From assembly GCA_963632375.1 (NCBI GenBank), contig CAVGUB010000111.1:81913-143369 (forward strand): a stretch of DNA of 61,457 nucleotides. Direction: 5' to 3'. This stretch comes from Phocaeicola dorei. Its GTDB lineage: Bacteria; Bacillota_I; Bacilli_A; RFN20; CAG-826. The translations under genes and the position numbers were made by a program. Positions 1-61,457 of this stretch are shown in pieces. The notes under the pieces are model-generated. The model saw only the letters and a list, made by a program, of their open reading frames with translations. It did not search any database and was not told the origin of the DNA. How positions within the stretch are numbered: position 1 is the first letter of the stretch; the number at the start of each line of letters is the position of its first letter.

Positions 1-64
1 CTATTTCTAGTACTTAAGACTCTAAGGAACTTCCAGCAATTAAGAAAATTATTTTTTTTAATCA

Positions 65-583
65 TTACTGATTAATGGCGCAAGTGGTATTTTTTACGCC
101 TGTTACAACATTGTGAATAAACTCACCACCTTTAAAGGTGTACTCTGCCATTGCTGGCTTGCCAGTTGCTGAGCTAGCGGTCAAATCAATCATGATCGCA
201 AATTTACGAGTAGGATACTCAACGCCCAAGCAACGATCTTGTTTAACGATCAAGGTGTTACCACCCCAAGAATAAGATTCATAAGTAGCACCAAGATTTA
301 CCATCTTGTTTGCACCCATAGAATAAAGGAATGCGCCATCAGTCTTATGTCCTACAATCCAAGCAGAAGCAGCTCTCTGTCACTCAGCATAGAAAGAAGG
401 ATTGCAAAGCAATACCCACTGATTTCCCTGAGGTTTCTCACATTTAGCTGCAAGAGCCTGCATAGCTTTTTCGAAATAACCCATATTGAGTTTGCTAAAC
501 ACATATTTGTTAGCAAAACGCTCAATCTGAGCAATTACTCCGTCAGACGTAATTATCGGCCTTCCGTCTTCATCAAAAGTTTT
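65..583 (-). CDS. Major capsid-like protein, C-terminal part (proposed 3' exon)
   Basis: Frame is open from 583 to TAA 65-67 if TGA 380-382 is read as Trp. It is closed upstream by TAA 587-589 with no start codon at its 5' end. Track ORF 65..319 is its tail. The capsid call rests on position after a scaffold-like gene, combined size and my recognition, not a search. Confidence 0.5.
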
Positions 584-1747
584 CCTTTAGTTAACTTTAT
601 GTCTCCATAAAGAGCAGACTATATCTTAATCTTTTAACGACTTTATATTTGACGTATTTCCATAAAAATAACGTCATCTGTATTTTGCACAATGTTTTCT
701 ATATCCAGCAATAGCTCTACTTAAACAAGATATAGTAACATTTAATTCTTTAGAAGCTTGTGTTAATGAATAAAATGATTTTACAAAAATACCATCATCC
801 GTATAACATGCGATAGCGGTTCCCTGCAAATCCTTTGGTTTATAATTGAAATGTTTTTCATAACTTCAATAATAACCATGAGAAGATCTAATTTTACCAT
901 TACAAGCATTATTTATTGACGTGGAGCAAATACCTGTTTTTTCTGAAGCTTCTGCACAATTTTTATAATATGTAATGTAATTACCTTGTAAATCAAATTG
1001 GTAAACTACTTTTTGTTTTAAAGGTAAAGCTGGGATATTTTTTTTATTTCCTGTAAAGTATTTTCATTGATAATCTTTACAAAACTTAATATCACCTGAA
1101 CATGCAGATTGAATTCCACTACGTGAAATTCCAGTTAATTGAGATGCCTGTGTTATAGAATGATATGTTCTTAAAAAATTGCCATCCATATCATATTGAG
1201 CAACTTCTCGTTCGCTCATAGAGGAAGGTACTTTTCCACCCAAACACATATTATAAACATCTTTTCGCTTTAAAAATTCTCGATTAACTAATTCAGCTTC
1301 TTTTTTATATGCGGCTCTTTTTCCAACTTCGGTATCATCATATTCAAATAATGTTTCTCGAATAAAATTCTCAACACCATATTTTTTAACAGCTTTATGA
1401 AACTTATAAGATTTAAATTGTTTGATACTATTGGGAGAATTATATATGCCACATCCAATATAACCATCATCAATATCTATATTTGTTCTATGAACACCTA
1501 TATAGATTTTATTATTTATTTTATTTGTCGTTTTATAAACTATGTATTTAAACATATAAAAGATTTCAAACATTTAGTCGTTGAACATTCTGCTTAAAGC
1601 AGCCTTTGCTGCTGATCACCTAATCAAATAAATTTTTCAAACCATCATAAATATATTGTGGTATTATTTGCTTAAAGGCTTTCCAGCAATTTGATTGAAT
1701 TCAATATAGTGTCACCACTATATAGCCCTGTAACTTATTAAATGTCA
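584..1747 (-). mobile_element. Putative group I intron interrupting the capsid gene
   Basis: Separates the two halves of one capsid-like reading frame and carries a GIY-YIG ORF. The minus-strand 3' end has a 7-bp hairpin with a GAGA (GNRA) tetraloop (595-612), then 11 nt ending in G next to the proposed 3' exon. Boundaries are +/-15 nt. Confidence 0.45.
893..1573 (-). CDS. GIY-YIG homing endonuclease (intron-encoded), C-terminus disrupted
   Basis: N-terminal YIVYKTTNKINNKIYIGVH...DDGYIGCG matches GIY-YIG. It is followed by repeated V.QYD..G.f...Y.SI.qAS..TGI DNA-binding-type repeats. In-frame TGA at 1064-1066, TAA at 893-895. A third repeat continues to 626 in another frame. Confidence 0.75.
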
Positions 1748-2536
1748 AGGTTTTCCATTAGCGTCCATATTAGACTTACCTCAAAGAAGAGCGTTGTTTC
1801 TAGCCTCCATGAAGCTATCCAAACAATCCTTCTCAGCAGTATTCATCTTATAGACAGGATCTGTACCATCTTTCTCACCTGCACCTATCTGGATAAATAC
1901 ATCCTCCATAGGTTTGTACATAGCAGACATATCTACATCACATCTGTGAGTCGCAATATAAGTGCGGAAATTCTCACAGTTAGATTGGTATTTAGTGTAC
2001 CCTTCGGCATGAAGCTCAGGATGATAATTTGTTACAAAGTGAGTCATATCACCAACTGCAGGTTCTATGATCTGTGAATCATAATCATCATCGAGGATTT
2101 GAGCCACTACCAATCAACAATTATCAGCAATACGTTGAGGACGATTAACAACAATAAACTGCTGTCTTGTTTTCTCGATTACAAACGTATCATACTTCTG
2201 ATAATAATTTTCTCCGAAATAAAATTTAATGTCACCTGCGCATTCACCGCTACCTTCTGTTGCTCTAACGATCGGAAGTCTCTTGATTTTAGAAACTTTC
2301 AAAGACCACTCTACAACGAAAGAAGGAAGAGATTGGAAACCCTTAGGTTTCTTATCACCTGCGAAGCAGTTCATAAGAGCTTCAGTAAGGTGAGTTGCGG
2401 TGTATTGATCATACAACGTAGAAACAATACCCAAGCGAGACGGTTTGCTGCCAAGGAACTTCATGAAATCCTCATAAGTTCTCGTAGCAGGCATATTCGG
2501 ACGAACGGTTGAAAAACCCGAAATTCTAATTGCCAT
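1748..2536 (-). CDS. Major capsid-like protein, N-terminal part (proposed 5' exon)
   Basis: Track ORFs 2114..2536 and 1781..2113 share one frame and are joined by TGA 2114-2116. A further TGA lies at 1781-1783. The frame then dies at TAG 1718-1720. ATG at 2534-2536 sits directly after the scaffold-like gene. Confidence 0.5.
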
Positions 2537-2557
2537 AATTTAAAAATTTTATAATTG

Positions 2558-3628
2558 TTACAATAAATCCGAGTTATCCCAAGCTGAAATGAAGTCGTGA
2601 TTTTTTTCCATTTTGTCGACTTTTGGAATAACCACGGTATCACTATTTTTATTTATCTTATTTAATTGAGCTCTCAATTTTTTATTTTCAGCTCTTTCAG
2701 TGGCCAACAATTCTTTAAAATACTTTGATGTATCAGAAAGAGCGTTAGCGCCTTGTGTTCTAAGCCAAGCAAGTTCAATTAATGCATCTGGATTTTCTAA
2801 ATCTTTCATCAATTGAGACTTACCATTTGCGTCTTGTTCAAGAAGATAATGTAACATTTCCTGCTTGTCCTTATCCTCGACCACAAGGGAGTCACTATTT
2901 TGATCAGTATAATCTAATGCAATTTCATTAAAATTACTTACAGCATTTTCAATAGTCCTTCTTAAATCAGAGGCTTCTTGTTCACGCTGTGCCTGTAATG
3001 CTGCATTTTCGTCATCTTCATATTTTTTATATGTATTTCTAAGAGTAGAAGCTTCTTTTTTATAAAGTTCTTCATTCTCTTTCGCCGCTTCTAGTTTTGA
3101 AAGAAGTTCCTCATCTGAAAAATCAGGATACTGCCTTTTAAGGTTTACTAGATAGAGATCATCATCTGTATAATCATCAATTGTATAAGTTTTCTGTGGT
3201 ACAGCATCTTTATGCGTTTCCAAATAAGTTTGGATTGCATCTGCTGCATACTTATTCAAAACTTGATTAAATGTAACACCATTAGCTCGCAAGGAGTTAA
3301 TAAGTGATGCTTCCTCATTTGTTAAACCAGAATCTGTAATCTCATTAAGAATCTCAAGTTTTTCTTCATTCGACAGTGAATTAAAATCTTGAAATTCTTC
3401 AGTGCCATCTTCATTTGTAAATGAAATTTTAGACGGATCTTTAATTCCTTTACTTTGCAAAAAGGCATAAATAGGATCTTCTACTGGTGAAGATTGCTCT
3501 TCCCCAACCTCTGAAGTTTCCTCTGATTGAGAAAGATCCACTTCATTTGGTTGTGTTATTGGTTCTTCTGAAGGTGCTGGATCTAGCATATCTTCAAAAT
3601 TCTGAACCAGAATTTCATCATTTTCCAT
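2558..3628 (-). CDS. Acidic coiled-coil protein, scaffolding-like
   Basis: Intact 356-aa ORF ending in TAA. It is very D/E/K-rich with heptad-like stretches and lies immediately upstream of the capsid-like gene. Confidence 0.45.
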   Translation of the reverse strand: MENDEILVQNFEDMLDPAPSEEPITQPNEVDLSQSEETSEVGEEQSSPVEDPIYAFLQSKGIKDPSKISFTNEDGTEEFQDFNSLSNEEKLEILNEITDSGLTNEEASLINSLRANGVTFNQVLNKYAADAIQTYLETHKDAVPQKTYTIDDYTDDDLYLVNLKRQYPDFSDEELLSKLEAAKENEELYKKEASTLRNTYKKYEDDENAALQAQREQEASDLRRTIENAVSNFNEIALDYTDQNSDSLVVEDKDKQEMLHYLLEQDANGKSQLMKDLENPDALIELAWLRTQGANALSDTSKYFKELLATERAENKKLRAQLNKINKNSDTVVIPKVDKMEKNHDFISAWDNSDLL

Positions 3629-3705
3629 AATTACATATTTGTTCTATTTAGATCTTTTCGACAAAAATAATAAAATTATTTTACAAAACAAAATTTTTAT
3701 TAATT

Positions 3706-6324
3706 TTAAGTATCAGATAGTGCATATTTGTACAAAAACCATTGTTTTATTGAAGTTTTTACAACTTCCCCACTTCCGTTTGGAATATATAAATAATCAA
3801 GATATTGAAATTCAAGACTAATTCTAGAACTTGTATTTACATATTCTATTGTTTTTTCATCCTTTACTGAATATATAGTTTGATTATCATTTGGTCAAAT
3901 AGTCAAAGTCTTGTTTTTATTCATATGAATTAGTTTGATATATTGACCATGTTTTGGATTACTTGGAAGTTTTAAACTCATATCTGATGTATTATTTACT
4001 CAATAATAACTATACTCATTTAACAATATATCATTATTCTCAGCTTCGTCTGTATGGATCATTTGATTAGAACCCGTTATATAATACGGTGCAGGTTTAA
4101 AACCTGCTATTGTACCATTACCACAATTTAATGCGAAATTATAATTACTTGTATACGCCTCTGTGTTTAAATACAAACCATTGCAAGCAGGCATTTCGTA
4201 ATTTAAAACATTTGCATAAGAATTTGGTAATGTTTTTGTATATACAGAAGAAAGATATGCCCCATATAAAATTCTTCTAATTTCGCCTGAAGGGACTTCA
4301 GTAATCTCTGCATTGTTAGAATTTATTTTGAATTCGTTTTTAGTTGTTTTTGTTTCTGTTTCAACTTCATCTCAAGTAAGCGGCGCATCGAATTTAATTC
4401 AAAATGAATTTGGATATACGTTTGCAAAATTAGTACTTTTATCCCCAGCAGTTGAATCAGCGTACGCGATTCCATTACTATCTATTTTTCATTTACCAAT
4501 AATTCCGCTATTAGCTCCAATTGTACCGTTTTTGGTAACATAGAAACCACCATCGCCCAATTCAGGTTCACCTTTGTCTGATATTGTAACATCTCCCGCA
4601 ATAATGGTTCCATCACCACGTAATTCAAGATTTCCACTTGAATGTTTGATAACACCACCATCAATATATCAGCCTTGATTAGTACCTATTAACATTGTAC
4701 CTGTAGACAAAGTTTCAAAACTTGAAATCTGTACTCATATCTTTGCATCAGATCCTGGTTTTATATTTATATTTTGTGTTGTTTCATCAAAACCAATACA
4801 CTTCCAATAGGTTCAAGAAGATGAACTAGCGTCTGCATAAGATACGTAATCCAAATAATAAACCTCTTTATCTACATCTTCTGTTTCTAAAGATACCGTT
4901 TTTCCATCATAATATCTATCGGTTTCATTTCATTTTCTAAAACGACTAATAGCACCTGACTTACCTGCTTCACCCGGATCACCTTTCGTACCTGTAGCAT
5001 ACACACCTCAATGTTCTGTATCTTGATCTGGTGTAACATCACTTGTAACTTTTGATTTACAAATATACGATACAACGTTACCATCAACAGTATATGTTAC
5101 AATATCGTTTTGTGTGTAAGTGTTTACGGAACTTCACTCACCTCTAAAGATTGTTATTGGTTGTTCACCAGTTCCATCTCTTTGAACCATTACACCATCA
5201 AGAAGTAAATTGCCATCACCGTACATCAAACGTTCACCTAATTTTAGTTTGTCGTTTTGCAAATCGAGGAAACTTGTACCATCTGGCGATGCAAATAAAT
5301 AAGCTCTCACTTGACCAGGTGTAATTTCTGTGAAACCGTTCATTGTGCTGATACTAGGACAACTACTTCCATTTGTTACAATGGCATAAAGCATATAATA
5401 TCATTCATCACCCTCATTGTATTCTACTGCATTCTGTGTATAGTAGAAATAACCTGTACCTGTTTTAGCATATAAACCTGGTCCATTTTTAGTGTCATCG
5501 GGGGATTCTTTTTCAGCATAAAATACGGTAGGCTCACCTGAATAATATTTACCACTTTCTGTGTCATATTCAAGACTAATATTAGCACCATTTAAGCCTG
5601 TGCCCTGTTTTTCAGGATTACTTTCTTGAATGCCAAGTACACTCTTATATGGAACTACCAAATAACAATAATATGCCTCATCATTATTTAGGGTTAATAT
5701 CATTGATTCTTCTTCACAATCCTCGTTAAGGATTTGTCAACGCCAATAATCATTTCCACTTCTACTTTGATTATCTGGAGTAACCGATGATGGGCCATCT
5801 AAAGTGTAATGTTTTATATATCCTGGTGTAAATTCTACAAACCCGTCATCATTAAGTTTCAATGGGCTTTCGGCCACAGACATATCTGTAAAACTCTTAA
5901 CTCATTCAAATTGTAGTTGTTCTGATCCTACAGAAATTTGCATTGTACTAACTGTTATTGGAGAAATAGTTTGTGTGTATCCATTTAACAATGCGTTTTC
6001 TAGAGCTTTTTGTGTTTTTGTTACATCTTCCCAAGAACGAGTCGTAACATAATTTTTTAATTTTCTACGTAAATCCTCGGATGTAATATAATCATCTAGA
6101 TTGATTTGTTCTTGTTGTTGATTATTGGAATCAGAAGAATCTTCAGATGTACTGTCTGTAGCTTGTTCTACAGCCTTACCAATTAAACTGTCAATATCAT
6201 TTAATTTTCCATAATCAATTTCATATAGTTTATCTCGAACCTTTATATATAAATGTCCAGATGTTTCAAGAATCAAATCTTTATTTGGTTTTCCTAAAAT
6301 TTCACCATTATTTATTAATGCCAT
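3706..6324 (-). CDS. Large virion structural protein (about 872 aa, function unassigned)
   Basis: Track fragments 5902..6324, 5401..5703, 5134..5394 and 4000..4194 are all in one frame. My hand translation of 3706-4390 found only TGA interruptions and a TAA at 3706-3708. The off-frame track ORFs 4482..4664 and 4887..5087 look spurious. Confidence 0.65.
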
Positions 6325-6901
6325 AATATTCTATATTAGCAATTGTTGTATGTGGATTTTTTGAAATAACATATACATTTTGATCTTTAATCTTTTTTGT
6401 TTTTCAAAGGAATCCTAAGAATCGTTTATATTGTGTAGTAGCACTTATAACAAGGGAGTCTCTACTAGCAACATCTACTTTAGCAGTATCCTTATAAACA
6501 ATTCCATCCACAGATACTCATTTATCTTTCCATGAAAAAACTTTTGCAGTATCTCTGTATATGATACTATCCCTTACTTGGGTTATTATTTTTATTTCTG
6601 TTTTTGTGTTGTTTTTTATAAGATTGTTTAAATCCTCATTCTTCTTTTTTAAAGCATTGATTGTTCTTAAATCCTCAGCTTTATAACGTTCTAGTTCACT
6701 TATACGTAATGTCAAAATTCCATTTTGTGCTGCAGATAAACTATCTTTTGTTTTTCAAGTAGTACATTCAGTTAATGCAGCATCCATGTTACGTTGATAT
6801 CTATTTTTAGCATCTTGTATATGATTAATTCTAACCTGTTGAATGGAAATAGTCCCAATTAAACAAGCTATTATTCCAATTAATATTAACTTTATTTTCA
6901 T
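6308..6901 (-). CDS. Membrane-anchored or lipoprotein-like coiled-coil protein
   Basis: ATG 6899-6901. N-terminus is MKIKLILIGIIACLIGTISI (hydrophobic, Cys-containing), followed by a coiled-coil-like region. Several in-frame TGA; TAA at 6308-6310. Overlaps the next gene's start by 17 nt. Confidence 0.55.
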
Positions 6902-6956
6902 ATTACATAAATTTTATACAAAAATACAAAAAACAAAACAAAATAAAAAGACCCCA

Positions 6957-7361
6957 CTAAATAGTGGAGTCTTTACAATCTTCACATAAAAACAATTTAG
7001 CAGTTTTATACATTTTTTCTCCTATTTCACCAAATAGATAATTAAACTCTTCGGAGTTTATATCTATATTTAACGATTTAGCAATATGTACAGCTAAATG
7101 TGATTTTTCATGATCCAAAGTATTTTGAAATTCAGACGTCGAGGATGCTGGTGTCAACGCAATAATAGAGCATCTATGTTTGATATCGGAATAGATTAAT
7201 CCATTGTCTTCAATACAAAGATTTTTAATTGCTTCTTTTTGAAATTTATTTGATGCTCCCATTGCTTCCAATTCATCTAAAACAAACCAAATTAAATCAA
7301 CATTATAAAATATCTTGATGAATCAATCATACATATCTAAATAGATGCTCTGTATTACCAT
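6957..7361 (-). CDS. Small protein with HExxH motif
   Basis: ATG 7359-7361 overlaps the upstream TAA as TAATG. One TGA at 7323-7325. Contains DHEKSHLAVH. Confidence 0.5.
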
Positions 7362-7651
7362 TATATCATATCTCCTCAGTTTATAGGAATACCTTTCCCT
7401 ATACAATCAGCATAAAATCTAGTAAACGGTAATTCAGAATAACCATCTGTATCATCTACATAATCTTTTATAAACATTGCCAAATGTTTTTCATCAGGAA
7501 TAGAAGAATTTAAATAATCAAAAGATGCCATATTTGCAACATATACATAGTCATAACTTGTTTTATTTTCAATTGTTATATTATTTTTAAGTAATATATT
7601 ATCAACTTCTTCTTTAGTTAATTTATGTACGTTATTGTTTTTAGATTTCAT
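7361..7651 (-). CDS. Hypothetical protein
   Basis: Track ORF 7376..7651 extended through TGA 7376-7378 to TAA 7361-7363. Confidence 0.55.
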
Positions 7652-7740
7652 ATTTGAAATAGCTCATTCAAACATTCGTTTACTAAAATGTCACCCATAA
7701 TATGATAAGTATTTTTCCATTCCTGAAGGAAAGGTATCAT
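7618..7740 (-). CDS. Small hypothetical protein (30 aa if TGA stops, 40 aa if TGA=Trp)
   Basis: ATG 7738-7740. TGA 7648-7650 overlaps the next ATG as ATGA. The frame continues to TAA 7618-7620 under TGA=Trp. Confidence 0.3.
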
Positions 7741-7746
7741 ATTTAT

Positions 7747-7917
7747 CTAATCTCATTTTCTCATTTCTTTCATTGCTTCTTTGTATCCATCTTCATATCC
7801 ACATTTATAGATTTCTTTTGAAGATTTCATTCCATATCTATAGTCTTCATCCTTTTCACGTATATCGTCTCAGTAATCTTTACCATAGCGACCTTCACGT
7901 ATTTCCCACATTCTCAT
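7747..7917 (-). CDS. Small hypothetical protein (56 aa)
   Basis: ATG 7915-7917 follows the upstream TAA. Two in-frame TGA; ends at TAG 7747-7749. Confidence 0.4.
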
Positions 7918-7919
7918 TT

Positions 7920-8438
7920 TTATTTAGTATTTAGTTGTTCAATCAAACGTTTGTTAGATTCCATTAAGTCAATAATACTTTTAGAAATATCCGTTACTTG
8001 CTGACGTAATTCACTAATCTCAATTTTTTGTGCTTGTTTCTCAGCAAATTCTGGATTTAAATCAGTTAATGCTTTATCACAATCAACGATAAAAGCTTTA
8101 TGAAAATCAATACTTTTAATTATATCTTCACTTTTACGTTTTAAACTTAATATCTCGGCATTCATAGTTTCTTTACTATCTGTAACAACAATGGAATCGC
8201 CGTTTAAGATAGTATCCGCAACATTTGATTGTGCCGATAATCCGTTATAATTAACGGTTTGATCATTTAATTTAACAACCAAATCAACCAACATCTCTTG
8301 AGGCTGGTTAAAATTAGCAGGTACAGGATATTTAGGTCTTGGTGTTGAAACAGATACTACATAACCTATTTCTAAAAATGGTTTATTTCCTTTGTGAAAA
8401 ATATAAACCGGATTATTATTTCTTAATGATTGGAACAT
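7920..8438 (-). CDS. Hypothetical protein with C-terminal coiled coil
   Basis: Intact 172-aa ORF with a TAA stop. Confidence 0.6.
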   Translation of the reverse strand: MFQSLRNNNPVYIFHKGNKPFLEIGYVVSVSTPRPKYPVPANFNQPQEMLVDLVVKLNDQTVNYNGLSAQSNVADTILNGDSIVVTDSKETMNAEILSLKRKSEDIIKSIDFHKAFIVDCDKALTDLNPEFAEKQAQKIEISELRQQVTDISKSIIDLMESNKRLIEQLNTK

Positions 8439-8447
8439 ACGTATTGA

Positions 8448-8789
8448 TTAACTAGTTAATAATCTTAACATATCTGTACTTTTATCGTAGAAAAACAAAT
8501 AAACACCATCTCCAGGTCATGTAGCAGTTGTTAAAGCTGTACCAGCTGCATTATAAACTGCGGTTTTAGTGTTATTTGTTCCCACACTATCAAAATAAAT
8601 AGGAACTGCTGTGTCTGGTGCGGTTTCAGTTCCTGATACTTTAACTAGAAATATACCTTGAAAGTATATATCAAATGCTGGATGTCTATTGAAATAGAAA
8701 GTTTCCCCGGTGGTTGTTAAAGTAGCACTGACTGTTTCTAAAGCAGGAATTCCTAATTTATTTACAAAATTTAATCTCGTAATAGCCAT
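8448..8789 (-). CDS. Hypothetical virion protein
   Basis: Track ORF 8517..8789 extended through TGA 8517-8519 to TAA 8448-8450. Confidence 0.55.
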
Positions 8790-9665
8790 TTAAGATCATA
8801 TATTTGTAGCCGTTCCATATCCAGTTAAATAGCTAGGAATAACTGTTAAATTTGGATATTGTACAGAAACTGTGCTTGGTTGAGCAGCTTTTATTGCTGC
8901 TATATCTGTTGATAACGGATTTACAACACTTGCAATATAAGCTTGAATTTGAGATGTTTGATTTGCGTTCGAAATCGTATTTTGCAATGACGTATTAATT
9001 GCAGTTAAACTATCAATTTTATTTTGTAACTCACGCTCTTTAAGTGCACAGAATTGTTCTTGCATTTGAGTAGTTTGATCCGCAATTGCTTTTACTATGG
9101 AAGATGTGTTTCCGTCTATTTTACTTCCAAGTTGGTTTGTTTGTTCTAAAGTTCTAATTTGAGCCTCATAACCTTGGGTAATAGTAAGTTGTTTATTGTC
9201 ACAGCAACATTGCGCCAATTGACTTGCCAATGTTTGATTACCAGATTGAATAGCATTTATTACTTGCATTCCAGATAAACCAACTTGATTTCCTACAGAT
9301 TGAACACTTGATTGAACTGAATTAATCGCTGTCTGTACAGAATTAATATCACAATTAAGAGTGGTTGCTAATTGGGAAATAGCAGTACCATTTCCATTAA
9401 TTGCCTGTAGTAGAAGACTTCTTCCATAGTCATTGTTTAGTTCATTTCCTAAATTAGAAGAACCATTACGTCCAAAACCACCATAACCACCTCAACCCAT
9501 TAAGAAGAACAAGAAAATTACTCAAAGATAATTATCTCCAAATCCTCCATCTCGATCTTTCATTAATGCTAATATACCAGGATCAACACCTCTTTGCTGT
9601 AAAAGTGGAATTAAACTAGAATAATTATCTTGACCAAATACATAAGTTTTTGAATCTTCAGCCAT
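8790..9665 (-). CDS. Membrane-associated Q/N/S/T-rich coiled-coil protein
   Basis: ATG 9663-9665. Hand translation gives a hydrophobic segment, WVIFLFFLMGWGGYGG, in which both W are TGA. It joins track ORF 8796..9269. TAA at 8790-8792. Confidence 0.6.
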
Positions 9666-9760
9666 AAATAAAATGTATTAAAAATTAAGAATCTTTTTAT
9701 TGTGATCACAGTACAAATATAATATGGCAAATATATAAAAACAGAACAATACTAAACAAA

Positions 9761-9800
9761 AAATAACTCTTTGTAAGTTATTCACATACAAAGAGTTATT
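9761..9800 (-). terminator. Hairpin terminator after the fibre gene
   Basis: Arms AATAACTCTTTGTA and TACAAAGAGTTATT flank a 12-nt loop, just downstream of TAA 9822-9824. Confidence 0.5.
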
Positions 9801-9821
9801 AAAATATATTTTATAAAAACA

Positions 9822-11984
9822 TTACTGAGCTTCAACAACGAAAGGAACGTTTGAAGAATTGCCAAATACTCAAACTTCTTCACCGGCATTTTCAATAGAA
9901 CCTTGATCAATTTGTATCTGTTCTGAACCATCAGTAGATAGATAGTACTCAGCATACAAACTATCATTTTCATAATCTTCCTCAGACAAGAACCTACTGA
10001 CTAGTGCATCGTTATCAACACCAGATGCGTTTAATACATCGTAGCTTGCTTCATTTGTATAATCATCTGATTCATAACAACGTCCAATAATAAAGGTGGT
10101 AATTGTCTCACCACCGACATCTACAGTTAAATTAGAATTAGTAAATAAATCGTATGTACCAGAACCATCATTTTCATATTGACTATAAGCAAGTAGATAT
10201 CTGTTCCCAGAACCAGCTTCGGCAAGTAACCCTACTCACTGATTATCTTCCAAACTAGAATTACTATCGTGTATGTAAAGAGTACCTGTTGATCTAATCG
10301 TTTTTTTCACTTCAGCAGCACTAATATTTATTGTAAATATTTTATTAAGCGAAGAAGAAGAATTAACAGACACATATGTATTTCCTGTTGATGTAGTTTG
10401 ATTGGCAACAATTTTAAATGTTATACACTTGTTACCTGATGTAGCTCCAATTGTTTTCGATCCTGAAATTTGAACATATTCCGATCCATTATAACTATAA
10501 TAAATTGTAAAATGTGTATCAGAACCAATATTCAAGTATTTAGTACCGGAACCATCTTTTGAGAATAAGTAGGTAAAATACACAGTATCTGATTTTGTAA
10601 GAGAGCATGATGTATTTGTACTTCATGTTGAGCTTGTATTATAACGTTTTAGATTTGTAGCATAGCTAGTTCTTGTTGTATCGCAAGAATATTTAACACT
10701 AGTTACATTAAGATAAAATGCATATGATGGATATGATGTTACTGTCGCAGACATTGTTGGAAAAGATACATACATTGTTCAGGGAACCGCATTATATATT
10801 CCATCCTCTATACTAGAAGTTTGTATTTTAGTAAAACTTGAGCTATTTGTGGTTGTTTTCGTTCTCGAAGAAACAGTCGTTAAATATGTTATATAAGTTG
10901 AGTTTACAGCTTTCACACTTAATCCAATTCCACAAACTTTTGTAACTGGTCCAGAATAATCCCAAGGTACTCATTGTCGTGTATCAGTATATATACATGT
11001 ATAATGTTCAACTTGCTTAATTTGAGGAATTAATCTATAAGCAGTATAAGTTTTTGCAACTCCTGTATCAGATACTTCGGCAGGAATTGTTCAAACTCAT
11101 GATGTTGCAGACCATGTATCAGAATATCCAGGAATTGTAATTTTGGTAAGTCCTGTAGATTGTACAACGGCTGCTGTACTAGCTAGCAAACGCATACCAC
11201 CTGTAGAAACGCGTTCCCAAGAAGCAGCTGTTGTATCTGTTGAAGATTTAAATACAACATTATTGAGAACAACAAAATGCTCACAATCAGTATCAGATAA
11301 AAGAGATTCTGCTGATTCTCCAGAACTATAAACTTCTTTAACTCGTGCATATGTATCCATAGTACAACTATATGGATTTATATAAATACTAGGTTCAGGG
11401 TCAACAAGTGATAAATCAATTGGTAAAAATTCAAAATCAATAAATGTTTGTTTAGTTACTGAATTTGCTTCTTGAACAATTGGATAATCAATTGTTAAAA
11501 TTTTTGTTGAATCATCAGGGTTTTTGAAAGTAAATGTAACAGTAGCCGTTCTAGCAGAACCTATAGTAGTTCCTCTAGAATCTACATAATAATTTACTTT
11601 ACCAGATCCATATCCCGTTACACGTAACCAATCACTATCAGATACAGCTGACACTAATAATCCAACTTCAAATGGATTTATGTTTGCCATCCATGTATCT
11701 CCTAAATATTGAGCAATTAATATTTCTTGATTATCACCAAAACGGTTACTTCCACCTGCTGCTGAAATAGTGGTACTTTTATTAATTTTAGCTACATATG
11801 TTGCTGCACCTACTTCTTGTGTTATCGTAAATGTTTTTGAAACACCACTAGACGTTTGAAAAACTAAAGTGCTTGTTCGTGCAACCCCTGTATTCTGAGA
11901 AGCCGTTATCTTTAATATTGTAGATGTGGTTCCTGTTTTTGAACCACCACTTGTTGGAGTTATTGTTAATCAACTATCTGCCAT
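9822..11984 (-). CDS. BACON/Ig-like repeat fibre protein (about 720 aa)
   Basis: ATG 11982-11984. Track fragments 11097..11690 and 10236..10583 share its frame. I hand-translated 9822-10236 down to TAA 9822-9824. Repeats of the type W-L-T-I-T-P-T-S-G...R-T-S-T-L-V-F resemble BACON-type domains. Confidence 0.6.
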
Positions 11985-12030
11985 ATTTTTCTATTTTAAA
12001 ATCATACTACAAATATACAATTTTAAAATG

Positions 12031-12059
12031 AAAAAAGGAAGACCGGAGTCTTCCTTTTA
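12031..12059 (-). terminator. Hairpin terminator
   Basis: GGAAGAC cgga GTCTTCC flanked by A/T runs, just downstream of TAA 12066-12068. Confidence 0.55.
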
Positions 12060-12065
12060 ACAATA

Positions 12066-14534
12066 TTAAGATAAAGTTCAAGAGTCATTAGACTTAACTG
12101 TAACTGTTTTAGTTTCACCTGCCGCAATAAATGTCAATGAATTTGGATCAAATGATATATAAGAAGAAGCAGCTTGCTGTGTAAAGACGATGTCTTTAGT
12201 TGTATATTTATTACCTTCACCTGTTACAGAGTATGTTACAACATATTCACCTCTTTGTGTTACACCTGGATTGGCTGTAATTGTAACAGTATTAGTATCC
12301 TTGTCAAGACTAAATCCTTCACAAATTGTTTTAACAGATCAAGATTTAGATACAGCTGCAGATATATGACGCTGTGCATTCGAAGTATACGTCATCGTTT
12401 GAGCAATTGCAGTATCCATAGTATAATCTTGACCCTCTGGTTTAATTGAGATCGGGGATGTTTGCATAATTGTAACATCACCATATGTAACAATTGCGTT
12501 TGCTGCTTGATAAACAGTATATGTTTTGTTATTTGTTTTAGAGCCTTCACCAGTTGCGGTAACAGTTAATGTGCCTACAGAAGACCTTTCTTTAACAGTT
12601 GTTCCAAGTGAATTAGCGCCTACAGCTGTACCCCACGTTTTTGAAACGATTCCAGCACGAGAAGCACCTGATGTATAAGTAACGGTCTGTGATGCGGAAC
12701 AAGCATTAATCGATGCACGAGAACCACCAGAAGCAGGAAGATCATCATCAGCTTGTGAATAATCACCTGTAATAACAACATCACCATATGTTGCAATATT
12801 TGCAACTTGTGTTGCATGGTCTGATGAAGTTGCGGTTACTTTTAATTCAGCTTGCCCTGCTGATTTTGCAGTTGACATTGGCGTTAATGTAGCTGTAAAA
12901 GTTGCTTGTATTTCGCTAGAATTTCGTGCAGCAGTTACAGTTGTTCCACATGATTCTGAGGTCATTACACCTGTTGTAGTGTTAGCAGTACTAAACCCAT
13001 TTTGAGCAGTTCCAGCAGTATACACAGTTGAACCGACAAGAGTTGCTGGTATGTTTCCTGACTCATCTGTTGGAGGCACCAATGTAGATTTTCCTGAAGT
13101 ATATGTATAAGTTGTTTTAGGTGTAGTCTCAGTTGGAGCTACCGACGTAGAACCGGAAGCAGGAACAGATTTTGAATAACTGATAGAGTAACCACTTAAT
13201 GAAATTCCTGTTATCAAGTTGGCTGATTGATTACAAGTTGCTGTTGTTGACACACTCGCTTTTGGGTGGTTAGTTGAAGTGACAATATTTGTACCAGTTA
13301 AAGATACTTGTAATTTTACAACACAAGATCTACCAGCAGATCACGTTGTTCCCATATCACTTGTAACAACACCTGTGCTTGAATTAACGGACATATTTTC
13401 ATTACCAGATTGCTTTGTAAAGGTGCTATCAAATTCAATCTCAAATCAGCTATACAATACTGGATTAATCTCTGCTGAGCCATTATAATAGTCAACAACA
13501 GAACCTGAATTAAAAGTACACTTAATAACAAACATATCACAATCTGTGTAACTAACATTAGGGGTATTTGTTGTTTCCTTAGCTGTTATATCGGAATAAT
13601 TAAAAACATTTTCTGACTTCTTAATAGAAACATCTAATTTTTGTATTTCGTTTCCAACACGAGTTGGAGTAAAGTCTTTTGTTGCTGTTTTTCCGTTTAA
13701 AGAGACGGTTACGGTATACGTGTCTGCTTTAGAACCAGTCTGTATAAAAGTTGTGCCATCGTTCTTATAAAGAGACATTCCGTCAATATCCAACGCAGTT
13801 GAAGAAGAAGATATTGAAGTAGTAGCCCCACTATCAATTGTGCCTCCACCTGTAGTTGAACCATTTCATCCTCAAGTTTGAGAATAAGCAACTTTCACTG
13901 TTTTCTTTGTACCATCTGAAGGAACAGGATCACAACTAACACTTGAAATCGTAATATCCGAATAAGTTTTTACACCTGTTGCTTGAGTAATGGTAATTTG
14001 TGAAGATGATACAGATGCTGCATTTGAAAGACTCAAAATATGCTTTCTTTCTGAATCAGTCTCGTTTGCAGGAATAGTAAATGTAATTAAAAATCTATAT
14101 TCATGTGTTTCACCTGGTTCACCAGTTACAGCTGTAGAATCTTTACCATCTCAACCCGATACATCAGTTCATGAAATAGTTGAACCACTTTCTTTATCTA
14201 TTTTTAATGTTGCAGTGACACCAGAAATTATAGTTGTAGTTGATGCTAATTTTAAAACACCACAGTTCGTTACACCCTGAACTGTTACTTTACCACCTGT
14301 ATTAACTACACTTTTTGTAGCTTCTCCGGAATTAAGAGTGATGTGCTCTGCTTTACCTACTTGTGTTACAGGAAGATCAGCACTAGCAGATGCGATAGTT
14401 GATGTACCTACAGTTGCACCATGTACACTACCTGTTCTTTTAGTACGACCTGTTAATTCAGATGCGGTAAGTGTAATTTGTTCATTGTTTGATCCCGATT
14501 TTGGGGTCACTGTTAATCATGAAGGAATTGCCAT
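12066..14534 (-). CDS. BACON/Ig-like repeat fibre protein (about 822 aa)
   Basis: ATG 14532-14534. Fragments 14169..14510, 13446..13793 and 12339..13253 share one frame. Hand translation of 13254-13445 and 12066-12338 found only TGA interruptions. TAA at 12066-12068. N-terminus is MAIPSWLTVTPKSGSNNEQITLTASEL. Confidence 0.6.
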
Positions 14535-14535
14535 A

Positions 14536-14688
14536 TTAACTTAATTTTCAATTTGTATTTGATTGAACTTCAACAGTATCTCTCTGTTCAGTTCCATCTG
14601 TATTTATAAAATCAATCTTATCTTTACTAAAATTTATATAATATGATGTTTTATCATAATGCATTAATAAATCTCTAAATACGCTCAT
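14536..14688 (-). CDS. Small hypothetical protein (50 aa)
   Basis: ATG 14686-14688; one TGA; TAA 14536-14538, tightly packed against the next ATG. Confidence 0.4.
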
Positions 14689-14689
14689 A

Positions 14690-15145
14690 TTAAAACTCTC
14701 CTCAAACAACCATATTATTTAATACTGAGACTACATATGTTTTATTTGTGGAAATTGAAGATATTTCTATACCATTACATCATTTCATATTTTCAGAAGC
14801 CAATGTTATACTCAATCCCGAGATATCGTTACCTGTTGTAATATAATAAACAGTTTCTTCCACTTGGGATTTATTTTCTGGAATTTCATATGTCCCCACT
14901 TGAGAAAGATTAATATTGTAAACATTTAATCCATTAAATAATCTTCATTTTCCAGTTTCAGAGTCCTCAGTATTATCTGATTTATATTTATATGTACCAC
15001 CCGTTTCTTTACAATAAGCGATATGTCCGTCATCCAAACTTGTCTCTAGAAATGACTTCATATCAGCCAATGTATCGAAAGAGTCTCTTTCAAAATTTGG
15101 TAATTTTCCTTGATAAGAAAAATTAGAACTTAATAAAATAGCCAT
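14690..15145 (-). CDS. Hypothetical virion protein
   Basis: Track ORF 14945..15145 extended through three TGA to TAA 14690-14692. Its ATG overlaps the upstream TAA as TAATG. Confidence 0.5.
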
Positions 15146-16632
15146 TATCCATAAATTTGTTTAACCGTACCTTTATCTATAGTTGTTGCATCCTGAAGAA
15201 TGTATACATAATATTCTATATCATTTATTGTAATAGTTGTGGAAACATAACTTTGAATACACTCAAAACCATTTGCATCCTTGATATAAGTAAGCGCTCC
15301 ATAACTTTTAGGATACGCATATAGGTATTTTTTATCAACAAAAAGATCAATTTCTTTTGTAAAAGATCTTGAAGTTTGAACATTATTTGGAGATGCAACA
15401 CCTAACGCTACAATTTGATCAGCTGTTATATTTTCTACGGTAATATTTGAATCAACCAAACCAAAATAACAATAATCGTAAAAACACACGGAAGCGGTGC
15501 CGTTAAAATCTTTCCCATCTTTAGTGGCTTTAACTTCGTATTTAGTATTCGCAGCCACACTGCTAAAACTTGTACTTGAAGAAGTACGGTCTACCTCTTT
15601 TCCATTAACAGTAATTGTATCTGGATAATCAGAAGCATCACCCTTTTTAAATTTCCAATCAACATTCACTATCTGAATTGGAGCATCTGCTTTATAACGG
15701 ATTGCTCCGCCAGTTACTTCAAATGAATAAGGAAATACTTTATCCATTAATTGATTTAACAATGGAGTTAAAACCTTGTTTTGAACAGGGTTTTCAGAAT
15801 TTTCATCTAATTCAGAATCAACACTTCCACTAACCTGAATTTCAATATTACCTTCTCCAAGAATAGTTTCGCCATTAACGGTTTTTATGTTAGTACCACT
15901 AACAAGTGTATTTTGTTTTTGGTTTACAGCTTCATCTAATTGAGTTTTGGTTTGATATTCGCTATCATTTTCTAACTTAGAAACTTTTGTAGGTATTTCA
16001 GTTTTATCAGCTTTATTAGAAAGCTTATTTGTTAAATCACTATTTGTAACGTAATCACCTTTCTCTTGAATACCTAGATCAGAGAGCGATTTGTTACCTG
16101 TTAATTCAACATTATTTATACTAGGTTTGTTAGTTAATTCAGAATAATCTTTTGTTCCCGAATCAATAACAATATCAGTTCCATTTAAAAGACTCTGACC
16201 GTTTATAGTGGAAATATTTTTTCCACTTTTAAGGGTGTCTTGTTTTGTTTCTAATTGTGAACCAACTTCGTCTTTAGTATAATAATTTTCTAAAGATTTT
16301 TCAATTGATTCATTTATTTTATTTATTACGTCTCCAAGTGTAGTATATTCCCCTTTTTCTTGAATATTTAAATCATCTAAACTAAGATTTCCTTGAAGAG
16401 TTTTATTGTTAATAGAGGGTTTGTTTTCTAATTCTAAATAATCACTAGTTCCAGATTGTGTAAATCACGGTAATTCTGAAAATTTAGAAGATCCGTTACC
16501 AATTTTTAATTTGGTATATTTTTTTGGATCATTTGAATCAGTAACTAACCCTATTTCACCATCTGCAAGTATTGGGTCATACTTTTCCCAATTTGCAAGT
16601 AAATCACGTTTTAGTTGGATTTTATATGCCAT
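15145..16632 (-). CDS. Tail fibre protein
   Basis: ATG 16630-16632. N-terminus MAYKIQLKRDLLANWEKYDPILADGEIGLVTDS...KIGNG...FSELPW resembles the common phage fibre N-terminal module. Repeated NKPSINN and NPVQNKV motifs. One TGA. Joins track ORF 15145..15762. Confidence 0.65.
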
Positions 16633-16642
16633 AATAATAAAG

Positions 16643-17527
16643 TTAGTCTCCTGCTCCTCCTCCGTCTATGAGAAGATTTGAAATAAGATCAAATGTTTCA
16701 TTAATTGCCCCAATAATTTCTTTTGATTCAGTTTTTAAATCACCTGAAGCAGATGCCTGTTTTTCTTGTAAGGCTTGTGTTATTATTTTGTTTTGTACTG
16801 GGTTAGTAGAAGTTAAAGATAATTCCGAATCAATTGTAATAGGAGTCCCACCTGATACAATAATATCAACTGTTTTATCAATTACAGATAATGTTTCTCC
16901 ATTTACTTTGATTATTTCAATAACATTTTCTTGTGCGTTATTTTCAATTTTACTAAGTTTTTCTTTATCCTCTGTAGTATAATCCTCTGTAGATAAGCCT
17001 TTTCCATCAATTTTATCTACTTTAGATTTTTCCAATTTCAAAATGTCTAAACCTGTAGCAAGCTTTTCAAGTTGATTTTTACCAAGAACAACATATTCTT
17101 CTTTTGAATTTTCTACAAAGATTAATTCACCTTTGTTTGAATTAGTGGCAAGTGCCAATGCTTTTGCATAATTCTCAACAACATTAGTACCTTGCCCTTT
17201 ATCACCTTTAATTGTACCACATATAAAAATTCAATAATCATTTGGCTCAATGTCTACAACACTTCCAGAATCATTGTATTTTAAATGTGGTTGATTATAA
17301 GCAGCATCTAATTCAGAACTAAAAGAAGAAACATGGCTTTGTTTACATGCAAGTAATGCTGATCCTTTCATCTCCCCAAATGAATCTAAATCATAATAAA
17401 CTACAAAAGAATTTATAAAAGCATCGTTAAAATAACGAACTCCGGTTTTTCATTCACCAGCAAAGTCAAACGACTTTCCTTTATAAAATTCTTCAGATTT
17501 AATTGCATTTGAACAGGAATTGATCAT
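16643..17527 (-). CDS. Tail fibre-like protein
   Basis: ATG 17525-17527. Two TGA upstream of track ORF 16643..17158. Shares the TNPVQNKIIT motif with the neighbouring fibre gene. Confidence 0.6.
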
Positions 17528-17545
17528 ATAATTATATATTTTTAA

Positions 17546-17571
17546 TAGGTAGGCTCAAAAGAACCTACCTA
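17546..17571 (-). terminator. Hairpin terminator
   Basis: TAGGTAGG ctcaaaagaa CCTACCTA, immediately downstream of the 17582 stop. Confidence 0.5.
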
Positions 17572-17581
17572 ATTATTTATT

Positions 17582-19528
17582 TTAAAATTCAAGTCAAGCT
17601 AAATCAGTTTGTCTTACAACTGTACTATCAACACTAAAAGTTCCATCGTCAGCAAGAGCAAGACCATCACCAGCTTTGTAAGTATCAACTAAATCAGATA
17701 GATCAACTTTAATTGGTTCTGCACCAGCATCAGTGTTAAATGTCAAAGTTAAGATATGACTACTTGCAGAATATTCTGCTGACTTAAGCATACCGTCTTT
17801 GATAAAGTTTGTTGCATCAATTGAACTGATTGCCTTGTCTGAACTTGAAGAATCCTTACCATAGAGATAAATCTTCTTATCAGTAGAGTTGTAAGAAAGG
17901 CTCAATGTAGAAAGAAGCCCGCTTTCACTTTGTGAAAGAATTTTGTCATTCGTATCAATATTGAGACCAATAGCATGGTTGTTAACATTGATAGCGTTAG
18001 AACCTGTATATGCAACTTCTTTGGCAGAAAGGCCGTCAGATTCAAGTGTAAGAAGCCCGGGGGTTGAAGAAATGTTAACTTTAGCTGTGGTGCCCGTAGA
18101 TGTTTCAGAAACTGTAAGAGATTTATCAGCTGCAGTTACTTTATTTGCGACAACATCGCTATTTTTTGCTAATTGATATGATGACTCAGATTCTACTATA
18201 GCGGATCCATCTGATGACTGTATGTATACTGTAACGAAAAATGGTAATGATTGCCTGGTATTATAACTGTCTTCACTATAACATATGAGTGCAACATAAT
18301 TACTGATCGTATATATCGAAGATACATATGCTATATTCCTTAAGTTAGTTGAGATTGCATCCGCGTTTTTAATTACAATTGAAGGTATTTTATTGGAATT
18401 AATAAATTCAACTAATTTTGAATATGTACCAGTAGGGACACCTGTATCAGTATACTCAATTACATACGTACCGTTTATAGCATCAACCGCATCATCTACG
18501 TAAGCTTTATCAGCTAATTGGTTTGTAGAACTAGCTTCTGTAGGGATTTTTCCTTCTACTTTGGTAAGTCTAGTATCTAAACCACTTTCTACACCTTTGG
18601 CTCTATCAACCTCAGTAGAGATTGCTGTAGCGTTAGTTTCCTCAGCTTTCTTAGCTCTGGTAATTTCTGCTGTAAGATCATCAGCAGAAGCAATATCACT
18701 TTCTGCAACGGTTACTTCAGAATATGCAACACCTTCTGCCGTAGTTTTTTCTTCAACAGAAACTGTTACATGTCCATCTGCTTTTGCATTAACTTTAGTA
18801 TGTGCTGCAGAAGCTTTAGCGTCAACCTCTTGAATCTTATCCTCGAGTTTGCCCAATGTATTATATTCAGTTGCTGCATCACCAAGCAAATCAGATTTTG
18901 CATCAGCAACTGCTTTAGCAACTGAACCCGCTGTAGATGAATCGCCATTTAATACAGAAATTGCATCTGCGTTAACTTTCTCAGCAGCTTTTGCCCTTGT
19001 TGCTTCTGCATCAACTGCATTTGAGATAGCAGTTTTAACACCTGTTAGTTTTATACCATCTGCATCAGAAGTAAGGAAACCATCTGCGTCTGTTACAGGT
19101 ACAGATATTGTCCATTCACCATCGTTGTTATCGAGCTTAATTCCATTACCTGCAACAAGATTTTTAACTTTAAGAGCATCAATAAGCCCCTTAAGAGCTT
19201 TACCTTGTGCAGCAGAAAGAGCCGCTTCTGTTGAATCCGATGTAAGATTGTCTACAATCTCTGTCTGTTTGATATCAGATGAATTTTCAGAACCATCTGC
19301 GTAAGTAACTTTAAGTTTTGTACCATTATCAGTTAACTCAACTGATGCAACAACTCCTTTACCACCAACTGCGGCAAAGAGTTGTGTAAGAGCATCTTCT
19401 ACAGATGCTTTATCTTCACTTTTTGCGCCTAAATATTTAACCGCATTTGCTTCAAGCAAAAATTTATCAGCTGTACTTGCACCAAGATGTAGTGGAAGTA
19501 ACTGTTTTCCTTCTAATTCACTAGCCAT
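17582..19528 (-). CDS. Ala/Thr/Ser/Asp-rich fibrous protein (about 648 aa)
   Basis: Track ORF 17594..19528. Its TGA (17594-17596) is followed by three codons and TAA 17582-17584. GGAGGT lies 8 nt upstream of the ATG. Confidence 0.7.
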
Positions 19529-19546
19529 ATATTATTACCTCCATTT

Positions 19547-20497
19547 TTACTTTATTGTGAAACTTTGTTCTCCTGCACCAAGTTTTGCAGCTGAACGATA
19601 TACCTTATAAGAACCGTAATTTGTACGTGTTATATTTGTTGGTGTTTTTGATTGAAGAATTGAAACATTCATAGCTTGTACATCCGAAATAGAAGACGTA
19701 TTTGAAATTACGAAATACAAATATCCATCTGCAGACATAGTATATTTCTTGTCACCTGCCAATGAATTACTCGTGCTAATTTTGGCAGAAGTAGAATCAA
19801 CCAATGCATCAAGATCTGTACTTGAAAGTGATTCTGCAGTAGACTCAATATAGAATGAATATTTTGTATTGTTTGAATAAGCTGCACTAGCTGTTTTTGA
19901 ATTACCATTGTATTTACAACTTACACTGCCTGAGTTAATAGAGCTACCACTTGTTGAGGTGATTTCCCCACTCTTTGTATAAGTACCAACTGCTGTTTTA
20001 GTCCAACCAGAAGGAACCTCATCAAGATCTACAAGAGAACCATCATATTTTGCAGTTAATGTAAAAGTAACAGCAATGCTACTACCACTGAAAACACTTG
20101 ATGATGGATTAGCGCTAATTGCTACTACAAACAATTTTTCAAATAATTGATCCTCAATCCATTTTTTCTCTGCATCAGAAAGAGAATTCTTTACAGATAA
20201 TTTTTTATCTGAATCAATTTCCAATGTATCATCGTAAGATACTGCAATATTTGTATTAGAAACAGATATACCATCACCACCAACATAAGGATTAATTGCA
20301 ACCTCCTTGCCATCAGCTTTGATGATTTTTACCGTTCCATCTGTAGAAACACTTGCATCGACAACTCCACCGTATATTTCAACACCAGAGTCAGTTTTTA
20401 CTTTAACGCAATGTTCTGTTGTGTCAAACCAGATACCACCAACCGCAAAATTTGTAGGCTCGGTGGCACCGTGATAAAATTTATAAGAAACTGCCAT
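19547..20497 (-). CDS. Tail fibre / receptor-binding protein with a shared N-terminal module
   Basis: Intact 316-aa ORF with a TAA stop. N-terminus MAVSYKFYHG...VKVKTDSGVEIYGG parallels the N-terminus of 38654..40666. Confidence 0.6.
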   Translation of the reverse strand: MAVSYKFYHGATEPTNFAVGGIWFDTTEHCVKVKTDSGVEIYGGVVDASVSTDGTVKIIKADGKEVAINPYVGGDGISVSNTNIAVSYDDTLEIDSDKKLSVKNSLSDAEKKWIEDQLFEKLFVVAISANPSSSVFSGSSIAVTFTLTAKYDGSLVDLDEVPSGWTKTAVGTYTKSGEITSTSGSSINSGSVSCKYNGNSKTASAAYSNNTKYSFYIESTAESLSSTDLDALVDSTSAKISTSNSLAGDKKYTMSADGYLYFVISNTSSISDVQAMNVSILQSKTPTNITRTNYGSYKVYRSAAKLGAGEQSFTIK

Positions 20498-20500
20498 TTT

Positions 20501-21292
20501 TTATTTTTTATTTATTGTTGTAAAAACAGAAATCCTAGATTTAGTTATAGGTTTTTCTGTATTAAAATCTGTTCAATTATTTTTTACTTCATCACTTTTT
20601 CAAACAATCAAAGATGAATCTGGATCACTACCAGCCTCAACCCACTCATTATATGTATCTCTGCTGGTAAAGCAATAATAATCATTGGCGAGTGGATTTG
20701 AGTAAATAAACCCAATTCAAGGTTTACTTATTTCATCAATTTTTTTAGATAGACTATCAACAGTTTTAGCAATATATTGTGTTTGCTTTTTTACAACATC
20801 AATATTTTGTGTATTACTAACAACTGTTTTAGAAATTTCCTCCGTTACACCTTCTAAAGAAGTTATGTTGGTTTGTATTGTTTTGATTTGTTCTTGAATT
20901 TCTGTTACAGCTTTTTCAAGTTGGTCAACTTCAGGTGTACTATTAATACCATATAATACAATATCCCAATACGTATTTTTTACAGATATCGGTTTTCCAG
21001 TACTATCTGTTTCAATAATTGGTTTTAAATCAGAGGAAGAAGTATGTGATTTATTACATACTAAAAAAGTATTTTCAAAACTTATGAATGATAGTCTATA
21101 TTCGTCTGCATAATATTTTTTACCCTCAGCCCATGGCCCAAGATATTCAAATATTTGACCTTGATAAGAAGTTTTACAGCAAGATTTTGCATTTGTGCAA
21201 GAAGCCTTTACGAATTCACTGATTACAGCTTTACTTGCACTACAACTCTCTGATGGCGCAGTATTAGTTTTAAAATTATCTATTGTTGCCAT
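20501..21292 (-). CDS. Hypothetical virion protein
   Basis: ATG 21290-21292 follows the upstream TAA. Track ORF 20717..21346 extended through three TGA to TAA 20501-20503. Confidence 0.55.
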
Positions 21293-21293
21293 A

Positions 21294-21449
21294 TTATAAA
21301 TAATTTTCTTGCAATTCAAGAATATCTTCTTGATTGCAAATATCATGTGCTATCAAATCTAATATAAACTGTATTCTATCATCATTTAAAGCGTGGCCAA
21401 TCATTAAATCAGCTAATTCTGCATTAAAAGTATTGTAAATTTTATCCAT
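21294..21449 (-). CDS. Small hypothetical protein (51 aa)
   Basis: ATG 21447-21449 overlaps the end of the upstream gene. TAA at 21294-21296. Confidence 0.4.
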   Translation of the reverse strand: MDKIYNTFNAELADLMIGHALNDDRIQFILDLIAHDICNQEDILELQENYL

Positions 21450-22155
21450 GTTTTCCACAATTACACCCTCCTGAAATAGCTTTAGTAATGACATCTTTAG
21501 GACATAAAAATTGATCGCAAGAATTCAAAATACTTAATAGTCTGTCAACTTCGTCATAATCATTTAAACAACGTAAATATTCTAAGATATATTTTGATAT
21601 TAAAGTTAAATAACTTTTAACATCTACTTCTCAATTCTCTTTACAAGAACCTAAACACCCGTTGTCTAAAAAATTATTTAAAAATTCCAATTGTCTAGCT
21701 ATATAGCATTTGCTAAATAAACATAAACAATAATGTTCGATAGAACCATAATCACAATATTCTGTTTCTTGTGCTTTTTCCCATATAACAGTAGTGTCGT
21801 TCAATGCTTCAGAATTTTCTAAAACTGTTTCTAAAGTTGAATCGATACAATCTTCTGTCACAAGATAAAACTCATTATCATAAAAAAATACCGCATTTAT
21901 TGGAATTGTATATAAAGCTGTTGTAGAATTCAAAAATCAATCAAGAATATGACACACTACTATATAGTATTTATGTAACCCATCTTCTTGTATCTCATAT
22001 TTGAATTTCTCAGAGTTTATTTCTCCTTTTAAAACTTCGTCATTTTTAGTAATCCACTCTATATATGCGATATTCTCTTGTCCTAATATCTGACTTTCAA
22101 ATGAAAGAACACATTCTTTATTTTCTATAATTTGGATATCTTTTATTTCACTCAT
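21442..22155 (-). CDS. Cys-rich hypothetical protein (237 aa)
   Basis: Track ORFs 21937..22155 and 21631..21933 are joined by TGA 21937-21939, then extended through TGA 21631-21633 to TAA 21442-21444. Confidence 0.55.
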
Positions 22156-22167
22156 TATATTACAATA

Positions 22168-22215
22168 AAAAATTTGTTGTATATCTACTTTTTAGCAAAT
22201 ATACAACAAATTTTT
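22168..22215 (-). terminator. Long AT-rich hairpin
   Basis: AAATTTGTTGTATAT ... ATATACAACAAATTT (15-bp arms), between the 22231 stop and the next start. Confidence 0.5.
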
Positions 22216-22230
22216 CAATATACCTAATTA

Positions 22231-22524
22231 AGATTCTTTTTCTTCGAGTTTTTTTATACGCTCTATTGCATCAGCTAATTCTGTTTCTAATGCAAGAATT
22301 TTCTCATTAGCGGAAGCTAAATTAACTTGCAAATCCTTAATTCCTGTAACAGAAGCAATTCCTTCTTCATCAACAATAGATTCTCCGTCTTGAAGAACAT
22401 CTTTAATAACAATTTCTGGGAACTTATTTATCTCAGCCTCAATTGCTTTAAATAAAGCATTTCATTCTTCAGCAGAAAGCGTATCTTTTGGGGCTTTTGA
22501 AGTTCATTCACTTAGATCAATCAT
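22231..22524 (-). CDS. Small coiled-coil protein (97 aa)
   Basis: ATG 22522-22524; two TGA near the N-terminus; TAA 22231-22233. Confidence 0.5.
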
Positions 22525-22527
22525 TTC

Positions 22528-23352
22528 TTAAAACAATTTAATAGGGAACATATCCCCAAATACTCAATAATCTCTTATTAAATCATCTCCTTTTATAGGA
22601 TTTAAATATTTAATCCCTTCAAATTTAATCTTTGAAGTACATTCGCATTTACTGTTGTCAGAATCCCTAAGAAACAAACCAAGACACTCGGAACTTTCAA
22701 GAGCATCTAAAAGCTCAGATGCTTCTCTGTGCTGGTAACTAGAGGTATATTCACGTATCAACAATAAAGCAGAAAGTAATACATTACGTTTATATTGAAG
22801 TTCTTTGTCAACTTTATGATTTTGCTTTTTAGAATCCTCATATGTTTGTTCAGCCTCAACAAATGCTTTCTTCAAAAGCTCATAAGAAAAAACGTAATAT
22901 TTTACATATACTGCATCATTGTTTCCTTCAACTCAAGCTCCAGAGTCCAATAAATTAAACAAGTCTTTTATTGCTACTTCATTACACTTAGATAAATCAA
23001 TTATGTCTAGATTTTCAGTATTATAATACACTTTCTGTTTATAATAGAAGAAAGAATATTTTTCTAACTTACCATCTAATACATATTTCTTTATCCTAGG
23101 AATTAAGATTCTATAAAAAGCATGCATTCCGTCTTCAGGAAGAGCAAATGATGCTTCTTTCAAATCATTTTCTGAAGTAATGTTTTCAATAATAGAAACA
23201 TTGCTTAATTGATCATCTTTTAAAATACAGTCAATGCAAACATAATTTGTTAAATCTAAATCTCTATATTCTTCTAAAACGTCCTCAACAATAAGATTGC
23301 CACCTTTAAATGAGAACTCCAGTGCAGGTTTATTATTAACAGAAGCTATCAT
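22528..23352 (-). CDS. Hypothetical protein (274 aa)
   Basis: Track ORFs 22933..23352 and 22564..22875 share one frame and are joined across TGA codons. TAA at 22528-22530. Its ATG overlaps the portal TAA. Confidence 0.55.
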
Positions 23353-25553
23353 TATAAGTTTTTAATTGCATCGTTATAAGGATTACTATCAAAAAGTTGA
23401 GATGCTTCTAATTGAAGTTGCTTTTCTTTAACCTCGATAAGCTTCTCATTATGCTCCTTATCATCTTTGGCTTTCTTAGTATCTAAATCAATCCTTTGTT
23501 TTTCAAGATTTAACTTAGTCTCACTATTCTTATCAATAGTTTTATTAAGATTCTTGTTTTCCTCTTGAAGTTGTTGATTTTGTTTTTGAAGTTCTTTTGC
23601 TTGCTGAGTTAATTGATCTAATTGTTGTTTTAATTGACCAAGCATATTATTTTCTTGTTTCTTAGAAGCAACAGCATCGTTGATATAACCTTTCAGCTCT
23701 GTTATATTTTTAGATGTCATAATGTTAAATACCATTGTAGGATCAATTAATCCTGCTTTGATCATTTCTGTACTTGTTGCTTGTAATACTTGTTTATCCT
23801 GGAATGATTCTGTACTATCCAAAATATGAATATCAAAATCAGTCATAGTATAATACTCAGGTAAAGCAGTAAAGATTTGATTTAATCTAGTTCCATTTAT
23901 AATAGTTCCTGTAAATCCTTTTTTAAATACGAATTTAGCAAGATTTAAAATATCATAATTTACTTCTTTGTAAATAGCATCCATTGTGGAGAAATACTGC
24001 TTTGTTAGTAAAGAAGATTGTCTAATTCCAACCTTTACATTACTTACAGCATCTCTTTGTTGAATTCCGCCCAATTTCTCAGCAAATACACCTGTAATTG
24101 AACTAGCTTGTTGTTCAATACTTTGTAAAACCAATTCAAATGCTTGAACCGCTTGTGCACGAACAGAATCATCATATCCATTAAATGCAGTGTTTATAAG
24201 ATTAGCGCCATCTTGTGAAGAATCATATAAAGCAAGTCCCTGCTTTTTATACGCTAACCATTTTTGAAGCCTGTCTGGTAGCTCAACACCTAATGCGCTC
24301 GGCATGGATGCGATATCAACTCAATCTCCAGTTGTTCCAGATGAAGCTAATAGACTATCTCTAAAGAAGATTACGAGATCATATCGATCCTGCAGATCCA
24401 TTGTATTTAACACAATACTAAACGGATCTCCGTTTCGATCCGCAAGAAAAGCACCATTAATACTTAAAGTGCAATCCTTTGGATTTGATATAGATCGAGA
24501 GATGTATTTTGATTCACCTCTAACAATGTAAATCTCATCTCCAATCTTAACACCTTCGTGACGAGTTAGTCTGTTTTCTTTTTCATCATATACTAATCAT
24601 TCACACTCATAAACACAAATCAAATTGGTATTCGTGTTATACATATTAGTAGAAGTAGTTCTAAAAGGGGATACTTCCAAACCACCTAAAATACCTGGTG
24701 TGACAGTGTTCTGTGGAAGTGGTTCCATACTAGTGGTAACATATGTATAAACCTCATTTGTATTAGAAGATGAATGATAAAGTTTTTTAGATATTTTCTC
24801 TTTAGCTTCAGAAGATAATTCATCACCAAATTCTACCAAGATTTGTTCTCTAGTCATTCATCTTCTAACAACAGCTCTAGGCGATTTATTTAAATAAAAC
24901 TCACTATAGTTTCTTTCTATAAATGTGTCATTAGGATTTAATGCCTCAAATTTAATTGAAGTACCACTGTTAGAAGGTTTTACTCTATAATACGCAGTTC
25001 CTGTAACTAACAAATCAGTCAAAAGCTCTCGCATTTTATTTTTCATATCAATGTCACGAGAGTGTTTTGCATAATTTAAGATGTTTTGTGCTGCTAATTC
25101 ATATTCAGACACATAGCTTTTAGCAACATCATTTTTGACTCTGTTTAACTCTTGTTCGAAATACGGGTCGTTTACTGGTTCTTTACCTTCTTGAAAAACT
25201 TGTAAAATAGCATTTTGTAATTTCTCTTTATAGAAATTATATGCAGCTGTATCAATTTTCAATTGCTCATCACGCATAATATTTGATACAGTCTTTTCAT
25301 CTTTACAAGAAATTTGTAAATCAGGATCAAGTTCCAGGTATTCTCCAATTAACACATCAATATGCTTTTTAATCAAAGGTGTAAAACCTACAGATGTTGG
25401 AGTTCCTAAACCGTAATTCTCTTCAAGATGTCTAAATTGTTCCTCATCACGTATACAATGATAATAGTTATATGCTTTCTTTATTTGAGTTTTCTCATAA
25501 ACTAAATCAGCGATACATGAATTAATTTTCTCAATTTCAATATCTTTATTCAT
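23352..25553 (-). CDS. Portal protein (about 733 aa)
   Basis: Track ORFs 24858..25553, 24597..24857 and 23352..24305 share one frame. Hand translation of 24306-24596 shows only TGA interruptions (24597-24599, 24321-24323). The call rests on size and position just downstream of the terminase. Confidence 0.7.
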
Positions 25554-25815
25554 CTCGATATTCTTTTATAGCATTTCAAAACTTTATTTTATTCATTTTA
25601 CGAGTTTTCATTTCTTTTCGAATAAATTCTTTAAACTCTTCTTCTGTGCCTTGATATGCTAATTCAATTGGAGTAAACTCCAAATCTAAATAAAGGAATA
25701 ACCCTCATAAAGGAGGGTCTTCATTTTCATCTTTTTCTACTTTTAATTTCCCAATATATTTACAACCAATTGAATCCTCAATTAGTTGAAGAATGTCTTG
25801 TTCTATGCTTTCCAT
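25546..25815 (-). CDS. Small hypothetical protein (89 aa)
   Basis: ATG 25813-25815; two TGA. TAA 25546-25548 overlaps the portal start. Confidence 0.45.
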
Positions 25816-28022
25816 GAATTTGTCGGAATCACACCGTAACGTTTATAACCTCTTGCATCTGTATATCATCCAAAGTCTTTTCAGGTATTTTTAACTTGGG
25901 TTGTACTAGCTGGAATGATACCAGTCATATCTTCATCACCTAATTCTGCCATTTGCATTGATGCGATAATATCGAATTTTCTCTTATTTGCATAAGAATA
26001 ATTCAATAATTGGTCTAACATTTCTTCAAAATCAATAGTAGACCAAAAGTCATTTAAGAAATTGGCGATGAGCTCAAGACCATGTCTAATCATAGATTCA
26101 GTACCAGGTACACCTATTAAACGTTTATTGGATTTTGATTTTCGTAATGCGCCGGATATTGCTATAGCGGGTCTTGCCATTAAGAGGTTTTCTTTTCCAT
26201 GATCTCTAAAATATGTTTGAATCGATATTTTAGTATACTCTAACATTGCTTGACAATTATATCACGTAAGTAATTTCATTGTCAAATCATATGCTTGTCT
26301 TATATCATTAGGTCTATATTTATACATTGCAACATACTTTGCAGGACTAGACCCATATACTCTACGTTTTATAACAACACAAAAATCAGATACGTCACTA
26401 TCAGATGCAGAATCTTTACGTCCCATATCAATAGCATCTATACCTGCAACATATAAACCTTTCATTGGTCTACCGCTATCATCTGTAAGCGGTGGTTCAA
26501 CAACTAACAATGGAGATGATTGACTTTCTTTAGCAATTACTTTACTTCTTCCATTTTCGTAATTTAGATCTCATAACAATGATACATGTTTAGGTTTAGT
26601 ATAAGCATTTTGTGTTTTTATTTGTACTATTCGTTCTGCTATAATCGCAGCATCGAATACGTTGTCACCATGTTTAGAAAGTGCTTCTCTTGGTGTAAAA
26701 CAGTGTTCGGCACATTCATTTAAATAATCATTATCGGATAATTTTGCACGTTGCTCTTCATAGAATTTTTTAAATTCTGGTCAATTTGTTACTCCACGTG
26801 AATCAAGATATTTTGATGTCAACGCAAATTTATGAGCTGGCACAAAGAAGGCTGTAAGTTCTGGCCTACCATCATCAGAATCATAATTTTTATATGGTAA
26901 TATGTTATATCCTCTAGGATTAAGAAACATTGTTCGTAATCCTTCGAGCTTCATGTCGTCTCCTCCAGTACCGACTACAAACCTGGTTCCAAATCGTTCA
27001 CCACCTAATGATACAAGTGCATCACCTTTAATTCAGGATTCAGTTAAACATGGATTGGATCCACCCTCATCGAGAATTAATCTATCTACCCTCGATCCTC
27101 TGACTTTATCTGAAGTATCAGCTACAATACTTTGTATCTGAGAACCTCAACCAAATTCAACATTGTCTACAGTTTTCTTTGAAGCGCGTTTTGTATCATT
27201 ATTGTTAACAACTTGTCTAACATGCCGCATACCGCCACCGGTATTCATATTAAGTCAGTCTAACTGTCTTCAACATTTTTCGCGCAAAGGTGCTAATTTA
27301 GCATCTGCTGCGCAGGATATAATCACATCGTAATTAGGAATAACGGTATAAGGTCTTACAGCTAAATCAGCTAAGATTTCAGAAAAACCAATACCTCTAG
27401 CTTTTAATGCACCAACATCTTTCTTCAGTTTTTCTGCCATTTCAATATAATGAAAAAATTCATATTGTTTGGAAAGAAAACCTGGAAAAGATTCCATACG
27501 ACCCTTACCTGCTGTAGAACTTTCCTTTACAACTTCCATTCTATAATAATTTAGGAAGAAGTAATGATCTCCAGTTATTCTATATTTTCCTACAGTATAT
27601 CCATTTTTACATCGATCAACTTCTTTATTCCAAAACTCTCGTCACTTTTTTGTGCCCTTTGGAAATTCGGTATATTTACCTGTTCTATCATAAACTTCGC
27701 CAGTAACTTTAAATGGGGTAGGATCAAAATCTAATCCACTTTCCATAGTAATGGGTCTATAACCTGTAATCTCGTAAGAAAGTTCTGGATCAAAGTATTC
27801 AATTTCCTCTGTAATTGGTACATCCCATTTTTCACCGGGTCTTGCTTTATGAACACTTGTTTCTGATTGTAAAATTGATTCTTTATCTAACTCATTGTTA
27901 TTTTGAGTCTCCTCAAACAATTGTCTTTTTAACTCCTCCTCATAATTTTCACTAAATGTCATTGCTTTTTCCTCAAGACGTTTAGCTTTTTGTATAGGAG
28001 TTTCCATTTTCACAACGCTCAT
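25803..28022 (-). CDS. Terminase large subunit (about 739 aa)
   Basis: Track ORFs 27642..28022, 27270..27539, 26262..26510 and 25881..26246 are in one frame. I hand-translated 26880-27270 and 25803-25881. Motifs include ITGDHYFFLNYYRM, RVDRLILDEGG and GLYVAGIDAIDMG. Ends at TAG 25803-25805. Confidence 0.85.
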
Positions 28023-28033
28023 ATTTTCAGATA

Positions 28034-28612
28034 TTAATCCAAGAAACCTAATTCAGCATCACCTCGTACTTTATCTCCACTAGCAGCAAGATCACTTTTA
28101 TGCATCGTTTCAAGCTCTTTTAACTGCTTACGAATTTCTGAAATTGATTTTATGTCTGCAATAACATCTTTAGGTTTGTATAAAGGTCTACCATCAGCAT
28201 CTACATCCATATTAAAATCAATATTATCCAAAAATACTTGCATTTTGTGCAATGTTTTATATGCTGTTTGTATTAATGAAAGTATAGGATCAGCATCACG
28301 TATCTCTTGATATTTATGATAAGCTTTTAAAAACGTTTCGTCTTTCAAATCTTTTTCAGATAAACCTGAATCATCTAAAGCAGCTTCATGTTTATCTTTC
28401 TCCAAATATTGAAAATAAGGAGATTTGAAATCCAAAACCAAGTAGATATAAGTTAATTCCTTATATGCTCTCAGTCTTCGCTTTCCTGTCTTATCCTCTT
28501 TACATTTGTTTCGATCAATATCTCAAAGAGCGTTAAATTCCTTAACTAATAGAATACTATATTCTTCTATTGTTAACTTGTTTTCTGAGTTGTCATATAC
28601 AAAAAAATTCAT
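28034..28612 (-). CDS. Possible terminase small subunit (192 aa)
   Basis: ATG 28610-28612; one TGA at 28523-28525. Joins track ORF 28034..28441. The call is positional only. Confidence 0.4.
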
Positions 28613-28707
28613 ATTTAAAAATTTAACATTAATCCATATTTTTGTTTTGCAACAAAAATACAATTAATATTTGATATATGCAAATATTTTAATTTGTATA
28701 TACAATA

Positions 28708-28738
28708 AAAGCACCCAAAGTAATACTTTGAGTGCTTT
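28708..28738 (-). terminator. Intrinsic terminator
   Basis: GCACCCAAAGT aat ACTTTGAGTGC, followed on the minus strand by a T run. It lies after TAG 28767-28769. Confidence 0.55.
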
Positions 28739-28766
28739 AAATATTATTTTCACCAATTATATAAAC

Positions 28767-30178
28767 CTAACGTCGGCGCATAAGTGCAGATAGTCCCGCA
28801 TTCATACCGCCTACAATTCCCATTTTAGCTTCAACAGGTGCGGTAAGTAATCCATTAAATCCTGCTGCTATTGCTGTAGGTGCAACAATAGAACCTAAAA
28901 TAGGTAAAGCGGATTTCTCTCGTTCTTCATGTGCAGCATCTGCTACATCGTTAGCAATCATTTCTTTAGTCTTAGTTCTCGTTGTTACTTTTTTACGTTG
29001 TTCTGGAGTCATCATACCATAGATACGATTAATATAGAAGGCACCAGTATCACCAGAATTATGTAAAATTTCTCTAAACATTGAAGCATTTTTATTATTC
29101 TCATCAAAGAATTCTTCTGGATGATCGTAGTAATAAAGCTCTAAATTTAGAAATGATTCTGGAGTAATGTCACGTACAGTTTTTGGACGACCATAAGCAA
29201 CCATATCACCAACTTCAGTTCTATATGTTGGTTTATAAGAACCTTTATTTACTATATCAGATGATAATACACGTTGGATACTATTTGTATTGTAACCCCA
29301 CATACCATCTGCGGTTAGGTTATGTTTACGTTGATATTGCATAATAGCATTTCTGGTTTGTGGCCCTATTTTACCATCAATATCAACATCGTAACCTTGC
29401 CCTGCTAAGAATGTTTGAATTTTTGCAATATCTCCGCTAGTGAAGTTTCTGTAAAAGCCCCCCCATTCTGGAATTTCTTAGTTTTAGGAAATTCTGAATG
29501 TATAGCATTTAATATTCCTGAATTAACCAATCTCTTCAGCAATGCATTATATCTTGGTGTTCCAGGAATCATATATTCTTCAACATTACCATCTGGTTGT
29601 GTGCCTGGTTCAGGATATGATTGAATAATAACGGTATCTCTCTTTTCAGGATCGATGGTATATTGTGTTTCTGCTGAATTACCACGAACAGCTTCACTTA
29701 AAAAAATTCGTTGTCTCCCAGTTTTAGGATCAACTTTAGCATAAATATGACGGTGGGTAATGCCTTCGTTAGGAAGATCATATAAATCAGTAGTGTTAAA
29801 TAAATTTTTTAATCCACCCATAAATGTATCAGGGTATACAGCCATTACAGCTCCCCCTTCTTGTTTTTTTGCTATAGGTTTTTTAGAAACCAGGGCTTCT
29901 AGTTTAGAACCTTTTTCGAACATTTTTGTTTGTTTTTGTGATGCTGCTTTATAAGCAGCGTTTATATCATCTGTGTATTTAGAATAAATTGTACAAATAC
30001 TATTTAACAATTGCTCATCTTTCTGAACCATTTTAACAGCATCTTCTGGTTTTTCTTTTATTGAAGCAACTAACTCGTCTGGAAAGTCAGAACCTAGTTC
30101 TTTGAATATTTGCTGATAAATCTCAGGTACTCCACAGAAAGTTGTTATTGCATTATTTACAAGTTCTTCGTTATTCAT
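28767..30178 (-). CDS. Peptidoglycan-binding-domain protein with a C-terminal hydrophobic Gly-rich tail, in two frames
   Basis: ORF 29405..30178 and the frame open from 29477 to 28767 overlap at a G7 run (29458-29464). The downstream frame has no start codon before its PG_binding_1-like motif (DIAKIQTFLAGQGYDVDIDGKIGPQT...LTADGMWG). A -1 shift or a 1-nt indel fuses them. Confidence 0.5.
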
Positions 30179-30404
30179 TATTTACATGTATTAAATCCTT
30201 TGTAGAAAAAATAGCTTCTTGTAATTCTTGATTTAAGTTAAATCATCTACATTTAATTCCTACAAATGAAGTTTCTATTTTACCATCTTGAAGTTTTATA
30301 GATCTTTCTACTTTTTCACTCACTAACATTTTATTTGGTTTGTTCTGTAAAGGATGTTTAATTGTAACAATATCCCCAGGAACAAAATAAATTTTCTCTT
30401 CCAT
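30171..30404 (-). CDS. DUF2158-like small protein (77 aa)
   Basis: MEEKIYFVPGDIVTIKHP...GIKCRWFN, where the W is TGA 30243-30245. The pattern G-D-x-V-x-x-K...C-x-W-F matches that family as I recall it. Confidence 0.55.
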
Positions 30405-30410
30405 ATTTTT

Positions 30411-30794
30411 TTATTTTTTTACGAATCGGCACATAATATTGGCCTCATCCAACATATATCAATTTTTCTTTCTAAATGGAACTGGAACTGCAATATGCTT
30501 TACAGCACATACATCTTCACCTGGATTGCAGTTTTTACAAGCAGGACCGACTGCAATAATCTTTCCCACAGCTACATATTCCTCTGAATCTTCTATCTCT
30601 CCAGTTTCATTTGATTTATATTTTTTAGTACTTTCAACACCAAGAATCAAACCTTCTGATGTAGTTTCAATTGTTCTATAAGGATTCTCTCTATAAAACT
30701 CAACTATAACGTTTCTGTTGCAAGGAACAACATCTACTTCGTCTGTGTTTATATTTTGTATACTTCTTTTTAAGATATTATCAGCTATATTCAT
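30411..30794 (-). CDS. GroES/Cpn10-like co-chaperonin
   Basis: NRNVIVEF...TTSEGLILG...VAVGKIIAVGP...PGEDV follows the GroES pattern. Track ORF 30459..30794 extended through TGA 30459-30461 to TAA 30411-30413. Confidence 0.45.
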
Positions 30795-30798
30795 ATTA

Positions 30799-31005
30799 TC
30801 ATTTATTTAAGGGACATTTTTCATCTATTACTCTTGTCTTTGCTCCAAGTTCACACCAACATTCTGAACAAAAATATACGTTCTTAGTTAATTGTACTCG
30901 TTTTTCACATTTATTACAATGTTCGATTCTAGCTTTATAAAGCTTATTGTTTCTATGGGTTATTCTATAAAACCAACCCATTATAATATTCAAAGGTTTT
31001 ATCAT
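30799..31005 (-). CDS. Zinc-ribbon protein (68 aa)
   Basis: Intact ORF with CNKC...CSEC Cys pairs. Confidence 0.5.
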   Translation of the reverse strand: MIKPLNIIMGWFYRITHRNNKLYKARIEHCNKCEKRVQLTKNVYFCSECWCELGAKTRVIDEKCPLNK

Positions 31006-31214
31006 TTTTTAAATTGACAATGACTATTAGGATTTAATGCTTTCTGTCTTAATAAACATCCGCATCCTCTTTTATATCCTGGCTTAGGTAAATAAGAAAT
31101 TTCATCTTGCATGTTCATATATTTATCACTATCGCAAGTTGGTCCAAATGTTCCTTTCTTATAAAGTGGACATTTTTTACAAATTTCCAACCTGCTTAAC
31201 ATTAACTCACTCAT
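31002..31214 (-). CDS. Cys-rich small protein (70 aa)
   Basis: Intact ORF with CKKCP...C...CGC...C. Confidence 0.5.
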   Translation of the reverse strand: MSELMLSRLEICKKCPLYKKGTFGPTCDSDKYMNMQDEISYLPKPGYKRGCGCLLRQKALNPNSHCQFKK

Positions 31215-32149
31215 TATTTTACAAATGGTTTATCCTTATCTAATTCTTCTTTTATTTTTAATTGTTTCTTATAATGAGACAGAAGTCTTTCAACTTCTGT
31301 TTTCAAATATTTACATTCAATAAACTTCTCATTATTATCATGGTCAATCCAATGTAAAGCCAAACGCTTTATTTTATAATCCGGATGGATTTGCTGCACC
31401 ATTCACGCATATATTGACAATTGCATGGTGTAATGCATATAATTACAATCATCTAGATTATTAAGTGGATATTTCATTTTAACAGATTGTTTTGTATTCT
31501 GATTATAGTAAGATTTCATGTCAATCTTACTATTTGTTTTGTGGTCTTGTATAACAACTTCCTTATTATCAATAATTAACAAATCAACCTGTCCAATTAA
31601 AAATATGTCATCGTCAGAATAAGAAATCATGTATTCGGGATAAACTCCATTTTTTAGTTCTCGTGAGTAATTACCTTCATAAACATCTAGATAACCTCCG
31701 ATTCCAAATTTCTTAATAGAAGGGTCTTTTTTATATAAAGATTCCTCTATAGCAGCATGTATTTTCGTACCTCGTTCACAAGCAATTCTCTTTTTCTCTT
31801 CATAAGAATCTAGAATTTCTTGTTTTTTCTTTAAAAATTCTTCCTCAGGTATATTAAATTTAGTAATATATCTATGATCGAATTTCTTTGTAGTCAATAA
31901 AACCTTTTTAATTTGAATTCATGTTTGCATATCCATTAACTGTTCTAGTGCCTTATAAGAAGCCCAGAAATCTCCATCAAATGGTTGTTCATATTCCCCA
32001 ATTAATGTTGTAACAGATATTCCTTTTCTACCAGTCTTCTTTTCATAATACTCGTGTGTATCATCAAAGAATACTGCTTCTTCATTTTCTTTGTCCACAA
32101 TTTTACCTTTATAGGTACTGTGTTCTTTTCCGTCTTGTAACCTTGGCAT
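31214..32149 (-). CDS. PD-(D/E)XK (RecB/Cas4-like) exonuclease (about 311 aa)
   Basis: Track ORFs 31919..32149, 31403..31897 and 31214..31402 are one frame, joined by TGA 31919-31921 and TGA 31403-31405. Motifs: GTKIHAAIE, GQVDLLII, IQDHKT, YTMQLSIYA-W. Confidence 0.7.
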
Positions 32150-32178
32150 ATTTTCATTAACATTAACATTAAAAATCT

Positions 32179-32619
32179 TTATTCAGATTTATCTTTTTTC
32201 ATGCAAATAATCTCACATCTTATGGGGTCATAATTTGGAGTAACTTCACCTTTCTTTAATTGTTGGATCCAAAGTTCTCCACTTCCTCTGGAGGGGGGCA
32301 TGCGATGAGAGCATCCACAATTACCGCAGATATAAGTTGTTGCCAATGATAAATCCTTTTGTAAGTCTGTTATTTTTTCTCTTAATTTTTCAATTTCCGC
32401 TTCTCTTTGAGAATTAACTTCTTGAAAGTGATCGTTTGATTTTCTTATTTCTTCTATAGCGTCACGCATTGTAGCTACAGCAGTACTTTCTGTATTAGCT
32501 TCTGTTGCCTGATTTTCTAGTTCAGGTTTTTTCTTAGTAGCTTTTCAATTTATTCAAAACATTGAACCACCTCCAAATATAACTCCCAAAAAAGCAGTTA
32601 TAATTGATACTCAATCCAT
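32179..32619 (-). CDS. N-terminal TM plus coiled-coil protein (holin/spanin-like candidate)
   Basis: ATG 32617-32619. MDWVSIITAFLGVIFGGGSMFWINW has three TGA-encoded W. Joins track ORF 32179..32469. Divergent from the lysozyme-like gene. Confidence 0.5.
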
Positions 32620-32738
32620 TATGTATTTATAATTAAGTTTTACTATATACTATTTATTTGTCCAGATACAAAATTACAAAAATTATTTTTTAATATCAAA
32701 TATTATATATAGATTTGTATAATATAAAATTATATAAT

Positions 32739-33671
32739 ATGCCAAATTTTTACATACAACACATTTTAGGAGTTCCATATACAACCGATGAAAACGGTTA
32801 TAATTGATTTGAAGCTGAGGTAGATCCAGATGGGCATGGTTATTCTCGAAACCCTACAACAGGAAGGCTTTTAAAATCTACAGATCATCCAACCTTTTAT
32901 AAAACTATAGCCGGGGAAAGAGGACAAGGGACTACTTGATATAAAGATAAAAATGGAGATATATACACATTTGAAGAAGAACCACCACAATATCCTTGAC
33001 CTTCTTTTGAAAAAATAGAAACACCATCTGCAGGAACAATAAAAGGTACAGGGAATAGGAATTATGTTTTAGATAATTTAGCTTATATATACAAGAGATT
33101 TAAAGAAGCAGGAATTCCATATAAACAGAATATTGCTTTACTTGCCAATATAGCTGAAGAAAGTGGTGGAGTTCATTCTACATATAATGATTCTAAAAAC
33201 TATTATGGTTTAATACAATGAGAACCAAAACGTTATAATCGTCACGCTAAGGATGATTCTTTGGACAAACAAATCAACCATATAATAAATACAATTAATA
33301 ATACAACTGACCAACAAAGCTGAACAGATGGTGGGGAAGGTTCAGGTTACAAATCTTATAAAAATGCTCGCGAAGATTTTTCTAGTGATGATCCTAAAAG
33401 AATTGTTAGAGGTGTGACATTAGGGTATGTTAGACCTGAAGGAAAATTAGATTCTGTAAAAAATAGACAAGTGGCGTACGATAAACTTGCTGATATGTTT
33501 GCAGAATATAAAGACGGTGGTTCTATTCACATAAAACCAGAAAATGAAGGAAAATTAACTAGATTGAAGCAACGTACAGGTAAGACAGAATCTGAACTTT
33601 GATCTGAAGGAAATCCTTCTGTTAGAAAGATGATTACATTTGCTAGAAATGCAAGAAAATGATCTAAATAA
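32739..33671 (+). CDS. Lysozyme-like cell-wall hydrolase (310 aa)
   Basis: ATG 32739. Seven in-frame TGA and no TGG codon. NIAEESGG...YYGLIQ-W resembles the phage tail lysozyme (lysozyme2-type) motif. TAA at 33669-33671. Confidence 0.6.
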
Positions 33672-34051
33672 TGAAAGAATTAAAATTAAAATATAGCTCT
33701 TGACTTCCATTTGATGGTTATTATGCAATAACCTTATTTGGTTGTTTAGTTAGAAGGAATAAATATAAAAATACACCAGTTTCAAAAGTTACTTATAATC
33801 ATGAATCAATACATGTAGCACAAGCTTATGATTTTGGAATTGGATTTTGTGGTTATTTTATATTCTATATATTATATATATTAGAATGATTAATCAAAGT
33901 ACTCGTTTCTGTTTTTACTCTATTTAAAGTACAAGCATATAGAAGTATTTCCTTTGAACAAGAAGCGTATGATAATCAAATATATTTAGATTATCTTCAA
34001 AATAGAAAAAGATTTAGTTGATTAAAATACATATTCACCGTTGTGAAATAA
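33671..34051 (+). CDS. Membrane protein with HExxH motif (126 aa)
   Basis: ATG overlaps the previous TAA as TAATG. Three TGA. NHESIHVAQ motif plus hydrophobic segments. Confidence 0.5.
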
Positions 34052-34057
34052 AACAAT

Positions 34058-34089
34058 AAAAGCTAGGCACTTATTTGTGTCTAGCTTTT
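34058..34089. terminator. Bidirectional hairpin between convergent genes
   Basis: AAAAGCTAGGCAC ttattt GTGTCTAGCTTTT. Confidence 0.6.
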
Positions 34090-34421
34090 ATTTTATATAA
34101 TTCTAAGATTAAAACAATAAACACCAATACATATATAACATTTACAATAATACAAAGTTCTTTAATGATTATAATCTTTACATCTATCCAAATTGTTCCT
34201 ATAAAATTATGAACAATAAAACTTCTATGTAAATTACAGAATCCTAATTCACTTGATGCGCTATAAAATACAACTGTAGTGATTACAGATGTACCGCTTA
34301 TATCATTTATATATGATTTACTTCAAGAATATTTATGAACAGCAATATAACTAGTTAATATAAAACTAATTACAATAGGTCCAAATTTAAGGAACCTTAT
34401 AAAGAAAGAATTCCGTTTCAT
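34071..34421 (-). CDS. Multi-TM small membrane protein (holin candidate, 116 aa)
   Basis: ATG 34419-34421; one TGA. Several hydrophobic stretches. TAA 34071-34073 lies inside the terminator hairpin. Confidence 0.5.
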
Positions 34422-34423
34422 AT

Positions 34424-34711
34424 CTATTTACCATAGATATCCTTATTTAATCAGTATTTTTCTTTAAACCCTTTTTGGTCTCTACCTTTTGGAATCTTTC
34501 CTTCTTTAACCCAATTATCAAATGTAGCTCTACTTATCTTCAGATTATCACAAGCTTGTGCTTTGCTAATCTTTTGTTCTGGATTTGCATATATTCTTAG
34601 CATATCTAAACTTGATAAAATCTGAGCCTCTGACATATTACAAGAACCATTATCTATTTGATTGATAATGCTTTGTAATATAGATTTAATAACTTGGAGC
34701 GGAGGTTCCAT
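34424..34711 (-). CDS. Helix-turn-helix DNA-binding protein
   Basis: ISKAQACDNLKISRATFDNWVKEGKIP is excisionase/MerR-type HTH-like. Track ORF extended through TGA 34451-34453 to TAG 34424-34426. Confidence 0.55.
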
Positions 34712-34735
34712 AATAAAAATAATTTAATTAAATAT

Positions 34736-35158
34736 CTATTTTACTTTTAGATTGAAAACTTGATTTCTTTGAAAGCCCATGTTATTATACAATCCTAAGT
34801 GGACTCATTGAACAAATCCACTTTTTTCAATAATACATTGGTCTACCTTTTTATCTTTTAAATAATTGACAACAAATGATTTGAATGTTTCAAAACTTCC
34901 AGATGTAGGTTGTAAATCTACAGCGTTACCTGTTAAATGGGCAGATGTTGATTTTCCTCCTACAGCTTCATTAAGTTCCGGGCATCTAAAACCAGACGTT
35001 ACTTTAATTGGTTTACCTCACGCTTCTCTTAATGGATTTAAAAAAGAAATCAATCTTTCTAAATTTTTAGTTTGTTCTGCATTAGGTGTATTGTCAATTT
35101 TTAATTTAGCGGCTGTTGTAGATGCACATAATTCCTTTACCGTAAAATATTGTTTCAT
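34736..35158 (-). CDS. Peptidase M15 (VanY-like) endolysin (140 aa)
   Basis: Hand translation gives ...[40 protein letters not shown]..., the zinc D,D/L-Ala-D-Glu peptidase signature. Two TGA; TAG 34736-34738. The plus-strand track ORF 34866..35183 is its mirror. Confidence 0.8.
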
Positions 35159-35159
35159 A

Positions 35160-35789
35160 TTAAATAGAATTATAAACAGCTAAAAGTTTCTTAACATAAT
35201 CTGGGTCTGTGGCATATCCAGCATTTTTAACTCTTGTATAAAAGTCTTGTGCTGTTTTGTTTCCTGTAAATGCTCTATATCTAGATCCATTTAACAATGC
35301 AATTTTAGCGTTTGCATAATCTTCCATGGAATCATAATTCCTGAACCTTTGCGTAATTGGATTCCCATTTGCATCGTGGTCAGCACCTTCTGTGTAAGAA
35401 GCTGTTGTATCTGAGCCCACTGTAATATTCCCATAATTATATCTTCCAGCATAAGATTTGCCATAGTTTGATTCCAAAGCATCTTGTGCAACTAAATATT
35501 TTGCATAATCAGTTGAAATACCGGCTTTTGTTAATGCTGAAGCATAGGCATTTGTTAAATCTCTAACAAAATCAGATCTATTAGAATATTTAACTTCATC
35601 AGCAGACATTGATATAGGTTCTTCTACTTCGTCTACAGGTAAACGATATTGAGGCTGATATCCAAACATTCCTTCAGGAACATCTACAGATACTGGATTA
35701 AATCTAGTATCTAGATCATAGTTATGATAAGGAACTTCGTCCTCAGTTTCTTGCTTATTTACTGTATTTAAATATACTATACTATTCAT
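35160..35789 (-). CDS. Glucosaminidase/muramidase-like peptidoglycan hydrolase
   Basis: Intact 209-aa ORF. AQDALESNYGKS...YNYGNI...RFRNYDSMEDYANAKIALL resembles the FlgJ/LytD-type glucosaminidase domain. Confidence 0.6.
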   Translation of the reverse strand: MNSIVYLNTVNKQETEDEVPYHNYDLDTRFNPVSVDVPEGMFGYQPQYRLPVDEVEEPISMSADEVKYSNRSDFVRDLTNAYASALTKAGISTDYAKYLVAQDALESNYGKSYAGRYNYGNITVGSDTTASYTEGADHDANGNPITQRFRNYDSMEDYANAKIALLNGSRYRAFTGNKTAQDFYTRVKNAGYATDPDYVKKLLAVYNSI

Positions 35790-35843
35790 TATATTAAATT
35801 TTATATTTTATAATCTTTTTACAAATATATAAAATAAAAACAA

Positions 35844-35870
35844 AACACCCAAGTAAAAAACTTGGGTGTT
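35844..35870 (-). terminator. Hairpin terminator
   Basis: AACACCCAAG taaaaaa CTTGGGTGTT, directly after TAA 35877-35879. Confidence 0.6.
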
Positions 35871-35876
35871 AAAAAA

Positions 35877-38018
35877 TTAAGAAGAACTACCAGGAGTAAT
35901 GCTCCATAGATCAGACAGATCTTCTTTGGTTCCTTGATATATATAGCAGCATAATTTAGCTTTTCACGGTCTACCTAATGTACCGTCAGAAGCTCTATAT
36001 CCACCTATCAATAAACTCAAATCAACATCTGGAATTGCATATGCATAAGTTGTTCAAGTTGTACCATCGGTAGTATAATACAATGTATCACCGGAACGAC
36101 GTATACCAGCACATACATCGTTATTTGAGCGCACGATATTCGCTAATTGACTCGATGCAGTAATAATCTGGCAATCACATAGTGTACTTCAGGTGCCTGA
36201 TTGAACGGTAAATCCTGGATATGGACTAACTTCATTCATACAGTGTAAAGCTGTTTCTTGTGTTCCAGTAGGCGCTGTTTCAATGAGTGAGTGTATAAAT
36301 ATTGTCCATTCAGTCATTTCATCAGTAAATATCTTGTAACCAGTATCCACAATTTCAGATGTATCACTACCAGTAAATGTTTTATTGACAGAATAAAGCA
36401 ATACAAGATTCATAACAGTTAATTTCACTGTAGATGACAATGTTTCATCACCATTTGGTACAGCTGTTATTGTAATTACATCAGATACTGATGCGTCAGA
36501 ATTTACAGTTAATGTCATGGTAGATTCATCAAATGTAGCGTTACCTGTTACTGTATAAACAATAGTTGGAGATTCAAGATTTGTCTTATAACTAACTGTA
36601 ACAGAAGCTCCGACACCAGGTGTAGCATTTGAAACTGACAATGTAAAGTAATCTGCTGTATTTAATCATTCTTCAGTTTGAGATCAGCGTTGTACAATAA
36701 ATTTTCTAATCTGCTGTACATTATTTGTACTTGTGGATGGAATATTTACAAATGCACCATCGGCTGTAGAAGTACTATAATCTTCTGCTATTAAATCATT
36801 AGAATTATAGTTTGTTCAATCCTCAAACATCTTAATAAGATTCTCCCTCGAAAGAACTGTTTCTTTCAACTCAAGTCACCTTGCATAAATTTCCTCTTTA
36901 AACAAAGAAGCCAATCTAATATAAAGCAAGTTACCAGATCTAGAACTTTGAAAATCTTCATAAGAACTTCTTGGATAAGTATAACTCAGTATCTGTGAAC
37001 CATCTCAATACAAACCCCATGTAGAATCCAAATCATATGCTTGAGCTATAAAATGCTGTCCGTCATAACATTGTAGCATTTGGTTTTTTCCAAAACCATC
37101 TAGATGGCACGACATTATTCCAAATACATAGTAATCAATTAAACTAGGTACGTCAAAATAATCCGACAAAGAACTTTTAAAAGTATCATCGTCACTATCC
37201 ATACAAAAAGCAATTGCATCAGTAAGTCTAGTTTTAATTGTATCTGGAACCGTATCATGCAGCTCATCAGTCCAATCAGTCCCATCTATTACTGGGGCTG
37301 CTCTAAAGCAAGCGGATACATAATTTTCGCCACAAAGAATTACTTGAGATTCATTATTTGAATCCATATTAGCCATTCAAGCATCCTTCGGTATATTAAA
37401 ATCATACCTTCCTTGATATTCTCCATTTACATAGAACTTGACCAAGAATCCATCAATAACGCCTTGATTAGGGGAAGTTCTCAATTCTTCAGGGTAACTT
37501 GAATATGTACTTCTAGATTGTACTATTTGAGATCAAATTCTTGCTGATACAACATTTCTTGCATGAGAAATATCAATTCAGTTTGCTTTGATTACATACT
37601 TGCTTTGTTTTCCTCAACCAAAATCGTATTTGAATTTAGATGAGCAATCAGCATCTTTATATAATTTTATTGTAAAATTTTTCTTTGGATAAGAAGCAGA
37701 TGATGTTCCTTGTACTTTTAACGTTCCATAACAACGCATAACAACATCCCCATACATATAAGTAATCTTTCCTTTAAAATTACCATCATCTTTAGACGTA
37801 GGAGTGTCTCCAGTTCAAAACAATTGTGGTAATGTGTTGAAAGTATCTTTACTTACATTATGTGTTGTTTCGGGAACGGTTGATTCTGTAGAAGGAGTAT
37901 ATTCTGTTCATCCATCTGCTAATATCATTGCTGAAGTAGGATTTCCGATAACCTTACCGTCAACAATAACAGTAATATATTTACTGTCTTTAATTATTCC
38001 ATTCTTTATATATAACAT
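35877..38018 (-). CDS. CotH-domain fibre/receptor-binding protein with C-terminal Ig-like region (about 713 aa)
   Basis: ATG 38016-38018. Hand translation of 37377-38018 gives ...GTSSASYPKKNFTIKLYKD...KYDFG-W-GKQSKYVIKAN-W-IDISHARN...GFLVKFYVNGEYQGRYDFNIPKD, which is CotH-like. Joins track ORFs 37005..37376 and 36189..36641. TAA at 35877-35879. Confidence 0.6.
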
Positions 38019-38021
38019 ACT

Positions 38022-38651
38022 TTATAATATTATTCCTGTTAAAGTTCCATCTCCGTAAGATTTACCAAAAAACTCACCTGTATCTTGTCGCATTAAACCA
38101 TACTCACCATTTAAATATCAAGGCAAGAATTCTACACCATCTACAATCAATCTATATATTCTAGTTCCATTTTTTGCCCATCCTGCTTCATTCCCAATCT
38201 TGCCAAAAATTGATATATTTCCAACTGATGGACTATTAAAAGTAGGTTCGTAAACAGTGCTACTTAAACTAGATGTAATTTTAAGATTATTATAAGATGA
38301 TGCAAATCCATACGTTACTGGTGTTGCTGTCCCTCTATACAAATTATAAATAAAATATTGCCCAGATGCAGAACCTGTACGATAATCTTTACGTTTTTTC
38401 TCAGATACAAAAAGATTTCAACGAGCTCTACGTGATGAATCAAGTAACAATTCTTCATCTCCTCTTGATCACAATTTAAAGTCTCCGGATGAAGGGAATG
38501 AATTCATATAGAAAACACCTTCCATTGTAGAGCTATACGTCATTCCAATTCCTATATCAATTAAACAGGATCCATCTGTAGCTATATATTCACACTGATT
38601 TCCAGCTTTATTTGAATATAATGCTTGTTGTATATGTCTTATCATTCCCAT
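38022..38651 (-). CDS. Hypothetical virion protein (209 aa)
   Basis: ATG 38649-38651. Track ORFs 38469..38690 and 38118..38342 are joined through TGA. A genuine TAA lies at 38022-38024. Confidence 0.55.
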
Positions 38652-38653
38652 AT

Positions 38654-40666
38654 TTACGATACTGCATAATACTGTGCTCACGTAGCACAACCATTAACAA
38701 TACAAACCTGAACTACACTCCCGGTCTTCATAGTAGAAGGGCTAGGTATGAATGATCCGTTAGCCCATTTAATAGAAGAATCAAATGAAATTGTAGCAGA
38801 TTCATCTAAATTATCTTTAGAATACTGAAAAATATATTCTTGTCCATCCGTTGTAGCTTCTGTTGGAAGAGAAACAGTTAAAGAAGTTAAAGAAGTTCCA
38901 GTTAATAGTGTAATTGTATTAGCTGCTAATGTTATATCTGATTCTCCAGTTTCAACAGTTTTTCGTTTTCAATCTTCTGATGCAGTTAATTCTTTCCATT
39001 CAGTAGCTGTAGCAGATTCTAGATAGTAACCCTTAATAGTAGCACCATCCATATAACTACCTACGATTCTTCCTGATGCATCAATTCCAAATGTTTTTGG
39101 AATACTTAAACTAGTTAAATTCGGATAAGTACTTATGTTAATATAATTACTTGCTGATCCAACTATTCTAGTCGCATACATATTTTGGATTGTAACTGAA
39201 GCATCGTCTCCAACAAAATTTATATATCCACAATGATTAAGTGTACACGAAACTAATTTGGGAAATTTACAATTTAAAATATAGCCAGAAAAAGAAGATG
39301 TTTGTACTGCGCCAATTTCACAATTTTGAATAGCACCTGAATATAGAGCACCCGTTTGCGCACCTGTTACAGTATTAGAAGCAAATAATCCTGAAATTGT
39401 TGTATAATTTAAATTTCCAGCAAGAGAAAATGTACATCCTTGAAGTATTCCTTCTTGTGTAAGAAATCCTATATATCTATTATCTGCAGTAACTTCAAAT
39501 GTATTACTGCGCATGTCATTTATTTTAGATGAAAAAAACGAGCATCTAATTTTAGTATTACCTATTAGATTAAATATATTGTGTCTGATTCCTGTTCGAG
39601 AATTATCAGTAGCTGTACTTCTATTTATCAAATTTTGTTTACTATATATTAAATTGTCTGAACCTTTATAAAATACAACATTATTAATACTTGCAAATTG
39701 TGATTTAGAAACCTCACCAAATTGATTATCGTTGCAATATGATTGGTCAAAGAACGTTAAATTATAACAAAATGCTCCAAATTTATTATCATTAAAGTTA
39801 CGAGCCCACTCAATTATATCTGGTAATGTGACATTATCTATAAGTGGAATGTGATTTCCAGCAACACTTCCCTCTCCTACAACTGTAGCATCTTCAATAT
39901 CATCAGGTGTTATTGAAGTTGTAATATCAGAACGAATGTAACCAAATGTATAATACCAACCAGTATTAAATTGAAATTTGGCACCAGAAAAATCAGTTCC
40001 ATCATAATGTTGTTGTATTTCACCTAAATTATATATTTCTGAATATGTATTAGGTACATCAGCACGATAAAATTGAATATTCTTGAAATCGTAACCGAGA
40101 TTATTATCGTATTCGTCTATCATTTGATAGATAACACCTTTTCCATTTGTTGTATCTGCTCATTTATATAACGTATCGTTATTATCAAGACAATATTTTA
40201 ATTTTCAAGCAGATACATGAATTGTTTGTCCAGCTCACGAACCATACTTTCTAACAAAATAGGTATCACCTTCATGAATTGCAGCTTTAGCATTTTCGTT
40301 TAATACTGATGCACTATCAGCTCTAACAATAATATCAAACTGATGCCCGGCACTTCTAGATTGACCTTCTACAGGCGTTTCTGAATTTGGTGAAGAACAA
40401 GTTTTTGATTTTCCATTGGTTGTTGTTACATAATCAGTTATCCTATAATATTGTCCAGGAACAAGAGTGCTAGCATCACGTAATGCTTTAAGTTCAGACC
40501 ATGTAATATTGACAATTTCCTTTATATCAGGTTCTCCATATATCTCTACTTCTGAATCTGTTTTTAATTTAATTAATTTATCAGACGAATCAAATATAAC
40601 AGTACCTGTATCTAAGGAATCTGTCGATATATTTGACCCGTGTATTCATTTCGTTTTTACTGCCAT
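38654..40666 (-). CDS. Tail fibre / beta-helix-like receptor-binding protein (about 670 aa)
   Basis: ATG 40664-40666. Several TGA on either side of track ORF 38969..40123. TAA at 38654-38656. N-terminus MAVKTKWIHG...IKLKTDSEVEIYGE parallels 19547..20497. Confidence 0.6.
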
Positions 40667-40710
40667 ATAAAAAATATTTAATGTACAAATTTACTAAAAA
40701 TTTTGGAATT

Positions 40711-41436
40711 TTAAAAAGTATATCCTGTTTCATTTCTTTTTAAAGATTCTTCAAGTTCTTTTTTAGCTTTTCAAGCTTTTAATTCTTCAAGTTCCTTTTT
40801 GATAGATTCAATATCATCTGTATTTTTCGTTAATTGTTCTGTTACAGCTTTTACCCAAAGTGAAGCTTGTTGTAAACCAGTGAGATTAAAATTCTTTTGG
40901 ATAACTGTAAACCCAGCAGAATCAGTTTTATCTGTAGTTTCTTCAATTAAAAGACCTTTTTCAATTAACATAGTATTATATTTTTTTATTGAAGGAATTG
41001 TTCACCCAGTACGTCTTGATAATTCTGCGTTTGAAAAAGAACATTTACCTATACCAGTTTCTTTGCCATATAAGAAGGGTTGAATATCCATATAATATTC
41101 CTTAATGTTAAGTGGTAGATCTAAATCAAGAAACTCATCTGTGAACATTTCGAAACGTTTATCAAATTCTGTAATTGGGAATATATAATGATTTTTATAT
41201 CCATCATTTACTTTTTGAATTAAATTAGATTTAACTAAACGGTTTAAAGCAGAAACAACTTTATTTGTACTACATTTTAATTTTGTGGCAATTGTATTTA
41301 ACGCGGGATAACATTCTCGGGTATCCTTATTCATATAACGTCTTATAGCAGTGTATACAATTTTGTCTCCATGTTCCAACGTATGTTGGTTTTTTAGATT
41401 ATCTAATTCATGCGGAACTTCTGTATGTTTAATCAT
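40711..41436 (-). CDS. Two-winged-helix DNA-binding protein (Rep/initiator-like or regulator)
   Basis: Track ORFs 41002..41436 and 40771..40971 are one frame, joined by TGA 41002-41004, then extended through TGA 40771-40773 to TAA 40711-40713. Two HTH-like segments. An iteron array lies directly upstream. Confidence 0.5.
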
Positions 41437-41531
41437 ATCATTTTATTTTTAATTTTTTATCTTTTTATTTATGATTACAAATATATAAAAATAAAAATGA
41501 AAAAGAAAATGTAAAATAATAAAAAAGTGGT

Positions 41532-41631
41532 GAAATAAATTGATACGAGTTTGAAATAAATTAATATAAGTTCAAAATAAATTGATACGAGTTCAAAATA
41601 AATTGATATAAGTTTGAAATAAATTGATCAC
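41532..41631. repeat. Five tandem 21-bp direct repeats (iteron-like)
   Basis: GAAATAAATTGATACGAGTTT / GAAATAAATTAATATAAGTTC / AAAATAAATTGATACGAGTTC / AAAATAAATTGATATAAGTTT / GAAATAAATTGATCAC. They are contiguous with no spacers. Confidence 0.8.
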
Positions 41632-41686
41632 TAACTATACTTAATAGATTTATAGATTTAATATATTTATGAACTATATTTAAACG

Positions 41687-41718
41687 AAAAAATTCCCGAG
41701 CTTATGTCGGGAATTTTT
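41687..41718. terminator. Hairpin terminator
   Basis: AAATTCCCGA gcttatg TCGGGAATTT with flanking A and T runs, downstream of TAA 41741-41743. Confidence 0.6.
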
Positions 41719-41740
41719 ATTTAAGATATTAGAATTGTAA

Positions 41741-43549
41741 TTACTTTATAACGTTAAGTATAGGATAAGACTTAACCGATTCAATTTTATTTCTCAATCT
41801 AGGATTTGATAAAAGCATTTGTTTGGTCGGATGCGCAAACTCTTCTCCTAAAATTTCAATTTCAGCATGGGTTGTTGGATCATAACCTAACTTTCTAGAC
41901 ATTATTTTTTCAGGAGAAACCTCATTCTTTAATTGAAACGGGTTTATAGATCTTCCATTCGGATAACTAAATTTAATATCTTTTAATTCCGACATTGGAG
42001 TTGTATTTACTTTCTTAGCAAATTGATCAAAATCATAAATTACATCAAAATTATCAGGGTGTACTCCTGATTTTAACCCGGTTACATTTTCTAAAGCTTT
42101 AACAGACGAATAATCAACTTCTCCAAATTTTTGTTTTATTATTTCATTGGCCAATTTATCATATTCTTCAACTCCGTCCAAATATCCAAATCCCTTTTTA
42201 TTTAAATTAATTCTATCAACATTTGTATTTTCAGTGCTTTTAATTTTTAAAAACTTCTGAATTAGTTTGGGGTCTGATATAACTTCATATCCCATATTTT
42301 TTGCTTGATTGAGTTTTTCAGGATTCCCACTTAAAATTTTAATATATTTTTTATCAATAGGTTCATTTTTTATAAAAGAGTCCATTGGCTCTATACTTTT
42401 AAATTTTTTATTTTCAAAAGCAATTGGATCGATAATAAGATAATCTTCACCAGGTCTAATTCTATAATTCTTATGAGTAATAAAACTTTGATCATATGTC
42501 ATATTTGTAAAGATATTGTCTTTTGGGGAGAGTAGAACTTTACCATCTACTATTTCAGGTATTTCTCCAACATTTCTTATAAACATTAAATTTCCATAAT
42601 TTGTACGCCCAATATTTCCTTTGCTTTTTACATTTTTAAGTCAAAAACCAAGTGGAGTTTTCTTATAGATATTTACCTGACTTGCATCTAAATTAATTGG
42701 AATGTTTTGTTTAGTTATAACCGGGGTTACCTTGTCTCCAACTTTTATATCATTAGCTGTAAAATATTCAGATTTTACACCATGTGTATCAAAACGTCCT
42801 AAATGAAAATTTGGATTTGTTTTTGTCTCTATTAAAAATTCATCATTGTGTATTGATCCATATGATTTACCTTTTGTAAAGTGGGGATAATTAGATGAAG
42901 GTCCACTTGTCACTTCTCCGGAGTGTTTTACAGATTCAAAACCTTTTTTATCAACAATTCTATATGCACTACTTTCATCATAATCCATAAAAGGTCTTCA
43001 ATGAACATCTAATACTCTCCCAGATAAGCTTCCTGCAGCACCTCCTAATATCGCCCCTGGATTTAAAAATTCTGCTAATGTACTTTTTGTTTCACCCCAG
43101 TTTTTATTTTGGCGCACAAACTCTCCAAATGTATCATAGTTAGATTTTTTTTGTATGATTTTGTCAATACCTAAACCGCCTAGTGCTCCTCCTACAAATC
43201 CTCCAATTGTTGCGAATGGCGAAGCAACTAATGCAGGCGCTGCAGCAACAATAGGTGCAGTTTGTAGAAATACAGATCCGGATGTATCTATAAAATCTTT
43301 TTGTCCTTTATAAATCTTATCTTTTAGTTTTTGTGTTCGTATTGAATCTGGTAGTTTTCTAAAATCTTTCGGTTTAAGATTATCTGGAGTTTCCTCATAA
43401 ATAGTATCTATAATAGAACTAGCACCGTTGTCATATAACCATTGACGATGTGCTTTGGCATCATTACTTCAAAATCATTCAGGATGTTGTATAGCATATT
43501 CCTGAATTCTGTTGATGTGCCCGTAGTAATCATTGTGTTTGTATTTCAT
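41741..43549 (-). CDS. Large hypothetical protein with Gly-rich hydrophobic segment (about 602 aa)
   Basis: ATG 43547-43549. Track ORFs 42641..42988 and 41741..42586 share one frame, joined by TGA 42641-42643. Further TGA lie upstream of 42988. This is the first gene of the minus-strand arm. Confidence 0.55.
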
Positions 43550-43592
43550 AGTACAAAGATAATAAAAAATATAATGCAAACAAAAGGATACA

Positions 43593-43641
43593 TAGGCAAT
43601 CAATCCCCCCGGCTTCGCCGTTGGGAAATTGATTGCCTTTT
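43593..43641. terminator. G+C-rich hairpin with T run at the arm junction
   Basis: AGGCAATCAAT ... ATTGATTGCCT encloses CCCCCCGGCTTCGCCGTTGGG and is followed by TTTTT. Confidence 0.45.
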
Positions 43642-43718
43642 TAGACATTTTCCAAAATTTAGAGAAGAAGAAAAAGAAACTACTTCTCCGTGACGGTTGC
43701 TACGTTAACGTAACTATA

Positions 43719-43778
43719 ACAATCTTTGTAACAAGATTGTACAGTGACACCACAATGCTTGTACAATCTTGCTACAAA
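43719..43778. promoter_or_regulatory. Nested inverted repeats upstream of the first plus-strand gene
   Basis: 19-nt arms TTTGTAACAAGATTGTACA (43725-43743) and TGTACAATCTTGCTACAAA (43760-43778), with one mismatch. An inner palindrome ACAATCTT/AAGATTGT is also present. Confidence 0.45.
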
Positions 43779-43826
43779 ATCTGACGCAGACACAGATTTT
43801 GGTTGTCTGCAATAAATACATTGAAG

Positions 43827-44105
43827 ATGTATATTCTCAATGCATTTAGCCTCCAAATGCTGGAAGATTATCCATGTGAAGTTCGCTTCACAGAAGTGGA
43901 TAGTCTTCCTGCCGGCTTGGAGAGTGCTGTTGGTCATGCTGACACGGCGGCGGTTCTTGGAGTTCCAATGAACCGCATCTCTGTCAAATTGGCGAAAGGC
44001 GACACTGCTTATGTTGCGCAACTCATAGGCGGTCGTCTCCCAGAGGGCAGCACAACTCTCCCGGAAGGCTTCTCTTTCAGATATCTGAAAGTAGAAGTTC
44101 TTTAA
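43827..44105 (+). CDS. DUF1874 (STIV B116-like) protein
   Basis: MYILNAFSLQML...ESAVGHADTAAVLG...GDTAYVAQLIGGRLPEGSTTLPEG matches my recollection of the B116/DUF1874 family. True ATG at 43827. Confidence 0.6.
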   Translation: MYILNAFSLQMLEDYPCEVRFTEVDSLPAGLESAVGHADTAAVLGVPMNRISVKLAKGDTAYVAQLIGGRLPEGSTTLPEGFSFRYLKVEVL

Positions 44106-44254
44106 GTCAACGGAGCCTGGGCGGAATGACCCAGAGGCAACCATTCCCATTCTTTGGCACGTGATGAGCGTTGTGGTTAAGTAGCCAAAGTAACTGTTTT
44201 GCAAGGTGCTCGTGTATATAGGATGAACCTTGTGTAATTATTAATCAGATTGTT
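44106..44254 (+). promoter_or_regulatory. Three-hairpin intergenic module, copy A
   Basis: Stems 44116-21/44130-35, 44152-58/44184-90 and 44202-07/44227-32. Loop sequences are conserved with copy B. Confidence 0.6.
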
Positions 44255-44473
44255 ATGGAAACAATTATGATTAACGGCCGCGCTTATGCGTGCACCTACG
44301 ACTGCGACTTCCAAGCAGACGGAGGTCGCATCTTCGGCGATGACGAGGCTGACCAGGAAATTGTCGGGTCGGTCTACATCGTCCGTAGAGACGATGGCGC
44401 AGAAGTTAGCGTCGAGAAATTCTATGGAGCCTCACATGAGGCCTTCATAAGAGAAATTCTCCGCAAATTTTAG
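44255..44473 (+). CDS. Hypothetical protein (72 aa)
   Basis: Intact ORF, G+C-rich, TAG stop. Confidence 0.55.
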   Translation: METIMINGRAYACTYDCDFQADGGRIFGDDEADQEIVGSVYIVRRDDGAEVSVEKFYGASHEAFIREILRKF

Positions 44474-44476
44474 GCC

Positions 44477-44621
44477 TAGGCATGGGTAGAAGATCCCATT
44501 GACAAACATTCCGCTCCCCAAAGATGTGATGAGCATTGGCGTTAAGTTACTTTGGGTAATTGTTTAATGGAGTTCTTGTGTATATAGAATGAACTCCTAT
44601 AATCCATAATTGTGTTAAGAT
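44477..44621 (+). promoter_or_regulatory. Three-hairpin intergenic module, copy B
   Basis: Stems 44482-86/44495-99, 44517-23/44550-56 and 44569-74/44592-97. Loops GTGATGAGCATTGGCGTTAAGT and CTTGTGTATATAGAATGA. Confidence 0.6.
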
Positions 44622-44861
44622 ATGATTATACACAAGATATGGGATCTCTGTGAAATCAAGAGACGAAATATGCGTGCATATCGCGCATTAACAAATCTCT
44701 TGAAATCCAACAATTTCGATGCATACTGCAAAGAAATCGAAGGTTTCGCAGAGATCGAGTGGCGTCCGTCACTCGTAAACGTCTATTACAACAACATGAT
44801 TGTTGTAATAGAAGTGAATGAGATTAACGGATCCATCGAAGATATTCGATGCGTGGATTAA
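44622..44861 (+). CDS. Hypothetical protein (79 aa)
   Basis: Intact ORF, TAA stop. Confidence 0.55.
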   Translation: MIIHKIWDLCEIKRRNMRAYRALTNLLKSNNFDAYCKEIEGFAEIEWRPSLVNVYYNNMIVVIEVNEINGSIEDIRCVD

Positions 44862-44916
44862 TCCACCACTCAAGGTAGCCAATGGGCTTCGAATGACAGG
44901 TAGGGCTGTCAGCCAA

Positions 44917-44966
44917 TACTCAGACATTTTCGGGTGTTTAAGATGGTTCGATTCCATCCTGAGTAC
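44917..44966 (+). ncRNA. tRNA-like minihelix (acceptor stem plus T arm only)
   Basis: TACTCAG (44917-23) pairs with CTGAGTA (44959-65). The T arm is GATGG TTCGATT CCATC (44942-58). Only 18 nt lie between them, so there is no D arm or anticodon arm. Confidence 0.45.
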
Positions 44967-45243
44967 TATTCCCGCACTGTGCGGGTGCAGCTGTGCAGTA
45001 AACAGCAAAGACGCTTGTAGACGAGCTGGTGATAGACAACACTATCCAGACATTTGTCTGTAATCAATCTATATGGATTGAGGTTGGAGTACGCCGAAGT
45101 ACAGTAAGCAGCACAGGTTAGGCACTGTGCGGTAATCCACATTTACGCGATGGGGGATGAAGAGCCAACAATGTTTGTATAGATTGATCCGAGAACACGT
45201 TGTTCTCAGGCATTGGGGAAGCCTTAAGACCCGTTTGACTACC

Positions 45244-45723
45244 ATGGCTATTACTATTATGCCTGTAAGTAGCGCATCTGAGGCCCACAAGAATGTGGGC
45301 CTATTCTGTGGTGAACTTTTCAAGTTCACCCAAGGTGAACTTGTGGTCTTCGGACCACAGGACACAAGGGCGTATGGATCTACGCCATTTAAGAAAAGCG
45401 TAATGCTTTCGGCCGTCTGTAAGGACGGCAAGGGGCATAAATTAATATTCCCAATCCAGGCATTGAGGCACAGGCCTCTAAAGCCTGTGAATCCTCAACA
45501 GTGGGACTCCCTGAAAAGGGAGTTCCCTATGTTGAGGGAGGCTATTATAGCCCCTCTGGGACATTTGGAGTATTACTCCAACATCCCAGAAGGGACATAT
45601 AGGATCGAGGTCCGAAAGGTCCTCGATCAGGCAAAAGCCGATGATGGGACTCTCGAGCAGTTCGAGAGGACCATCAACATCTTAGTACCTGCCCCTTCTA
45701 AGAGGGCAGGTTCTAAGAAGTAG
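45244..45723 (+). CDS. Hypothetical protein (159 aa)
   Basis: First ATG of track ORF 45157..45723. G+C-rich; TAG stop. Confidence 0.55.
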   Translation: MAITIMPVSSASEAHKNVGLFCGELFKFTQGELVVFGPQDTRAYGSTPFKKSVMLSAVCKDGKGHKLIFPIQALRHRPLKPVNPQQWDSLKREFPMLREAIIAPLGHLEYYSNIPEGTYRIEVRKVLDQAKADDGTLEQFERTINILVPAPSKRAGSKK

Positions 45724-45789
45724 CCGAAACTAGGGGGAGAGGGGAGTCTCTCCCCCTAGTCACAGGGGAGGTTGTTCTACCCCTGTCTG

Positions 45790-45960
45790 ATGATGGCAGA
45801 ACTATCAAAACAAAACAAACCAGAACAAGAAATGACATTCTGGGATCTCATGCGTGAGGCTGGGAAATATAATCTTCAGGAGGTTGCTCGTCAATACCTG
45901 AAGAGGGATTATGATCCAGCTACTGTGTGGGAAATTCTGGTAGAGGAATACAACCTCTAA
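45790..45960 (+). CDS. Small hypothetical protein (56 aa)
   Basis: First ATG of track ORF 45772..45960. Preceded by G+C-rich hairpins (CTAGGGGGAGAG...CTCTCCCCCTAG). Confidence 0.45.
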   Translation: MMAELSKQNKPEQEMTFWDLMREAGKYNLQEVARQYLKRDYDPATVWEILVEEYNL

Positions 45961-46195
45961 CAGTGTGAGCTGATATCTCACTGTCAACTATCCGGAGAAT
46001 GCATCAACCAATAAAAGGGTCTCCGTTAACAACTTGGCATAATTTTATTTAAAGGGGTGTGGCTTGCGCTACGCTCCTTATTTTTTTAAGGTGGAGGGGG
46101 AGCGTGCTTCGCTGCAGCTCGCACCGCTCGCCCTGCGGGGCACAAAGACATTTGCCAATATGTAGTGTATAACAATATTATTGCAAAATTTAATT

Positions 46196-46747
46196 ATGGC
46201 ATTGAGTAAATCTGACTCGCCAGTTGTATACACACAGACTGGCGTGACTGCCGTAACAGGCAGTCTTGAGAGCCTAAAGGGCTCTCACGTATCCTTCAAC
46301 GGATACGGTATCGATGTGAACGAGACCGTCACATTCGGTACTATTGAAGAGTACGGTCTCGATGGGAACATTAAGAGAGTTCCAACCTATAACGGTTCAA
46401 GCCGTTATAGCATCTTGGTACGTGTAAATCGTACCAAAAACGGAGTCACTAAAGACTCCTGGTTCAACATGGGCGTTTTATCACGTCAGTTGAACGCTGC
46501 TGATGGCAAATCTCTCCCTGTAGATAAATTCAGGGAAGATATGATTGCAATCGATGACGATTATAATCGATTGATTGCAATCGCGGGGAAAACCATCAAG
46601 GGTGTCGAAACGAAAAAAGCGTTTCGCCCTGTCTTTGAGCGTTCAAAGGACGCTCAAGGCAAACCGGTCTTCACTGTCGTGAAGAACGAGGACGGCTCCC
46701 GTAAAATGGAGCCTGCAGAGTACGTAGTTGTTGATTATGTTAAATAA
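46196..46747 (+). CDS. Hypothetical protein (183 aa)
   Basis: First ATG of track ORF 46181..46747. TAA stop. Confidence 0.6.
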   Translation: MALSKSDSPVVYTQTGVTAVTGSLESLKGSHVSFNGYGIDVNETVTFGTIEEYGLDGNIKRVPTYNGSSRYSILVRVNRTKNGVTKDSWFNMGVLSRQLNAADGKSLPVDKFREDMIAIDDDYNRLIAIAGKTIKGVETKKAFRPVFERSKDAQGKPVFTVVKNEDGSRKMEPAEYVVVDYVK

Positions 46748-46787
46748 TCAACAATTTACTGTACTCGGTGACCACTGAGAGAATTAT

Positions 46788-46837
46788 ATCATATCCAATG
46801 TAGGCAAATTGTTTGTCTGCAATGGATATGATTTTTT
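46788..46837 (+). terminator. Intrinsic terminator (21-bp imperfect hairpin plus T6)
   Basis: ATCATATCCAATGTAGGCAAA ttg TTTGTCTGCAATGGATATGAT TTTTT. Confidence 0.7.
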
Positions 46838-47309
46838 AAATCTCAGAGGTTACTGAACTTTAGAACCTTGTGGTGAATGTTATATCATCATTAGGTTCCA
46901 ATATCTTTAATCCAGAGTGGAGTGATATCCTATCTGGGTTCTAATGCATTCTTGCATTATTTTTATGTTTTTTTTATTTTTTTTGGACATCAAATCATTG
47001 ATCCCAATTCTAGTTACCGTGTTTTGCGCACTTGAGCGGTCGTTAGTTTGGATAAATCAATGGTTTGATATTATGTGTAAACGAAAAGTTAAAGTGCGCC
47101 ATTTACCCTGAGTGAGATATCAGGTAGCATAGAGATACATCTGTGCGAACTTAGGTTCCATGTAACAGTGGAGTTTCGAGCCTAAGAGTACAAGTTCGAA
47201 ACCTTGTACTAAATCCGAAGATGCTGAAGAAGTATCTGAATGTATCAACCCTATAATAGGTGTGTAACTTGCATGCATCTAGACTATTATGGGGTAACTT
47301 CCTTTATAA

Positions 47310-47474
47310 GCAATACCTTTACGTGGTTTGGAAGATAAGTAGACTTATGTCGAAACTAAAATTGCTGAACACAATCAATTTCTTTAGTCATAATTCTGTA
47401 GTTTTTGTGGTTTAAGTAGTTTTTCTTTTTTCCAATTGATTGTGTTTAACTGCACAGCAGTGAATGCTCTGCAG
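47310..47474 (+). ncRNA. Structured RNA candidate, unit 1 of a tandem pair
   Basis: Closing stem GCAAT/ATTGC around ACCTTTACGTGGT...ATAAGTAG...CGAAACTAAA. Then a 13-bp hairpin (47368-80/47434-46), then hairpin CTGCACAGCA gtgaa TGCTCTGCAG. Confidence 0.5.
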
Positions 47475-47487
47475 AATGGCATCGATG

Positions 47488-47599
47488 ATACATACCTTTA
47501 CGTGGTGATGCTATAAGTAGGTTTATCCGAAACTAAATGTATTAGAGTCATGGTAGTCTTAACACCTACAGCAGTGAATGCTCTAGGTGTTTTCTTTTG
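47488..47599 (+). ncRNA. Structured RNA candidate, unit 2, ending in an intrinsic terminator
   Basis: Closing stem ATACA/TGTAT around the same conserved strands. Terminal hairpin CACCTACAGCA gtgaa TGCTCTAGGTG, followed by TTTTCTTTT, 28 nt before ATG 47628. Confidence 0.5.
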
Positions 47600-47627
47600 A
47601 AGTTTAACAAATTAAAACAATATAACA

Positions 47628-48074
47628 ATGAAAGTAAGTGAAGTTACAAAACTAGCGTTTGATTTTGGATCGAAGAAATATCTCATCGAGGAGAACGGAG
47701 ATCTCAAACTCTTAACCCTTCTAAAGAAGGTTGAACCTTCTGCAATTTGTTCAGAGATGCATAAATCTCTGATTGCTCGAATGACTCACTGTCGTGAACA
47801 GATTGAGCAGAAAGAGGTAGTATTTTGTGAACCCGATTTTATTGGGTTCTCAGATGGTACACATTTTTCTGCACATGCATATAATGCAATGGAGTCTTTG
47901 AGTAACATATTATCTTCAGTAAAAGTATCTAATCCCATGAAATTTATTCAACGATTGAATGCTTTTGAACTCATTCAGTTACTAAAGGCTGAATCTGAGT
48001 TTGGTGGCCGTTTAAAAAACGAAGTCATCAATATAATCTCAAATTGTATTGCTTGTAACTACAAAAATGATTAG
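47628..48074 (+). CDS. Hypothetical protein (148 aa)
   Basis: Intact ORF, TAG stop. Confidence 0.6.
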   Translation: MKVSEVTKLAFDFGSKKYLIEENGDLKLLTLLKKVEPSAICSEMHKSLIARMTHCREQIEQKEVVFCEPDFIGFSDGTHFSAHAYNAMESLSNILSSVKVSNPMKFIQRLNAFELIQLLKAESEFGGRLKNEVINIISNCIACNYKND

Positions 48075-48075
48075 T

Positions 48076-48228
48076 ATGATGGTTCGTTTTTTTAGATGGC
48101 TGCTCAAAGTTGAGCATGCCATCTACTGTTTTACAAATTGCAGAATTGAATTGCCGTTTCATAAACAGTACTATAAATACTGTCGTACTAAATATGAAGC
48201 GTATATAACGAATAAAACCACTCGTTAA
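48076..48228 (+). CDS. Small Cys-containing ORF (50 aa)
   Basis: ATGATG start 2 nt after the previous stop. TAA lies inside the terminator hairpin. Confidence 0.3.
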   Translation: MMVRFFRWLLKVEHAIYCFTNCRIELPFHKQYYKYCRTKYEAYITNKTTR

Positions 48229-48238
48229 GAGTGGTTTT
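48214..48238. terminator. Bidirectional hairpin terminator
   Basis: AAAACCACTC gttaa GAGTGGTTTT, between convergent genes. Confidence 0.65.
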
Positions 48239-48401
48239 ATTTTGTTTTATATTAAATGTAATTCTGCATCAACAACTTCACGTTGTACAATTTGTTGTAA
48301 TTTCATATTATTTCATTTTAATAATACAAATATACAATAATTTTTGTACGGCGATGAGTAACAATGAGTTAACAGTTTATCTCTATCTATTATTATTGAC
48401 A

Positions 48402-48926
48402 CTAGTTTTGGATTGGTTCTGATTGAAATGTAACGATTAAATCTTTACGTTTTTTCAAGTCACCTTTTCAAAACATTTCTGGGTTGATAGTATATTCTCC
48501 TCTTAACGTTTTGATTTCACCTGTAGTTTTATCTACAGTTGATTCTGGATATAGTGCATGTACTTCAACCAATTGATTAATTGATTGCGTTAATGTACTT
48601 TTCTTGATATCAAGTTCAGCCATTATATCAACACGTCTTCCAGGTGATAGAGATACTTTACCTGTTTCCCATTCAGCGTATTCTAACAACTTATAAAGTA
48701 TTTTTAATGTTGTTAGGCTTTTAATACCATACATCCAACTAACACAGTTAAGAAATACCATATAAAATTTATCGTCATCATCGACTTTAAAGTTAATTTT
48801 CTTTTCTGTAGTTTGGACACGAGTTCTACCTTGTTCATCAATAACTTTTTGTTCTGATGAATATACTGTGAATTTTTTAGACATTTTTAAACTTTGTTTA
48901 TTTATAGTGATCTTTTGTTTATTCAA
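48402..48926 (-). CDS. Winged-helix DNA-binding protein (Rep/regulator-like)
   Basis: Track ORF 48468..48926. Its TGA (48468-48470) may be Trp, which extends the frame 22 codons to TAG 48402-48404. An iteron array lies upstream of its start. Confidence 0.5.
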
Positions 48927-48977
48927 AAATAAACAAAGTTTACGACTTTAACAAATAAAGTTTAAAAAAAAATAAAC

Positions 48978-49037
48978 AAAGTTAGCTCACAGTAGCCAAA
49001 AGTTAGCTCACAATGGTCGAAAGTTAGCTCACAATGG
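48978..49037. repeat. Three direct repeats at 21-bp period (iteron-like)
   Basis: AAAGTTAGCTCACA(G/A)T(A/G)G at 48978, 48999 and 49020. The AAATAAACAAAGTT motif also recurs, once inverted, around the gene start. Confidence 0.75.
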
Positions 49038-49129
49038 ACATTTTTCTTCGTTAATTATCTAGTATGTAAATACTTAGATAGTTTTCTCTTCTATATATAA
49101 TTAGTTTAATCAAAAAATACAAAACAACA

Positions 49130-49522
49130 ATGAAAACATTTGAACAATTCAAAGCATGGCTGAAAGACATTCACAGGTATGAATTCTTTACAAGCTTCAT
49201 GGAACCAAACGTCGATCCTTGTGATTTTTATCGCCAGTATGGCGAAAAATCAATTCTGGTAGCATCTAAACATGTACCCTGTGAAAAAGATTACTATGAG
49301 TTGAGAAGACTCGACATAATGTTTAGAGGGTTCCTAAACGGATATCCTGTATATGTACTTGATACAAAGAAGACTATAATAGCTAGCCTTTATAAGTCTG
49401 ACGATGTTACAAGTTCGGTTATCCGTGAGTTCAGGAGTTTATACCCAGGTGCGGAATTTGACGAAGATTGTTATGCTGTTTATGCATATAAACAGGAGAA
49501 AATTCTTCGAAAAATTGAGTAA
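49130..49522 (+). CDS. Hypothetical protein (130 aa)
   Basis: Intact ORF, TAA stop. Confidence 0.6.
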   Translation: MKTFEQFKAWLKDIHRYEFFTSFMEPNVDPCDFYRQYGEKSILVASKHVPCEKDYYELRRLDIMFRGFLNGYPVYVLDTKKTIIASLYKSDDVTSSVIREFRSLYPGAEFDEDCYAVYAYKQEKILRKIE

Positions 49523-49525
49523 AAA

Positions 49526-49578
49526 ATGGGGCAAAAACAGGCGTAGACATCACTCTATGCCTGTTTTCCCATTTTTTT
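49526..49578 (+). terminator. Intrinsic terminator
   Basis: ATGGGGCAAAAACAGGC ... GCCTGTTTTCCCAT followed by T7. Confidence 0.65.
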
Positions 49579-49827
49579 AATCTTCCTTTTTTCAAAAAAA
49601 ATATGGAATATTATTCATACCTCATTTTGAAAAACTCCAAACCCTATGGGGTTCGTCGTTTTTCAAATCCAAATGCTGTAAACTTCTACATTAAATACAC
49701 ATTACCGCGTATTTGTGCAGCTAAATATTCATACATATGTTTTTCTTATTCGAAATCTTAATCGGTTTTATTTTGTTTTGTTTGTCTATATTTTTTATAG
49801 TCGCAATATTTATACAATCATTATTTC

Positions 49828-49974
49828 ATGACAAGAAAAATTAAAGTGACTCGTAAAATCAAAGTGATTAACGAGCAAGGAAAAGAAACTTTTATACTTT
49901 CTACTTTTCCATGTAAAGTAAATGCTGCTGTTCCATTTGATCATAATATGGTGAAATATGAAAGGGCATTGTAG
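49828..49974 (+). CDS. Small basic ORF (48 aa)
   Basis: ATG 49828, TAG 49972-49974. Overlaps the next ORF by 17 nt. Confidence 0.3.
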   Translation: MTRKIKVTRKIKVINEQGKETFILSTFPCKVNAAVPFDHNMVKYERAL

Positions 49975-50299
49975 TCTTTATTCTTTTGACTCAGGAAAAC
50001 AATTTCTTGGTTATACTACTTCTTCTGAAGTTATAACCTTTCCTGAGGCTTATCCTATTACTATGGATATTTCAGATGTAAAACCTTCACACTATCCAGA
50101 TCTTGAATTAATCAATCTGGATGAACTTTTTACAACTAAAAGAACTACTGATAAAAGATTGGCTGAAGAACATATCACAACATTCACTGATTTGTACTAT
50201 TCCAATTACCTTATCAAACTTAATCTTCTTAAAAAGCCTGCAAATATCCGCCAACTTGTGTTAAACAAATATGCAGATGTGATGGAATATGAAGATTAA
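49958..50299 (+). CDS. Hypothetical protein (113 aa)
   Basis: Intact ORF. Overlaps the clpP start. Confidence 0.55.
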   Translation: MKGHCSLYSFDSGKQFLGYTTSSEVITFPEAYPITMDISDVKPSHYPDLELINLDELFTTKRTTDKRLAEEHITTFTDLYYSNYLIKLNLLKKPANIRQLVLNKYADVMEYED

Positions 50300-50867
50300 A
50301 GACTATTTAATATCTCCAACAATAATTGAAGAACGCAAACTTAACGTTACTTCAATTAGCGTGTTTGATCGTTTGTTAATGGATCGTATCATCTTTCTTG
50401 GTACAGAAATCGATGACGATGTTGCGAACATCATTCAGGCACAATTACTTTACTTATCCTCTTTGTCTTCTGAGGATATTACTCTTTACATTAACTCTCC
50501 AGGAGGTAGTGTTACTGCTGGTTTAGGTATCTATGATACTATTCAACACATTAAACCAAAAGTAAATACAATTTGTACTGGTTTAGCAGCTTCTATGGCT
50601 GCTGTTCTTCTTTGTTCTGGTAATACTCGTTCTGCATTACCACATTCAAAAATGATGATTCATCAGCCAATGTCTGCAGTTGCAGGTCAAGCATCTGATA
50701 TCATTATTGAAGCTGAAGAAATTAAAAAATGTAAAGATGAACTTGCAAAACTAATAGCACATCATTGTAAACAAGACTTAATCAAAGTTCTTAAAGACAT
50801 AGATCGTGACTTTTGGTTAACTGCAAGTGAAGCTGTTCAATATGGACTCATAGATAAAGTCCTTTAA
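50289..50867 (+). CDS. clpP: ATP-dependent Clp protease proteolytic subunit ClpP
   Basis: RIIFLGTEIDDDVANIIQAQLLYL...LYINSPGGSVTAGLGIYDTIQ...GLAASMAA...MIHQP...WLTASEAVQYGLIDKV aligns along its whole length with cellular ClpP, including the Ser and His catalytic motifs. Confidence 0.9.
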   Translation: MKIKDYLISPTIIEERKLNVTSISVFDRLLMDRIIFLGTEIDDDVANIIQAQLLYLSSLSSEDITLYINSPGGSVTAGLGIYDTIQHIKPKVNTICTGLAASMAAVLLCSGNTRSALPHSKMMIHQPMSAVAGQASDIIIEAEEIKKCKDELAKLIAHHCKQDLIKVLKDIDRDFWLTASEAVQYGLIDKVL

Positions 50868-51162
50868 AACTACAAATCATCCTGTAATGACGGGACAAAA
50901 TAGTGCTTCGTAGCATTGACACAAACCTAGGTGAAAGTTGATGTACTGCATGAATCCAAATATGTTTATTGGCCAAATGATAATAGGATTCGTTCTTTAC
51001 AGTTAAAACATGATAATACTGTACAGATTATATTGTAGTTTGGTGTGGAGAAGGTGATACTTCTCCACATTTCTAATAGAAGGTTTTGTCAGAACCTCCG
51101 TTCTCTATAATACCGATTTTCATTTATTAACGCCTACTTTTTCACGAATAAATCGGTATTTA

Positions 51163-51226
51163 AATATGTTAGTTTAGTGGTAAAACAAACTTTTAGTTTA
51201 CATAGGTTCGATTCCTATACATATTT
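51163..51226 (+). ncRNA. tRNA-like gene with truncated anticodon arm (tRNA pseudogene or mimic)
   Basis: Acceptor AATATGT/ACATATT, D arm GTTT-AGTGGTA-AAAC and T arm ATAGG-TTCGATT-CCTAT are canonical. Only 15 nt lie between the D and T arms, folding as AAACT-TTT-AGTTT (5-bp stem, 3-nt loop). Total length 64 nt. Confidence 0.5.
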
Positions 51227-51244
51227 CTAAAAACAACACAAATT

Positions 51245-51490
51245 ATGGAAATAGTGTTAACAGAAGGTTGTGTAGTTTGGGGTACAACCATCAATGGAAA
51301 AGATATTAAAGATTACTCCAAAGAAGAATTAAAAGATATAATTCTTAACATCTTTAATAAAAAAGATTTCTCTGAATCAGATTACAATGAAATCTTGTCT
51401 GAAATCTTACATATAGCAGGAACATATAATTATTGTTACACCTGTGAAGAATGTGGTGATTCTGTTTGCGAATATAAATTATCAATATAA
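51245..51490 (+). CDS. Hypothetical protein (81 aa) with C-terminal CxxC pairs
   Basis: Intact ORF with CYTCEECGDSVC. Confidence 0.55.
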   Translation: MEIVLTEGCVVWGTTINGKDIKDYSKEELKDIILNIFNKKDFSESDYNEILSEILHIAGTYNYCYTCEECGDSVCEYKLSI

Positions 51491-51966
51491 TGAATATAGC
51501 TTTAGTTGCACATGATGTAAGAAAAAAAGAACTTCTTGAATGGGTCAAATATAATTGGGCTACATTATCAGAACATAATCTATATGCTACCGGTACTACT
51601 GGTAAACTTATATCTGATATTGAAGTTGATTTAGATGACTTAAAAGGAGTTTCTTATCCTTATTGTCCCTTCTTAGGTAAAGTTAATCGTGTATTATCTG
51701 GACCTTTAGGAGGAGATCAACAAATTGGAGCATTAATCGCTGAAGGTGATATTGATGTTCTAATTTTCTTTTGTGATAATCTTGCAGTACAAGGACATCA
51801 AAATGATGTTAGTGCACTATCAAGATTAGCTTCCCTTTATAATATCGCATTTGCTACCAATAGAACAACTGCTGATATGATACTCACATCTCCATTATTT
51901 GATAATCCAAATTATGAGAGAATTATTCCTAAATCTATTGACAACTATAAAAACCGGAAATTATAA
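51490..51966 (+). CDS. mgsA: Methylglyoxal synthase
   Basis: IALVAHD...LYATGTTG...LSGPLGGDQQIGALIAEGDIDVLIFFCD...GHQNDV.AL.RLA..YNIAFATNRTTAD matches E. coli MgsA motif for motif, including the catalytic His/Asp positions. One roughly 20-aa insertion. Confidence 0.85.
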   Translation: MNIALVAHDVRKKELLEWVKYNWATLSEHNLYATGTTGKLISDIEVDLDDLKGVSYPYCPFLGKVNRVLSGPLGGDQQIGALIAEGDIDVLIFFCDNLAVQGHQNDVSALSRLASLYNIAFATNRTTADMILTSPLFDNPNYERIIPKSIDNYKNRKL

Positions 51967-52115
51967 TGACATATAAAGTAACTTTTTCAGAAAAAGGTCA
52001 TAAAATGCAAACCACTTATACTAAAGACAATGCATCTGAACAAGAAATTGTTGATTGGTTTGGTTTAAATGAATCAGATATTGATTGGTATAAAATAGAA
52101 AAATTATGCGAATAA
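51966..52115 (+). CDS. Small ORF (49 aa)
   Basis: ATG overlaps the mgsA TAA as TAATG. TAA at 52113-52115. Confidence 0.35.
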   Translation: MTYKVTFSEKGHKMQTTYTKDNASEQEIVDWFGLNESDIDWYKIEKLCE

Positions 52116-52393
52116 CATTTGATACAATCAACCAAGTTCCTAAAAATGAACAAGGTTTACTTCTTGCACTTTATAAAGATTTAGATGAATTAAATTCTAA
52201 AATTCATAAAAAACTTTATTTTGTTTGGGAAGATACTCATACAGAATTTTCTCCAGAATGGTGTGATCCTTGTCCCGATTATTATCACATGTATATCATT
52301 TACTGTGATAATGAATCTATCGGTTCTTATATGACCATTGAAGAATTAGATTATGCAATGTTACTACTTCATGATTTTGTAGACATAATATAA
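52106..52393 (+). CDS. Hypothetical protein (95 aa)
   Basis: Intact ORF. Confidence 0.55.
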   Translation: MRITFDTINQVPKNEQGLLLALYKDLDELNSKIHKKLYFVWEDTHTEFSPEWCDPCPDYYHMYIIYCDNESIGSYMTIEELDYAMLLLHDFVDII

Positions 52394-52710
52394 TGAGAGA
52401 ATTACATTTTTATTCTAATTTATGTGATATTGATAATGTATCAGAATGGGATTTAGATACAATGTGTACTGATTATGTAACTACGAAAAAAGCCATTGAA
52501 GATTCTTCTGAACGTATTGTTAAAACTACTCAAATGAGTTTTCTTATCAATACTTGGGATTATATTGACTCTGGTTTTGTTGTGTTTTTGCATAATAATT
52601 CTAATTGTTATATAATAAAAGAACACATGCCTGAAATAAGTAAAGATATTACACGTAGTATGAATATCTTAAAGCTTTATTTAGGTAATACATTTGGAGA
52701 AATATGTTAA
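52393..52710 (+). CDS. Hypothetical protein (105 aa)
   Basis: Intact ORF. Start overlaps the previous stop. Confidence 0.55.
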   Translation: MRELHFYSNLCDIDNVSEWDLDTMCTDYVTTKKAIEDSSERIVKTTQMSFLINTWDYIDSGFVVFLHNNSNCYIIKEHMPEISKDITRSMNILKLYLGNTFGEIC

Positions 52711-53213
52711 ATATACCATATTATAATAATCCAATTCCTCTAGAATTATATAATAAATTAACTTTATATGGTTTTTCGTTACAAGAATCTTGTCCAACTT
52801 ATAAACTTGTTTTAGATTGGTTAAATACTAAACAAATTTATATGACATTTTTCTCTTGGTACGTTGACGAAGATTATCAATGGATTTATAAAATAGTATA
52901 TTTTGTTAAAAACAATCCAAATCTTCATGTAGAAACGGGAATTGGTACAACATTTGCAAATACATTTGAACAATGTATTGATTACTTAATAAACTTAAAT
53001 ATTATAACAATGTTAAAAGAATATTTAGTTAATGTTACATATATAACCGTAATTCCAGTTAAAGTTACGGCTAGTAATGATGAAGATGCTGAGGATATGG
53101 CTGTATCTAAAGCAGAAAACATCAATTCACTAGAAAATGTATCAATGTATTTTGATAGTACAGAAATAATGAAAATTACACCTTTGGATAAAATTGATTT
53201 TGAAGGTGAATAA
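52704..53213 (+). CDS. Hypothetical protein (169 aa)
   Basis: Intact ORF. Confidence 0.55.
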   Translation: MLNIPYYNNPIPLELYNKLTLYGFSLQESCPTYKLVLDWLNTKQIYMTFFSWYVDEDYQWIYKIVYFVKNNPNLHVETGIGTTFANTFEQCIDYLINLNIITMLKEYLVNVTYITVIPVKVTASNDEDAEDMAVSKAENINSLENVSMYFDSTEIMKITPLDKIDFEGE

Positions 53214-53282
53214 TATATCGCAGTGATGCGTTGTTCATAATTGTTTGATTTGTTTGCGAGAAGTGTTTAGCACTTCTCTGAT

Positions 53283-53366
53283 AGCTCTATGTCGAAATAG
53301 GTAGCCGAGTCAGATTTAGGATCTGATGTTTGTAAAAACGTAAGGGTTCGATTCCCTTTAGAGCTA
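53283..53366 (+). tRNA. tRNA-Leu (anticodon TAG), class II
   Basis: Acceptor AGCTCTA/TAGAGCT. Anticodon arm TCAGA-TTTAGGA-TCTGA with anticodon at 53317-53319. Long variable arm (GTTT-GTAA-AAAC). T arm AAGGG-TTCGATT-CCCTT. Discriminator A. Confidence 0.85.
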
Positions 53367-53393
53367 CAAGAGTTTTTATATACTCATTTTTTA

Positions 53394-53559
53394 GGGTTAC
53401 TTCAGCATAAAATTTTTATTAATGTATATTTTTATTAATTTTTAACGTTACGTAACCCGATTATTTTTGGAATAGTTTCAGCATGTTTATTTTTGTATTC
53501 TTACATAAACATAGAGGGGGCTGCCCTATTCCGTATCAAAGTCCCCTCTATGTTTTTTT
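53394..53559 (+). ncRNA. Structured RNA candidate between tRNA-Leu and the DUF2828 gene
   Basis: Stem GGGTTAC (53394-400)/GTAACCC (53452-58). GGAATAG (53469-75) is complementary to CTATTCC (53526-32), which sits inside the loop of the 11-bp terminator hairpin ACATAGAGGGG/CCCCTCTATGT (53509-53553) plus T7. TTCAGCAT is repeated. Confidence 0.35.
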
Positions 53560-53583
53560 GATAATTAAAAAAATTAAAAAAAT

Positions 53584-54978
53584 ATGGATAAATTTCTTGA
53601 AGCAATCAGTACAAAAAATACTTATACTGATAACGGAGCTTTAACTAACAGTACTTCTTTAAATAAGTGCTTAGACTTTTTTTCAATAGCAGGTAATCAT
53701 ATTGAGAATATAGAATCTTTTGAAGCAGCTTATGGAGAAGATCCACAACTTGCTTTAAGAATTTTATTTTGGAGTAGAGATTGTAGAGGTGGTGCTGGTG
53801 CTCGTAAAAACTTTATTGCTGTAATGAAGAAACTTCAAGTTGAAAAACCTGATGTTTTTTCTAAAGTCTTTAAGTTTATACCTGAATTTGGCTATTGGAA
53901 AGATATTTACAATCTAAAGCCCACACAAGAAGTTGTTAGTTTTGTTGCTAAAACATTAAAGAATGATACAGATCATTCTTTATGTGCTAAATACTGTCCT
54001 CGTAAAGGAGAATGGTTTTATCATCTTCGTGTTCGTTTTAAAATGTCTTTAGCTCAATTTAGACATTTTATTGTTAAGAAAACTCAAGTAGTTGAAAACC
54101 AAATATGCAAGAAAGAATGGAATGAAATAGAATATTCTTCTGTTCCTTCTGTGGCAAATCTTCGTTACAAAGAAATATTTACAAAATATGATTTTAAACG
54201 TTATAGGGAGTATATTAAATCTGTTCTTAAAGGAGAAAATAAGATTAATTCCTCTGTTTTGTTTCCAAATCAAATATTTCATAATTGGGACATTGGTTTA
54301 AGAAAGGATGGGGATACTGCTAAAGCCTTGTGGGATAATCTTCCTAATTATATGGAAGGTTGTACAGAAAGAATTCTTCCTGTATGTGATGTGTCAGGTT
54401 CTATGTGTGGTACTCCATTAGAAGTTTCTATTGCTTTGGGTTGTTATATTTCAGAACGTAATGAAGGACCTTTTAAAGATGCTTTTATAACGTTTAGTGG
54501 AAAACCTCAAATTAATATCTTAACTGGTGATATTATATCACGTTTCTCGCAGTTATCTAATGCAGATTGGGGATATAATACAAATCTTCAAGCTGTATTT
54601 GATTTGATTTTAAAACGAGCATTGGAAAACAATCTTTCTAATGACGATATGCCATCTAAGATATTGATCATAAGTGATATGCAATTTGACAAAGCCTTGA
54701 AAAATAGAGAAAGATTTGGAAATCCCGAAATCACTAATTATGAGGCAATTAAAGATGCATATGCTTCGTATGGTTATAACCTTCCTGGTATAATCTTTTG
54801 GAATGTTAATGGAGATGCTGGTAAAGTTCCTGTTACAATGAAAGACTTTAACACTGCCCTTGTGTCAGGATATTCTCCTAGTATTCTAACATCCATTCTT
54901 AAAGGTAAAGTATTAACTCCAATAGACGTTATGCTAAATACCGTAAATAGTGAACGATATAAAAACATAAAATTATAA
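53584..54978 (+). CDS. DUF2828-like protein with C-terminal vWA (MIDAS DxSxS) domain
   Basis: N-terminus ...YTDNGALTNSTSLNKCLDFF...LALRILFWSRDCRGGAGARKNF and VCDVSGSMCG fit the DUF2828/vWA architecture as I recall it. Confidence 0.6.
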   Translation: MDKFLEAISTKNTYTDNGALTNSTSLNKCLDFFSIAGNHIENIESFEAAYGEDPQLALRILFWSRDCRGGAGARKNFIAVMKKLQVEKPDVFSKVFKFIPEFGYWKDIYNLKPTQEVVSFVAKTLKNDTDHSLCAKYCPRKGEWFYHLRVRFKMSLAQFRHFIVKKTQVVENQICKKEWNEIEYSSVPSVANLRYKEIFTKYDFKRYREYIKSVLKGENKINSSVLFPNQIFHNWDIGLRKDGDTAKALWDNLPNYMEGCTERILPVCDVSGSMCGTPLEVSIALGCYISERNEGPFKDAFITFSGKPQINILTGDIISRFSQLSNADWGYNTNLQAVFDLILKRALENNLSNDDMPSKILIISDMQFDKALKNRERFGNPEITNYEAIKDAYASYGYNLPGIIFWNVNGDAGKVPVTMKDFNTALVSGYSPSILTSILKGKVLTPIDVMLNTVNSERYKNIKL

Positions 54979-55052
54979 AAATGGTATAAAAATTGAAGTA
55001 TATATAAAAATATAGAATGCCAGAATGATGAAATGGAAGCCATGAGGGACTT

Positions 55053-56035
55053 TTGCGGTAGACATAAAGATTTTTTGTCTTTGTGTTTGCCATATTCTAA
55101 ATTATTTTGTATATTTGTACGATCTTTTAACAATTAAATTTTATTAAAATGAAAAATAAGTACACAAAAGAAGATTTAGAAAATGTAGCAAAACAATGTT
55201 TGTCGTGACGACAAATGCTTTTACATTATGGATTAAGAGAGACTGGAGGAAATTATACAGCTATGCATAATAGATGTAAAAAATATGAGATAGATACTTC
55301 TCATTTTACTGGTCAGGGTTGAAATAAAGAAGGACATGAGAATTTTGCTGGTAATATAGATTTGCAAAAAAGATTCTCTATTCATAAGAAAAAACAACCT
55401 TCTTCTAAAACTAAAGAAGTTTTATTAATGCATAATTTAAAAGAAAATAAGTGTGAAATTTGTGGATGTACAGAATGACAAGGAAAACCAATTATTCTTC
55501 AATTACATCATAAAAATGGTAATCCATTTGATGATAGATTGGAGAATCTTCAAATTCTTTGTCCTAATTGTCACTCACAAACGGATACTTATTGTAAAAG
55601 ACATAAAATACGAAAATCTATAAATTTGAGTGCACTGAAGGAAACTTCGGATGTAGAACTACCCTAATTCGGTGAAAATCCTAAATCCTAATCAAGGTCG
55701 TAATGAAAACACGACGTTAAATAAACTAGGAAGTTGGATTGGACAACGCCGAGCTAAATTGAATATTAAAGAAGAGACACACGGAAGGCCCGTCAATTAG
55801 TATTCATAAATGTGTAGAGCACATAGAGGTAGAACCTAAGTTAGAAATTATGAGTATCCCCAGACTCGGTGACAGGATTATATCCTCAGGGACCAATAAG
55901 GGTGTAAGGAGAAAGTAACTTGCAAGATTTCTAATACGGTTAAGACATGTGCCGGACTACAACAACTTGAATGCGAAATTTTACAGCACCATTTAAGACT
56001 GGTTCAAGTTGGCTATGGTAACATAGAGTAGTAGG
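55053..56035 (+). mobile_element. Putative group I intron in tRNA-Leu(UAA) carrying an HNH ORF
   Basis: 983 nt sit between anticodon positions 34 and 35. It ends in G and has a CTATG-GTAA-CATAG hairpin (GNRA tetraloop, 56013-56026) 9 nt from its 3' end. About 370 nt of ORF-free sequence follow the ORF. Confidence 0.55.
55149..55667 (+). CDS. HNH homing endonuclease (172 aa)
   Basis: ...YEIDTSHFTGQG-W-NKEGH... and LQLHHKNGNPFDDRLENLQILCPNCHSQTD (HNH). Three in-frame TGA at 55206, 55320 and 55476. TAA at 55665-55667. Confidence 0.85.
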
Positions 56036-56091
56036 AAAATCCCTTGGGCAGCAATGCCCGTGTGGGTTCGAATCCCACTTCTGGTACTTAT

Positions 56092-56162
56092 TGAGATGTA
56101 GTATAATGGTAATACAAAAGATTTTGGTTCTTTTATTCAAGGTTCGAATCCTTGCATCTCAA
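56092..56162 (+). tRNA. tRNA-Gln (anticodon TTG)
   Basis: Acceptor TGAGATG/CATCTCA. D arm GTAT-AATGGTA-ATAC. Anticodon arm AAAGA-TTTTGGT-TCTTT. T arm CAAGG-TTCGAAT-CCTTG. Confidence 0.85.
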
Positions 56163-56196
56163 CGAGTTTTATACTCATGGTATTTTTATTTGACAA

Positions 56197-56231
56197 ATGG
56201 AGTATGCTGTGAAGTATACTCCATTTTTTTT
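56197..56231 (+). terminator. Intrinsic terminator after the tRNA cluster
   Basis: ATGGAGTAT gctgtgaagt ATACTCCAT followed by T8. Confidence 0.65.
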
Positions 56232-56446
56232 AATTTTATTAAAATTATATAAAATGGAATTTACTTTATCAAATATTAAATTTTGGTTATCATCTAATAT
56301 TAAAGATTATCTCATTTTAAGATATTCTCAAAATGATGTTTAACCTGATATCGAAATTAATGATATGTTCAATAATTTATTAAAAGCTTTGAACATTAAG
56401 AATACTGATATAAATCAAGAACTTATATTTAAAAATTTTAAATAAA

Positions 56447-56779
56447 ATGGATAATTCAGAACTTAAATCATTGATGTATGAATATGTAGTTGATTTGTTA
56501 AGCTATGAAGATTATCACAATTTCGGAAGTCCTGAGAAATTTCATAAATGGGTTGATGAAAATTATGAGCCAATAAAAAAGTCAAATCTTATCAAAGGAC
56601 AGATTTATGATGGAATTTGTAGAAATGCCTCAAGAGCAACTTGGGATGGTGAAAAGTTTCATTATGAAAGAACAAAATTTAGAAGAACTTATGATGAAGT
56701 AATAAATCATTATGAAGATGACGATGGTTATGGTTATGATGTTTTTGTCCCCATAAAAAGAATTAACGATTGTGATTAA
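56447..56779 (+). CDS. Hypothetical protein (110 aa)
   Basis: Intact ORF. Confidence 0.55.
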   Translation: MDNSELKSLMYEYVVDLLSYEDYHNFGSPEKFHKWVDENYEPIKKSNLIKGQIYDGICRNASRATWDGEKFHYERTKFRRTYDEVINHYEDDDGYGYDVFVPIKRINDCD

Positions 56780-56893
56780 GTTATATTTCATATCTTTACG
56801 GCAACAGAAATTGACGTATAGCCGAAATGAATTATAATAATTAAATTTTATAAAAAGTTTAAAGTAACATTTACGTTTAAAAAATAATGAGCA

Positions 56894-57268
56894 ATGAGAC
56901 AAGAACCATTTGAAAGAGACCATCCAATAGCAGCAAAGATATACGAGGAATACAAGAAGGATTTAACATTGGAACCCGATCATATCAGACATATGCTTGC
57001 TGACCTTGAAATAGAGTGTGATACCCAGTTTCACGGAGAATCATCTGTAAAGATTAAAGAACTTGAGAAAAAGGTTAAGGAACTTGAAGCACTAAATGAT
57101 TATCAGCAGAAACCGGAATCTGAATATACTGCGACATGGCTTGCTGCGAAATTAAATGCAATTGGATATAAGGGCAAACTAACAAGGGAAACACCCTTCT
57201 TTAATAGTGCAGTGTCAGACTCTAAACGAGTAGGATTATACATTGAAACACTTAATATTGGGGAATAA
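56894..57268 (+). CDS. Hypothetical protein (124 aa)
   Basis: Intact ORF. Confidence 0.55.
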   Translation: MRQEPFERDHPIAAKIYEEYKKDLTLEPDHIRHMLADLEIECDTQFHGESSVKIKELEKKVKELEALNDYQQKPESEYTATWLAAKLNAIGYKGKLTRETPFFNSAVSDSKRVGLYIETLNIGE

Positions 57269-57279
57269 CATTATAAGTT

Positions 57280-57690
57280 ATGAACACAAATGATTTAATG
57301 CTTAATGATTGGATTCTTCATATAGATGAAAAGGAGCCTGGCCAAGTTTATGAAATACGTGACGATTTTATTGAGATAGATATTGATTTATCTCAAGAAG
57401 GTCAAGAAGGTCAAGAATGTTGGATTGACGGAGACCCCGATGATTTTGAAGGAATACCATTGACAGAAGAGATGTTGAAATTAAATGGATGGGATAAGTA
57501 TCCATTTCAAAACTATTTGTCTAACAAGAAAGTAATAGAGTTTTGTTTGCATAATGCCGGCATTGGGTTTTATTGTTCTAATGAAAACGGAGAAAATGAT
57601 ATTGTAAATATTCACTATGTCCATGAACTTCAGCACTTGTTACGAATTTTTGGATATGGCGATTTAGCAAATGATTTTAAGATTAAATAA
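57280..57690 (+). CDS. Hypothetical protein (136 aa)
   Basis: Intact ORF. Confidence 0.55.
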   Translation: MNTNDLMLNDWILHIDEKEPGQVYEIRDDFIEIDIDLSQEGQEGQECWIDGDPDDFEGIPLTEEMLKLNGWDKYPFQNYLSNKKVIEFCLHNAGIGFYCSNENGENDIVNIHYVHELQHLLRIFGYGDLANDFKIK

Positions 57691-57840
57691 TTATGTTAAA
57701 CATTGCAGAAATTTTGAAAGATTGTCCTAAAGGGACAAAACTTTATTCACCAGCATTTGGAACAGTAGCGTTAGACAAGGTAGAGGATAATAATTGGATT
57801 TCTATATAATGGGAAATAGTAAAACAAACGAAGAGTAGTT

Positions 57841-58119
57841 ATGAGGACAGTAATACAGTGTACACTATGTCGCAGTGGCTCTATTAACATTCTCCGTAAA
57901 CTGGAGAAGGAAGTTATGGAAGATGGAAGCGAACGCGGTTATTCAACCATTTTAATTCCAAGTGCAGAGGCTCCAGTATATGTAGTAGCTCAGTACAATG
58001 ATTGCGATAAGATGGTAGATACATTTAGCAACAGAGATGAAGGTGAGATAGTCATTAGTAAGGAAGAGTGGGAGGAACGAGTGAATGAATTTATTGAATC
58101 AGTCAGAAAATTACTATAG
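57841..58119 (+). CDS. Hypothetical protein (92 aa)
   Basis: Intact ORF, TAG stop. Confidence 0.5.
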   Translation: MRTVIQCTLCRSGSINILRKLEKEVMEDGSERGYSTILIPSAEAPVYVVAQYNDCDKMVDTFSNRDEGEIVISKEEWEERVNEFIESVRKLL

Positions 58120-58185
58120 TAAGTAGTCCTGTCCATATCGCAATTCCTTACAACGATGACACAAAACATCTCGTAGGTACAACAG

Positions 58186-58380
58186 ATGATTGTCCGGAAT
58201 ATTATAAATGATGAGAAGATTATGGAGAATAAATATACTCTTGAGGAAGTACTCTCTATCCTTGATGCTATGTTTATGGATTATTCTGACATATCGGTTG
58301 ATGATTGGTTCAGAGATAACCCAAGATTGTTTCAAGGGCGAGAGGAATTTATTGAAAGAATGAAATCAAAATATGAATAA
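58186..58380 (+). CDS. Hypothetical protein (64 aa)
   Basis: Intact ORF. The minus-strand ORF 58114..58335 overlapping it looks spurious. Confidence 0.45.
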   Translation: MIVRNIINDEKIMENKYTLEEVLSILDAMFMDYSDISVDDWFRDNPRLFQGREEFIERMKSKYE

Positions 58381-58383
58381 AAT

Positions 58384-58989
58384 ATGAAATATGTATTTTT
58401 TATTTGTTTAGGATTACTTTGTATACTGATTGCAGGGTACATTTTAGTCTCATTCTATAGATTGGGACGTATCCTTTTCTTTAGACACAAGCATAAAAAT
58501 CTATCTTGGGCTGCTGCTGATATTGGCAATTTAGACCATGATATATTTGTACCAGGAGGCCTTAGTGTTATTGAAGAAGGCTCTATGAGTGGTTGGGACG
58601 CAACAGTAGGCCCAAGTCCTGCAGGATGGCCAATTGCTACAACTATGACTTGGAATTATAGATTGTACAAATCGGTAATGTACTACTATTTTCAGGTAGA
58701 TTACCATGAAAGAGTTCTATTTTGGACTTTTGATTATCCTTATGCGGTTTGTAAAATTCCCAAAAGATATGTTGGCAATATAGATACCGATAGAGAGGTG
58801 AGAATGGATACTCTTTGGGATATTACATATCAACTATTGCATGGACGATATGAATTGGAGAAATATTTTCCGAAACCTAAATGTGAGCATATCAACGGCC
58901 ATTCTGTAAAACTTGAAGGCGTATATGAATGTACATTTAAAGATTACCTTGTGATATGTAATACAGAAGATAGTGGTGATAATTGGTAA
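58384..58989 (+). CDS. Membrane-anchored hypothetical protein (201 aa)
   Basis: N-terminal hydrophobic helix. Seven Trp, all encoded TGG. Confidence 0.55.
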   Translation: MKYVFFICLGLLCILIAGYILVSFYRLGRILFFRHKHKNLSWAAADIGNLDHDIFVPGGLSVIEEGSMSGWDATVGPSPAGWPIATTMTWNYRLYKSVMYYYFQVDYHERVLFWTFDYPYAVCKIPKRYVGNIDTDREVRMDTLWDITYQLLHGRYELEKYFPKPKCEHINGHSVKLEGVYECTFKDYLVICNTEDSGDNW

Positions 58990-59115
58990 AATAATATTAA
59001 GTTTAGAACTTATATTACTCTTAGCTTCATGTTCTCCCGTTGAAAATACAAGAGTTATAATAGTTACACCTAATCAATTAGATTCACTTGTAAATAATTT
59101 AAAAATAGAATAATT

Positions 59116-59727
59116 ATGGGTTATTCAACAACTTTTAGATTAAAAGGTGAAATTGATGAACGATTTCAACCAAATAAATATAGGGTTCCAAATGTATCCA
59201 AATCTATGTCAATTTTAACTGCAATTTGTTTACATAAATTTGTTATTGAGACTAAAACATTTTGTTTTTATACAACATTTGAACAAATTTATGAAAATTT
59301 AAGATTTGCGTTACATGAACTTATTTGTGATGTTGAACAAGTTGTTAAACAAAATTTTGTTTTAGATAAAAATAAAGAAATTTATTTTTACGGTTGGCAA
59401 TATTCAGATGAATCTTCACGTTTAGGATTTGATACACTTGAAGAATTTGAAAAATGTATTCTTGATCAATTGTTTCAAATAGTTGCTTGTCCTACTTCTA
59501 CAAGATTTGATAAAAATCATGAAGATTTTAACGAAAAAGAAGACCAAATATCAGATATTCTCAATGATATCGAATATGAAGTTAAAGAAATTGTAACATT
59601 TAATTTTGTACAATATTATCGTGAGCATCCAGAACTTGCAGATGAAGATGACGGCATAAAACATTTCTTCCCTAAAAAAGAAACTGAAAAACAATCTGAA
59701 GAAAAAACAGATGGGACAAACAAATAA
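59116..59727 (+). CDS. Hypothetical protein (203 aa)
   Basis: Intact ORF. Confidence 0.55.
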   Translation: MGYSTTFRLKGEIDERFQPNKYRVPNVSKSMSILTAICLHKFVIETKTFCFYTTFEQIYENLRFALHELICDVEQVVKQNFVLDKNKEIYFYGWQYSDESSRLGFDTLEEFEKCILDQLFQIVACPTSTRFDKNHEDFNEKEDQISDILNDIEYEVKEIVTFNFVQYYREHPELADEDDGIKHFFPKKETEKQSEEKTDGTNK

Positions 59728-60193
59728 TATCATATTTCTTGATATTGATGGGGTTTTGAATTACACAAAGTGGTATCAAGGTCTTATTCATTATAAGTAT
59801 CTTGATGAGGAAGATCTTGATCCAATTTGTGTAGAACGTGTTAAAATCATTTGTGAAATTTGTGATGCTAAAATTGTTATATCATCTGATTGGAGATTGG
59901 ATTGGGATGTCACTTTGAAACGATTGTCTAAATTTGGTTTAGATAATAATTTTATTATTGATAAAACACCATTTTTAAATTTTTTAGAAGTTAAAAACAT
60001 TAATCGAGGTAAAGAAATAGACGAATGGTTAAAAAACAATAAATGTGATAATTATCTAATTTTAGATGATATGCGAGGTATTCAGAAAAACTTTACTAAA
60101 GAGCAAATAAAGCATTTAGTTTGGATAGATCCATTTTATGGATTGACAAATAAACACGTTAAACAATCATTAAATATCTTTAATATCTTGTAA
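59711..60193 (+). CDS. HAD-like hydrolase
   Basis: The N-terminal IIFLDIDGVLN motif and later ISSDWR / LILDD segments fit a HAD-fold phosphatase. Confidence 0.5.
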   Translation: MGQTNNIIFLDIDGVLNYTKWYQGLIHYKYLDEEDLDPICVERVKIICEICDAKIVISSDWRLDWDVTLKRLSKFGLDNNFIIDKTPFLNFLEVKNINRGKEIDEWLKNNKCDNYLILDDMRGIQKNFTKEQIKHLVWIDPFYGLTNKHVKQSLNIFNIL

Positions 60194-60194
60194 T

Positions 60195-60701
60195 ATGAAA
60201 AAAATCTTTTTAGCATTTTTTGTTGTTTTGTTTTGTTCTTGTACACCACATCATTTTGATTTTAAAGGTGTTGAACTTGATGGGACAATTCAACAATTCA
60301 CAAGAAATGCTATTAAATATGGATGGGAGCCTACAGGATATGTAGATTCACTTCCTGTGTTTAAGACAACATTATTTGGTGAAAAAGTAATTGTTACTCC
60401 ATTGTTATATGCAGATGAATTTGTCTATGGTGTTGCCATTACTAACGGCAAAATCTATAATGATTTTTTGCCAAGTCAGTTGCATAAAGAAATGGTTAAT
60501 AAGTTCAGTGGAACAGGTGTCATACCTCAATACGAGGAAGGCTATGATTTTCATAAAACAACTTTTACTTTTAAGAAAGGTAGAATAGTTATATATACTT
60601 GTTCTCCAACACCAACAACTTTTGGAGCATCTAATTTTGTTTATTATATTGATAATCAAAATTATGACAATATGGAATATTATCAGAAAAATGATATGTA
60701 A
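60195..60701 (+). CDS. Lipoprotein
   Basis: MKKIFLAFFVVLFCSCTPHH is a signal peptide followed by a lipobox-like Cys. Confidence 0.6.
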   Translation: MKKIFLAFFVVLFCSCTPHHFDFKGVELDGTIQQFTRNAIKYGWEPTGYVDSLPVFKTTLFGEKVIVTPLLYADEFVYGVAITNGKIYNDFLPSQLHKEMVNKFSGTGVIPQYEEGYDFHKTTFTFKKGRIVIYTCSPTPTTFGASNFVYYIDNQNYDNMEYYQKNDM

Positions 60702-60703
60702 TT

Positions 60704-61168
60704 ATGGGGACTAATGTTTATTGGATTAAGCCTATTACAGAGCTTGAGAAAGACGAATTGAAAAAAGTAGTTGATTCTGTTGACAATTATGAGGATCTTG
60801 TCGAAAAGATGGATGATGTACTTAAGTATCAGTATACCTATCTATTAGGTGACTCAACTCATAAGGTCCATATCGGCAAACGGAGTTCCGGGTGGAAGTT
60901 CTTGTTTTCCCTGGGACTGCGGAATCATCTCGACATCGACCATGATTTCAAGGAGAACCTGAGGAAATTCCTGGAAACGGGATTTATCGAGGACGAATAC
61001 GGTGAAAGATATGATTTTGACAAGTTCTGGCAGGAGTTCGTCGTAGATTTCCAAAATGGCATCGATTCAGAGGAATATAACAGAAAAAACCCTAATCAGA
61101 TGTATCCGGCAACTGATACATATCATTGTGGGTACAGGTTTACAAGTAGGGAAGTAGATTTTTCTTAA
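60704..61168 (+). CDS. Hypothetical protein (154 aa)
   Basis: Intact ORF, locally higher G+C. Confidence 0.55.
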   Translation: MGTNVYWIKPITELEKDELKKVVDSVDNYEDLVEKMDDVLKYQYTYLLGDSTHKVHIGKRSSGWKFLFSLGLRNHLDIDHDFKENLRKFLETGFIEDEYGERYDFDKFWQEFVVDFQNGIDSEEYNRKNPNQMYPATDTYHCGYRFTSREVDFS

Positions 61169-61182
61169 CTTAATAAGTATTT

Positions 61183-61401
61183 TTGAAAATGAATTGGATA
61201 ACTGAATTCTCAACAGCAGTTGATTGTTTAAAAAATCTTTCAATTACGAAAAAAGAAATTTTAGAAAGATTACAAAAAATTGACGAAGAAATTAGAATAA
61301 AACAAAATAATTTCGTAAATTTAAATAATGAAAAGGTTATCTCTTCTTTAGAAGAATTATATTTTTCTAAAGCTGTATTAGAAACAATACTTAACAAGTA
61401 G
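61183..61401 (+). CDS. Hypothetical coiled-coil protein (72 aa)
   Basis: Intact ORF, TAG stop. The minus-strand ORF 61170..61448 overlaps it and the following tRNA and looks spurious. Confidence 0.5.
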   Translation: MKMNWITEFSTAVDCLKNLSITKKEILERLQKIDEEIRIKQNNFVNLNNEKVISSLEELYFSKAVLETILNK

Positions 61402-61407
61402 ACGAAT

Positions 61408-61457
61408 TGAGGTATGGTGTAATGGCAGCACAAGTGATTTTGGTTCACTTAGTCTAC
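61408..61457 (+). tRNA. tRNA-Gln (anticodon TTG), 3' end cut by the window edge
   Basis: Acceptor TGAGGTA. D arm GTGT-AATGGCA-GCAC. Anticodon arm AGTGA-TTTTGGT-TCACT. The T arm lies beyond the window. Confidence 0.7.

What the first reader, a model, noticed from the sequence alone, without database searches (positions are those of the whole stretch)
1..43549. TGA is a sense codon (Trp) throughout the virion/packaging/lysis arm and never a terminator
Standard-code ORF calls in this arm are shattered. Adjacent same-frame fragments are separated by single TGA codons. Examples are 2114-2116 in the capsid-like gene, 27642-27644, 27270-27272, 26262-26264 and 25881-25883 in the terminase, and 24597-24599 and 24321-24323 in the portal. 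Reading TGA as sense joins them into full-length genes that end in TAA or TAG. TGA sits where recognisable families have a conserved Trp. These are HNH 'HFTGQG-W-NK' (55320-55322), DUF2158-like 'KCR-W-F' (30243-30245), lysozyme-like 'YGLIQ-W' (33219-33221) and RecB-like 'QLSIYA-W' (31403-31405). I found no confident gene in the window that terminates with TGA. Stop-codon reassignment is known in uncultivated gut phages, so the phenomenon is not new, but it governs every annotation here.
Basis: partly seen in the sequence, partly recalled or inferred. Interest (0 to 1): 0.8.

Follow-up and report, generated by a model that had tools for sequence, protein, structure and literature searches.

The report
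TGA read as tryptophan in phage
This is part of a large crAss-like gut phage that reads the stop codon TGA as tryptophan in its virion, packaging and lysis genes while keeping its early genes free of TGA, a known phage trick that mainly matters for annotating this genome correctly.

Summary
All 11 cited codons are TGA on the coding strand. Reading TGA as sense raises stop-free runs of at least 400 codons from 3 to 11; shuffled sequence never exceeds 291.

The 42 genes of the recoded block (65-43648) hold 131 in-frame TGA and 56 TGG and end in TAA (35) or TAG (7). The 19 early genes (49130-61168, + strand) hold 0 TGA and 45 TGG.

TGA is Trp, not Gly, Cys or Arg:
- Eight of 10 TerL TGA columns are mostly Trp in 114 homologues.
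- All three portal TGA codons align with TGG in relatives that do not recode TGA.
- A 93%-identical relative shows 14 TGA<->TGG swaps against one other change.
- Pfam scores are highest with Trp.

Qualifications:
- An HNH gene in the early arm is also recoded.
- The capsid gene is split by a group I intron as well as by TGA.
- Eleven genes carry a TGA within 10 codons of the stop, so "never a terminator" is not provable there.
- No UCA-anticodon tRNA, release factor or Trp-tRNA synthetase lies in the window, which covers about 43% of the genome.

Late-gene TGA-to-Trp recoding is already published for crAss-like phages, so this is a new member of a known kind.

The parts
65..43648 (-). TGA-recoded block: 42 genes, mostly on the minus strand, for virion, packaging and lysis functions plus a nuclease and a replication-initiator-like gene
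   Evidence: 131 in-frame TGA and 56 TGG; stops are 35 TAA and 7 TAG. Gene list.
25803..28022 (-). Terminase large subunit, 739 aa, 10 in-frame TGA
   Evidence: Full-length homologues. Eight of 10 TGA columns are mostly Trp. TGG, Tyr or Phe at these columns in standard-code relatives. Crassvirales TerL hits.
23352..25553 (-). Portal protein, 733 aa, 3 in-frame TGA
   Evidence: P22_portal at 26.2 bits. All three TGA align with Trp in MT835470 and MT835539.
1754..2536 (-). Major capsid protein, exon 1; contains the TGA at 2114-2116
   Evidence: Crass_capsid at 22 bits, below the 27-bit threshold. Residue 141 aligns with Trp in MT835470.
595..1753 (-). Group I intron in the capsid gene, carrying a homing-endonuclease ORF with NUMOD1 and I-HmuI-like domains (626-1573, 3 TGA, 0 TGG)
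   Evidence: Rfam Intron_gpI at 1565-1753 (48.5 bits, threshold 50) and 595-733 (31.8 bits). NUMOD1 and I-HmuI-like domains. The capsid gene is contiguous in MT835470.
65..594 (-). Major capsid protein, exon 2
   Evidence: tblastn places it directly after exon 1 in MT835470.
32179..35789 (.). Lysis cassette: a small protein whose N-terminus looks hydrophobic (not tested), tail lysozyme (32715-33671, +, 7 TGA, 0 TGG), 33671-34051 (+), M15 peptidase (34736-35158) and glucosaminidase (35160-35789)
   Evidence: Pfam hits and the gene table of L001. Lysozyme scores 44.9 bits with Trp and 35.0 with Gly.
35877..38018 (-). CotH-domain protein, 713 aa, 14 in-frame TGA
   Evidence: CotH at 85 bits. Scores with Trp/Gly/Cys/Arg are 95.4/89.0/90.5/82.9 bits.
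30171..30404 (-). Small DUF2158-like protein, 77 aa, with the TGA at 30243-30245 ('KCR-W-F')
   Evidence: ORF located. DUF2158 is detectable only with Trp, at 14.7 bits, below the 22.3-bit threshold.
31214..32149 (-). PD-(D/E)XK (RecB-like) nuclease, 2 TGA
   Evidence: PDDEXK_1 at 20 bits, threshold 22. Residue 249 aligns with Trp in MT835470 and Phe in MT835539.
40711..41436 (-). Replication-initiator-like winged-helix protein, 2 TGA
   Evidence: PHROG families for DnaD-like loader and replication initiation, E=3e-11.
41533..41637 (.). Five tandem 21-bp repeats upstream of the initiator-like gene; a candidate origin
   Evidence: Repeat family D1. Cumulative GC skew reaches its minimum at 42-44 kb.
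49130..61168 (+). Early block compatible with both codes: 19 genes, including ClpP, an MGS-like protein, a DUF2828/DUF7788 protein and an HAD phosphatase
   Evidence: 0 in-frame TGA and 45 TGG; stops are 18 TAA and 1 TAG. Pfam hits.
55149..55667 (+). HNH homing endonuclease inside the early block, itself recoded (3 TGA, 0 TGG)
   Evidence: TGA aligns with TGG in homologues from standard-code phages. Homologues sit inside tRNA clusters in other phages.
53283..53367 (+). tRNA-Leu (anticodon UAG); not a suppressor
   Evidence: ARAGORN and Rfam.
56092..56163 (+). tRNA-Gln (anticodon UUG); not a suppressor
   Evidence: ARAGORN and Rfam.
51163..51226 (+). A 64-nt tRNA-like element with a shortened anticodon arm and no UCA
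   Evidence: Rfam tRNA at 47.7 bits, with 8 nt where the model has 15. ARAGORN does not call it.
61408..61457 (+). 5' part of a second tRNA-Gln (UUG), cut off by the end of the window
   Evidence: Repeat D4 with the tRNA at 56092. 100% identical over 47-50 nt to bacterial tRNA-Gln genes.

Best explanation
The window is about 43% of a roughly 143-kb crAss-like (Crassvirales) phage genome built as two divergent arms. The late arm (65-43648, mostly minus strand) encodes capsid, portal, terminase, tail and fibre proteins and the lysis cassette. It uses TGA as its main tryptophan codon (70% of Trp codons) and ends genes only in TAA or TAG. The early arm (49130-61168, + strand) contains no in-frame TGA and no TGA terminator, so it reads the same under the host's standard code and under code 4.

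The most likely mechanism is the published one. Early genes are translated by unmodified host machinery. The phage then supplies an opal-suppressor tRNA (anticodon UCA, charged with Trp), possibly with helper factors, and only then can full-length late proteins be made. In-frame TGA therefore works as a translational lock on virion, lysis and homing-endonuclease genes.

Shown here: TGA is in frame, it corresponds to Trp, its distribution follows the arms, and TGA terminators are absent. Inferred: the suppressor tRNA, the timing, and a standard-code host.
For: - ORFs are restored specifically by making TGA sense.
- The late arm has 131 TGA and 56 TGG; the early arm has 0 TGA and 45 TGG; Fisher p = 5e-20.
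- TGA plus TGG is 1.37% of late-arm codons, against 1.54% TGG in the early arm.
- Trp columns are confirmed in TerL, in portal, capsid and nuclease and in HNH.
- Opposite TGA, the standard-code genome MT835470 has W8 Y5 F3 L3 and three others; the TAG-recoded MT835539 has W9 Y5 F3; neither has Gly.
- Against the 93%-identical L001 there are 14 TGA<->TGG swaps and one other change.
- Pfam scores are highest with Trp.
- The syntenic early region of a more distant TGA-recoded relative (L104) shows the same rule: 41 TGG, one TGA that probably lies upstream of the true start, and no TGA stops. A relative whose genes end in TGA (L025) has 5 TGA terminators among 15 genes.
- The truncated tRNA-Gln at the window end is identical to genes in uncultured Bacteroidales contigs, where 66 of 298 long ORFs end in TGA.
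- Published precedent: PMC7886860, PMC12386605 and bioRxiv 10.1101/2021.08.26.457843.
Against: - No tRNA with anticodon UCA, no release factor and no Trp-tRNA synthetase is found in the window or in any flank of a relative I could reach. The decoding agent is therefore not shown.
- Two recoded genes are not obviously late: the replication-initiator-like gene at 40711-41436 and the RepL-like gene at 48402-48926.
- Eleven of 43 recoded genes have a TGA within the last 10 codons, against 4.2 expected (p = 0.002). TGA may therefore still act as a leaky or former terminator at some gene ends.
- There are no expression or proteomic data.
Confidence: 0.9

Rival explanations
1. The host itself uses code 4 (TGA = Trp, as in Mycoplasma or Spiroplasma) and the phage simply follows it. 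No phage-driven code switch is involved.
For: Table 4 restores the genes. The genome has low GC, 32%. No suppressor tRNA is seen in the window.
Against: - In a 32% GC genome under host code 4, early genes should also prefer TGA. They have 0 TGA and 45 TGG, while the late arm uses TGA for 70% of Trp codons.
- TerL, portal and capsid are Crassvirales-like, and the cultured hosts listed for the Crassvirales hits are Bacteroides, Flavobacterium and Cellulophaga.
- The host-like tRNA-Gln matches Bacteroidales contigs that use TGA as a terminator.
Confidence: 0.03
2. TGA encodes glycine (code 25, as in phages of Gracilibacteria and Absconditabacteria) or another amino acid such as Cys, Arg or selenocysteine.
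For: Any sense reading of TGA would restore the ORF lengths.
Against: - No Gly, Cys or Arg appears at TGA columns. The residues there are Trp, Tyr and Phe.
- The swaps are with TGG, not with GGA, CGA or TGY.
- Pfam scores with Gly, Cys or Arg are lower than with Trp.
- Borges et al. report that about 90% of genes carry in-frame TGA in code-25 phages. Here the early arm has none.
Confidence: 0.01
3. The fragments are real. The TGA codons are nonsense mutations or assembly errors in a decaying or badly assembled genome.
For: The window does contain one apparent frameshift relative to its close relative, in the PG-binding gene at 28767-30178.
Against: - Of 62 aligned TGA codons, 54 are conserved in an independent 93%-identical assembly and 7 are TGG there.
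- Independent assemblies carry identical proteins.
- The 131 TGA sit in frame and there are no in-frame TAA or TAG.
- The TGA codons fall on Trp columns.
Confidence: 0.01
4. TGA is read as Trp without a canonical phage suppressor tRNA. Possible routes are near-cognate reading by host tRNA-Trp(CCA) helped by a phage factor that blocks RF2 or alters the tRNA, or a very divergent tRNA-like RNA.
For: - No UCA tRNA is found in 61 kb or in the reachable flanks of relatives.
- An odd 64-nt tRNA-like gene lies at 51163-51226.
- Both Yutin et al. (PMC7886860) and the Zeta study (PMC12386605, Table 1) list opal-recoded crAss-like genomes with no detectable suppressor.
Against: - Only about 43% of the genome was examined.
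- A tRNA gene is cut by the window's right end, so more tRNA genes may follow.
- The tRNA-like element has no UCA triplet.
- Other opal-recoded relatives do carry tRNA-Sup(UCA) (PMC12386605).
Confidence: 0.08

Closest known systems
Opal-recoded (TGA to Trp) crAss-like phages, especially the large-genome Zeta group (Yutin et al. 2021, PMC7886860; 'Lera' phage and the proposed Echekviridae, PMC12386605)
   Same: - Crassvirales-type TerL, portal and capsid.
- TGA in TerL, structural, lysin and holin-region genes, with Trp at the homologous sites.
- Recoding confined mostly to the reverse-oriented virion and packaging block, while the forward block with scattered tRNA genes is standard-compatible.
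- Group I intron and homing endonucleases.
- Close relatives use TAG recoding (MT835539) or the standard code (MT835470).
   Different: - At 143 kb the genome is just below the published 145-192 kb range.
- TerL is only 57% identical to that of a 173.5-kb TGA-recoded contig (L004), and phylogenetic placement in Zeta was not tested.
- No suppressor tRNA is seen in the part available.
- No diversity-generating retroelement repeat pair was found in the window, although one fibre has an Mtd_N domain.
TGA-recoded Agate, Jade and Sapphire gut phages and the 'code switch regulates late and lysis genes' model (Borges et al., bioRxiv 10.1101/2021.08.26.457843)
   Same: - The early and replication block is standard-compatible.
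- Structural and lysis genes are rich in TGA.
- Lysis genes (lysozyme 7 TGA, 0 TGG) and homing endonucleases (HNH 3/0, NUMOD endonuclease 3/0) use only TGA for Trp, as reported for an Agate intron endonuclease.
- Low GC, and TGA is not used as a terminator.
   Different: - A different phage lineage.
- The Jade 'code change module' (suppressor tRNA, TrpRS and RF1 upstream of the lysis cassette) is absent from this window.
TAG-to-Gln (code 15) crAss-like phages, validated by metaproteomics (PMC9523058)
   Same: The same logic of late-gene stop-codon recoding within the same order of phages.
   Different: A different codon and amino acid. For TGA-to-Trp in crAss-like phages I found no proteomic validation in the papers I read.

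Membership tests
Phage with late-gene TGA-to-Trp recoding (code 4 in part of the genome) | Conserved genes are broken by in-frame TGA and restored by table 4 | tested here: met
   ORFs of at least 400 aa rise from 2 to 11. TerL matches homologues over 99% of its length. Shuffle control.
Phage with late-gene TGA-to-Trp recoding (code 4 in part of the genome) | TGA positions correspond to Trp in homologues that encode it with TGG | tested here: met
   TGA<->TGG swaps; Pfam substitution scores.
Phage with late-gene TGA-to-Trp recoding (code 4 in part of the genome) | Recoding is confined to late genes, and early genes are readable in the standard code | tested here: met
   131 TGA in the late arm against 0 in 19 early genes, p = 5e-20. 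Exceptions are the HNH at 55149-55667 and the RepL-like gene at 48402-48926. 'Late' and 'early' are inferred from gene content, not from expression.
Phage with late-gene TGA-to-Trp recoding (code 4 in part of the genome) | TGA is not used as a terminator | tested here: met
   0 of 61 gene ends. Caveat: 11 genes have a TGA within 10 codons of the TAA or TAG stop.
Phage with late-gene TGA-to-Trp recoding (code 4 in part of the genome) | Phage-encoded suppressor tRNA with anticodon UCA | tested here: inconclusive
   None in the window or in the reachable flanks of relatives. About 57% of the genome was not available. Published opal-recoded relatives often lack a detectable one (PMC12386605, Table 1).
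Phage with late-gene TGA-to-Trp recoding (code 4 in part of the genome) | The host uses the standard code | tested here: inconclusive
   There is only a hint. The truncated tRNA-Gln is identical to genes of uncultured Bacteroidales, whose contigs end 66 of 298 long ORFs in TGA. The TGA-free early arm points the same way.
Phage with late-gene TGA-to-Trp recoding (code 4 in part of the genome) | Peptides spanning TGA positions carry Trp | not testable with these tools
   No proteomic data are available here.
Crassvirales (crAss-like phages) | Crass-type TerL, portal and major capsid protein | tested here: met
   By tblastn, TerL is 46% identical to MT835470 and about 30% (E = 5e-50) to Suoliviridae TerL. 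P22_portal scores 26.2 bits. Crass_capsid scores 22 bits, below the 27-bit threshold, on exon 1 only.
Crassvirales (crAss-like phages) | Giant multi-subunit RNA polymerase genes and the conserved tail and muzzle module | not tested
   RNA polymerase genes were not recognised in the window. The large tail proteins were not compared in detail.
Zeta group of crAss-like phages | Genome of 145-192 kb with many introns and inteins | tested here: inconclusive
   Contig lengths are 143,369 and 143,005 bp, from database metadata. There is one group I intron in the capsid gene. TerL homologues carry intein domains. The size is just under the published range.
Zeta group of crAss-like phages | Phylogenetic placement of TerL within the Zeta clade | not tested
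   No reference Zeta sequences were retrieved and no tree was built.
Code 25 phages (TGA = Gly) | Gly at TGA columns, and in-frame TGA in nearly all genes | tested here: not met
   No Gly at any TGA column. The early arm has no TGA. Gly scores lower than Trp.
Selenocysteine recoding | A few TGA at Cys or Sec columns | tested here: not met
   131 TGA lie in 36 of the 42 late-arm genes, at Trp, Tyr and Phe columns. No search for the selenocysteine insertion element (SECIS) was made.

The most novel reading that the evidence does not exclude
This lineage may read TGA as Trp without any canonical UCA-anticodon suppressor tRNA. It could use a phage factor that blocks RF2 or retunes host tRNA-Trp, or a highly aberrant tRNA-like RNA such as the 64-nt element at 51163-51226. 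The excess of TGA just before TAA/TAG stops would then mark sites where TGA still terminates part of the time and yields two protein forms.
Probability: 0.08. Interest if true: 0.7.

Novelty: new member of a known kind. Interest (0 to 1): 0.25.

Why it matters
The practical consequence is for annotation. Every gene call in 65-43648 must use table 4, or a dual-code gene caller. Otherwise terminase, portal, capsid, fibre and lysis genes are shattered and the phage cannot be classified.

Biologically the window is a clean example of the published model. It has a sharp two-arm split (131 against 0 in-frame TGA), TGA terminators purged from the whole window, and selfish endonucleases that are also locked by TGA.

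It adds nothing new in kind. The open question it touches is what decodes TGA in the opal-recoded crAss-like phages that lack a detectable suppressor. That cannot be addressed from this partial genome.

Tried and rejected
- **PDB sequence searches.** Searches with TerL, CotH, the M15 peptidase and HNH gave no hit or no informative column.
- **Extending beyond the window to find a suppressor tRNA.**
  - Exact-protein look-ups for right-end genes found nothing or only short contigs that end inside the window.
  - The left-end look-up gave a 10-kb contig that stops at the capsid gene.
  - Scans of the viral contig collection with the last right-end protein, with TerL and with the truncated tRNA found no close relative.
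  - Homology searches with two right-end proteins found no long contig of the same species.
- **The truncated tRNA-Gln as a probe.** In the metagenome and genome collections it hit only bacterial chromosomal contigs of 41-52% GC, not phage tRNA arrays.
- **tRNA scans of relatives.** ARAGORN on 15 loci from relatives found no UCA anticodon.
- **Rival readings.** TAG-sense and TAA-sense readings, TGA as Gly, Cys or Arg and host code 4 were considered and rejected.
- **The '+' ORF at 30061-30390.** I first listed it as a gene. It is the antisense of the real DUF2158-like gene.
- **Diversity-generating retroelement.** I looked for its template/variable repeat pairs and found none of 40 nt or more.

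Full report
**Observation.** All eleven cited codons are TGA on the strand of the gene they sit in. With three stop codons the window has 2 ORFs of at least 400 aa. With TGA as sense it has 11. Making TAG or TAA sense gives 2 and 3, so the effect is specific to TGA. Stop-free runs of at least 400 codons number 11 when only TAA and TAG stop translation. In 100 shuffles of the window the longest such run was 291 codons. The table-4 map gives a dense, mostly minus-strand block from 65 to 43648 and a plus-strand block from about 49130 to 61168.

**What the window is.**
- The joined genes include a 739-aa terminase large subunit, a 733-aa portal (P22_portal), a capsid protein that hits Pfam Crass_capsid, CotH, M15 peptidase, tail lysozyme and a PD-(D/E)XK nuclease.
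- TerL has thousands of full-length homologues on metagenomic contigs of 143-180 kb, several of them carrying inteins.
- By tblastn, TerL matches Crassvirales TerL genes. It is 46% identical to MT835470 and about 30% to Suoliviridae.
- A 93%-identical relative is ENA NODE_96 at 143,005 bp. The window's own contig is listed at 143,369 bp. The window is therefore about 43% of the genome.
- Group membership fits the large-genome Zeta group of Yutin et al. (PMC7886860) but was not tested by phylogeny.

**Which amino acid TGA encodes.** I put X at every TGA position so that the searches were not biased.
- *TerL columns.* In a MAFFT alignment of TerL with 114 homologues, 8 of 10 TGA columns are mostly Trp and five are invariant. 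The other two are mixed Tyr/Trp/His, and none has Gly. Many of those homologues are themselves recoded, so I went to the DNA. In the standard-code genomes cr55_1, cr50_1 and MT835470 the same columns hold TGG, Tyr or Phe.
- *Whole-arm comparison.* tblastn of all late proteins against MT835470 gives W8 Y5 F3 L3 and three others opposite TGA. Table 11 and table 4 give the same ORFs in that genome. Against the TAG-recoded MT835539 the counts are W9 Y5 F3. The residues opposite the window's TGG codons show the same pattern.
- *Named examples.* All three portal TGA codons, capsid residue 141 (2114-2116) and nuclease residue 249 (31403-31405) align with Trp in MT835470.
- *HNH.* The TGA at 'GQG-W-NK' is TGG in 4 of 5 homologues (Agrobacterium, Gordonia and Vibrio phages and Dulem virus 42; the Citrobacter phage has Ala). 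The TGA at 'TE-W-QG' is TGG in 5 of 5.
- *Codon swaps.* Across 6,550 aligned codons against the 93%-identical relative, 54 window TGA codons are conserved, 7 are TGG and 1 is CAA. Seven window TGG codons are TGA in the relative. There are no swaps with GGA, CGA, TGY, TCA, TTA or TAA.
- *Trp frequency.* TGA plus TGG makes up 1.37% of late-arm codons, matching 1.54% TGG in the early arm. TGG alone would be only 0.41%.
- *Pfam scores.* With Trp/Gly/Cys/Arg at the TGA sites, CotH scores 95.4/89.0/90.5/82.9 bits. With Trp/Gly/Cys, Phage_lysozyme2 scores 44.9/35.0/36.7 bits. DUF2158 is detected only with Trp, and even then below Pfam's threshold.

**Distribution of TGA.**
- The 42 late-arm genes hold 131 TGA and 56 TGG. 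The 19 early genes hold 0 TGA and 45 TGG (Fisher p = 5e-20). Terminators are 53 TAA, 8 TAG and 0 TGA.
- The two apparent TGA codons in early ORFs (49922 and 50271) lie upstream of better start codons.
- There are three exceptions or nuances.
  - An HNH endonuclease in the early arm has 3 TGA and 0 TGG.
  - A RepL-like minus-strand gene at 48402-48926 has one TGA.
  - The recoded block includes a replication-initiator-like gene (40711-41436, 2 TGA) next to five 21-bp tandem repeats.
- The lysis genes and both homing endonucleases use only TGA for Trp, as Borges et al. reported for Agate phages (bioRxiv 10.1101/2021.08.26.457843).
- The syntenic early region of a more distant TGA-recoded relative (L104) shows the same TGA-free rule. 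A relative whose genes end in TGA (L025) has 5 TGA terminators among 15 genes. TGA terminators therefore appear to have been purged in the recoded lineage.

**Caveat on 'never a terminator'.** Eleven of 43 recoded genes have a TGA within the last 10 codons, against 4.2 expected (p = 0.002), and these tails are conserved in L001. They may be former TGA terminators now read through to a nearby back-up stop. With a suppressor competing against RF2, both protein forms could be made. Sequence alone cannot decide this.

**Mechanism.**
- The TGA-free early arm argues that TGA is not readable at the start of infection. That means a standard-code host and a phage-supplied decoding agent, as in the published model.
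- I could not show the agent. The window holds only tRNA-Leu(UAG), tRNA-Gln(UUG), an odd 64-nt tRNA-like element and a truncated second tRNA-Gln at its right edge.
- It holds no release factor or aminoacyl-tRNA synthetase.
- All attempts to read beyond the window failed.
- The literature notes that several opal-recoded Zeta genomes have no detectable suppressor (PMC12386605, Table 1; PMC7886860).

**Host hint.** The truncated tRNA-Gln is 100% identical over 47-50 nt to tRNA-Gln genes on bacterial contigs of 41-52% GC. Most of the named ones are uncultured Bacteroidales (Bacteroides sp. CAG:545, CAG:709 and CAG:770). Those contigs end 22% of their long ORFs in TGA.

**Verdict.** The phenomenon is already described for crAss-like phages and other gut phages, so this is a new member of a known kind. 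Its value is mainly for annotation.

Noticed in passing
window 595-1753 (minus), ORF 626-1573: The major capsid gene is interrupted by a group I intron (Rfam Intron_gpI at 48.5 and 31.8 bits, both under the threshold of 50). The intron carries a homing-endonuclease ORF with NUMOD1 and I-HmuI-like domains and 3 TGA, 0 TGG. The capsid gene is contiguous in MT835470. Part of the capsid gene's fragmentation is therefore due to the intron, not to TGA.
   Followed up: partly
window 51163-51226 (+): A 64-nt tRNA-like gene scores 47.7 bits against Rfam tRNA but ARAGORN misses it. It has perfect acceptor, D and T arms. The anticodon arm is reduced to about a 3-bp stem with loop CUUUUAG, and there is no UCA. 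Its fold is no more stable than shuffled sequence (z = -0.6). Its function is unknown.
   Followed up: partly
window 61408-61457 (+): A second tRNA-Gln(UUG) is cut off by the window end. It is 100% identical over 47-50 nt to chromosomal tRNA-Gln genes, mostly of uncultured Bacteroidales. The other window tRNA-Gln (56092) is only 77% identical to them. This suggests recent capture from the host and gives a host hint. More tRNA genes may follow beyond the window.
   Followed up: partly
window 43700-47300: An island of higher GC (39-46% against 32% overall) lies between the two arms. It has short plus-strand ORFs, including two of 188 aa at 45157-45723 and 46181-46747. These contain no TGA and have no Pfam or PHROG match. 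Its origin and function are unknown.
   Followed up: partly
window 28767-30178 (minus): The PG_binding_1 protein is a single 471-aa gene in the 93%-identical relative L001. In the window it is split into 257-aa and 191-aa ORFs by a one-base frame change near 'FQNGG'. This could be an assembly error, a real frameshift or programmed frameshifting.
   Followed up: partly
window 40711-41637: A replication-initiator-like winged-helix gene (2 in-frame TGA) lies next to five tandem 21-bp repeats (41533-41637), near the minimum of cumulative GC skew. This is a likely replication origin. It is odd for an initiator to need TGA decoding.
   Followed up: partly
window 55149-55667 (+); L028, L029, L030: This HNH endonuclease family sits inside tRNA gene clusters in unrelated phages of Citrobacter, Gordonia and Vibrio. 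Here it lies between tRNA-Leu and tRNA-Gln. It appears to be a homing endonuclease associated with tRNA clusters.
   Followed up: partly
late-arm gene ends, e.g. 8790-9665, 32715-33671, 12066-14534, 14690-15145, 17582-19528: TGA is enriched in the last 10 codons before the TAA or TAG stop: 11 genes against 4.2 expected (p = 0.002). These may be relics of former TGA terminators with nearby back-up stops.
   Followed up: partly
L013 (MT835539.1) 1356-1440: This relative appears to be TAG-recoded, since its ORFs lengthen only when TAG is made sense. ARAGORN finds in it a tRNA with anticodon UUA, nominally an ochre suppressor, within a block of seven tRNA genes.
   Followed up: no
window 15145-16632 (minus): A tail-fibre protein has an Mtd_N domain (34.7 bits), as in the target proteins of diversity-generating retroelements. 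No template/variable repeat pair of 40 nt or more, and no reverse transcriptase, was seen in the window.
   Followed up: partly

What the first reader, a model, noticed from the sequence alone, without database searches (positions are those of the whole stretch)
65..2536. Major capsid-like gene interrupted by a ~1.2 kb GIY-YIG-carrying element
The N-terminal frame (2536 to about 1748) runs into TAG 1718-1720. The C-terminal frame (583 to 65) is open without any start codon and is closed upstream by TAA 587-589. Between them sits a GIY-YIG endonuclease ORF. The element's 3' end has a 7-bp hairpin with a GAGA tetraloop (595-612) and then 11 nt ending in G. The tRNA insert ends with the same architecture. 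The sequence GGAAAAC occurs just inside both proposed junctions (AATGGAAAACCT|TGA... and ...CTAAAGG|AAAACTTTT). An essential, highly expressed structural gene that depends on splicing is a notable constraint on the phage.
Basis: partly seen in the sequence, partly recalled or inferred. Interest (0 to 1): 0.65.

Follow-up and report, generated by a model that had tools for sequence, protein, structure and literature searches.

The report
Capsid gene split by self-splicing introns

Summary
On the minus strand, exon 1 of a Crassvirales-type major capsid protein (MCP) gene is 2536..1748. A 1164-nt group I intron is 1747..584. Exon 2 starts at 583. Joining the exons gives a protein 76% identical to intact 473-aa MCPs, with no gap at the junction (GKP|K).

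The intron has the expected features: a P1 helix with a U·G pair at the 5' splice site, the conserved core elements, a terminal G, and 17 base pairs with compensatory changes across four orthologous introns. Its P8 loop holds a 309-aa I-TevI-like GIY-YIG/NUMOD endonuclease gene (1555..626). That gene is under purifying selection and has three in-frame TGA=Trp codons.

The correction concerns the 3' end. The gene does not end at 65. Exon 2 ends at 96, and a second group I intron starts at 95 and runs off the window. The "stop" TAA 67-65 lies in that intron's P2 GUAA loop. The last ~50 codons (exon 3) lie outside the window and are seen in a 96%-identical contig.

Group I introns in MCP genes and TGA recoding of late genes were described for crAss-like phages by Yutin et al. 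2021. This is therefore a new member of a known kind. Splicing itself is inferred; no RNA data were found.

The parts
1748..2536 (-). MCP exon 1 (263 codons). In-frame TGA at codons 141 and 252 is read as Trp.
   Evidence: Translation. Aligned to residues 1-260 of the intact homologue P0003, 78% identity. The TGA codons fall on conserved Trp columns: W141 is invariant in all 14 homologues, codon 252 is Trp in 12 of 14. Pfam Crass_capsid PF23898, 50 bits against a cut-off of 27, for the joined protein.
584..1747 (-). Group I intron 1, 1164 nt. It starts UGAC... after the exon's last U and ends ...AAAGG with terminal G584.
   Evidence: Rfam RF00028 matches 1753..1565 (48.5 bits) and 733..595 (31.8 bits). 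Orthologous introns sit at the same codon in L004, L010/L020/L021, L015 and L023. 96.5% of cells are paired and 17 pairs show compensatory change.
1726..1750 (-). P1 helix. Exon CCU (1750-1748) plus intron UG (1747-1746) pairs with the internal guide CAGGG (1730-1726). U1748·G1728 is the wobble pair at the 5' splice site. AAGUU (1736-1732) could pair with exon 2 nt AACUU as P10.
   Evidence: Read from the sequence. All 5 P1 pairs are invariant in four orthologues. P10 is inferred only.
1565..1723 (-). Intron 5' core, in order: P2 (1723-1704, GUGA loop), P3 5' strand (1699-1692), P4 (1688-1683 / 1615-1610), P5, P5a and P5b (1679-1618), P6 (1602-1590), P7 5' strand (1580-1575), P3 3' strand (1572-1565).
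   Evidence: Coordinates. Per-helix pair counts: P2, P5, P5a and P6 show compensatory changes. Rfam alignment.
626..1555 (-). Homing endonuclease gene in the P8 loop: 309 codons plus TAA 628-626, with three in-frame TGA=Trp. It has an N-terminal GIY-YIG domain followed by NUMOD1 / I-HmuI-NUMOD-like DNA-binding modules. An upstream in-frame ATG at 1573 is probably not the start.
   Evidence: phrog_314 homing endonuclease, E 2.7e-26. NUMOD1 and PF22083. TIGR01453, E 6e-11. AlphaFold model with pLDDT 89.5, whose best PDB matches are the I-TevI catalytic domain 1mk0/1ln0. Orthologues start at MYKYIVYK. dN/dS 0.16-0.29.
584..635 (-). Intron 3' core: P8 3' strand AAAAGAU (635-629, pairing with 1564-1558), J8/7 plus P7 3' strand UAAGAUAUAGUCUG (628-615), P9 hairpin with GAGA loop (612-595), and an 11-nt tail ending in the terminal G584.
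96..583 (-). MCP exon 2 (488 nt, codons 264 to 426 and the first two bases of a Val codon). In-frame TGA at codon 331 is read as Trp.
   Evidence: Aligned to P0003 residues 261-423, 72% identity. There is no gap at the junction GKP|K. The exon ends at GGCGU, the 5' strand of intron 2's P1.
1..95 (-). The first 95 nt of a second group I intron, cut by the window edge. P1 is GGCGU (100-96) / GCGCC (81-77). P2 is UUAAUCA-GUAA-UGAUUAA (75-58). The P4 motif AAUUGCUGGAAG is at 41-30. The apparent stop TAA 67-65 is in the P2 loop.
   Evidence: The homologues' extra C-terminus is absent from the window. A weak Rfam match covers 1..105. The P4 motif matches exactly. P1/P2 are 100% paired, with 6 of 7 P2 pairs compensatory across four same-site introns. 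The 96%-identical contig L023 shows the whole 1339-nt intron and exon 3.

Best explanation
The window carries the 5' two-thirds of the major capsid protein gene of a TGA=Trp-recoded crAss-like phage. The gene is interrupted by mobile group I introns.

Intron 1 (1747..584) folds into a standard group I core. P1 pairs the last exon bases CCU with the guide CAGGG, with a U·G pair at the splice site. P2 and P9 are capped by GNRA loops. P3 to P8 and the P3/P7 pseudoknot are present, and the intron ends in a terminal G.

Inferred mechanism: after transcription of the late operon, an external guanosine attacks after U1748. The freed exon 1 then attacks after G584. This ligates ...GGA AAA CCU|AAA ACU UUU... 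in frame. A second intron, starting at 95, must be removed in the same way to attach the last ~50 codons, which lie outside the window.

The P8 loop of intron 1 encodes an I-TevI-like GIY-YIG endonuclease with NUMOD-type DNA-binding modules. Inferred role: it cuts intron-less capsid alleles during co-infection so that repair copies the intron in (homing). Its three in-frame TGA codons mean it can only be made once UGA is read as Trp, which is the late-gene condition.

Shown here: the sequence anatomy, exon continuity, RNA covariation, the protein fold, and purifying selection on the endonuclease. Inferred: the splicing itself, the homing, and the timing.
For: 1. Exon continuity. The joined protein matches 321 homologues. 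The best intact 473-aa MCPs are 76% identical over 97% of the query. G261, K262, P263 and K264 are invariant and there is no gap at the junction. The Pfam Crass_capsid match spans the junction, residues 88-319.
2. Ribozyme match. Rfam RF00028 hits cover both sides of the ORF: 48.5 bits (E 1.3e-10) and 31.8 bits (E 1.3e-5). An ORF-less sibling intron of the same family in L023 scores 90.6 bits over the full model, against a gathering score of 50.
3. Covariation. On the ORF-deleted alignment of four same-site introns, 96.5% of cells pair, against 31-41% when partners are slid. 17 pairs have changes on both sides, and 0 of 500 shuffles reach any measure. The minimum-free-energy z-score is -3.2.
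4. Splice-site rules. The U·G pair in P1 and the terminal G are conserved in all orthologues. All intron-bearing alleles read CCT|AAA.
5. Endonuclease. The ORFs are intact in five lineages, and dN/dS is 0.09-0.29.
6. Recoding. TGA aligns with conserved Trp columns. In-frame TGA occurs through the minus-strand block (about 1-44.5 kb and a few minus-strand ORFs beyond it) and in the two intron ORFs, while the other plus-strand ORFs from 45 kb on have 0-1.
7. Second intron.
8. Independent assemblies carry the same arrangement: L001, L023, and the contigs of runs X1-X3.
9. Published precedent: PMC7886860.
Against: - There is no RNA evidence. No public RNA run was found to hold the sequence, and four RNA runs laid on it gave zero reads.
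- Neither Rfam hit of the window's own intron reaches the gathering score alone (48.5 and 31.8 against 50), because the 930-nt ORF splits the model.
- Pfam GIY-YIG PF01541 does not hit the endonuclease at E<=0.01, and TIGR01453 is below its cut-off. The Foldseek E-value for I-TevI is only 0.02, although the probability is 1.00 and the TM-score normalised to the target is 0.67.
- Exon 3 and most of intron 2 are inferred from a 96%-identical relative, not from the window itself.
- Only four distinct orthologous introns were available for the covariation count.
Confidence: 0.9

Rival explanations
1. A free-standing homing endonuclease gene has split the capsid gene into two separately translated polypeptides that assemble in trans. 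This is the situation known for some split phage genes, such as nrdA split by mobE in Aeromonas phage Aeh1 (from my own knowledge).
For: An intact endonuclease ORF under selection sits between the halves. Splicing has not been observed.
Against: The ORF is flanked on both sides by group I core elements with covariation support. Exon 2 has no ATG for its first 32 codons, and TAA lies two codons upstream. The junction obeys the U·G and terminal-G rules and restores invariant residues without a gap.
Confidence: 0.04
2. The intron is a decaying remnant. The capsid gene in this genome is a pseudogene, or the contig is a mis-assembly, so nothing functional is encoded.
For: The data come from metagenome assemblies. 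One Logan contig (L001) breaks 29 nt inside the intron.
Against: The same arrangement appears in independent assemblies and samples. All core helices are intact and kept by compensatory change. The exons have no stops other than TGA at Trp positions. The endonuclease has dN/dS of about 0.2. The same site is occupied in phages whose endonucleases are only 62-74% identical to the window's.
Confidence: 0.03
3. It is a group I intron, but it is not self-sufficient. Splicing in vivo needs the intron-encoded protein acting as a maturase, or a host factor. The endonuclease may no longer promote homing.
For: Translation from ATG 1555 starts directly after the P8 5' strand, and the ORF's last codons overlap the P8 3' strand and J8/7. 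Translation and folding therefore compete. Orthologous introns have stayed at one site across diverged phages, which is also compatible with vertical inheritance.
Against: The ORF-less 284-nt sibling in L023 keeps a complete core and a full-length Rfam match, which suggests the RNA needs no encoded protein. GIY-YIG enzymes are not known maturases (my own knowledge). Presence/absence differences between 96%-identical strains indicate ongoing mobility.
Confidence: 0.15

Closest known systems
Group I introns in MCP genes of Delta/Zeta-group crAss-like phages (Yutin et al. 2021, PMC7886860)
   Same: Both involve a Crassvirales-type MCP gene fragmented by group I introns that carry endonuclease ORFs. 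Both show TGA=Trp recoding confined mostly to late genes and also present in intron ORFs. Relatives of the window lie on contigs of 145-204 kb, matching the large Zeta genomes.
   Different: The paper identified introns through their protein domains and gave no RNA structure or splice-site mapping. Here the exact junctions, helices, covariation and insertion-site recurrence are worked out. Group membership of this window (Zeta or another) was not tested by phylogeny.
Phage T4 td intron with I-TevI (the classic GIY-YIG group I intron)
   Same: Both are self-splicing group I introns in an essential phage gene. Both carry a GIY-YIG catalytic domain joined to modular DNA-binding elements. The best structural match of the model is the I-TevI catalytic domain.
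   Different: From my own knowledge, the T4 td ORF sits in P6a and the intron is subgroup IA2, with P7.1/P7.2. Here the ORF sits in P8, and only a single hairpin lies between P3' and P7'. The DNA-binding part here is made of NUMOD1 repeats rather than I-TevI's zinc finger plus HTH. Sequence identity to I-TevI is about 18-20%.
Bacillus phage SPO1/SP82 DNA-polymerase introns with I-HmuI/I-HmuII
   Same: The endonuclease ORF is looped out of P8 (my own knowledge). NUMOD-type DNA-binding modules are shared (PF22083 hit; 1u3e appears).
   Different: Those enzymes are HNH nickases, not GIY-YIG, and the host gene is a polymerase, not a capsid gene.
Group I introns of gut 'Jug' jumbo phages (PMC12880540)
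   Same: These are gut Bacteroides-type phages with many essential genes split by group I introns. Splicing there was confirmed by metatranscriptome reads for 37 of 76 introns.
   Different: It is a different phage clade, uses the standard genetic code, and has mostly small (~206 nt) ORF-less introns.

Membership tests
Group I intron (Rfam RF00028) | Conserved catalytic core (P3-P8 with the P4, P6, P7 and J8/7 consensus elements) | tested here: met
   Rfam aligns 1753..1565 to model positions 5-158 and 733..595 to the 3' part, including AAGAUAUAGUC. The helices are located.
Group I intron (Rfam RF00028) | A single match reaching Rfam's gathering score (50 bits) | tested here: inconclusive
   The window's intron gives 48.5 and 31.8 bits as two pieces because the 930-nt ORF splits the model. 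The ORF-less sibling of the same family in L023 gives 90.6 bits over the full length. The tool cannot take an ORF-deleted construct as input.
Group I intron (Rfam RF00028) | P1 with a U·G wobble at the 5' splice site, and a terminal G at the 3' end | tested here: met
   CCU|UG pairs with CAGGG, and U1748·G1728 is invariant in four orthologues. The intron ends in G584, and the orthologues also end in G.
Group I intron (Rfam RF00028) | Helices maintained by compensatory change | tested here: met
   17 of 65 pairs have changes on both sides. 96.5% of cells are paired, against 31-41% for slid controls. For intron 2's P2, 6 of 7 pairs are compensatory. Only 4 sequences were available for each count.
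Group I intron (Rfam RF00028) | Removal restores an uninterrupted conserved reading frame | tested here: met
   The alignment to 14 homologues has no gap at the junction. The Pfam match spans the junction.
Group I intron (Rfam RF00028) | Guanosine-dependent self-splicing | not testable with these tools
   No RNA run holds the sequence. A wet-lab assay is needed.
GIY-YIG homing endonuclease (I-TevI-like) | GIY...YIG motifs and the conserved Glu/Asn of the catalytic domain | tested here: met
   The sequence reads YIVYKTTNKINNKIYIGV. Y7, Y18, G20, E86 and N102 are invariant in 40 homologues. The position of the catalytic Arg could not be assigned with confidence.
GIY-YIG homing endonuclease (I-TevI-like) | GIY-YIG fold | tested here: met
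   The AlphaFold model has pLDDT 89.5. The top three PDB matches are I-TevI catalytic-domain chains (1mk0, 1ln0_B, 1ln0_A), with probability 0.99-1.00 and target-normalised TM-score 0.61-0.67. The E-value is only 0.02.
GIY-YIG homing endonuclease (I-TevI-like) | Curated profile match (Pfam PF01541 or TIGR01453) above the cut-off | tested here: not met
   There is no PF01541 hit at E<=0.01. TIGR01453 scores 42.7 bits against a cut-off of 56. One homologue, P0202, carries a precomputed PF01541 assignment. The protein is therefore a divergent member.
GIY-YIG homing endonuclease (I-TevI-like) | Site-specific cleavage of the intron-less allele, and homing | not testable with these tools
   Indirect evidence only: intron presence/absence differs among related phages.
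Crassvirales major capsid protein (Pfam PF23898) | Profile match above the curated cut-off | tested here: met
   50 bits against a cut-off of 27, E 2e-13. Nearly all listed homologues carry PF23898.
Zeta group of crAss-like phages (Yutin 2021) | Placement in the Zeta clade in an MCP, TerL or portal phylogeny | not tested
   Circumstantial only: TGA=Trp in late genes, relatives on 145-204 kb contigs, and high intron density. No Zeta reference sequences were at hand.

The most novel reading that the evidence does not exclude
One intron lineage may be actively hopping within the capsid gene itself. The 96%-identical strain L023 carries an extra 284-nt ORF-less intron only 27 nt downstream of intron 1. 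It sits behind another ...CCU, uses the same CAGGG guide, and still holds the last codons of the endonuclease (…GNTSDINSL*). The window lacks it and reads CCG at that spot. Related phages have up to six or seven interruptions at about eight recurrent MCP sites. This would mean guide-sequence-directed ectopic insertion (reverse splicing) and ORF loss are happening on the time-scale of strain divergence. Because the endonucleases need UGA read as Trp, their expression would be gated to the recoded late phase.
Probability: 0.3. Interest if true: 0.5.

Novelty: new member of a known kind. Interest (0 to 1): 0.3.

Why it matters
For annotation: the capsid gene here would be called as three or four fragments, or missed entirely, by standard code-11 gene callers. 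The true product needs TGA=Trp and at least two splicing events, and its C-terminus lies outside the window.

For biology: virion production depends on ribozyme folding in the late transcript. The endonuclease can only be translated under the recoded genetic code.

The general phenomenon is already published for crAss-like phages. The added value here is the base-exact splice sites, a covariation-supported structure, the list of recurrent insertion sites, and a strain-level presence/absence polymorphism. Together these could serve to study intron mobility in an abundant gut phage group.

Tried and rejected
- Rfam at gathering threshold on the whole window found only tRNAs. E-value mode was needed.
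- An exact-match search for the window's left end in IMG/VR found nothing.
- A pattern scan for the intron's P1-P4 region also returned L018 and L022. These are chance matches inside a release-factor-2-like coding sequence with no downstream core, and I discarded them.
- Sequence searches of the endonuclease against PDB, as a single sequence and as a 4-sequence profile, gave only spurious repeat or capsid matches. The fold comparison was needed.
- One homologue search timed out.
The code-11 ORF 65..319 worked.
- Searches for RNA runs gave no holder, and four RNA runs gave zero reads.
- GenBank phage records have no close relative. The best MCP match is 46% identical.
- The GGAAAAC repeat at both junctions was considered as a target-site duplication or recognition motif. 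I rejected this because it is not conserved in the orthologues, and group I introns make no duplications (my own knowledge).
- My first exon-identity comparison was contaminated by other introns in the comparison loci, so I do not use those numbers.
- An intein was rejected because the insert has stop codons in the MCP reading frame.
- Rfam found no group I match in the tRNA insert.
Full report
**What is in the sequence**

The window is AT-rich (32% GC). On the minus strand, an ORF starts at ATG 2536. Its frame contains TGA at codons 141 and 252 and then meets TGA 1747-1745 and TAG 1720-1718. A second open frame runs from 583 down to TAA 67-65. It has TAA 589-587 two codons upstream and no ATG for its first 32 codons. 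Between the two lies a long ORF that is also broken by TGA. These include the hairpin CTTTATG-GAGA-CATAAAG at 612-595, the 11-nt tail ending in G584, and the two GGAAAAC copies.

**Genetic code**

I joined 2536..1748 to 583..65 and read TGA as Trp. All three TGA codons then fall on Trp columns of homologous proteins: W141 and W331 are invariant, and codon 252 is Trp in 12 of 14 homologues. Across the window, in-frame TGA codons are frequent in the minus-strand block, about 1-44.5 kb. They are almost absent from the plus-strand genes from 45 kb on; the exception is an ORF inside a tRNA insert. This is the late-gene TGA=Trp recoding described for crAss-like phages (PMC7886860).

**The gene is a Crassvirales major capsid protein and the junction is exact**

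- The joined protein matches Pfam Crass_capsid PF23898 (50 bits against a cut-off of 27). The match runs across the junction.
- It finds 321 homologues. The best are intact 473-aa proteins, 76% identical over 97% of the query.
- In the alignment the junction ...NMDANGKP|KTFDEDGRPI... has no gap, and G261, K262, P263, K264 are invariant.
- Intron-less alleles read ...GGCAAACCT|AAGATTTATGAT... (L002). All intron-bearing alleles read CCT|AAA.

**The insert is a group I intron**

Rfam RF00028 matches both ends of the insert. The 5' match is 1753..1565 (48.5 bits, E 1.3e-10, model positions 5-158). The 3' match is 733..595 (31.8 bits, E 1.3e-5) and includes AAGAUAUAGUC and the P9 hairpin. Both are still significant against the whole window. 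Neither reaches the 50-bit gathering score alone, because the 930-nt ORF splits the model. An ORF-less intron of the same family in a sister strain scores 90.6 bits over the full model.

I mapped the helices as follows:
- P1: exon CCU plus intron UG with CAGGG 1730-1726. U1748·G1728 is the wobble pair at the splice site.
- P2: 1723-1704, GUGA loop.
- P3: 1699-1692 with 1572-1565.
- P4: 1688-1683 with 1615-1610.
- P5, P5a, P5b: 1679-1618.
- P6: 1602-1590.
- P7: 1580-1575 with 624-615, forming the usual pseudoknot with P3.
- P8: 1564-1558 with 635-629.
- P9: 612-595, GAGA loop.
- Terminal G: 584.

Orthologous introns with orthologous ORFs occupy the same codon in L004, L010 (=L020, L021), L015 and L023. 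I aligned four distinct ORF-deleted introns (A2) and counted pairs for this structure. 96.5% of cells form standard pairs, against 31-41% when the partners are slid. 17 of 65 pairs have changes on both sides, in P2, P5, P5a, P6, P8 and P9. No shuffle out of 500 reaches any measure. The ORF-deleted RNA folds with z = -3.2, and the centroid recovers P2, P5-P5b, P8 and P9. With only four sequences this is modest but consistent support.

**The intron ORF**

The orthologues all start at MYKYIVYK. The window's start is therefore most likely the second ATG (1555), directly after the P8 5' strand. The stop TAA 628-626 lies in J8/7.

The 309-aa protein matches:
- phrog_314 homing endonuclease, E 2.7e-26
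- two NUMOD1 modules and an I-HmuI-type NUMOD-like module
- TIGR01453 'group I intron endonuclease', E 6e-11, which is below its cut-off

Pfam GIY-YIG itself does not hit. An AlphaFold model of residues 1-160, built on 40 homologues, has pLDDT 89.5. Its three best PDB matches are chains of the I-TevI catalytic domain, with probability 0.99-1.00 and target-normalised TM-score 0.61-0.67. Y7, Y18, G20, E86 and N102 are invariant. It is a divergent I-TevI-like GIY-YIG enzyme. The ORF is intact in five lineages, keeps its TGA=Trp codons at QW-, YYW- and RW- motifs, and has dN/dS of 0.09-0.29. It is the only such gene in the window.

**Correction: a second intron, and the gene runs off the window**

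Intact homologues continue for about 50 residues after ...HNVI-GV (GGKSGLASGEVSSPVAG...). The window instead reads ...HNVVTGVKNTTCAINQ*. No exon 3 exists anywhere in the window. The break at residue 423/424 of P0003 recurs in L005-7, L010, L015 and L021, which carry a separate downstream exon.

The window sequence after GGCGU (100-96) has these features:
- a guide GCGCC (81-77) that pairs with the exon end, including a U·G pair
- a P2 hairpin UUAAUCA-GUAA-UGAUUAA (75-58)
- the P4 motif AAUUGCUGGAAG (41-30), identical to that of intron 1

Across four same-site introns, P1 and P2 are 100% paired, and 6 of 7 P2 pairs change on both sides. The apparent stop TAA 67-65 is the UAA of the GUAA loop.

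A Logan contig 96% identical to the window (L023) shows the whole arrangement. Its intron at this site is 1339 nt and carries its own roughly 400-aa GIY-YIG/NUMOD ORF. It is followed by exon 3, A|GGTGGTGCA... = (V)GGATGLASGEVSSPVAG...FWA*. Intron-less alleles read GGT GTA GGT GGT, as expected. The window's gene therefore has at least three exons: 2536..1748, 583..96, and a third outside the window. The last point rests on a near relative, not on the window itself.

**Context in relatives**

Mapping an intact MCP onto related IMG/VR and metagenome loci shows interruptions at about eight recurrent positions: P0003 residues about 28, 175-179, 260, 270-276, 314-317, 368, 423 and 443-448. Single genes have up to six or seven interruptions (L013, L015), on contigs of 100-204 kb.

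L023 has one intron that the window lacks. It is a 284-nt ORF-less group I intron 27 nt downstream of intron 1, inserted after GGAAGACCT. It uses the same CAGGG guide and keeps a remnant of the endonuclease C-terminus. The window reads GGAAGGCCG at that spot.

**Comparison with what is known**

Yutin et al. 2021 reported the following:
- Zeta-group genomes (the largest, 145-192 kb) carry up to 14 introns, with an MCP split into five fragments.
- TGA=Trp recoding affects mainly late genes and also intron ORFs.

Splicing of comparable introns was confirmed by metatranscriptomics in another gut phage clade (PMC12880540). The present case fits this description and is a new member of a known kind. 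GenBank phage records hold no close relative; the best MCP match is 46% identical.

**What is not shown**

No RNA data exist for this phage in the runs I could reach. Splicing, homing and timing are therefore inferences from anatomy and from established group I and GIY-YIG biology. I did not assign the intron subgroup. A single hairpin lies between P3' and P7' (no P7.1/P7.2), and both L2 and L9 are GNRA loops.

Noticed in passing
window 55019-56087 (+): A class-II tRNA gene is split by an insert of about 981 nt. The insert holds an HNH-type ORF (…CEICG…HHKNGNPFDDRLENLQILCPNCH…) with three in-frame TGA codons. ARAGORN calls the gene tRNA-Stop(tta). Moving the insert boundary by 2 nt gives a perfect 5-bp anticodon stem and the loop CUUAAAA, which would be tRNA-Leu(UAA) interrupted between nt 34 and 35. 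From my own knowledge, that is the classic cyanobacterial/plastid tRNA-Leu intron position. The insert ends with the hairpin CUAUG-GUAA-CAUAG plus 9 nt ending in G. Rfam finds no group I match there even at E<=1.
   Followed up: partly
window 1-44500 (-) versus 45000-61457 (+): In-frame TGA (read as Trp) occurs in most minus-strand ORFs of the 1-44.5 kb block (up to 14 per ORF) and in a few minus-strand ORFs beyond it. Apart from the HNH ORF inside the tRNA insert, the plus-strand ORFs from 45 kb on have 0-1. No UCA-anticodon suppressor tRNA was found in the window.
   Followed up: partly
window 51163-51226 (+): A tRNA-like element matches Rfam tRNA at 47.7 bits. Its anticodon arm is reduced to AAACU-UUU-AGUUU, with no normal 7-nt loop. 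ARAGORN does not call it.
   Followed up: no
window about 61408-61457 (+): The 5' part of another tRNA (anticodon loop UUUUGGU, so UUG, Gln-type) is cut by the right end of the window. A complete tRNA-Gln(UUG) is at 56092-56163.
   Followed up: no
L023 3062-3345 (a sister strain, 96% identical to the window): An extra 284-nt ORF-less group I intron (Rfam 90.6 bits) sits 27 nt downstream of intron 1, leaving a 9-codon micro-exon (KTFDEDGRP). It has the same CAGGG guide and a remnant of the endonuclease C-terminus. It is absent from the window, which reads CCG instead of CCT at that site.
   Followed up: partly
L013, L015, L005-L012 (IMG/VR contigs of 100-204 kb): MCP genes of related phages are interrupted at about eight recurrent positions, with up to six or seven interruptions per gene. 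L015 also has a 10-codon micro-exon after the intron-1 site.
   Followed up: partly
L010 9559-9816 and L021 2279-2022: The 258-nt insert at the intron-2 site shares P1 and P2 with the window's intron 2. Downstream it has a different sequence that lacks the AAUUGCUGG motif. This may be a different or rearranged core behind the same guide region.
   Followed up: no
L001 (Logan contig from SRR13434610), end at 10013: A contig identical to the window stops 29 nt inside intron 1. This is consistent with assembly graphs breaking at repeated intron-core sequences.
   Followed up: no

What the first reader, a model, noticed from the sequence alone, without database searches (positions are those of the whole stretch)
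43827..61401. Code-neutral early/auxiliary arm: no in-frame TGA, Trp only as TGG
Every plus-strand ORF from 43.8 to 61.4 kb is intact under the standard code, has no in-frame TGA and ends in TAA or TAG. Trp is written TGG, for example all seven Trp of 58384-58989. The late gene 32739-33671 does the opposite and writes all seven of its Trp as TGA with no TGG. The two arms are therefore not just differently biased. One is readable by an unmodified host translation apparatus and the other is not. There are two exceptions inside the early arm: the intron-borne HNH gene (three TGA) and possibly the minus-strand winged-helix gene (TGA 48468-48470). This fits a model in which a phage-driven switch to UGA=Trp gates late, lytic and homing functions. 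The switch component (suppressor tRNA or RF2 antagonist) is not in this window. All tRNAs here read Leu or Gln codons.
Basis: partly seen in the sequence, partly recalled or inferred. Interest (0 to 1): 0.75.

Follow-up and report, generated by a model that had tools for sequence, protein, structure and literature searches.

The report
Stop-codon-recoded phage with standard-code early block
This is part of a roughly 143-kb crAss-like gut phage that writes most tryptophans in its structural, lysis and homing-endonuclease genes as the stop codon TGA but keeps a block of early genes free of TGA, a real and highly significant pattern that has already been published for this kind of phage.

Summary
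In 42 late-arm genes Trp is written 131 times as TGA and 55 times as TGG. In 23 plus-strand genes at 49.1-61.4 kb it is 0 TGA and 49 TGG (Fisher p = 1e-21). Other A/G-ending codon choices and out-of-frame TGA counts are the same in both sets. TGA means Trp: TGA and TGG interchange at homologous sites in relatives of the late genes, and never in the early block. The HNH gene (3 TGA) sits in a group I intron that splits a tRNA-Leu(UAA) gene. The minus-strand winged-helix gene is a true TGA=Trp gene.

The missing switch was located. Relatives about 88% identical in DNA carry a tRNA with anticodon UCA about 2.8 kb beyond the window end, inside the TGA-free block.

Two corrections apply. The TGA-free region is a block of about 23 kb, not the whole strand: plus-strand genes further downstream in the relative carry TGA again. 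And 43.75-46.9 kb is a compositionally distinct GC-rich island.

The interpretation matches the published model for recoded crAss-like and other gut phages (Yutin 2021; Borges 2021). It is a new member of a known kind and of low interest. Side finds: a covariation-supported hammerhead ribozyme and tRNA-like elements.

The parts
65..43648 (-). Late (virion, packaging, tail, lysis) arm, decoded with TGA = Trp. Includes TerL 25803-28022 (10 TGA), portal 23352-25553, and a crAss-type capsid gene N-part 1718-2536 split by a homing-endonuclease ORF at 626-1573.
   Evidence: 131 TGA: 55 TGG; TerL about 30% identical to crAss-like phages; Crass_capsid, NUMOD domains; TGA/TGG interchange.
32739..34051 (+). 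Lysis pair inside the late arm: tail-lysozyme-like gene (7 TGA, 0 TGG) and a 126-aa hydrophobic protein (3 TGA, 0 TGG).
   Evidence: (Phage_lysozyme2, E = 1.6e-11).
43750..46900 (+). GC-rich island (42-51% GC) at the junction of the two arms. Contains a STIV_B116-like ORF 43827-44105 and ORFs 45157-45723, 45790-45960 and 46196-46747. All lack TGA, but codon usage differs from the rest of the phage.
   Evidence: The island is conserved in relatives L027, L030 and L031.
44874..45156 (+). Non-coding stretch 94% identical among three phages (flanking coding DNA is 66-81% identical). Includes an acceptor-stem plus T-arm tRNA-like module at about 44917-44966.
45719..45803 (+). Type II hammerhead ribozyme between two island ORFs.
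   Evidence: 31 bits, below the gathering score of 37; 28 pairs, 100% paired, 10 with compensatory changes across 4 phages.
48402..48884 (-). Winged-helix/RepL-like DNA-binding gene with a genuine in-frame TGA = Trp at 48468-48470. It is preceded by a Bacteroidota-type promoter motif at 48924-48955.
49130..61401 (+). TGA-free block readable under the standard code: 23 genes including ClpP 50289-50867, an MGS-like gene 51490-51966, a DUF2828/DUF7788 RNA-binding protein 53584-54978 and HAD_SAK_2 59711-60193.
   Evidence: 0 TGA: 49 TGG; no TGG-to-TGA change against L011.
51163..51226 (+). tRNA-like element with acceptor, D and T arms but a truncated anticodon arm. Conserved in L011.
   Evidence: (47.7 bits to the tRNA model).
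53283..53367 (+). tRNA-Leu(UAG).
55019..56087 (+). tRNA-Leu(UAA) gene split between U34 and A35. Exons 55019-55052 and 56036-56087; intron 55053-56035 of 983 nt. The intron carries the HNH ORF 55149-55667 (3 TGA, 0 TGG) with its own Bacteroidota-type promoter motif at 55086-55117.
   Evidence: intronless allele in L011; partial Intron_gpI hit, E = 0.0055; HNH PHROG, E = 2e-42.
56092..56163 (+). tRNA-Gln(UUG).
61409..61457 (+). 5' part of a second tRNA-Gln(UUG), cut by the window end.
   Evidence: it corresponds to L011 10220-10291.

Best explanation
The window is 61 kb of a roughly 143-kb crAss-like phage, probably of the Zeta group, that uses TGA as a tryptophan codon in only part of its genome.

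Proposed sequence of events:
1. The host ribosome reads TGA as stop. Only the TGA-free block can then be translated. This block runs from about 45-49 kb to the window end and about 7 kb further.
2. That block also encodes the tRNA genes, including a tRNA with anticodon UCA and discriminator G73, as in tRNA-Trp. This tRNA lies just beyond the window.
3. Once the suppressor tRNA accumulates and is charged with Trp, TGA is read through. Full-length proteins can then be made from the structural, packaging and lysis genes, the two homing-endonuclease ORFs and the winged-helix gene.

Shown here: the codon partition, TGA = Trp, selection against TGA in the early block, and the position of the suppressor tRNA in close relatives.
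Inferred: the temporal order, charging of the tRNA with Trp by the host synthetase, and that gating is what the arrangement is for.
For: Partition: 131:55 against 0:49, p = 1e-21, with other codon preferences equal.

TGA is Trp.
- In TerL, TGA aligns with TGG in 9 columns among four relatives.
- Window against L018 late genes: 15 TGA/TGG swaps among 87 conserved Trp positions.

Selection against TGA in the early block.
- 0 swaps among 35 conserved Trp positions against L011, although this block is more diverged (72.8% against 80.5% identical codons).
- A third phage, L027, has 0 in-frame TGA in the plus-strand block genes as called, all of which use TGG for Trp. L030 shows the same.

TGA acts as a true stop in island genes of relatives.
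- The STIV_B116-like gene ends in TAA in the window and in TGA at the same position in L027/L028. L030 2444-2890 also ends in TGA.

Suppressor tRNA.
- Anticodon UCA, 73 nt, 55 bits to the general tRNA model, G73. It lies at L011 12986-13058 and identically in L012. It is co-oriented with TGA-free genes and followed by a 17-bp terminator hairpin.

Lineage and host signals.
- TerL and capsid are of crAss type.
- A Bacteroidota-type promoter motif occurs 9 times against 4.0 expected, and 7 of the 9 lie just upstream of genes.
- Only 5 of 65 genes have a Shine-Dalgarno-like motif.

Literature: the same pattern and model are described in PMC7886860 and bioRxiv 10.1101/2021.08.26.457843.
Against: - No expression data exist, so early and late are inferred from gene content and orientation.
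- The suppressor tRNA was seen in relatives about 88% identical, not in this exact genome. The window stops 2.8 kb short of its position.
- Sequence similarity alone does not settle the tRNA's amino-acid identity: a tRNA-Cys scored slightly above a tRNA-Trp.
- In L011 two small ORFs upstream of the tRNA carry one TGA each. Downstream plus-strand genes (RNase H and others) carry TGA, so the partition is not strictly by strand.
- The TGA share in late genes equals the general A-over-G bias, so there is no sign of positive selection for TGA.
- The host is not identified. Relatives are binned with Bacillota MAGs such as Faecalibacillus, while the sequence signals look Bacteroidota-like.
Confidence: 0.82

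Rival explanations
1. By-product rather than timer. Once the phage carries a UGA-decoding tRNA, TGG drifts to TGA under AT mutation pressure wherever that is tolerated. Genes needed before the tRNA accumulates simply cannot tolerate it. The adaptive value of the suppressor would then lie elsewhere, for example in read-through damage to host or competitor proteins, and not in timing late gene expression.
For: - The TGA share of Trp codons in late genes (0.70) matches the A-ending share of other two-fold codons (0.74-0.88).
- TGA and TGG interchange in both directions between close relatives (8 against 7).
- Six late genes have no TGA.
- An anti-host or anti-defence role is discussed in PMC7886860 and PMC12386605.
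Against: - The lysis pair and both homing endonucleases use only TGA (16 of 16 Trp codons). This echoes the preferential recoding of lysis and intron-endonuclease genes reported by Borges et al..
- Whatever its origin, the arrangement necessarily delays these proteins until the tRNA is active.
Confidence: 0.3
2. The host itself reads TGA as Trp (a code-4 Mollicutes-like bacterium). The TGA-free block would then reflect recent acquisition or compositional bias rather than a code switch.
For: - Low GC (about 31%).
- Relatives are binned in MAGs of Bacillota, some related to Mollicutes.
- No host was identified directly.
Against: - A/G third-position preferences are identical in both arms, so bias does not explain 0 of 49.
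- Avoidance of TGA is maintained in several diverged phages.
- TGA replaces TAA as the stop of a conserved island gene in relatives.
- The phage lineage carries its own tRNA(UCA).
- Bacteroidota-type promoters and near absence of Shine-Dalgarno motifs.
- The MAG genera named (Faecalibacillus, Roseburia, Lactobacillus and others) are taken here to use code 11. This rests on general knowledge, not on a test made here.
- Phages of hosts that share the phage's alternative code (code 25) have in-frame TGA in about 90% of genes.
Confidence: 0.03
3. TGA is decoded by another route: selenocysteine, glycine (code 25), or programmed read-through without a dedicated tRNA.
For: ARAGORN labels the UCA tRNA 'SeC'.
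Against: - The tRNA is 73 nt with a short variable loop and scores 55 bits on the general tRNA model.
- 131 TGA codons spread over 36 genes interchange specifically with TGG and occasionally align with Tyr, never with Gly.
- Total Trp frequency is normal only if TGA counts as Trp.
Confidence: 0.02

Closest known systems
Zeta-group crAss-like phages with opal (TGA to Trp) reassignment (Yutin et al. 2021, PMC7886860; phage Lera and proposed 'Echekviridae', PMC12386605)
   Same: - crAss-type TerL and capsid, low GC, large genome, two oppositely oriented gene blocks.
- A tRNA cluster in the non-structural block and a suppressor tRNA(UCA).
- TGA confined mostly to structural, packaging and lysis genes.
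- Many introns with homing endonucleases that themselves contain TGA.
   Different: - The genome (143,369 bp) is slightly below the published 145-192 kb range.
- TerL is at most 46% identical to anything in the phage collection searched.
- Only a few tRNAs are seen here, against 20-30 in Lera.
- Phylogenetic placement was not tested.
TGA-recoded Agate and Jade phages and the general 'code change as lysis timer' model (Borges et al., bioRxiv 10.1101/2021.08.26.457843)
   Same: - Standard-code-compatible early genes.
- Structural and lysis genes recoded.
- A suppressor tRNA encoded in a standard-code region.
- A group I intron endonuclease in an early gene written with TGA, so that it is made late.
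- Variable recoding of replication genes.
   Different: - No phage RF1 or TrpRS 'code change module' was seen in the parts available.
- Different phage lineage (crAss-like TerL).
- Here the intron sits in a tRNA gene.
TAG to Gln recoded crAss-like and Lak phages (Ivanova 2014; Peters et al. 2022, PMC9523058)
   Same: The same logic of a phage-encoded suppressor tRNA with late genes recoded. Recoding was validated by metaproteomics for code 15.
   Different: A different stop codon and amino acid. No TAG recoding here: no in-frame TAG in any called gene.
Genetic code 4 of Mycoplasmatales and Entomoplasmatales and their phages
   Same: UGA is read as Trp by a tRNA-Trp(UCA).
   Different: In those organisms the reassignment is genome-wide and a property of the host. 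Here it is partial, phage-encoded and absent from one gene block.

Membership tests
Phage with partial TGA to Trp recoding infecting a standard-code host | In-frame TGA in conserved late genes (TerL, portal, capsid) | tested here: met
   TerL has 10, portal 3 and the capsid N-part 3 in-frame TGA.
Phage with partial TGA to Trp recoding infecting a standard-code host | TGA positions correspond to Trp in homologues | tested here: met
   9 TerL columns show TGA against TGG. 15 swaps in 6,672 late codons against L018. W50 and W72 of the winged-helix gene also swap.
Phage with partial TGA to Trp recoding infecting a standard-code host | A set of genes free of in-frame TGA and readable by the host | tested here: met
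   0 TGA against 49 TGG in 23 genes, p = 1e-21. Conserved in L011, L027 and L030.
Phage with partial TGA to Trp recoding infecting a standard-code host | Phage-encoded suppressor tRNA with anticodon UCA | tested here: inconclusive
   Absent from the window. Present in relatives about 88% identical at L011 12986-13058 and L012 6304-6376, 2.8 kb beyond the window end. This genome's own continuation could not be fetched.
Phage with partial TGA to Trp recoding infecting a standard-code host | Host uses the standard code | tested here: inconclusive
   Evidence is indirect only: TGA stops in island genes of relatives, Bacteroidota-type promoters, few Shine-Dalgarno motifs, and co-binning with code-11 Bacillota MAGs.
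Phage with partial TGA to Trp recoding infecting a standard-code host | Temporal order: TGA-free genes and the tRNA are expressed before recoded genes | not testable with these tools
   Needs time-resolved transcriptomics or proteomics.
Crassvirales (crAss-like phages), Zeta group | crAss-type TerL and major capsid protein | tested here: met
   TerL is 27-31% identical to many crAss-like phages, E down to 5e-50. Crass_capsid Pfam hit of 24.5 bits, just under the 27-bit cut-off, on the capsid N-part.
Crassvirales (crAss-like phages), Zeta group | [quoted passage not shown] | tested here: inconclusive
   The source contig is 143,369 bp and relatives are 141-180 kb. Two endonuclease insertions lie in the 61 kb seen: a demonstrated intron in tRNA-Leu and an endonuclease ORF splitting the capsid gene. 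Inteins occur in the TerL of relatives.
Crassvirales (crAss-like phages), Zeta group | Phylogenetic placement within Zeta; giant RNA polymerase gene block | not tested
   No Zeta reference sequences were available in the collections. The RNA polymerase region lies outside the window.
Hammerhead ribozyme, type II (Rfam RF02276) | Conserved core (CUGANGA, GAAA, UH cleavage site) with three helices supported by covariation | tested here: met
   The core is intact in 4 phages, and the only core change is at the variable position N7. 28 pairs are 100% paired and 10 carry compensatory changes; slid controls give 40-53%. The Rfam score of 31 bits is below the gathering score of 37. Cleavage was not tested.
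Group I intron in tRNA-Leu(UAA) | Insertion between U34 and A35, 5' exon ending in U, intron ending in G, group I catalytic core | tested here: inconclusive
   An intronless allele in L011 fixes the junction at CUU|AAAA. The intron ends in G. Only a partial, sub-threshold Intron_gpI match was found (21.6 bits, E = 0.0055). Splicing was not tested.

The most novel reading that the evidence does not exclude
The code switch may be one layer of a larger RNA-based early programme. The TGA-free block is unusually rich in RNA-processing features. These are a conserved type II hammerhead, two tRNA-like modules without anticodons, an intron-split tRNA, a Ro/TROVE-like RNA-binding protein and an RNA-repair HAD domain. 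It also contains a TGA-gated winged-helix protein with a host-type promoter. That protein could shut off the early block once the suppressor tRNA works, giving a coupled translational and transcriptional timer. The anticodon-less tRNA-like elements could act as processing signals or as decoys for host anticodon nucleases.
Probability: 0.1. Interest if true: 0.55.

Novelty: new member of a known kind. Interest (0 to 1): 0.22.

Why it matters
Partial stop-codon recoding is a way for a virus to keep a whole class of proteins untranslatable until it has reprogrammed the host ribosome's reading of one codon. This window is a clean, statistically strong example.

It adds two small points. In this lineage the suppressor tRNA sits inside the TGA-free block, and close relatives show selection against TGA only in that block.

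It does not change the picture drawn by Yutin et al. (2021) and Borges et al. (2021/2022). Its practical value is for annotation: this genome must be called with code 4 in one part and code 11 in another. It could also serve as a well-defined test case for experiments on code switching.

Tried and rejected
- Megablast and blastn of 25 kb and of the GC island against the phage collection found nothing.
- Exact-pattern scans for the terminal tRNA-Gln in IMG/VR and JGI metagenomes found nothing. A scan for the suppressor anticodon arm gave one short, uninformative locus.
- MT835470.1, the best TerL hit in the phage collection (46%), was fetched whole. It has no tRNAs and no clear recoding, so it was dropped as a comparator.
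- Loci found through the DUF2828 protein (L002-L010) are unrelated phages without suppressor tRNAs.
- Assigning the suppressor's amino acid by similarity to other phage tRNAs was ambiguous: Cys scored 19 and Trp 14. The Trp assignment rests on codon interchange and on G73.
- No Bacteroidota-type or convincing sigma-70 promoter was found in front of the suppressor tRNA. No theta/HDV-like or other ribozyme lies next to it.
- The ORF 58208-58411 (2 TGA) was rejected as spurious in favour of the conserved 58222-58380 ORF.
- The long minus-strand ORFs at 43680-45142 were rejected in favour of the plus-strand STIV_B116-like gene and non-coding RNA.
- The first genome-contig scan with TerL found nothing. 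The second, profile-based scan gave only MAG bins, which is weak host evidence.
- No +4 nucleotide context bias or unusual position of TGA in late genes was seen.

Full report
**What the window is.**
The window comes from a phage. A large terminase (25803-28022, minus strand), a portal, tail-fibre-like proteins and lysis enzymes become full-length ORFs only if TGA is read as an amino acid. The terminase is 27-31% identical to many crAss-like phages and 46% identical to one unannotated human-gut phage record. The capsid N-part matches the Crass_capsid family, just under the cut-off. The protein database holds hundreds of closer relatives on contigs of 140-180 kb. The window's own contig is 143,369 bp. 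Two phages about 88-92% identical in DNA (ENA contigs of 143,005 and 141,547 bp) could be read in part, as loci L011, L012 and L018. These features fit the Zeta group of crAss-like phages, but that placement was not tested phylogenetically.

**Check of the observation.**
I called genes with TAA and TAG as the only stops and refined the calls with public gene calls on identical or related contigs.
- The late set (42 genes, 13,593 codons) has 131 in-frame TGA and 55 TGG.
- The 23 plus-strand genes from 49130 to 61401 (3,116 codons) have 0 TGA and 49 TGG. Fisher p = 1.2e-21.
- All 70 genes of these sets, including five island/47-48 kb ORFs, end in TAA or TAG.
- This is not a general codon-bias difference. 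The A-ending share of Lys, Glu, Gln, Leu and Arg two-fold pairs is the same in both sets.
- Out-of-frame TGA is as common in the early genes as in the late ones.
- Total Trp frequency is equal only if TGA counts as Trp.

**TGA means tryptophan.**
- In the terminase, TGA in one phage aligns with TGG in another at nine columns among four relatives. It aligns with Tyr at two columns.
- Across 6,672 aligned late-arm codons between the window and L018 there are 54 conserved TGA, 18 conserved TGG and 15 TGA/TGG swaps, 8 in one direction and 7 in the other.

**Selection keeps the early block TGA-free.**
- The window and L011 are more diverged in the early block than in the late arm (72.8% against 80.5% identical codons). 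Yet 35 conserved Trp codons are all TGG in both phages, with no swap.
- A third phage (L027) and a fourth (L030) also have no in-frame TGA in the plus-strand genes called in the block. Under the standard code used for those calls this means the genes stay intact at homologous length and write Trp as TGG.
- In relatives, TGA is used as a real stop in this region. The STIV_B116-like gene ends in TAA in the window and in TGA at the homologous codon in L027/L028. Another island gene in L030 also ends in TGA.
- This is direct evidence that the region is meant to be read while TGA still terminates.

**The two exceptions.**
- *HNH ORF.* The ORF at 55149-55667 (3 TGA, 0 TGG; PHROG HNH endonuclease, E = 2e-42) lies in a 983-nt insertion that is absent from L011. 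There an intact tRNA-Leu(UAA) occupies the site. The junction falls between U34 and A35 of the anticodon. The 5' exon ends in U and the insert ends in G. A partial group I intron match follows the ORF.
- *Winged-helix gene.* The minus-strand gene 48402-48884 is highly conserved in L027 and L030, including the 22 residues after the TGA. Its other two Trp codons are TGG in the window but TGA in relatives. The TGA at 48468-48470 is therefore a Trp codon.
- *Capsid-intron endonuclease.* The ORF at 626-1573, with NUMOD domains and a GIY-YIG-like N-terminus, also writes all three Trp as TGA.

**Where the switch is.**
No UCA-anticodon tRNA is in the window. The window ends inside a tRNA-Gln gene. In L011 and L012 an identical 73-nt tRNA with anticodon UCA lies 2.8 kb downstream of the homologue of the window's last gene, on the same strand and among TGA-free genes. 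It scores 55 bits on the general tRNA model and has a short variable loop and discriminator G73. By established knowledge G73 is a tRNA-Trp feature, whereas tRNA-Cys has U73. It is followed by a strong terminator-like hairpin. ARAGORN's 'SeC' label reflects only the anticodon. No release factor or TrpRS gene was seen in the parts available.

**Limits of the 'arm' picture.**
- In L011 the TGA-free state continues for about 7 kb beyond the window end, through IMPDH-like, AAA+, Cpn60, MgtC-like and other genes. Two small ORFs there carry one TGA each.
- After that, plus-strand genes carry TGA at late-gene density: RNase H has 3, the next two larger genes have 3 and at least 5, and a small ORF between them has 1.
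- The standard-code region is therefore a block of about 23 kb, not the whole strand. Variable recoding of replication genes is also what Borges et al. reported.
- At the other end, 43.75-46.9 kb is a GC-rich island with different codon usage (GC3 0.44). Its lack of TGA should not be pooled with the early genes.

**Host.**
The host was not identified.
- Sequence signals resemble Bacteroidota. The motif TTTG-N18-22-TAnnTTTG occurs 9 times against 4.0 expected, and 7 of the 9 lie just upstream of a gene start on the right strand. Only 5 of 65 genes have a Shine-Dalgarno-like motif.
- Relatives' contigs, however, are binned in MAGs of Faecalibacillus, Roseburia, Clostridium and other Bacillota. 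iPHoP predictions in PMC12386605 name Faecalibacillus/Holdemanella for opal-recoded Zeta phages.
- Binning of a 31% GC phage with low-GC bacteria may reflect composition alone.
- All these candidates are taken to use the standard code. That rests on general knowledge and was not tested here.

**Mechanism and rivals.**
The best-supported reading is the published one. Early genes and the suppressor tRNA are expressed under the host's code. Once the tRNA is charged with Trp, recoded genes can be translated to full length. The first TGA sits at a median of 24% of gene length, so premature termination would give short fragments.

One qualification arises from the data. The TGA share of Trp codons in late genes (0.70) is no higher than the A-over-G preference at other two-fold codons (0.74-0.88). 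The only visible selection is therefore avoidance in the early block. Recoding of late genes could be neutral drift under AT pressure once a suppressor exists, with gating as a consequence.

The exclusive use of TGA in the lysis pair and both homing endonucleases (16 of 16 Trp codons) points the other way. It is not significant on its own.

A code-4 host, and decoding of TGA as Sec or Gly, are both very unlikely for the reasons given above.

**Comparison with what is known.**
- Yutin et al. [quoted passage not shown] They also reported suppressor tRNAs and TGA-containing intron ORFs.
- Borges et al. (bioRxiv 10.1101/2021.08.26.457843) proposed the timer model. They noted that a group I intron endonuclease in an early gene is preferentially written with TGA, so that it is made late.
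- The Lera paper (PMC12386605) describes an opal-recoded Zeta phage with the same two-block layout.

The finding is therefore a correct rediscovery in a genome that has no close match in the phage collection searched.

**Things seen in passing.**
- *Hammerhead ribozyme.* A type II hammerhead lies at 45719-45803 between two island ORFs. The catalytic core is intact in four phages. All 28 proposed pairs form in every sequence and 10 carry compensatory changes; slid controls give 40-53% pairing.
- *Conserved non-coding stretch.* The 283 nt at 44874-45156 are 94% identical among three phages whose flanking genes are 66-81% identical. The stretch contains an acceptor-plus-T-arm tRNA-like module and small hairpins with compensatory changes.
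- *Second tRNA-like element.* The element at 51163-51226 has a truncated anticodon arm and is conserved in L011.

Together with the intron-split tRNA, a Ro/TROVE-like protein and an RNA-repair HAD domain, the early block looks heavily invested in RNA processing. Whether this connects to the code switch is open.

Noticed in passing
window 45719-45803 (+); also L027 5036-5118, L031 2734-2817, L030 2894-2977: Type II hammerhead ribozyme between two ORFs of the GC-rich island. The core (CUGANGA, GAAA, GUC) is intact in four phages. All 28 pairs form and 10 carry compensatory changes. Loop I (GUUCU) can pair with the invariant 3' flank (AGAAC). The Rfam score of 31 bits is below the gathering score of 37.
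   Followed up: yes
window 43750-46900: GC-rich island (42-51% GC against about 31% elsewhere) at the junction of the divergent arms. It is conserved in relatives L027, L030 and L031. It encodes a STIV_B116-like protein (43827-44105) and three ORFs with no family match. Its function is unknown.
   Followed up: partly
window 44874-45156 (+): A 283-nt non-coding stretch 94% identical among three phages, with about 110 nt invariant, while neighbouring genes are 66-81% identical. It contains a tRNA-like acceptor-stem plus T-arm module (about 44917-44966) with a compensatory U-A to C-G change, and a hairpin at 44877-44890 with three compensatory pairs. The folding-energy z-score is only -1.8.
   Followed up: partly
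window 51163-51226 (+); L011 about 2566-2628: tRNA-like element (47.7 bits to the tRNA model) with normal acceptor, D and T arms. Its anticodon arm is shortened to a 4-bp stem and a 4-5-nt loop, so it has no anticodon. It is conserved in the relative. It may be a processing signal or a decoy.
   Followed up: partly
window 55019-56087 (+): tRNA-Leu(UAA) gene interrupted between U34 and A35 by a 983-nt intron that carries an HNH endonuclease ORF. That is the same site as the classic cyanobacterial and plastid tRNA-Leu intron. The allele in L011 and L027 is intronless. A Bacteroidota-type promoter motif (55086-55117) precedes the HNH ORF inside the intron.
   Followed up: partly
window 65-2536 (-): The crAss-type capsid gene appears split. 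The N-part is 1718-2536, followed by a homing-endonuclease ORF at 626-1573 (NUMOD1 and I-HmuI NUMOD-like domains, GIY-YIG-like N-terminus, 3 TGA and 0 TGG), followed by a likely C-part at 65-484.
   Followed up: partly
window 48402-48955 (-): A winged-helix/RepL-like gene on the minus strand inside the early region. It has a Bacteroidota-type promoter motif and a conserved TGA = Trp codon. A paralogue lies next to it in L027. It is a candidate late-made regulator of the early block.
   Followed up: partly
L027 3585-3863 / L028 166-444; L030 2444-2890: In relatives, two island genes end in TGA. In one of them the window has TAA at the same codon. The next TAA or TAG lies 25-34 codons downstream, so these proteins would gain a C-terminal extension after the code switch.
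   Followed up: yes
window 3662-3692, 9728-9760, 28653-28684, 32669-32700, 48924-48955 (all -); 53466-53495, 55086-55117 (+): Seven matches to the Bacteroidota promoter consensus TTTG-N18-22-TAnnTTTG lie 30-90 nt upstream of gene starts on the correct strand. Shine-Dalgarno-like motifs are nearly absent (5 of 65 genes). In contrast, relatives are binned with Bacillota MAGs such as Faecalibacillus and Roseburia.
   Followed up: partly
window 50289-50867, 53584-54978, 59711-60193; L011 11635-16868: The TGA-free block encodes ClpP, a DUF2828/DUF7788 (Ro/TROVE-like) RNA-binding protein and an RNA-repair-type HAD domain. In the relative it also encodes IMPDH-like, AAA+, Cpn60-like and MgtC-like proteins. 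This is an unusual auxiliary gene set.
   Followed up: no
L011 12962-13106: The suppressor tRNA(UCA) of the relative is preceded by a 7-bp hairpin and followed by a 17-bp hairpin with a T-tract. It looks like a self-contained transcription unit. No recognisable promoter was found upstream.
   Followed up: partly

What the first reader, a model, noticed from the sequence alone, without database searches (positions are those of the whole stretch)
44106..44621. Repeated three-hairpin intergenic module with compensatory stem changes
The spacers before ORFs 44255 and 44622 are homologous, and each folds into three hairpins. The loop sequences are conserved between copies while the stems differ but stay complementary. 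HP0 is CCTGGG/CCCAGA versus ATGGG/CCCAT. HP1 is CTTTGGC/GCCAAAG versus CCCAAAG/CTTTGGG, around the loop GTGATGAGC(G/A)TTG..GTTAAGT. HP2 is CAAGGT/ACCTTG versus GGAGTT/AACTCC, around CT(C/T)GTGTATATAG(G/A)ATGA. Three independent covarying helices argue for selection on structure, either RNA or a hairpin-forming promoter, rather than simple duplication. HP2's loop also contains an extended -10-like TGTGTATATAG with a TTG-containing element about 16 nt upstream. A promoter embedded in a hairpin is therefore one reading, and an mRNA processing or stability element is another.
Basis: seen in the sequence. Interest (0 to 1): 0.65.

Follow-up and report, generated by a model that had tools for sequence, protein, structure and literature searches.

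The report
Structured spacer cassette between phage early genes
Two spacers between small early genes of a crAss-related gut phage carry the same ~130-base folded cassette, which is kept across related phages while the genes between copies are swapped; it matches no catalogued RNA family, and what it does still needs an experiment.

Summary
The spacers at 44106-44254 and 44474-44621 are homologous, and each contains the three hairpins described. Ten distinct copies were compared (two window copies, relatives from metagenomes, and variants rebuilt from read differences). In these, 91% of stem cells pair, 13 pairs change on both sides, and 0 of 500 shuffles reach this. A fourth helix appears: the loop of hairpin 0 pairs with CATTCC downstream, forming a pseudoknot.

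The cassette has two halves. Pseudoknot plus hairpin 1 follows stop codons. Hairpin 2 plus a TATAAT-like, A/U-rich leader precedes start codons. The first half also occurs alone at 45961-46025, ahead of an intrinsic terminator.

In relatives the cassettes are retained but the DNA between them is replaced, and chimeric cassettes exist. They therefore behave like the PeSL cassettes of T4-type phages.

The phage is crAss-related, recodes TGA and has no Shine-Dalgarno sites. The next spacers in the same operon hold a tRNA-like element and a near-threshold hammerhead match; related loci hold pistol and hammerhead matches.

Best reading: a cis-acting RNA punctuation or stability cassette in a polycistronic early transcript, which also serves as a recombination module. 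A promoter inside hairpin 2 is not excluded. No Rfam family matches.

The parts
43827..44105 (+). STIV B116-like gene (92 aa), first gene of the G+C-rich + strand block; its stop codon is 11 nt before HP0 of cassette 1
   Evidence: Pfam PF08960 E 1e-6 and phrog_5063. 2696 relatives were found; the closest ones are followed by the same cassette.
44106..44238 (+). Cassette copy 1 (A-type), from the stop codon to TGTAAT
   Evidence: Covariance model R1 scores 138.2 bits, E 3.6e-25. Alignments A1-A3.
44117..44134 (+). Copy 1 HP0: CTGGG / loop CGGAATGA / CCCAG
   Evidence: Helix 1 is 98% paired with one compensatory pair.
44142..44147 (+). Copy 1 pseudoknot strand CATTCC, which pairs with the HP0 loop GGAATG (44123-44128); A-rich linker AGGCAAC lies between
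   Evidence: Helix 2 is 78% paired with two compensatory pairs. Loop-to-downstream complementarity across 12 related domains gives Fisher p 0.006.
44152..44190 (+). Copy 1 HP1: CTTTGGC / 25-nt conserved loop ACGTGATGAGCGTTGTGGTTAAGTA / GCCAAAG
   Evidence: Helix 3 is 98.6% paired and 6 of 7 pairs change on both sides.
44191..44201 (+). Conserved single-stranded linker TAACTGTTTTG (GTAAYTGTTT), the junction between the two halves of the cassette
   Evidence: Conserved in A3. The chimeric cassette in L132 and the L122 fusion both break here.
44202..44232 (+). Copy 1 HP2: CAAGGT / loop GCTCGTGTATATAGGATGA / ACCTTG
   Evidence: Helix 4 is 90.7% paired and 4 pairs change on both sides.
44233..44238 (+). 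TGTAAT (TATAAT in most copies), the 3' edge of the conserved cassette, 16 nt before ATG 44255
   Evidence: Alignment A3. The homology breakpoint in relatives lies at or next to this hexamer.
44255..44473 (+). 72-aa ORF between the two cassettes (exchangeable cargo)
   Evidence: No family hit. It is replaced by unrelated ORFs in L119, L121 and L132. A homologue sits behind a different spacer in L124.
44474..44603 (+). Cassette copy 2 (B-type), from the stop codon to TATAAT
   Evidence: R1 scores 140.2 bits, E 1.4e-25.
44482..44499 (+). Copy 2 HP0: ATGGG / TAGAAGAT / CCCAT. The pseudoknot partner CATTCC (44507-44512) gives only 3 bp in this copy
   Evidence: The B-type pseudoknot is better in relatives (GAAG/CTTC in L119, GAAAAT/ATTTTC in L136).
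44517..44556 (+). Copy 2 HP1: CCCAAAG / 26-nt loop ATGTGATGAGCATTGGCGTTAAGTTA / CTTTGGG
44569..44597 (+). Copy 2 HP2: GGAGTT / loop CTTGTGTATATAGAATG / AACTCC
44598..44603 (+). TATAAT at the 3' edge of copy 2, 18 nt before ATG 44622
44622..44861 (+). 79-aa ORF downstream of copy 2
   Evidence: Only one protein relative in the database (P0121, 87% identity). A homologue is encoded in L119 at 5069-5308.
45961..46025 (+). Third, partial cassette (first half only). HP0 GTGAG/CTCAC 45965-45981; GATA/TATC pseudoknot; HP1 CGGAGA/TCTCCG 45993-46025 with the type-II loop ..CAATAAAAGGG
   Evidence: Read from the sequence. The same type-II loop motif occurs in hairpins of L124, L134 and L136, and a variant (CACTATAAAAG) in L128.
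46052..46079 (+). Intrinsic terminator after the third partial cassette (12-bp stem plus T run); marks + strand transcription through the block
44916..44966 (+). Context: tRNA-like minihelix (acceptor stem stacked on a T arm, GGTTCGATTCC) in the next spacer of the same operon
   Evidence: 6 homologues, 13 pairs, 9 kept through changes on both sides, with G-U pairs on the + strand. ARAGORN and Rfam tRNA do not call it.
45722..45805 (+). Context: hammerhead type II candidate in the following spacer. The core is intact and its CUGAUGA box holds ATG 45790 of the next ORF
   Evidence: Rfam 31 bits against a gathering score of 37, E 0.002.

Best explanation
**What it is.** The two spacers carry copies of a composite, structured intercistronic cassette. 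It is read on the + (coding) strand of a polycistronic early transcript of a crAss-related, TGA-recoding phage.

**Two separable halves.**
- The first half sits 7-11 nt after the upstream stop codon. It is an H-type pseudoknot (HP0 plus its loop paired with CATTCC across an A-rich GACAA linker), followed by HP1, which has a 7-bp free-to-vary stem and a 25-nt conserved loop.
- The second half is HP2 (a 5-7-bp free-to-vary stem around YGTGYATATAGR) plus a TATAAT-like, A/U-rich leader that ends 8-19 nt before the next ATG.

**Inferred mechanism.** The cassette punctuates the operon at the RNA level.
- The first half forms a protected 3' end or protein-binding domain for the upstream cistron.
- HP2 forms the 5'-proximal hairpin of the downstream cistron.
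- Cleavage, by a host RNase or by the RNA itself, would fall in the conserved single-stranded linker GUAAYUGUUU.
- The tRNA-like element and the hammerhead candidate in the next two spacers could play the same role.

**Shown by comparison.** The cassette is conserved while its cargo is not. So it acts as a portable homology block, and small ORFs are exchanged between phages through it.
For: - **Base pairing is selected.** 91% of cells pair, 13 pairs have changes on both sides, and 0/500 shuffles reach this. About 17 different HP1 and HP2 stems flank the same loops.
- **A pseudoknot needs a single strand.** GGAATG/CATTCC has compensatory variants AGGATG/CATCC (L122), GAAAAT/ATTTTC (L136), ATTATT/AATAAT (L124) and TGCAAAT/ATTTGCA (L134). 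The combined p is 0.006. G-U pairs on the + strand occur in HP0 and the pseudoknot (L134, L128) and in the neighbouring tRNA-like element.
- **Position.** Each copy fills the space from a stop codon to about 20 nt before a start codon, and all ORFs and the terminator at 46052-46079 are on the + strand.
- **The first half is not a promoter.** It occurs alone in front of an intrinsic terminator (45961-46025) and fused to the ncRNA tail in L122.
- **RNA-processing signals nearby.** The same operon carries a tRNA-like element and a hammerhead II match. Related loci carry a pistol match (57.8 bits) and a hammerhead III match (45.8 bits) in comparable intergenic places.
- **Cargo is swapped.** Contigs of other runs keep both cassettes at 90-95% identity but replace the DNA between them. 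L119, L121, L132 and L136 carry different ORFs behind the same cassette. L132 is an A/B chimera.
- **Precedent.** Early intergenic regions of crAss-like phage phi14:2 give abundant non-coding RNAs of unknown function (10.1101/2020.03.07.982082).
Against: - No transcript data: no RNA run holds the locus, so no 5' end, 3' end or cleavage site has been seen.
- Folding energy is not better than shuffles.
- HP1 and HP2 stems are almost purely Watson-Crick: 115 of 117 pairs, one G-U, one A-C. This is unusual for RNA helices and would also fit a structure that must form in DNA or on both strands.
- The wholesale flip of the HP1 stem between copies could come from one template-switch event rather than six independent double changes, so the count of independent compensatory events is lower than the count of pairs.
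- The pseudoknot is weak in window copy 2 (3 bp) and absent in L136 copy C.
- Only about a dozen distinct sequences from one narrow clade are available.
Confidence: 0.5

Rival explanations
1. **PeSL-like terminator/promoter cassette.** HP2 with the adjacent TATAAT would be a host-RNAP promoter whose -35 region lies in the hairpin loop. The hairpins would act in RNA as attenuators of transcription coming from upstream. Each small gene would then be its own transcription unit.
For: - TATAAT or TGTAAT sits at the 3' edge of 7 of 9 full copies, 8-19 nt before the ATG.
- B-type copies have TTGTGT 16 nt upstream of it.
- In PeSLs of T4-type phages the stem-loop can lie between or over the -35 and -10 boxes, and the cassettes flank swapped ORFans (PMC2839356).
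- Middle promoters of crAss-like phi14:2 resemble sigma-70 -35/-10 boxes.
Against: - The promoter scan calls nothing in either spacer.
- A-type copies have TCGTGT, a poor -35.
- L121 has TATCAC, and L136 copy C has no -10 at all yet keeps HP2.
- No hairpin has a U tract, and the real terminator at 46052 looks different.
- A promoter does not explain the conserved 25-nt HP1 loop, the pseudoknot, or the strict conservation of the 3' half of the HP2 loop, which would be promoter spacer.
Confidence: 0.2
2. **DNA hairpin promoter for a virion RNA polymerase (N4-like logic).** HP2, and perhaps HP1, would be extruded as DNA hairpins. The conserved loop would be read by the early polymerase that crAss-like phages inject.
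For: - The terminase is crAss-related.
- crAss-like early genes are transcribed by a virion RNAP that works on denatured DNA in vitro, and its promoters are unknown.
- The cassettes are confined to the putative early block, with 2-3 per genome.
- Stems are almost exclusively Watson-Crick, as expected if both DNA strands or a DNA hairpin must pair.
- The HP2 loop centre TATATA melts easily.
Against: - Loops of 12-26 nt are far larger than the 3-nt loops of N4 promoters (own knowledge) and would make extrusion costly.
- HP1 also occurs just before a terminator.
- The pseudoknot and the G-U pairs in HP0 point to RNA.
- No RNAP gene is seen in this window.
- phi14:2 early transcripts showed no common upstream motif.
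Confidence: 0.12
3. **A new self-cleaving ribozyme class.** The covarying stems would frame a catalytic core made by the conserved loops and linkers, and the RNA would cut itself to separate cistrons.
For: - The build is ribozyme-like: four helices including a pseudoknot, with long invariant unpaired stretches.
- Hammerhead and pistol matches lie in equivalent spacers of this and related operons.
- Pistol, hatchet and twister-sister were discovered precisely by looking next to phage genes and other ribozymes (PMC4604425).
Against: - The two halves occur separately, and HP1 loops come in two different types. Both facts argue against a single catalytic core.
- No known class matches.
- There is no direct evidence of cleavage.
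Confidence: 0.08
4. **No function.** A recent tandem duplication whose palindromes are kept perfect by replication template-switching, not by selection.
For: - The HP1 arms of the two copies look swapped (repeat I15).
- Stems are perfect Watson-Crick, as template switching in quasi-palindromes produces (own knowledge).
Against: - Loops are conserved at 90-100% across relatives whose coding DNA differs by 15% and whose cargo genes are unrelated.
- The same architecture recurs with different sequence in more distant loci.
Confidence: 0.05

Closest known systems
PeSL (promoter-early stem-loop) cassettes of T4-type phages (Arbiol et al. 2010, PMC2839356; Comeau et al. 2014, PMC4122927)
   Same: - Short conserved intergenic cassettes that run from the stop codon of one gene to the start of the next.
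- They contain stem-loops, are repeated in a plastic region full of small ORFans, and flank genes that are inserted, deleted or replaced between close relatives.
   Different: - PeSLs are about 70 bp, with a consensus sigma-70 promoter, one G/C-rich stem-loop that terminates transcription, and a Shine-Dalgarno site. There are about 50 per genome.
- This cassette is about 130 nt with four helices including a pseudoknot. The conserved parts are the loops.
- There is no clear sigma-70 promoter, no Shine-Dalgarno site, and only 2-3 copies per genome, in a crAss-related phage.
Hairpin promoters of coliphage N4 virion RNA polymerase
   Same: A few copies in the early region, same orientation as the genes, conserved bases combined with stems that differ between copies but stay complementary. 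The phage group also uses an injected RNAP.
   Different: N4 hairpins have 5-7-bp stems and 3-nt loops (own knowledge). Here the loops are 12-26 nt, one hairpin sits before a terminator, and a pseudoknot is attached.
Intergenic self-cleaving ribozymes of phages (hammerhead, pistol, twister-sister, hatchet)
   Same: Same genomic niche and strand. Covarying stems around invariant unpaired nucleotides, with a pseudoknot between a hairpin loop and a downstream strand as in pistol. Hammerhead and pistol matches are neighbours or occupy equivalent spacers.
   Different: No match to any Rfam ribozyme model. The cassette is modular, its halves occur alone, and no cleavage has been shown.
RNase III processing sites between T7 early genes
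   Same: Repeated, related hairpin elements in the spacers of a polycistronic early mRNA. They separate cistrons and leave stabilising hairpins at the ends (own knowledge).
   Different: T7 sites are long irregular duplexes of about 20 bp or more. Here the stems are 5-7 bp with large loops, too short for RNase III.
HK022 put RNAs
   Same: Two copies per phage genome of a two-hairpin RNA, whose stems covary between copies while unpaired parts are conserved, acting in cis on early transcription (own knowledge).
   Different: put sites lie just downstream of the early promoters, one per operon, not between successive cistrons. There is no sequence similarity.
Integron attC sites
   Same: Structured inverted repeats flanking exchangeable small gene cassettes; sequence is free but pairing is kept.
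   Different: - No complementary R''/R' core pair: GTTAAGT fits GTTRRRY, but no RYYYAAC partner exists.
- No integrase is nearby.
- Breakpoints lie at the edges of the homology, not inside a core site.

Membership tests
PeSL cassettes (T4-type phages) | Consensus sigma-70-like -35 and -10 boxes at proper spacing | tested here: inconclusive
   TATAAT/TGTAAT is present in most copies. The -35 is only TTGTGT or TCGTGT. The scan tool calls no site, and L121 and L136 copy C lack the -10.
PeSL cassettes (T4-type phages) | Stem-loop that works as a transcription terminator or attenuator | not testable with these tools
   Stems are present, but none is followed by a T run. The function needs a reporter assay.
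PeSL cassettes (T4-type phages) | Repeated in a plastic region, directly upstream of ORFans, flanking indels and replacements between close relatives | tested here: met
   The same cassettes carry different cargo, and L132 is a chimera.
PeSL cassettes (T4-type phages) | Shine-Dalgarno site at the 3' end; T4-type myovirus | tested here: not met
   No Shine-Dalgarno site upstream of any gene. The terminase is crAss-related.
N4-type hairpin promoter | 5-7-bp stem with a 3-nt loop | tested here: not met
   Stems are 5-7 bp, but loops are 12-26 nt.
N4-type hairpin promoter | Recognised by a virion RNAP encoded by the phage | not testable with these tools
   No RNAP gene lies in the 61-kb window. 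The crAss relationship makes one likely elsewhere in the genome.
Known self-cleaving ribozyme classes (Rfam 15) | Match to a class covariance model | tested here: not met
   A permissive scan of 43000-48500 gives only chance hits in the spacers. The related loci show none either.
Known self-cleaving ribozyme classes (Rfam 15) | Site-specific self-cleavage | not testable with these tools
   Needs in vitro transcription or mapping of cyclic-phosphate ends.
Integron attC | Complementary core sites RYYYAAC ... GTTRRRY and an integrase | tested here: not met
   Only GTTAAGT is present, with no inverse core. No integrase appears among the proteins scanned.
Structured cis-acting RNA (generic) | Helices supported by compensatory changes beyond shuffled and slid controls | tested here: met
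Structured cis-acting RNA (generic) | Transcribed on the strand that folds | not testable with these tools
   All ORFs and the terminator are on the + strand, but no RNA run holds the locus.

The most novel reading that the evidence does not exclude
HP2 (a free-to-vary, Watson-Crick-only stem around the invariant loop YGTGYATATAGR, 2-3 copies, confined to the early block) could be the long-sought early promoter of a crAss-type virion RNA polymerase. It would be recognised as an extruded DNA hairpin, as in phage N4 but with a large loop. The attached pseudoknot-HP1 domain would be the 3' RNA end module of the preceding unit.
Probability: 0.12. Interest if true: 0.85.

Novelty: new variant of a known kind. 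Interest (0 to 1): 0.62.

Why it matters
- **Unknown early expression.** crAss-related phages are among the most abundant viruses of the gut, and how their early genes are expressed is largely unknown. In phi14:2 no early promoter motif was found, and abundant early non-coding RNAs have no assigned function. This cassette is a concrete, compact and testable element in that early block.
- **What each outcome would give.** If it is an RNA punctuation element, it would show that these phages build operons from interchangeable units: gene, structured spacer, ribozyme or tRNA-like element. If HP2 is a promoter, it would identify early promoter recognition.
- **Gene exchange.** In either case the cassette explains how small ORFan genes are exchanged between related phages. 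This extends the PeSL idea from T4-type phages to a very different group.
- **A new RNA motif.** It is also a candidate for Rfam, and it sits in the genomic niche where new ribozyme classes were found before.

Tried and rejected
- **IMG/VR scans.** Four pattern scans and two protein-anchored scans found only chance matches or non-syntenic B116 genes. One scan of GTDB genomes found nothing.
- **Phage GenBank collection.** megablast and blastn of 43000-47000 found no match.
- **Other B116 relatives.** Several of the closest relatives (P0003, P0008, P0010, P0013, P0025) lack the cassette. They carry other spacers with a similar build.
- **RNA evidence.** No RNA run holds the locus, and the DNA runs come only as contigs.
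- **Kink-turn / box C reading of GUGAUGA in the HP1 loop.** Rejected by inspection: no GA lies next to the stem on the 3' side.
- **Hammerhead reading of GUGAUGAGC.** Rejected by inspection: there is no GAAA and C3 is replaced.
- **T7-like single-subunit RNAP promoter (..TATAG+1).** Only two copies in 61 kb and no such polymerase seen.
- **Bacteroidota -7 box TAnnTTTG.** None occurs between 43562 and 47646.
- **Mini-ORF in the HP1 loop (ATGAGCGTT..).** Window copy 1 is frameshifted to 6 codons, type-II loops have no ATG, and the peptide tail varies with the stem.
- **Mini-ORF at ATGAAC in HP2.** ACG replaces the ATG in several copies.
- **Stop-codon read-through stimulated by the pseudoknot.** The frame closes after a few codons.
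- **Deep homology between the cassette and the tRNA-like ncRNA.** Local alignment scores are within or only marginally above the range of shuffles. Only a block of about 20 nt, ACCC(A/T)G..AACCATTCCCGT, is shared.
Full report
**1. What is in the sequence**

The spacer after the STIV B116-like gene (43827-44105) and the spacer after the 72-aa ORF (44255-44473) align over their whole length with 80% column identity. The long hairpin 1 loop motif occurs twice in the window against 0.01 expected. The hairpin 2 loop motif has only these two exact copies.

One small correction applies: HP0 of copy 1 is CTGGG/CCCAG, 5 bp.

RNAalifold on the two copies predicts 31 pairs, 13 of them kept through changes on both sides. 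The thermodynamic stability of each spacer is no better than that of shuffled sequence on either strand. The case for structure therefore rests on covariation, not on energy.

**2. Relatives**

IMG/VR, the GenBank phage collection and the GTDB genomes hold no copy. One scan of JGI/ENA metagenome contigs found a syntenic relative, L115/L117/L119, the last from a 167,774-bp contig. It carries the B116-like gene, cassette A, a 56-aa ORF unrelated to the window's 72-aa ORF, cassette B, a homologue of the 79-aa ORF, and then the same non-coding RNA region.

Contigs that encode the closest B116 homologues, or the one homologue of the 79-aa ORF, gave further copies:
- L121: one cassette followed by a 199-aa ORF.
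- L132: a chimera, with A-type HP0/HP1 joined to a B-type HP2 that has a new stem, GGAATT/AATTCC.
- L122: HP0 and HP1 only, fused after GTAAC to the tail of the ncRNA.
- L136: three copies, including a divergent copy C.

Contigs of manure and other metagenome runs were laid on L119. They keep both cassettes at 90-95% identity, while the DNA between them is replaced ('skips 191, 250 letters between'; 'skips 268, 215 letters between'). The homology ends at the 5' arm of HP0 and at or next to the TATAAT after HP2.

**3. Covariation**

| Data set | Cells paired | Pairs changed on both sides | Shuffles reaching this |
|---|---|---|---|
| 4 distinct sequences | 95.8% | 6 of 7 in HP1, 3 of 6 in HP2 | 0/500 |
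| 10 sequences | 91.4% | 13 pairs, 29 cells | 0/500 |

In the ten-sequence set, sliding the 3' partners by 1-3 columns drops pairing to 25-50%.

HP1 has at least five different stems around the type-I loop: CTTTGGC, CTTGGGC, CCCAAAG, CTCGAAG and CCCAAGG. HP2 has at least five: CAAGGT, GAGGT, GGAGTT, GGAATT and ACTGTTT.

A covariance model built from the ten sequences finds exactly two full copies in the window (140 and 138 bits; the next hit scores 11 bits, E 4.9) and three in L136.

**4. A fourth helix**

The HP0 loop GGAATG is complementary to CATTCC, which lies 7 nt after the hairpin across an A-rich linker with a conserved GACAA. That is the geometry of an H-type pseudoknot.

Variants keep the pairing with other letters:
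- AGGATG/CATCC in L122
- GAAAAT/ATTTTC in L136 copy B
- ATTATT/AATAAT in L124
- TGCAAAT/ATTTGCA in L134
- TGGTAT/GTGCCG, with three G-U pairs, in L128

Across 12 domains the complementarity exceeds composition-matched shuffles, with a combined p of 0.006. It is weak in window copy 2 and missing in L136 copy C, so this helix is moderately supported.

**5. The cassette is composite**

The pseudoknot plus HP1 always follows a stop codon by 7-11 nt. HP2, with its TATAAT-like A/U-rich tail, always precedes the next unit. That unit is an ORF, with ATG 8-19 nt after the hexamer, or in L136 copy C a tRNA-like element.

The first half also occurs alone in two places. One is the L122 fusion. The other is the window at 45961-46025, after the ORF that ends at 45960 and directly before a strong intrinsic terminator at 46052-46079.

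That third copy has a second loop type (..CAATAAAAG..). The same loop type occurs in the spacers of more distant B116 loci (L124, L134, with a variant CACTATAAAAG in L128) and in L136 copy C, each time with a different Watson-Crick stem.

The L132 chimera and the L122 fusion both break in the conserved linker GTAAYTGTTT, between the halves.

**6. Genomic setting**

- **G+C.** The window is about 31% G+C, but 43800-46900 is 45-52%.
- **Gene layout.** Structural genes lie on the - strand up to about 43.6 kb, and small genes on the + strand from 43.8 kb.
- **Recoding.** The portal gene has three in-frame TGA codons. Reading TGA as sense roughly doubles the total length of ORFs of at least 150 codons.
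- **Phage type.** The large terminase is 28-31% identical to those of crAss-like phages and 46% identical to that of an unannotated human faecal phage. No gene has a Shine-Dalgarno site. A Bacteroidota host is the likely inference.
- **TROVE-like protein.** The + strand block contains a TROVE/DUF2828-type 'RNA-binding protein'. The early operon of crAss001 also has one (PMC8375218).
- **Precedent in phi14:2.** Early genes are transcribed by an injected RNAP that is active on denatured DNA. No common early promoter motif was found. Two early intergenic regions give very abundant non-coding RNAs (10.1101/2020.03.07.982082).

**7. Neighbouring spacers hold RNA-processing signals**

The spacer after the 79-aa ORF contains a tRNA-like minihelix at 44916-44966. 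An acceptor stem stacks on a T arm with loop TTCGATT. In six homologues, 9 of 13 pairs are kept through changes on both sides, and G-U pairs lie on the + strand.

The next spacer contains a hammerhead type II candidate at 45722-45805 (31 bits against a gathering score of 37, E 0.002, core intact). Its CUGAUGA box contains the ATG of the following ORF.

Related loci carry three further matches in spacers on the coding strand:
- a pistol ribozyme match above threshold (L128, 57.8 bits);
- a hammerhead III match just below threshold (L134, 45.8 bits);
- a weak HDV-like hit (L129).

Pistol ribozymes are known to cluster with phage genes and other ribozymes (PMC4604425).

**8. Interpretation**

Selection for pairing rules out a protein-binding palindrome, whose arms would be conserved rather than covary. 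It also rules out mere duplication.

Four facts favour an RNA-level element in a polycistronic + strand transcript:
- the pseudoknot;
- the + strand G-U pairs in HP0 and the pseudoknot;
- the stop-to-start placement;
- the occurrence of the first half in front of a terminator.

My proposal is a punctuation and stability cassette. It gives a protected 3' domain for the upstream cistron and a 5' hairpin for the downstream one, with cutting in the single-stranded linker. The cassette would work like the tRNA-like element and the hammerhead candidate next door. This step is inferred, not shown.

What the comparison does show is the evolutionary behaviour. The cassette is the conserved flank of exchangeable ORFs and itself recombines. 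This is what PeSL cassettes do in T4-type phages (PMC2839356; PMC4122927).

**9. What keeps the rivals alive**

HP1 and HP2 stems are almost purely Watson-Crick: 115 of 117 pairs, one terminal G-U, one A-C. With a G-U rate of 5-10% in RNA helices (rates assumed from general knowledge), so few would be unlikely. That pattern would fit a hairpin that must also form in DNA.

Three further facts leave a promoter role for HP2 open, either sigma-type as in PeSLs or hairpin-type as for N4 virion RNAP:
- the TATAAT at the 3' edge;
- the easily melted TATATA in the HP2 loop;
- the unknown early promoters of crAss-like phages.

A new self-cleaving ribozyme is also not excluded. The modular build and the two HP1 loop types argue against one catalytic core.

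The near-swap of the HP1 arms between the two window copies (I15) may reflect a single template-switch event. The number of independent compensatory events is therefore smaller than the number of covarying pairs.

**10. Verdict**

- The element matches no Rfam family.
- It is best described as a new, more elaborate variant of the intergenic regulatory and recombination cassettes known from T4-type phages, located in the putative early block of a crAss-related phage.
- Its molecular function remains to be shown by transcript end mapping.

Noticed in passing
window 44862-45156 (tRNA-like core 44916-44966); L119:5309-5731, L121:1290-1854, L132:752-1137, L124:3652-3975, L126:1494-1562: - A conserved non-coding region of roughly 300-565 nt in the window and the relatives examined, between early ORFs. 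It holds a tRNA-like minihelix: a 7-8-bp acceptor stem stacked on a T arm, with no anticodon arm. 9 of 13 pairs covary.
- ARAGORN and Rfam do not call it.
- Other runs hold 44914-45189 at about 95% identity with different flanks.
- A TROVE/DUF2828 protein is encoded 9 kb downstream, so this could be a Y-RNA-like partner or an RNase P/Z punctuation site.
   Followed up: partly
window 45722-45805 (+): Hammerhead type II candidate (31 bits, gathering score 37, E 0.002) directly after the stop of ORF 45157-45723. The predicted GUC cleavage site is near 45757. The CUGAUGA box contains ATG 45790 of the next ORF.
   Followed up: partly
L128:3202-3265, L134:3642-3698, L129:4259-4331: Related loci carry a pistol ribozyme match (57.8 bits, above threshold), a hammerhead type III match (45.8 bits against 48.5) and a weak HDV-like hit (29.5 bits). 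All are in spacers on the coding strand of the same kind of operon.
   Followed up: partly
window 23352-25553 (-) and genome-wide: TGA is read as sense. The portal gene has three in-frame TGA codons, and allowing TGA read-through roughly doubles the total length of ORFs of at least 150 codons. + strand genes at 49922-50299 and 55149-55667 also contain in-frame stop codons when translated with table 11.
   Followed up: partly
window 51163-51226 (+): Rfam tRNA hit (47.7 bits, 64 nt) that ARAGORN does not call. It could be an unusual or suppressor tRNA linked to the TGA recoding; the anticodon was not determined.
   Followed up: no
window 43800-46900: G+C-rich island (45-52%) in a genome of about 31% G+C. 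It covers the B116-like gene, the cassettes, the ncRNA and the following small ORFs. No TAnnTTTG box occurs between 43562 and 47646.
   Followed up: partly
window 43700-43800: A cluster of strong inverted repeats just upstream of the B116-like gene, at the divergence point of the two transcription directions. Examples are TTTGTAACAAGATTGTACA / TGTACAATCTTGCTACAAA (19 nt, 95% complementary) and AAAATCTG..CAGATTTT. This may be an operator or promoter region.
   Followed up: no
window 44179-44195 and 44545-44561; all cassette copies: The 3' arm of HP1 is enclosed by a second short inverted repeat, AGTTA ... TAACT (G-U with TAATT in B-type copies). An alternative hairpin with the HP1 3' arm as its loop could therefore compete with HP1. 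This may also explain how the arm became inverted between copies.
   Followed up: no
window 53584-54978 (+): 464-aa protein matching phrog_850 'RNA-binding protein' (E 1.8e-123), DUF2828 and DUF7788. This looks like a Ro60/TROVE-like build, as in the early operon of crAss001.
   Followed up: no
L122:3280-3400 (and L123): A natural deletion variant. HP0 and HP1 are joined after GTAAC directly to the tail of the ncRNA (..CCACTCCCGATATTCGGGCGCAG). HP2, the cargo ORFs and the tRNA-like element are lost, and the junction has TAAC microhomology.
   Followed up: partly
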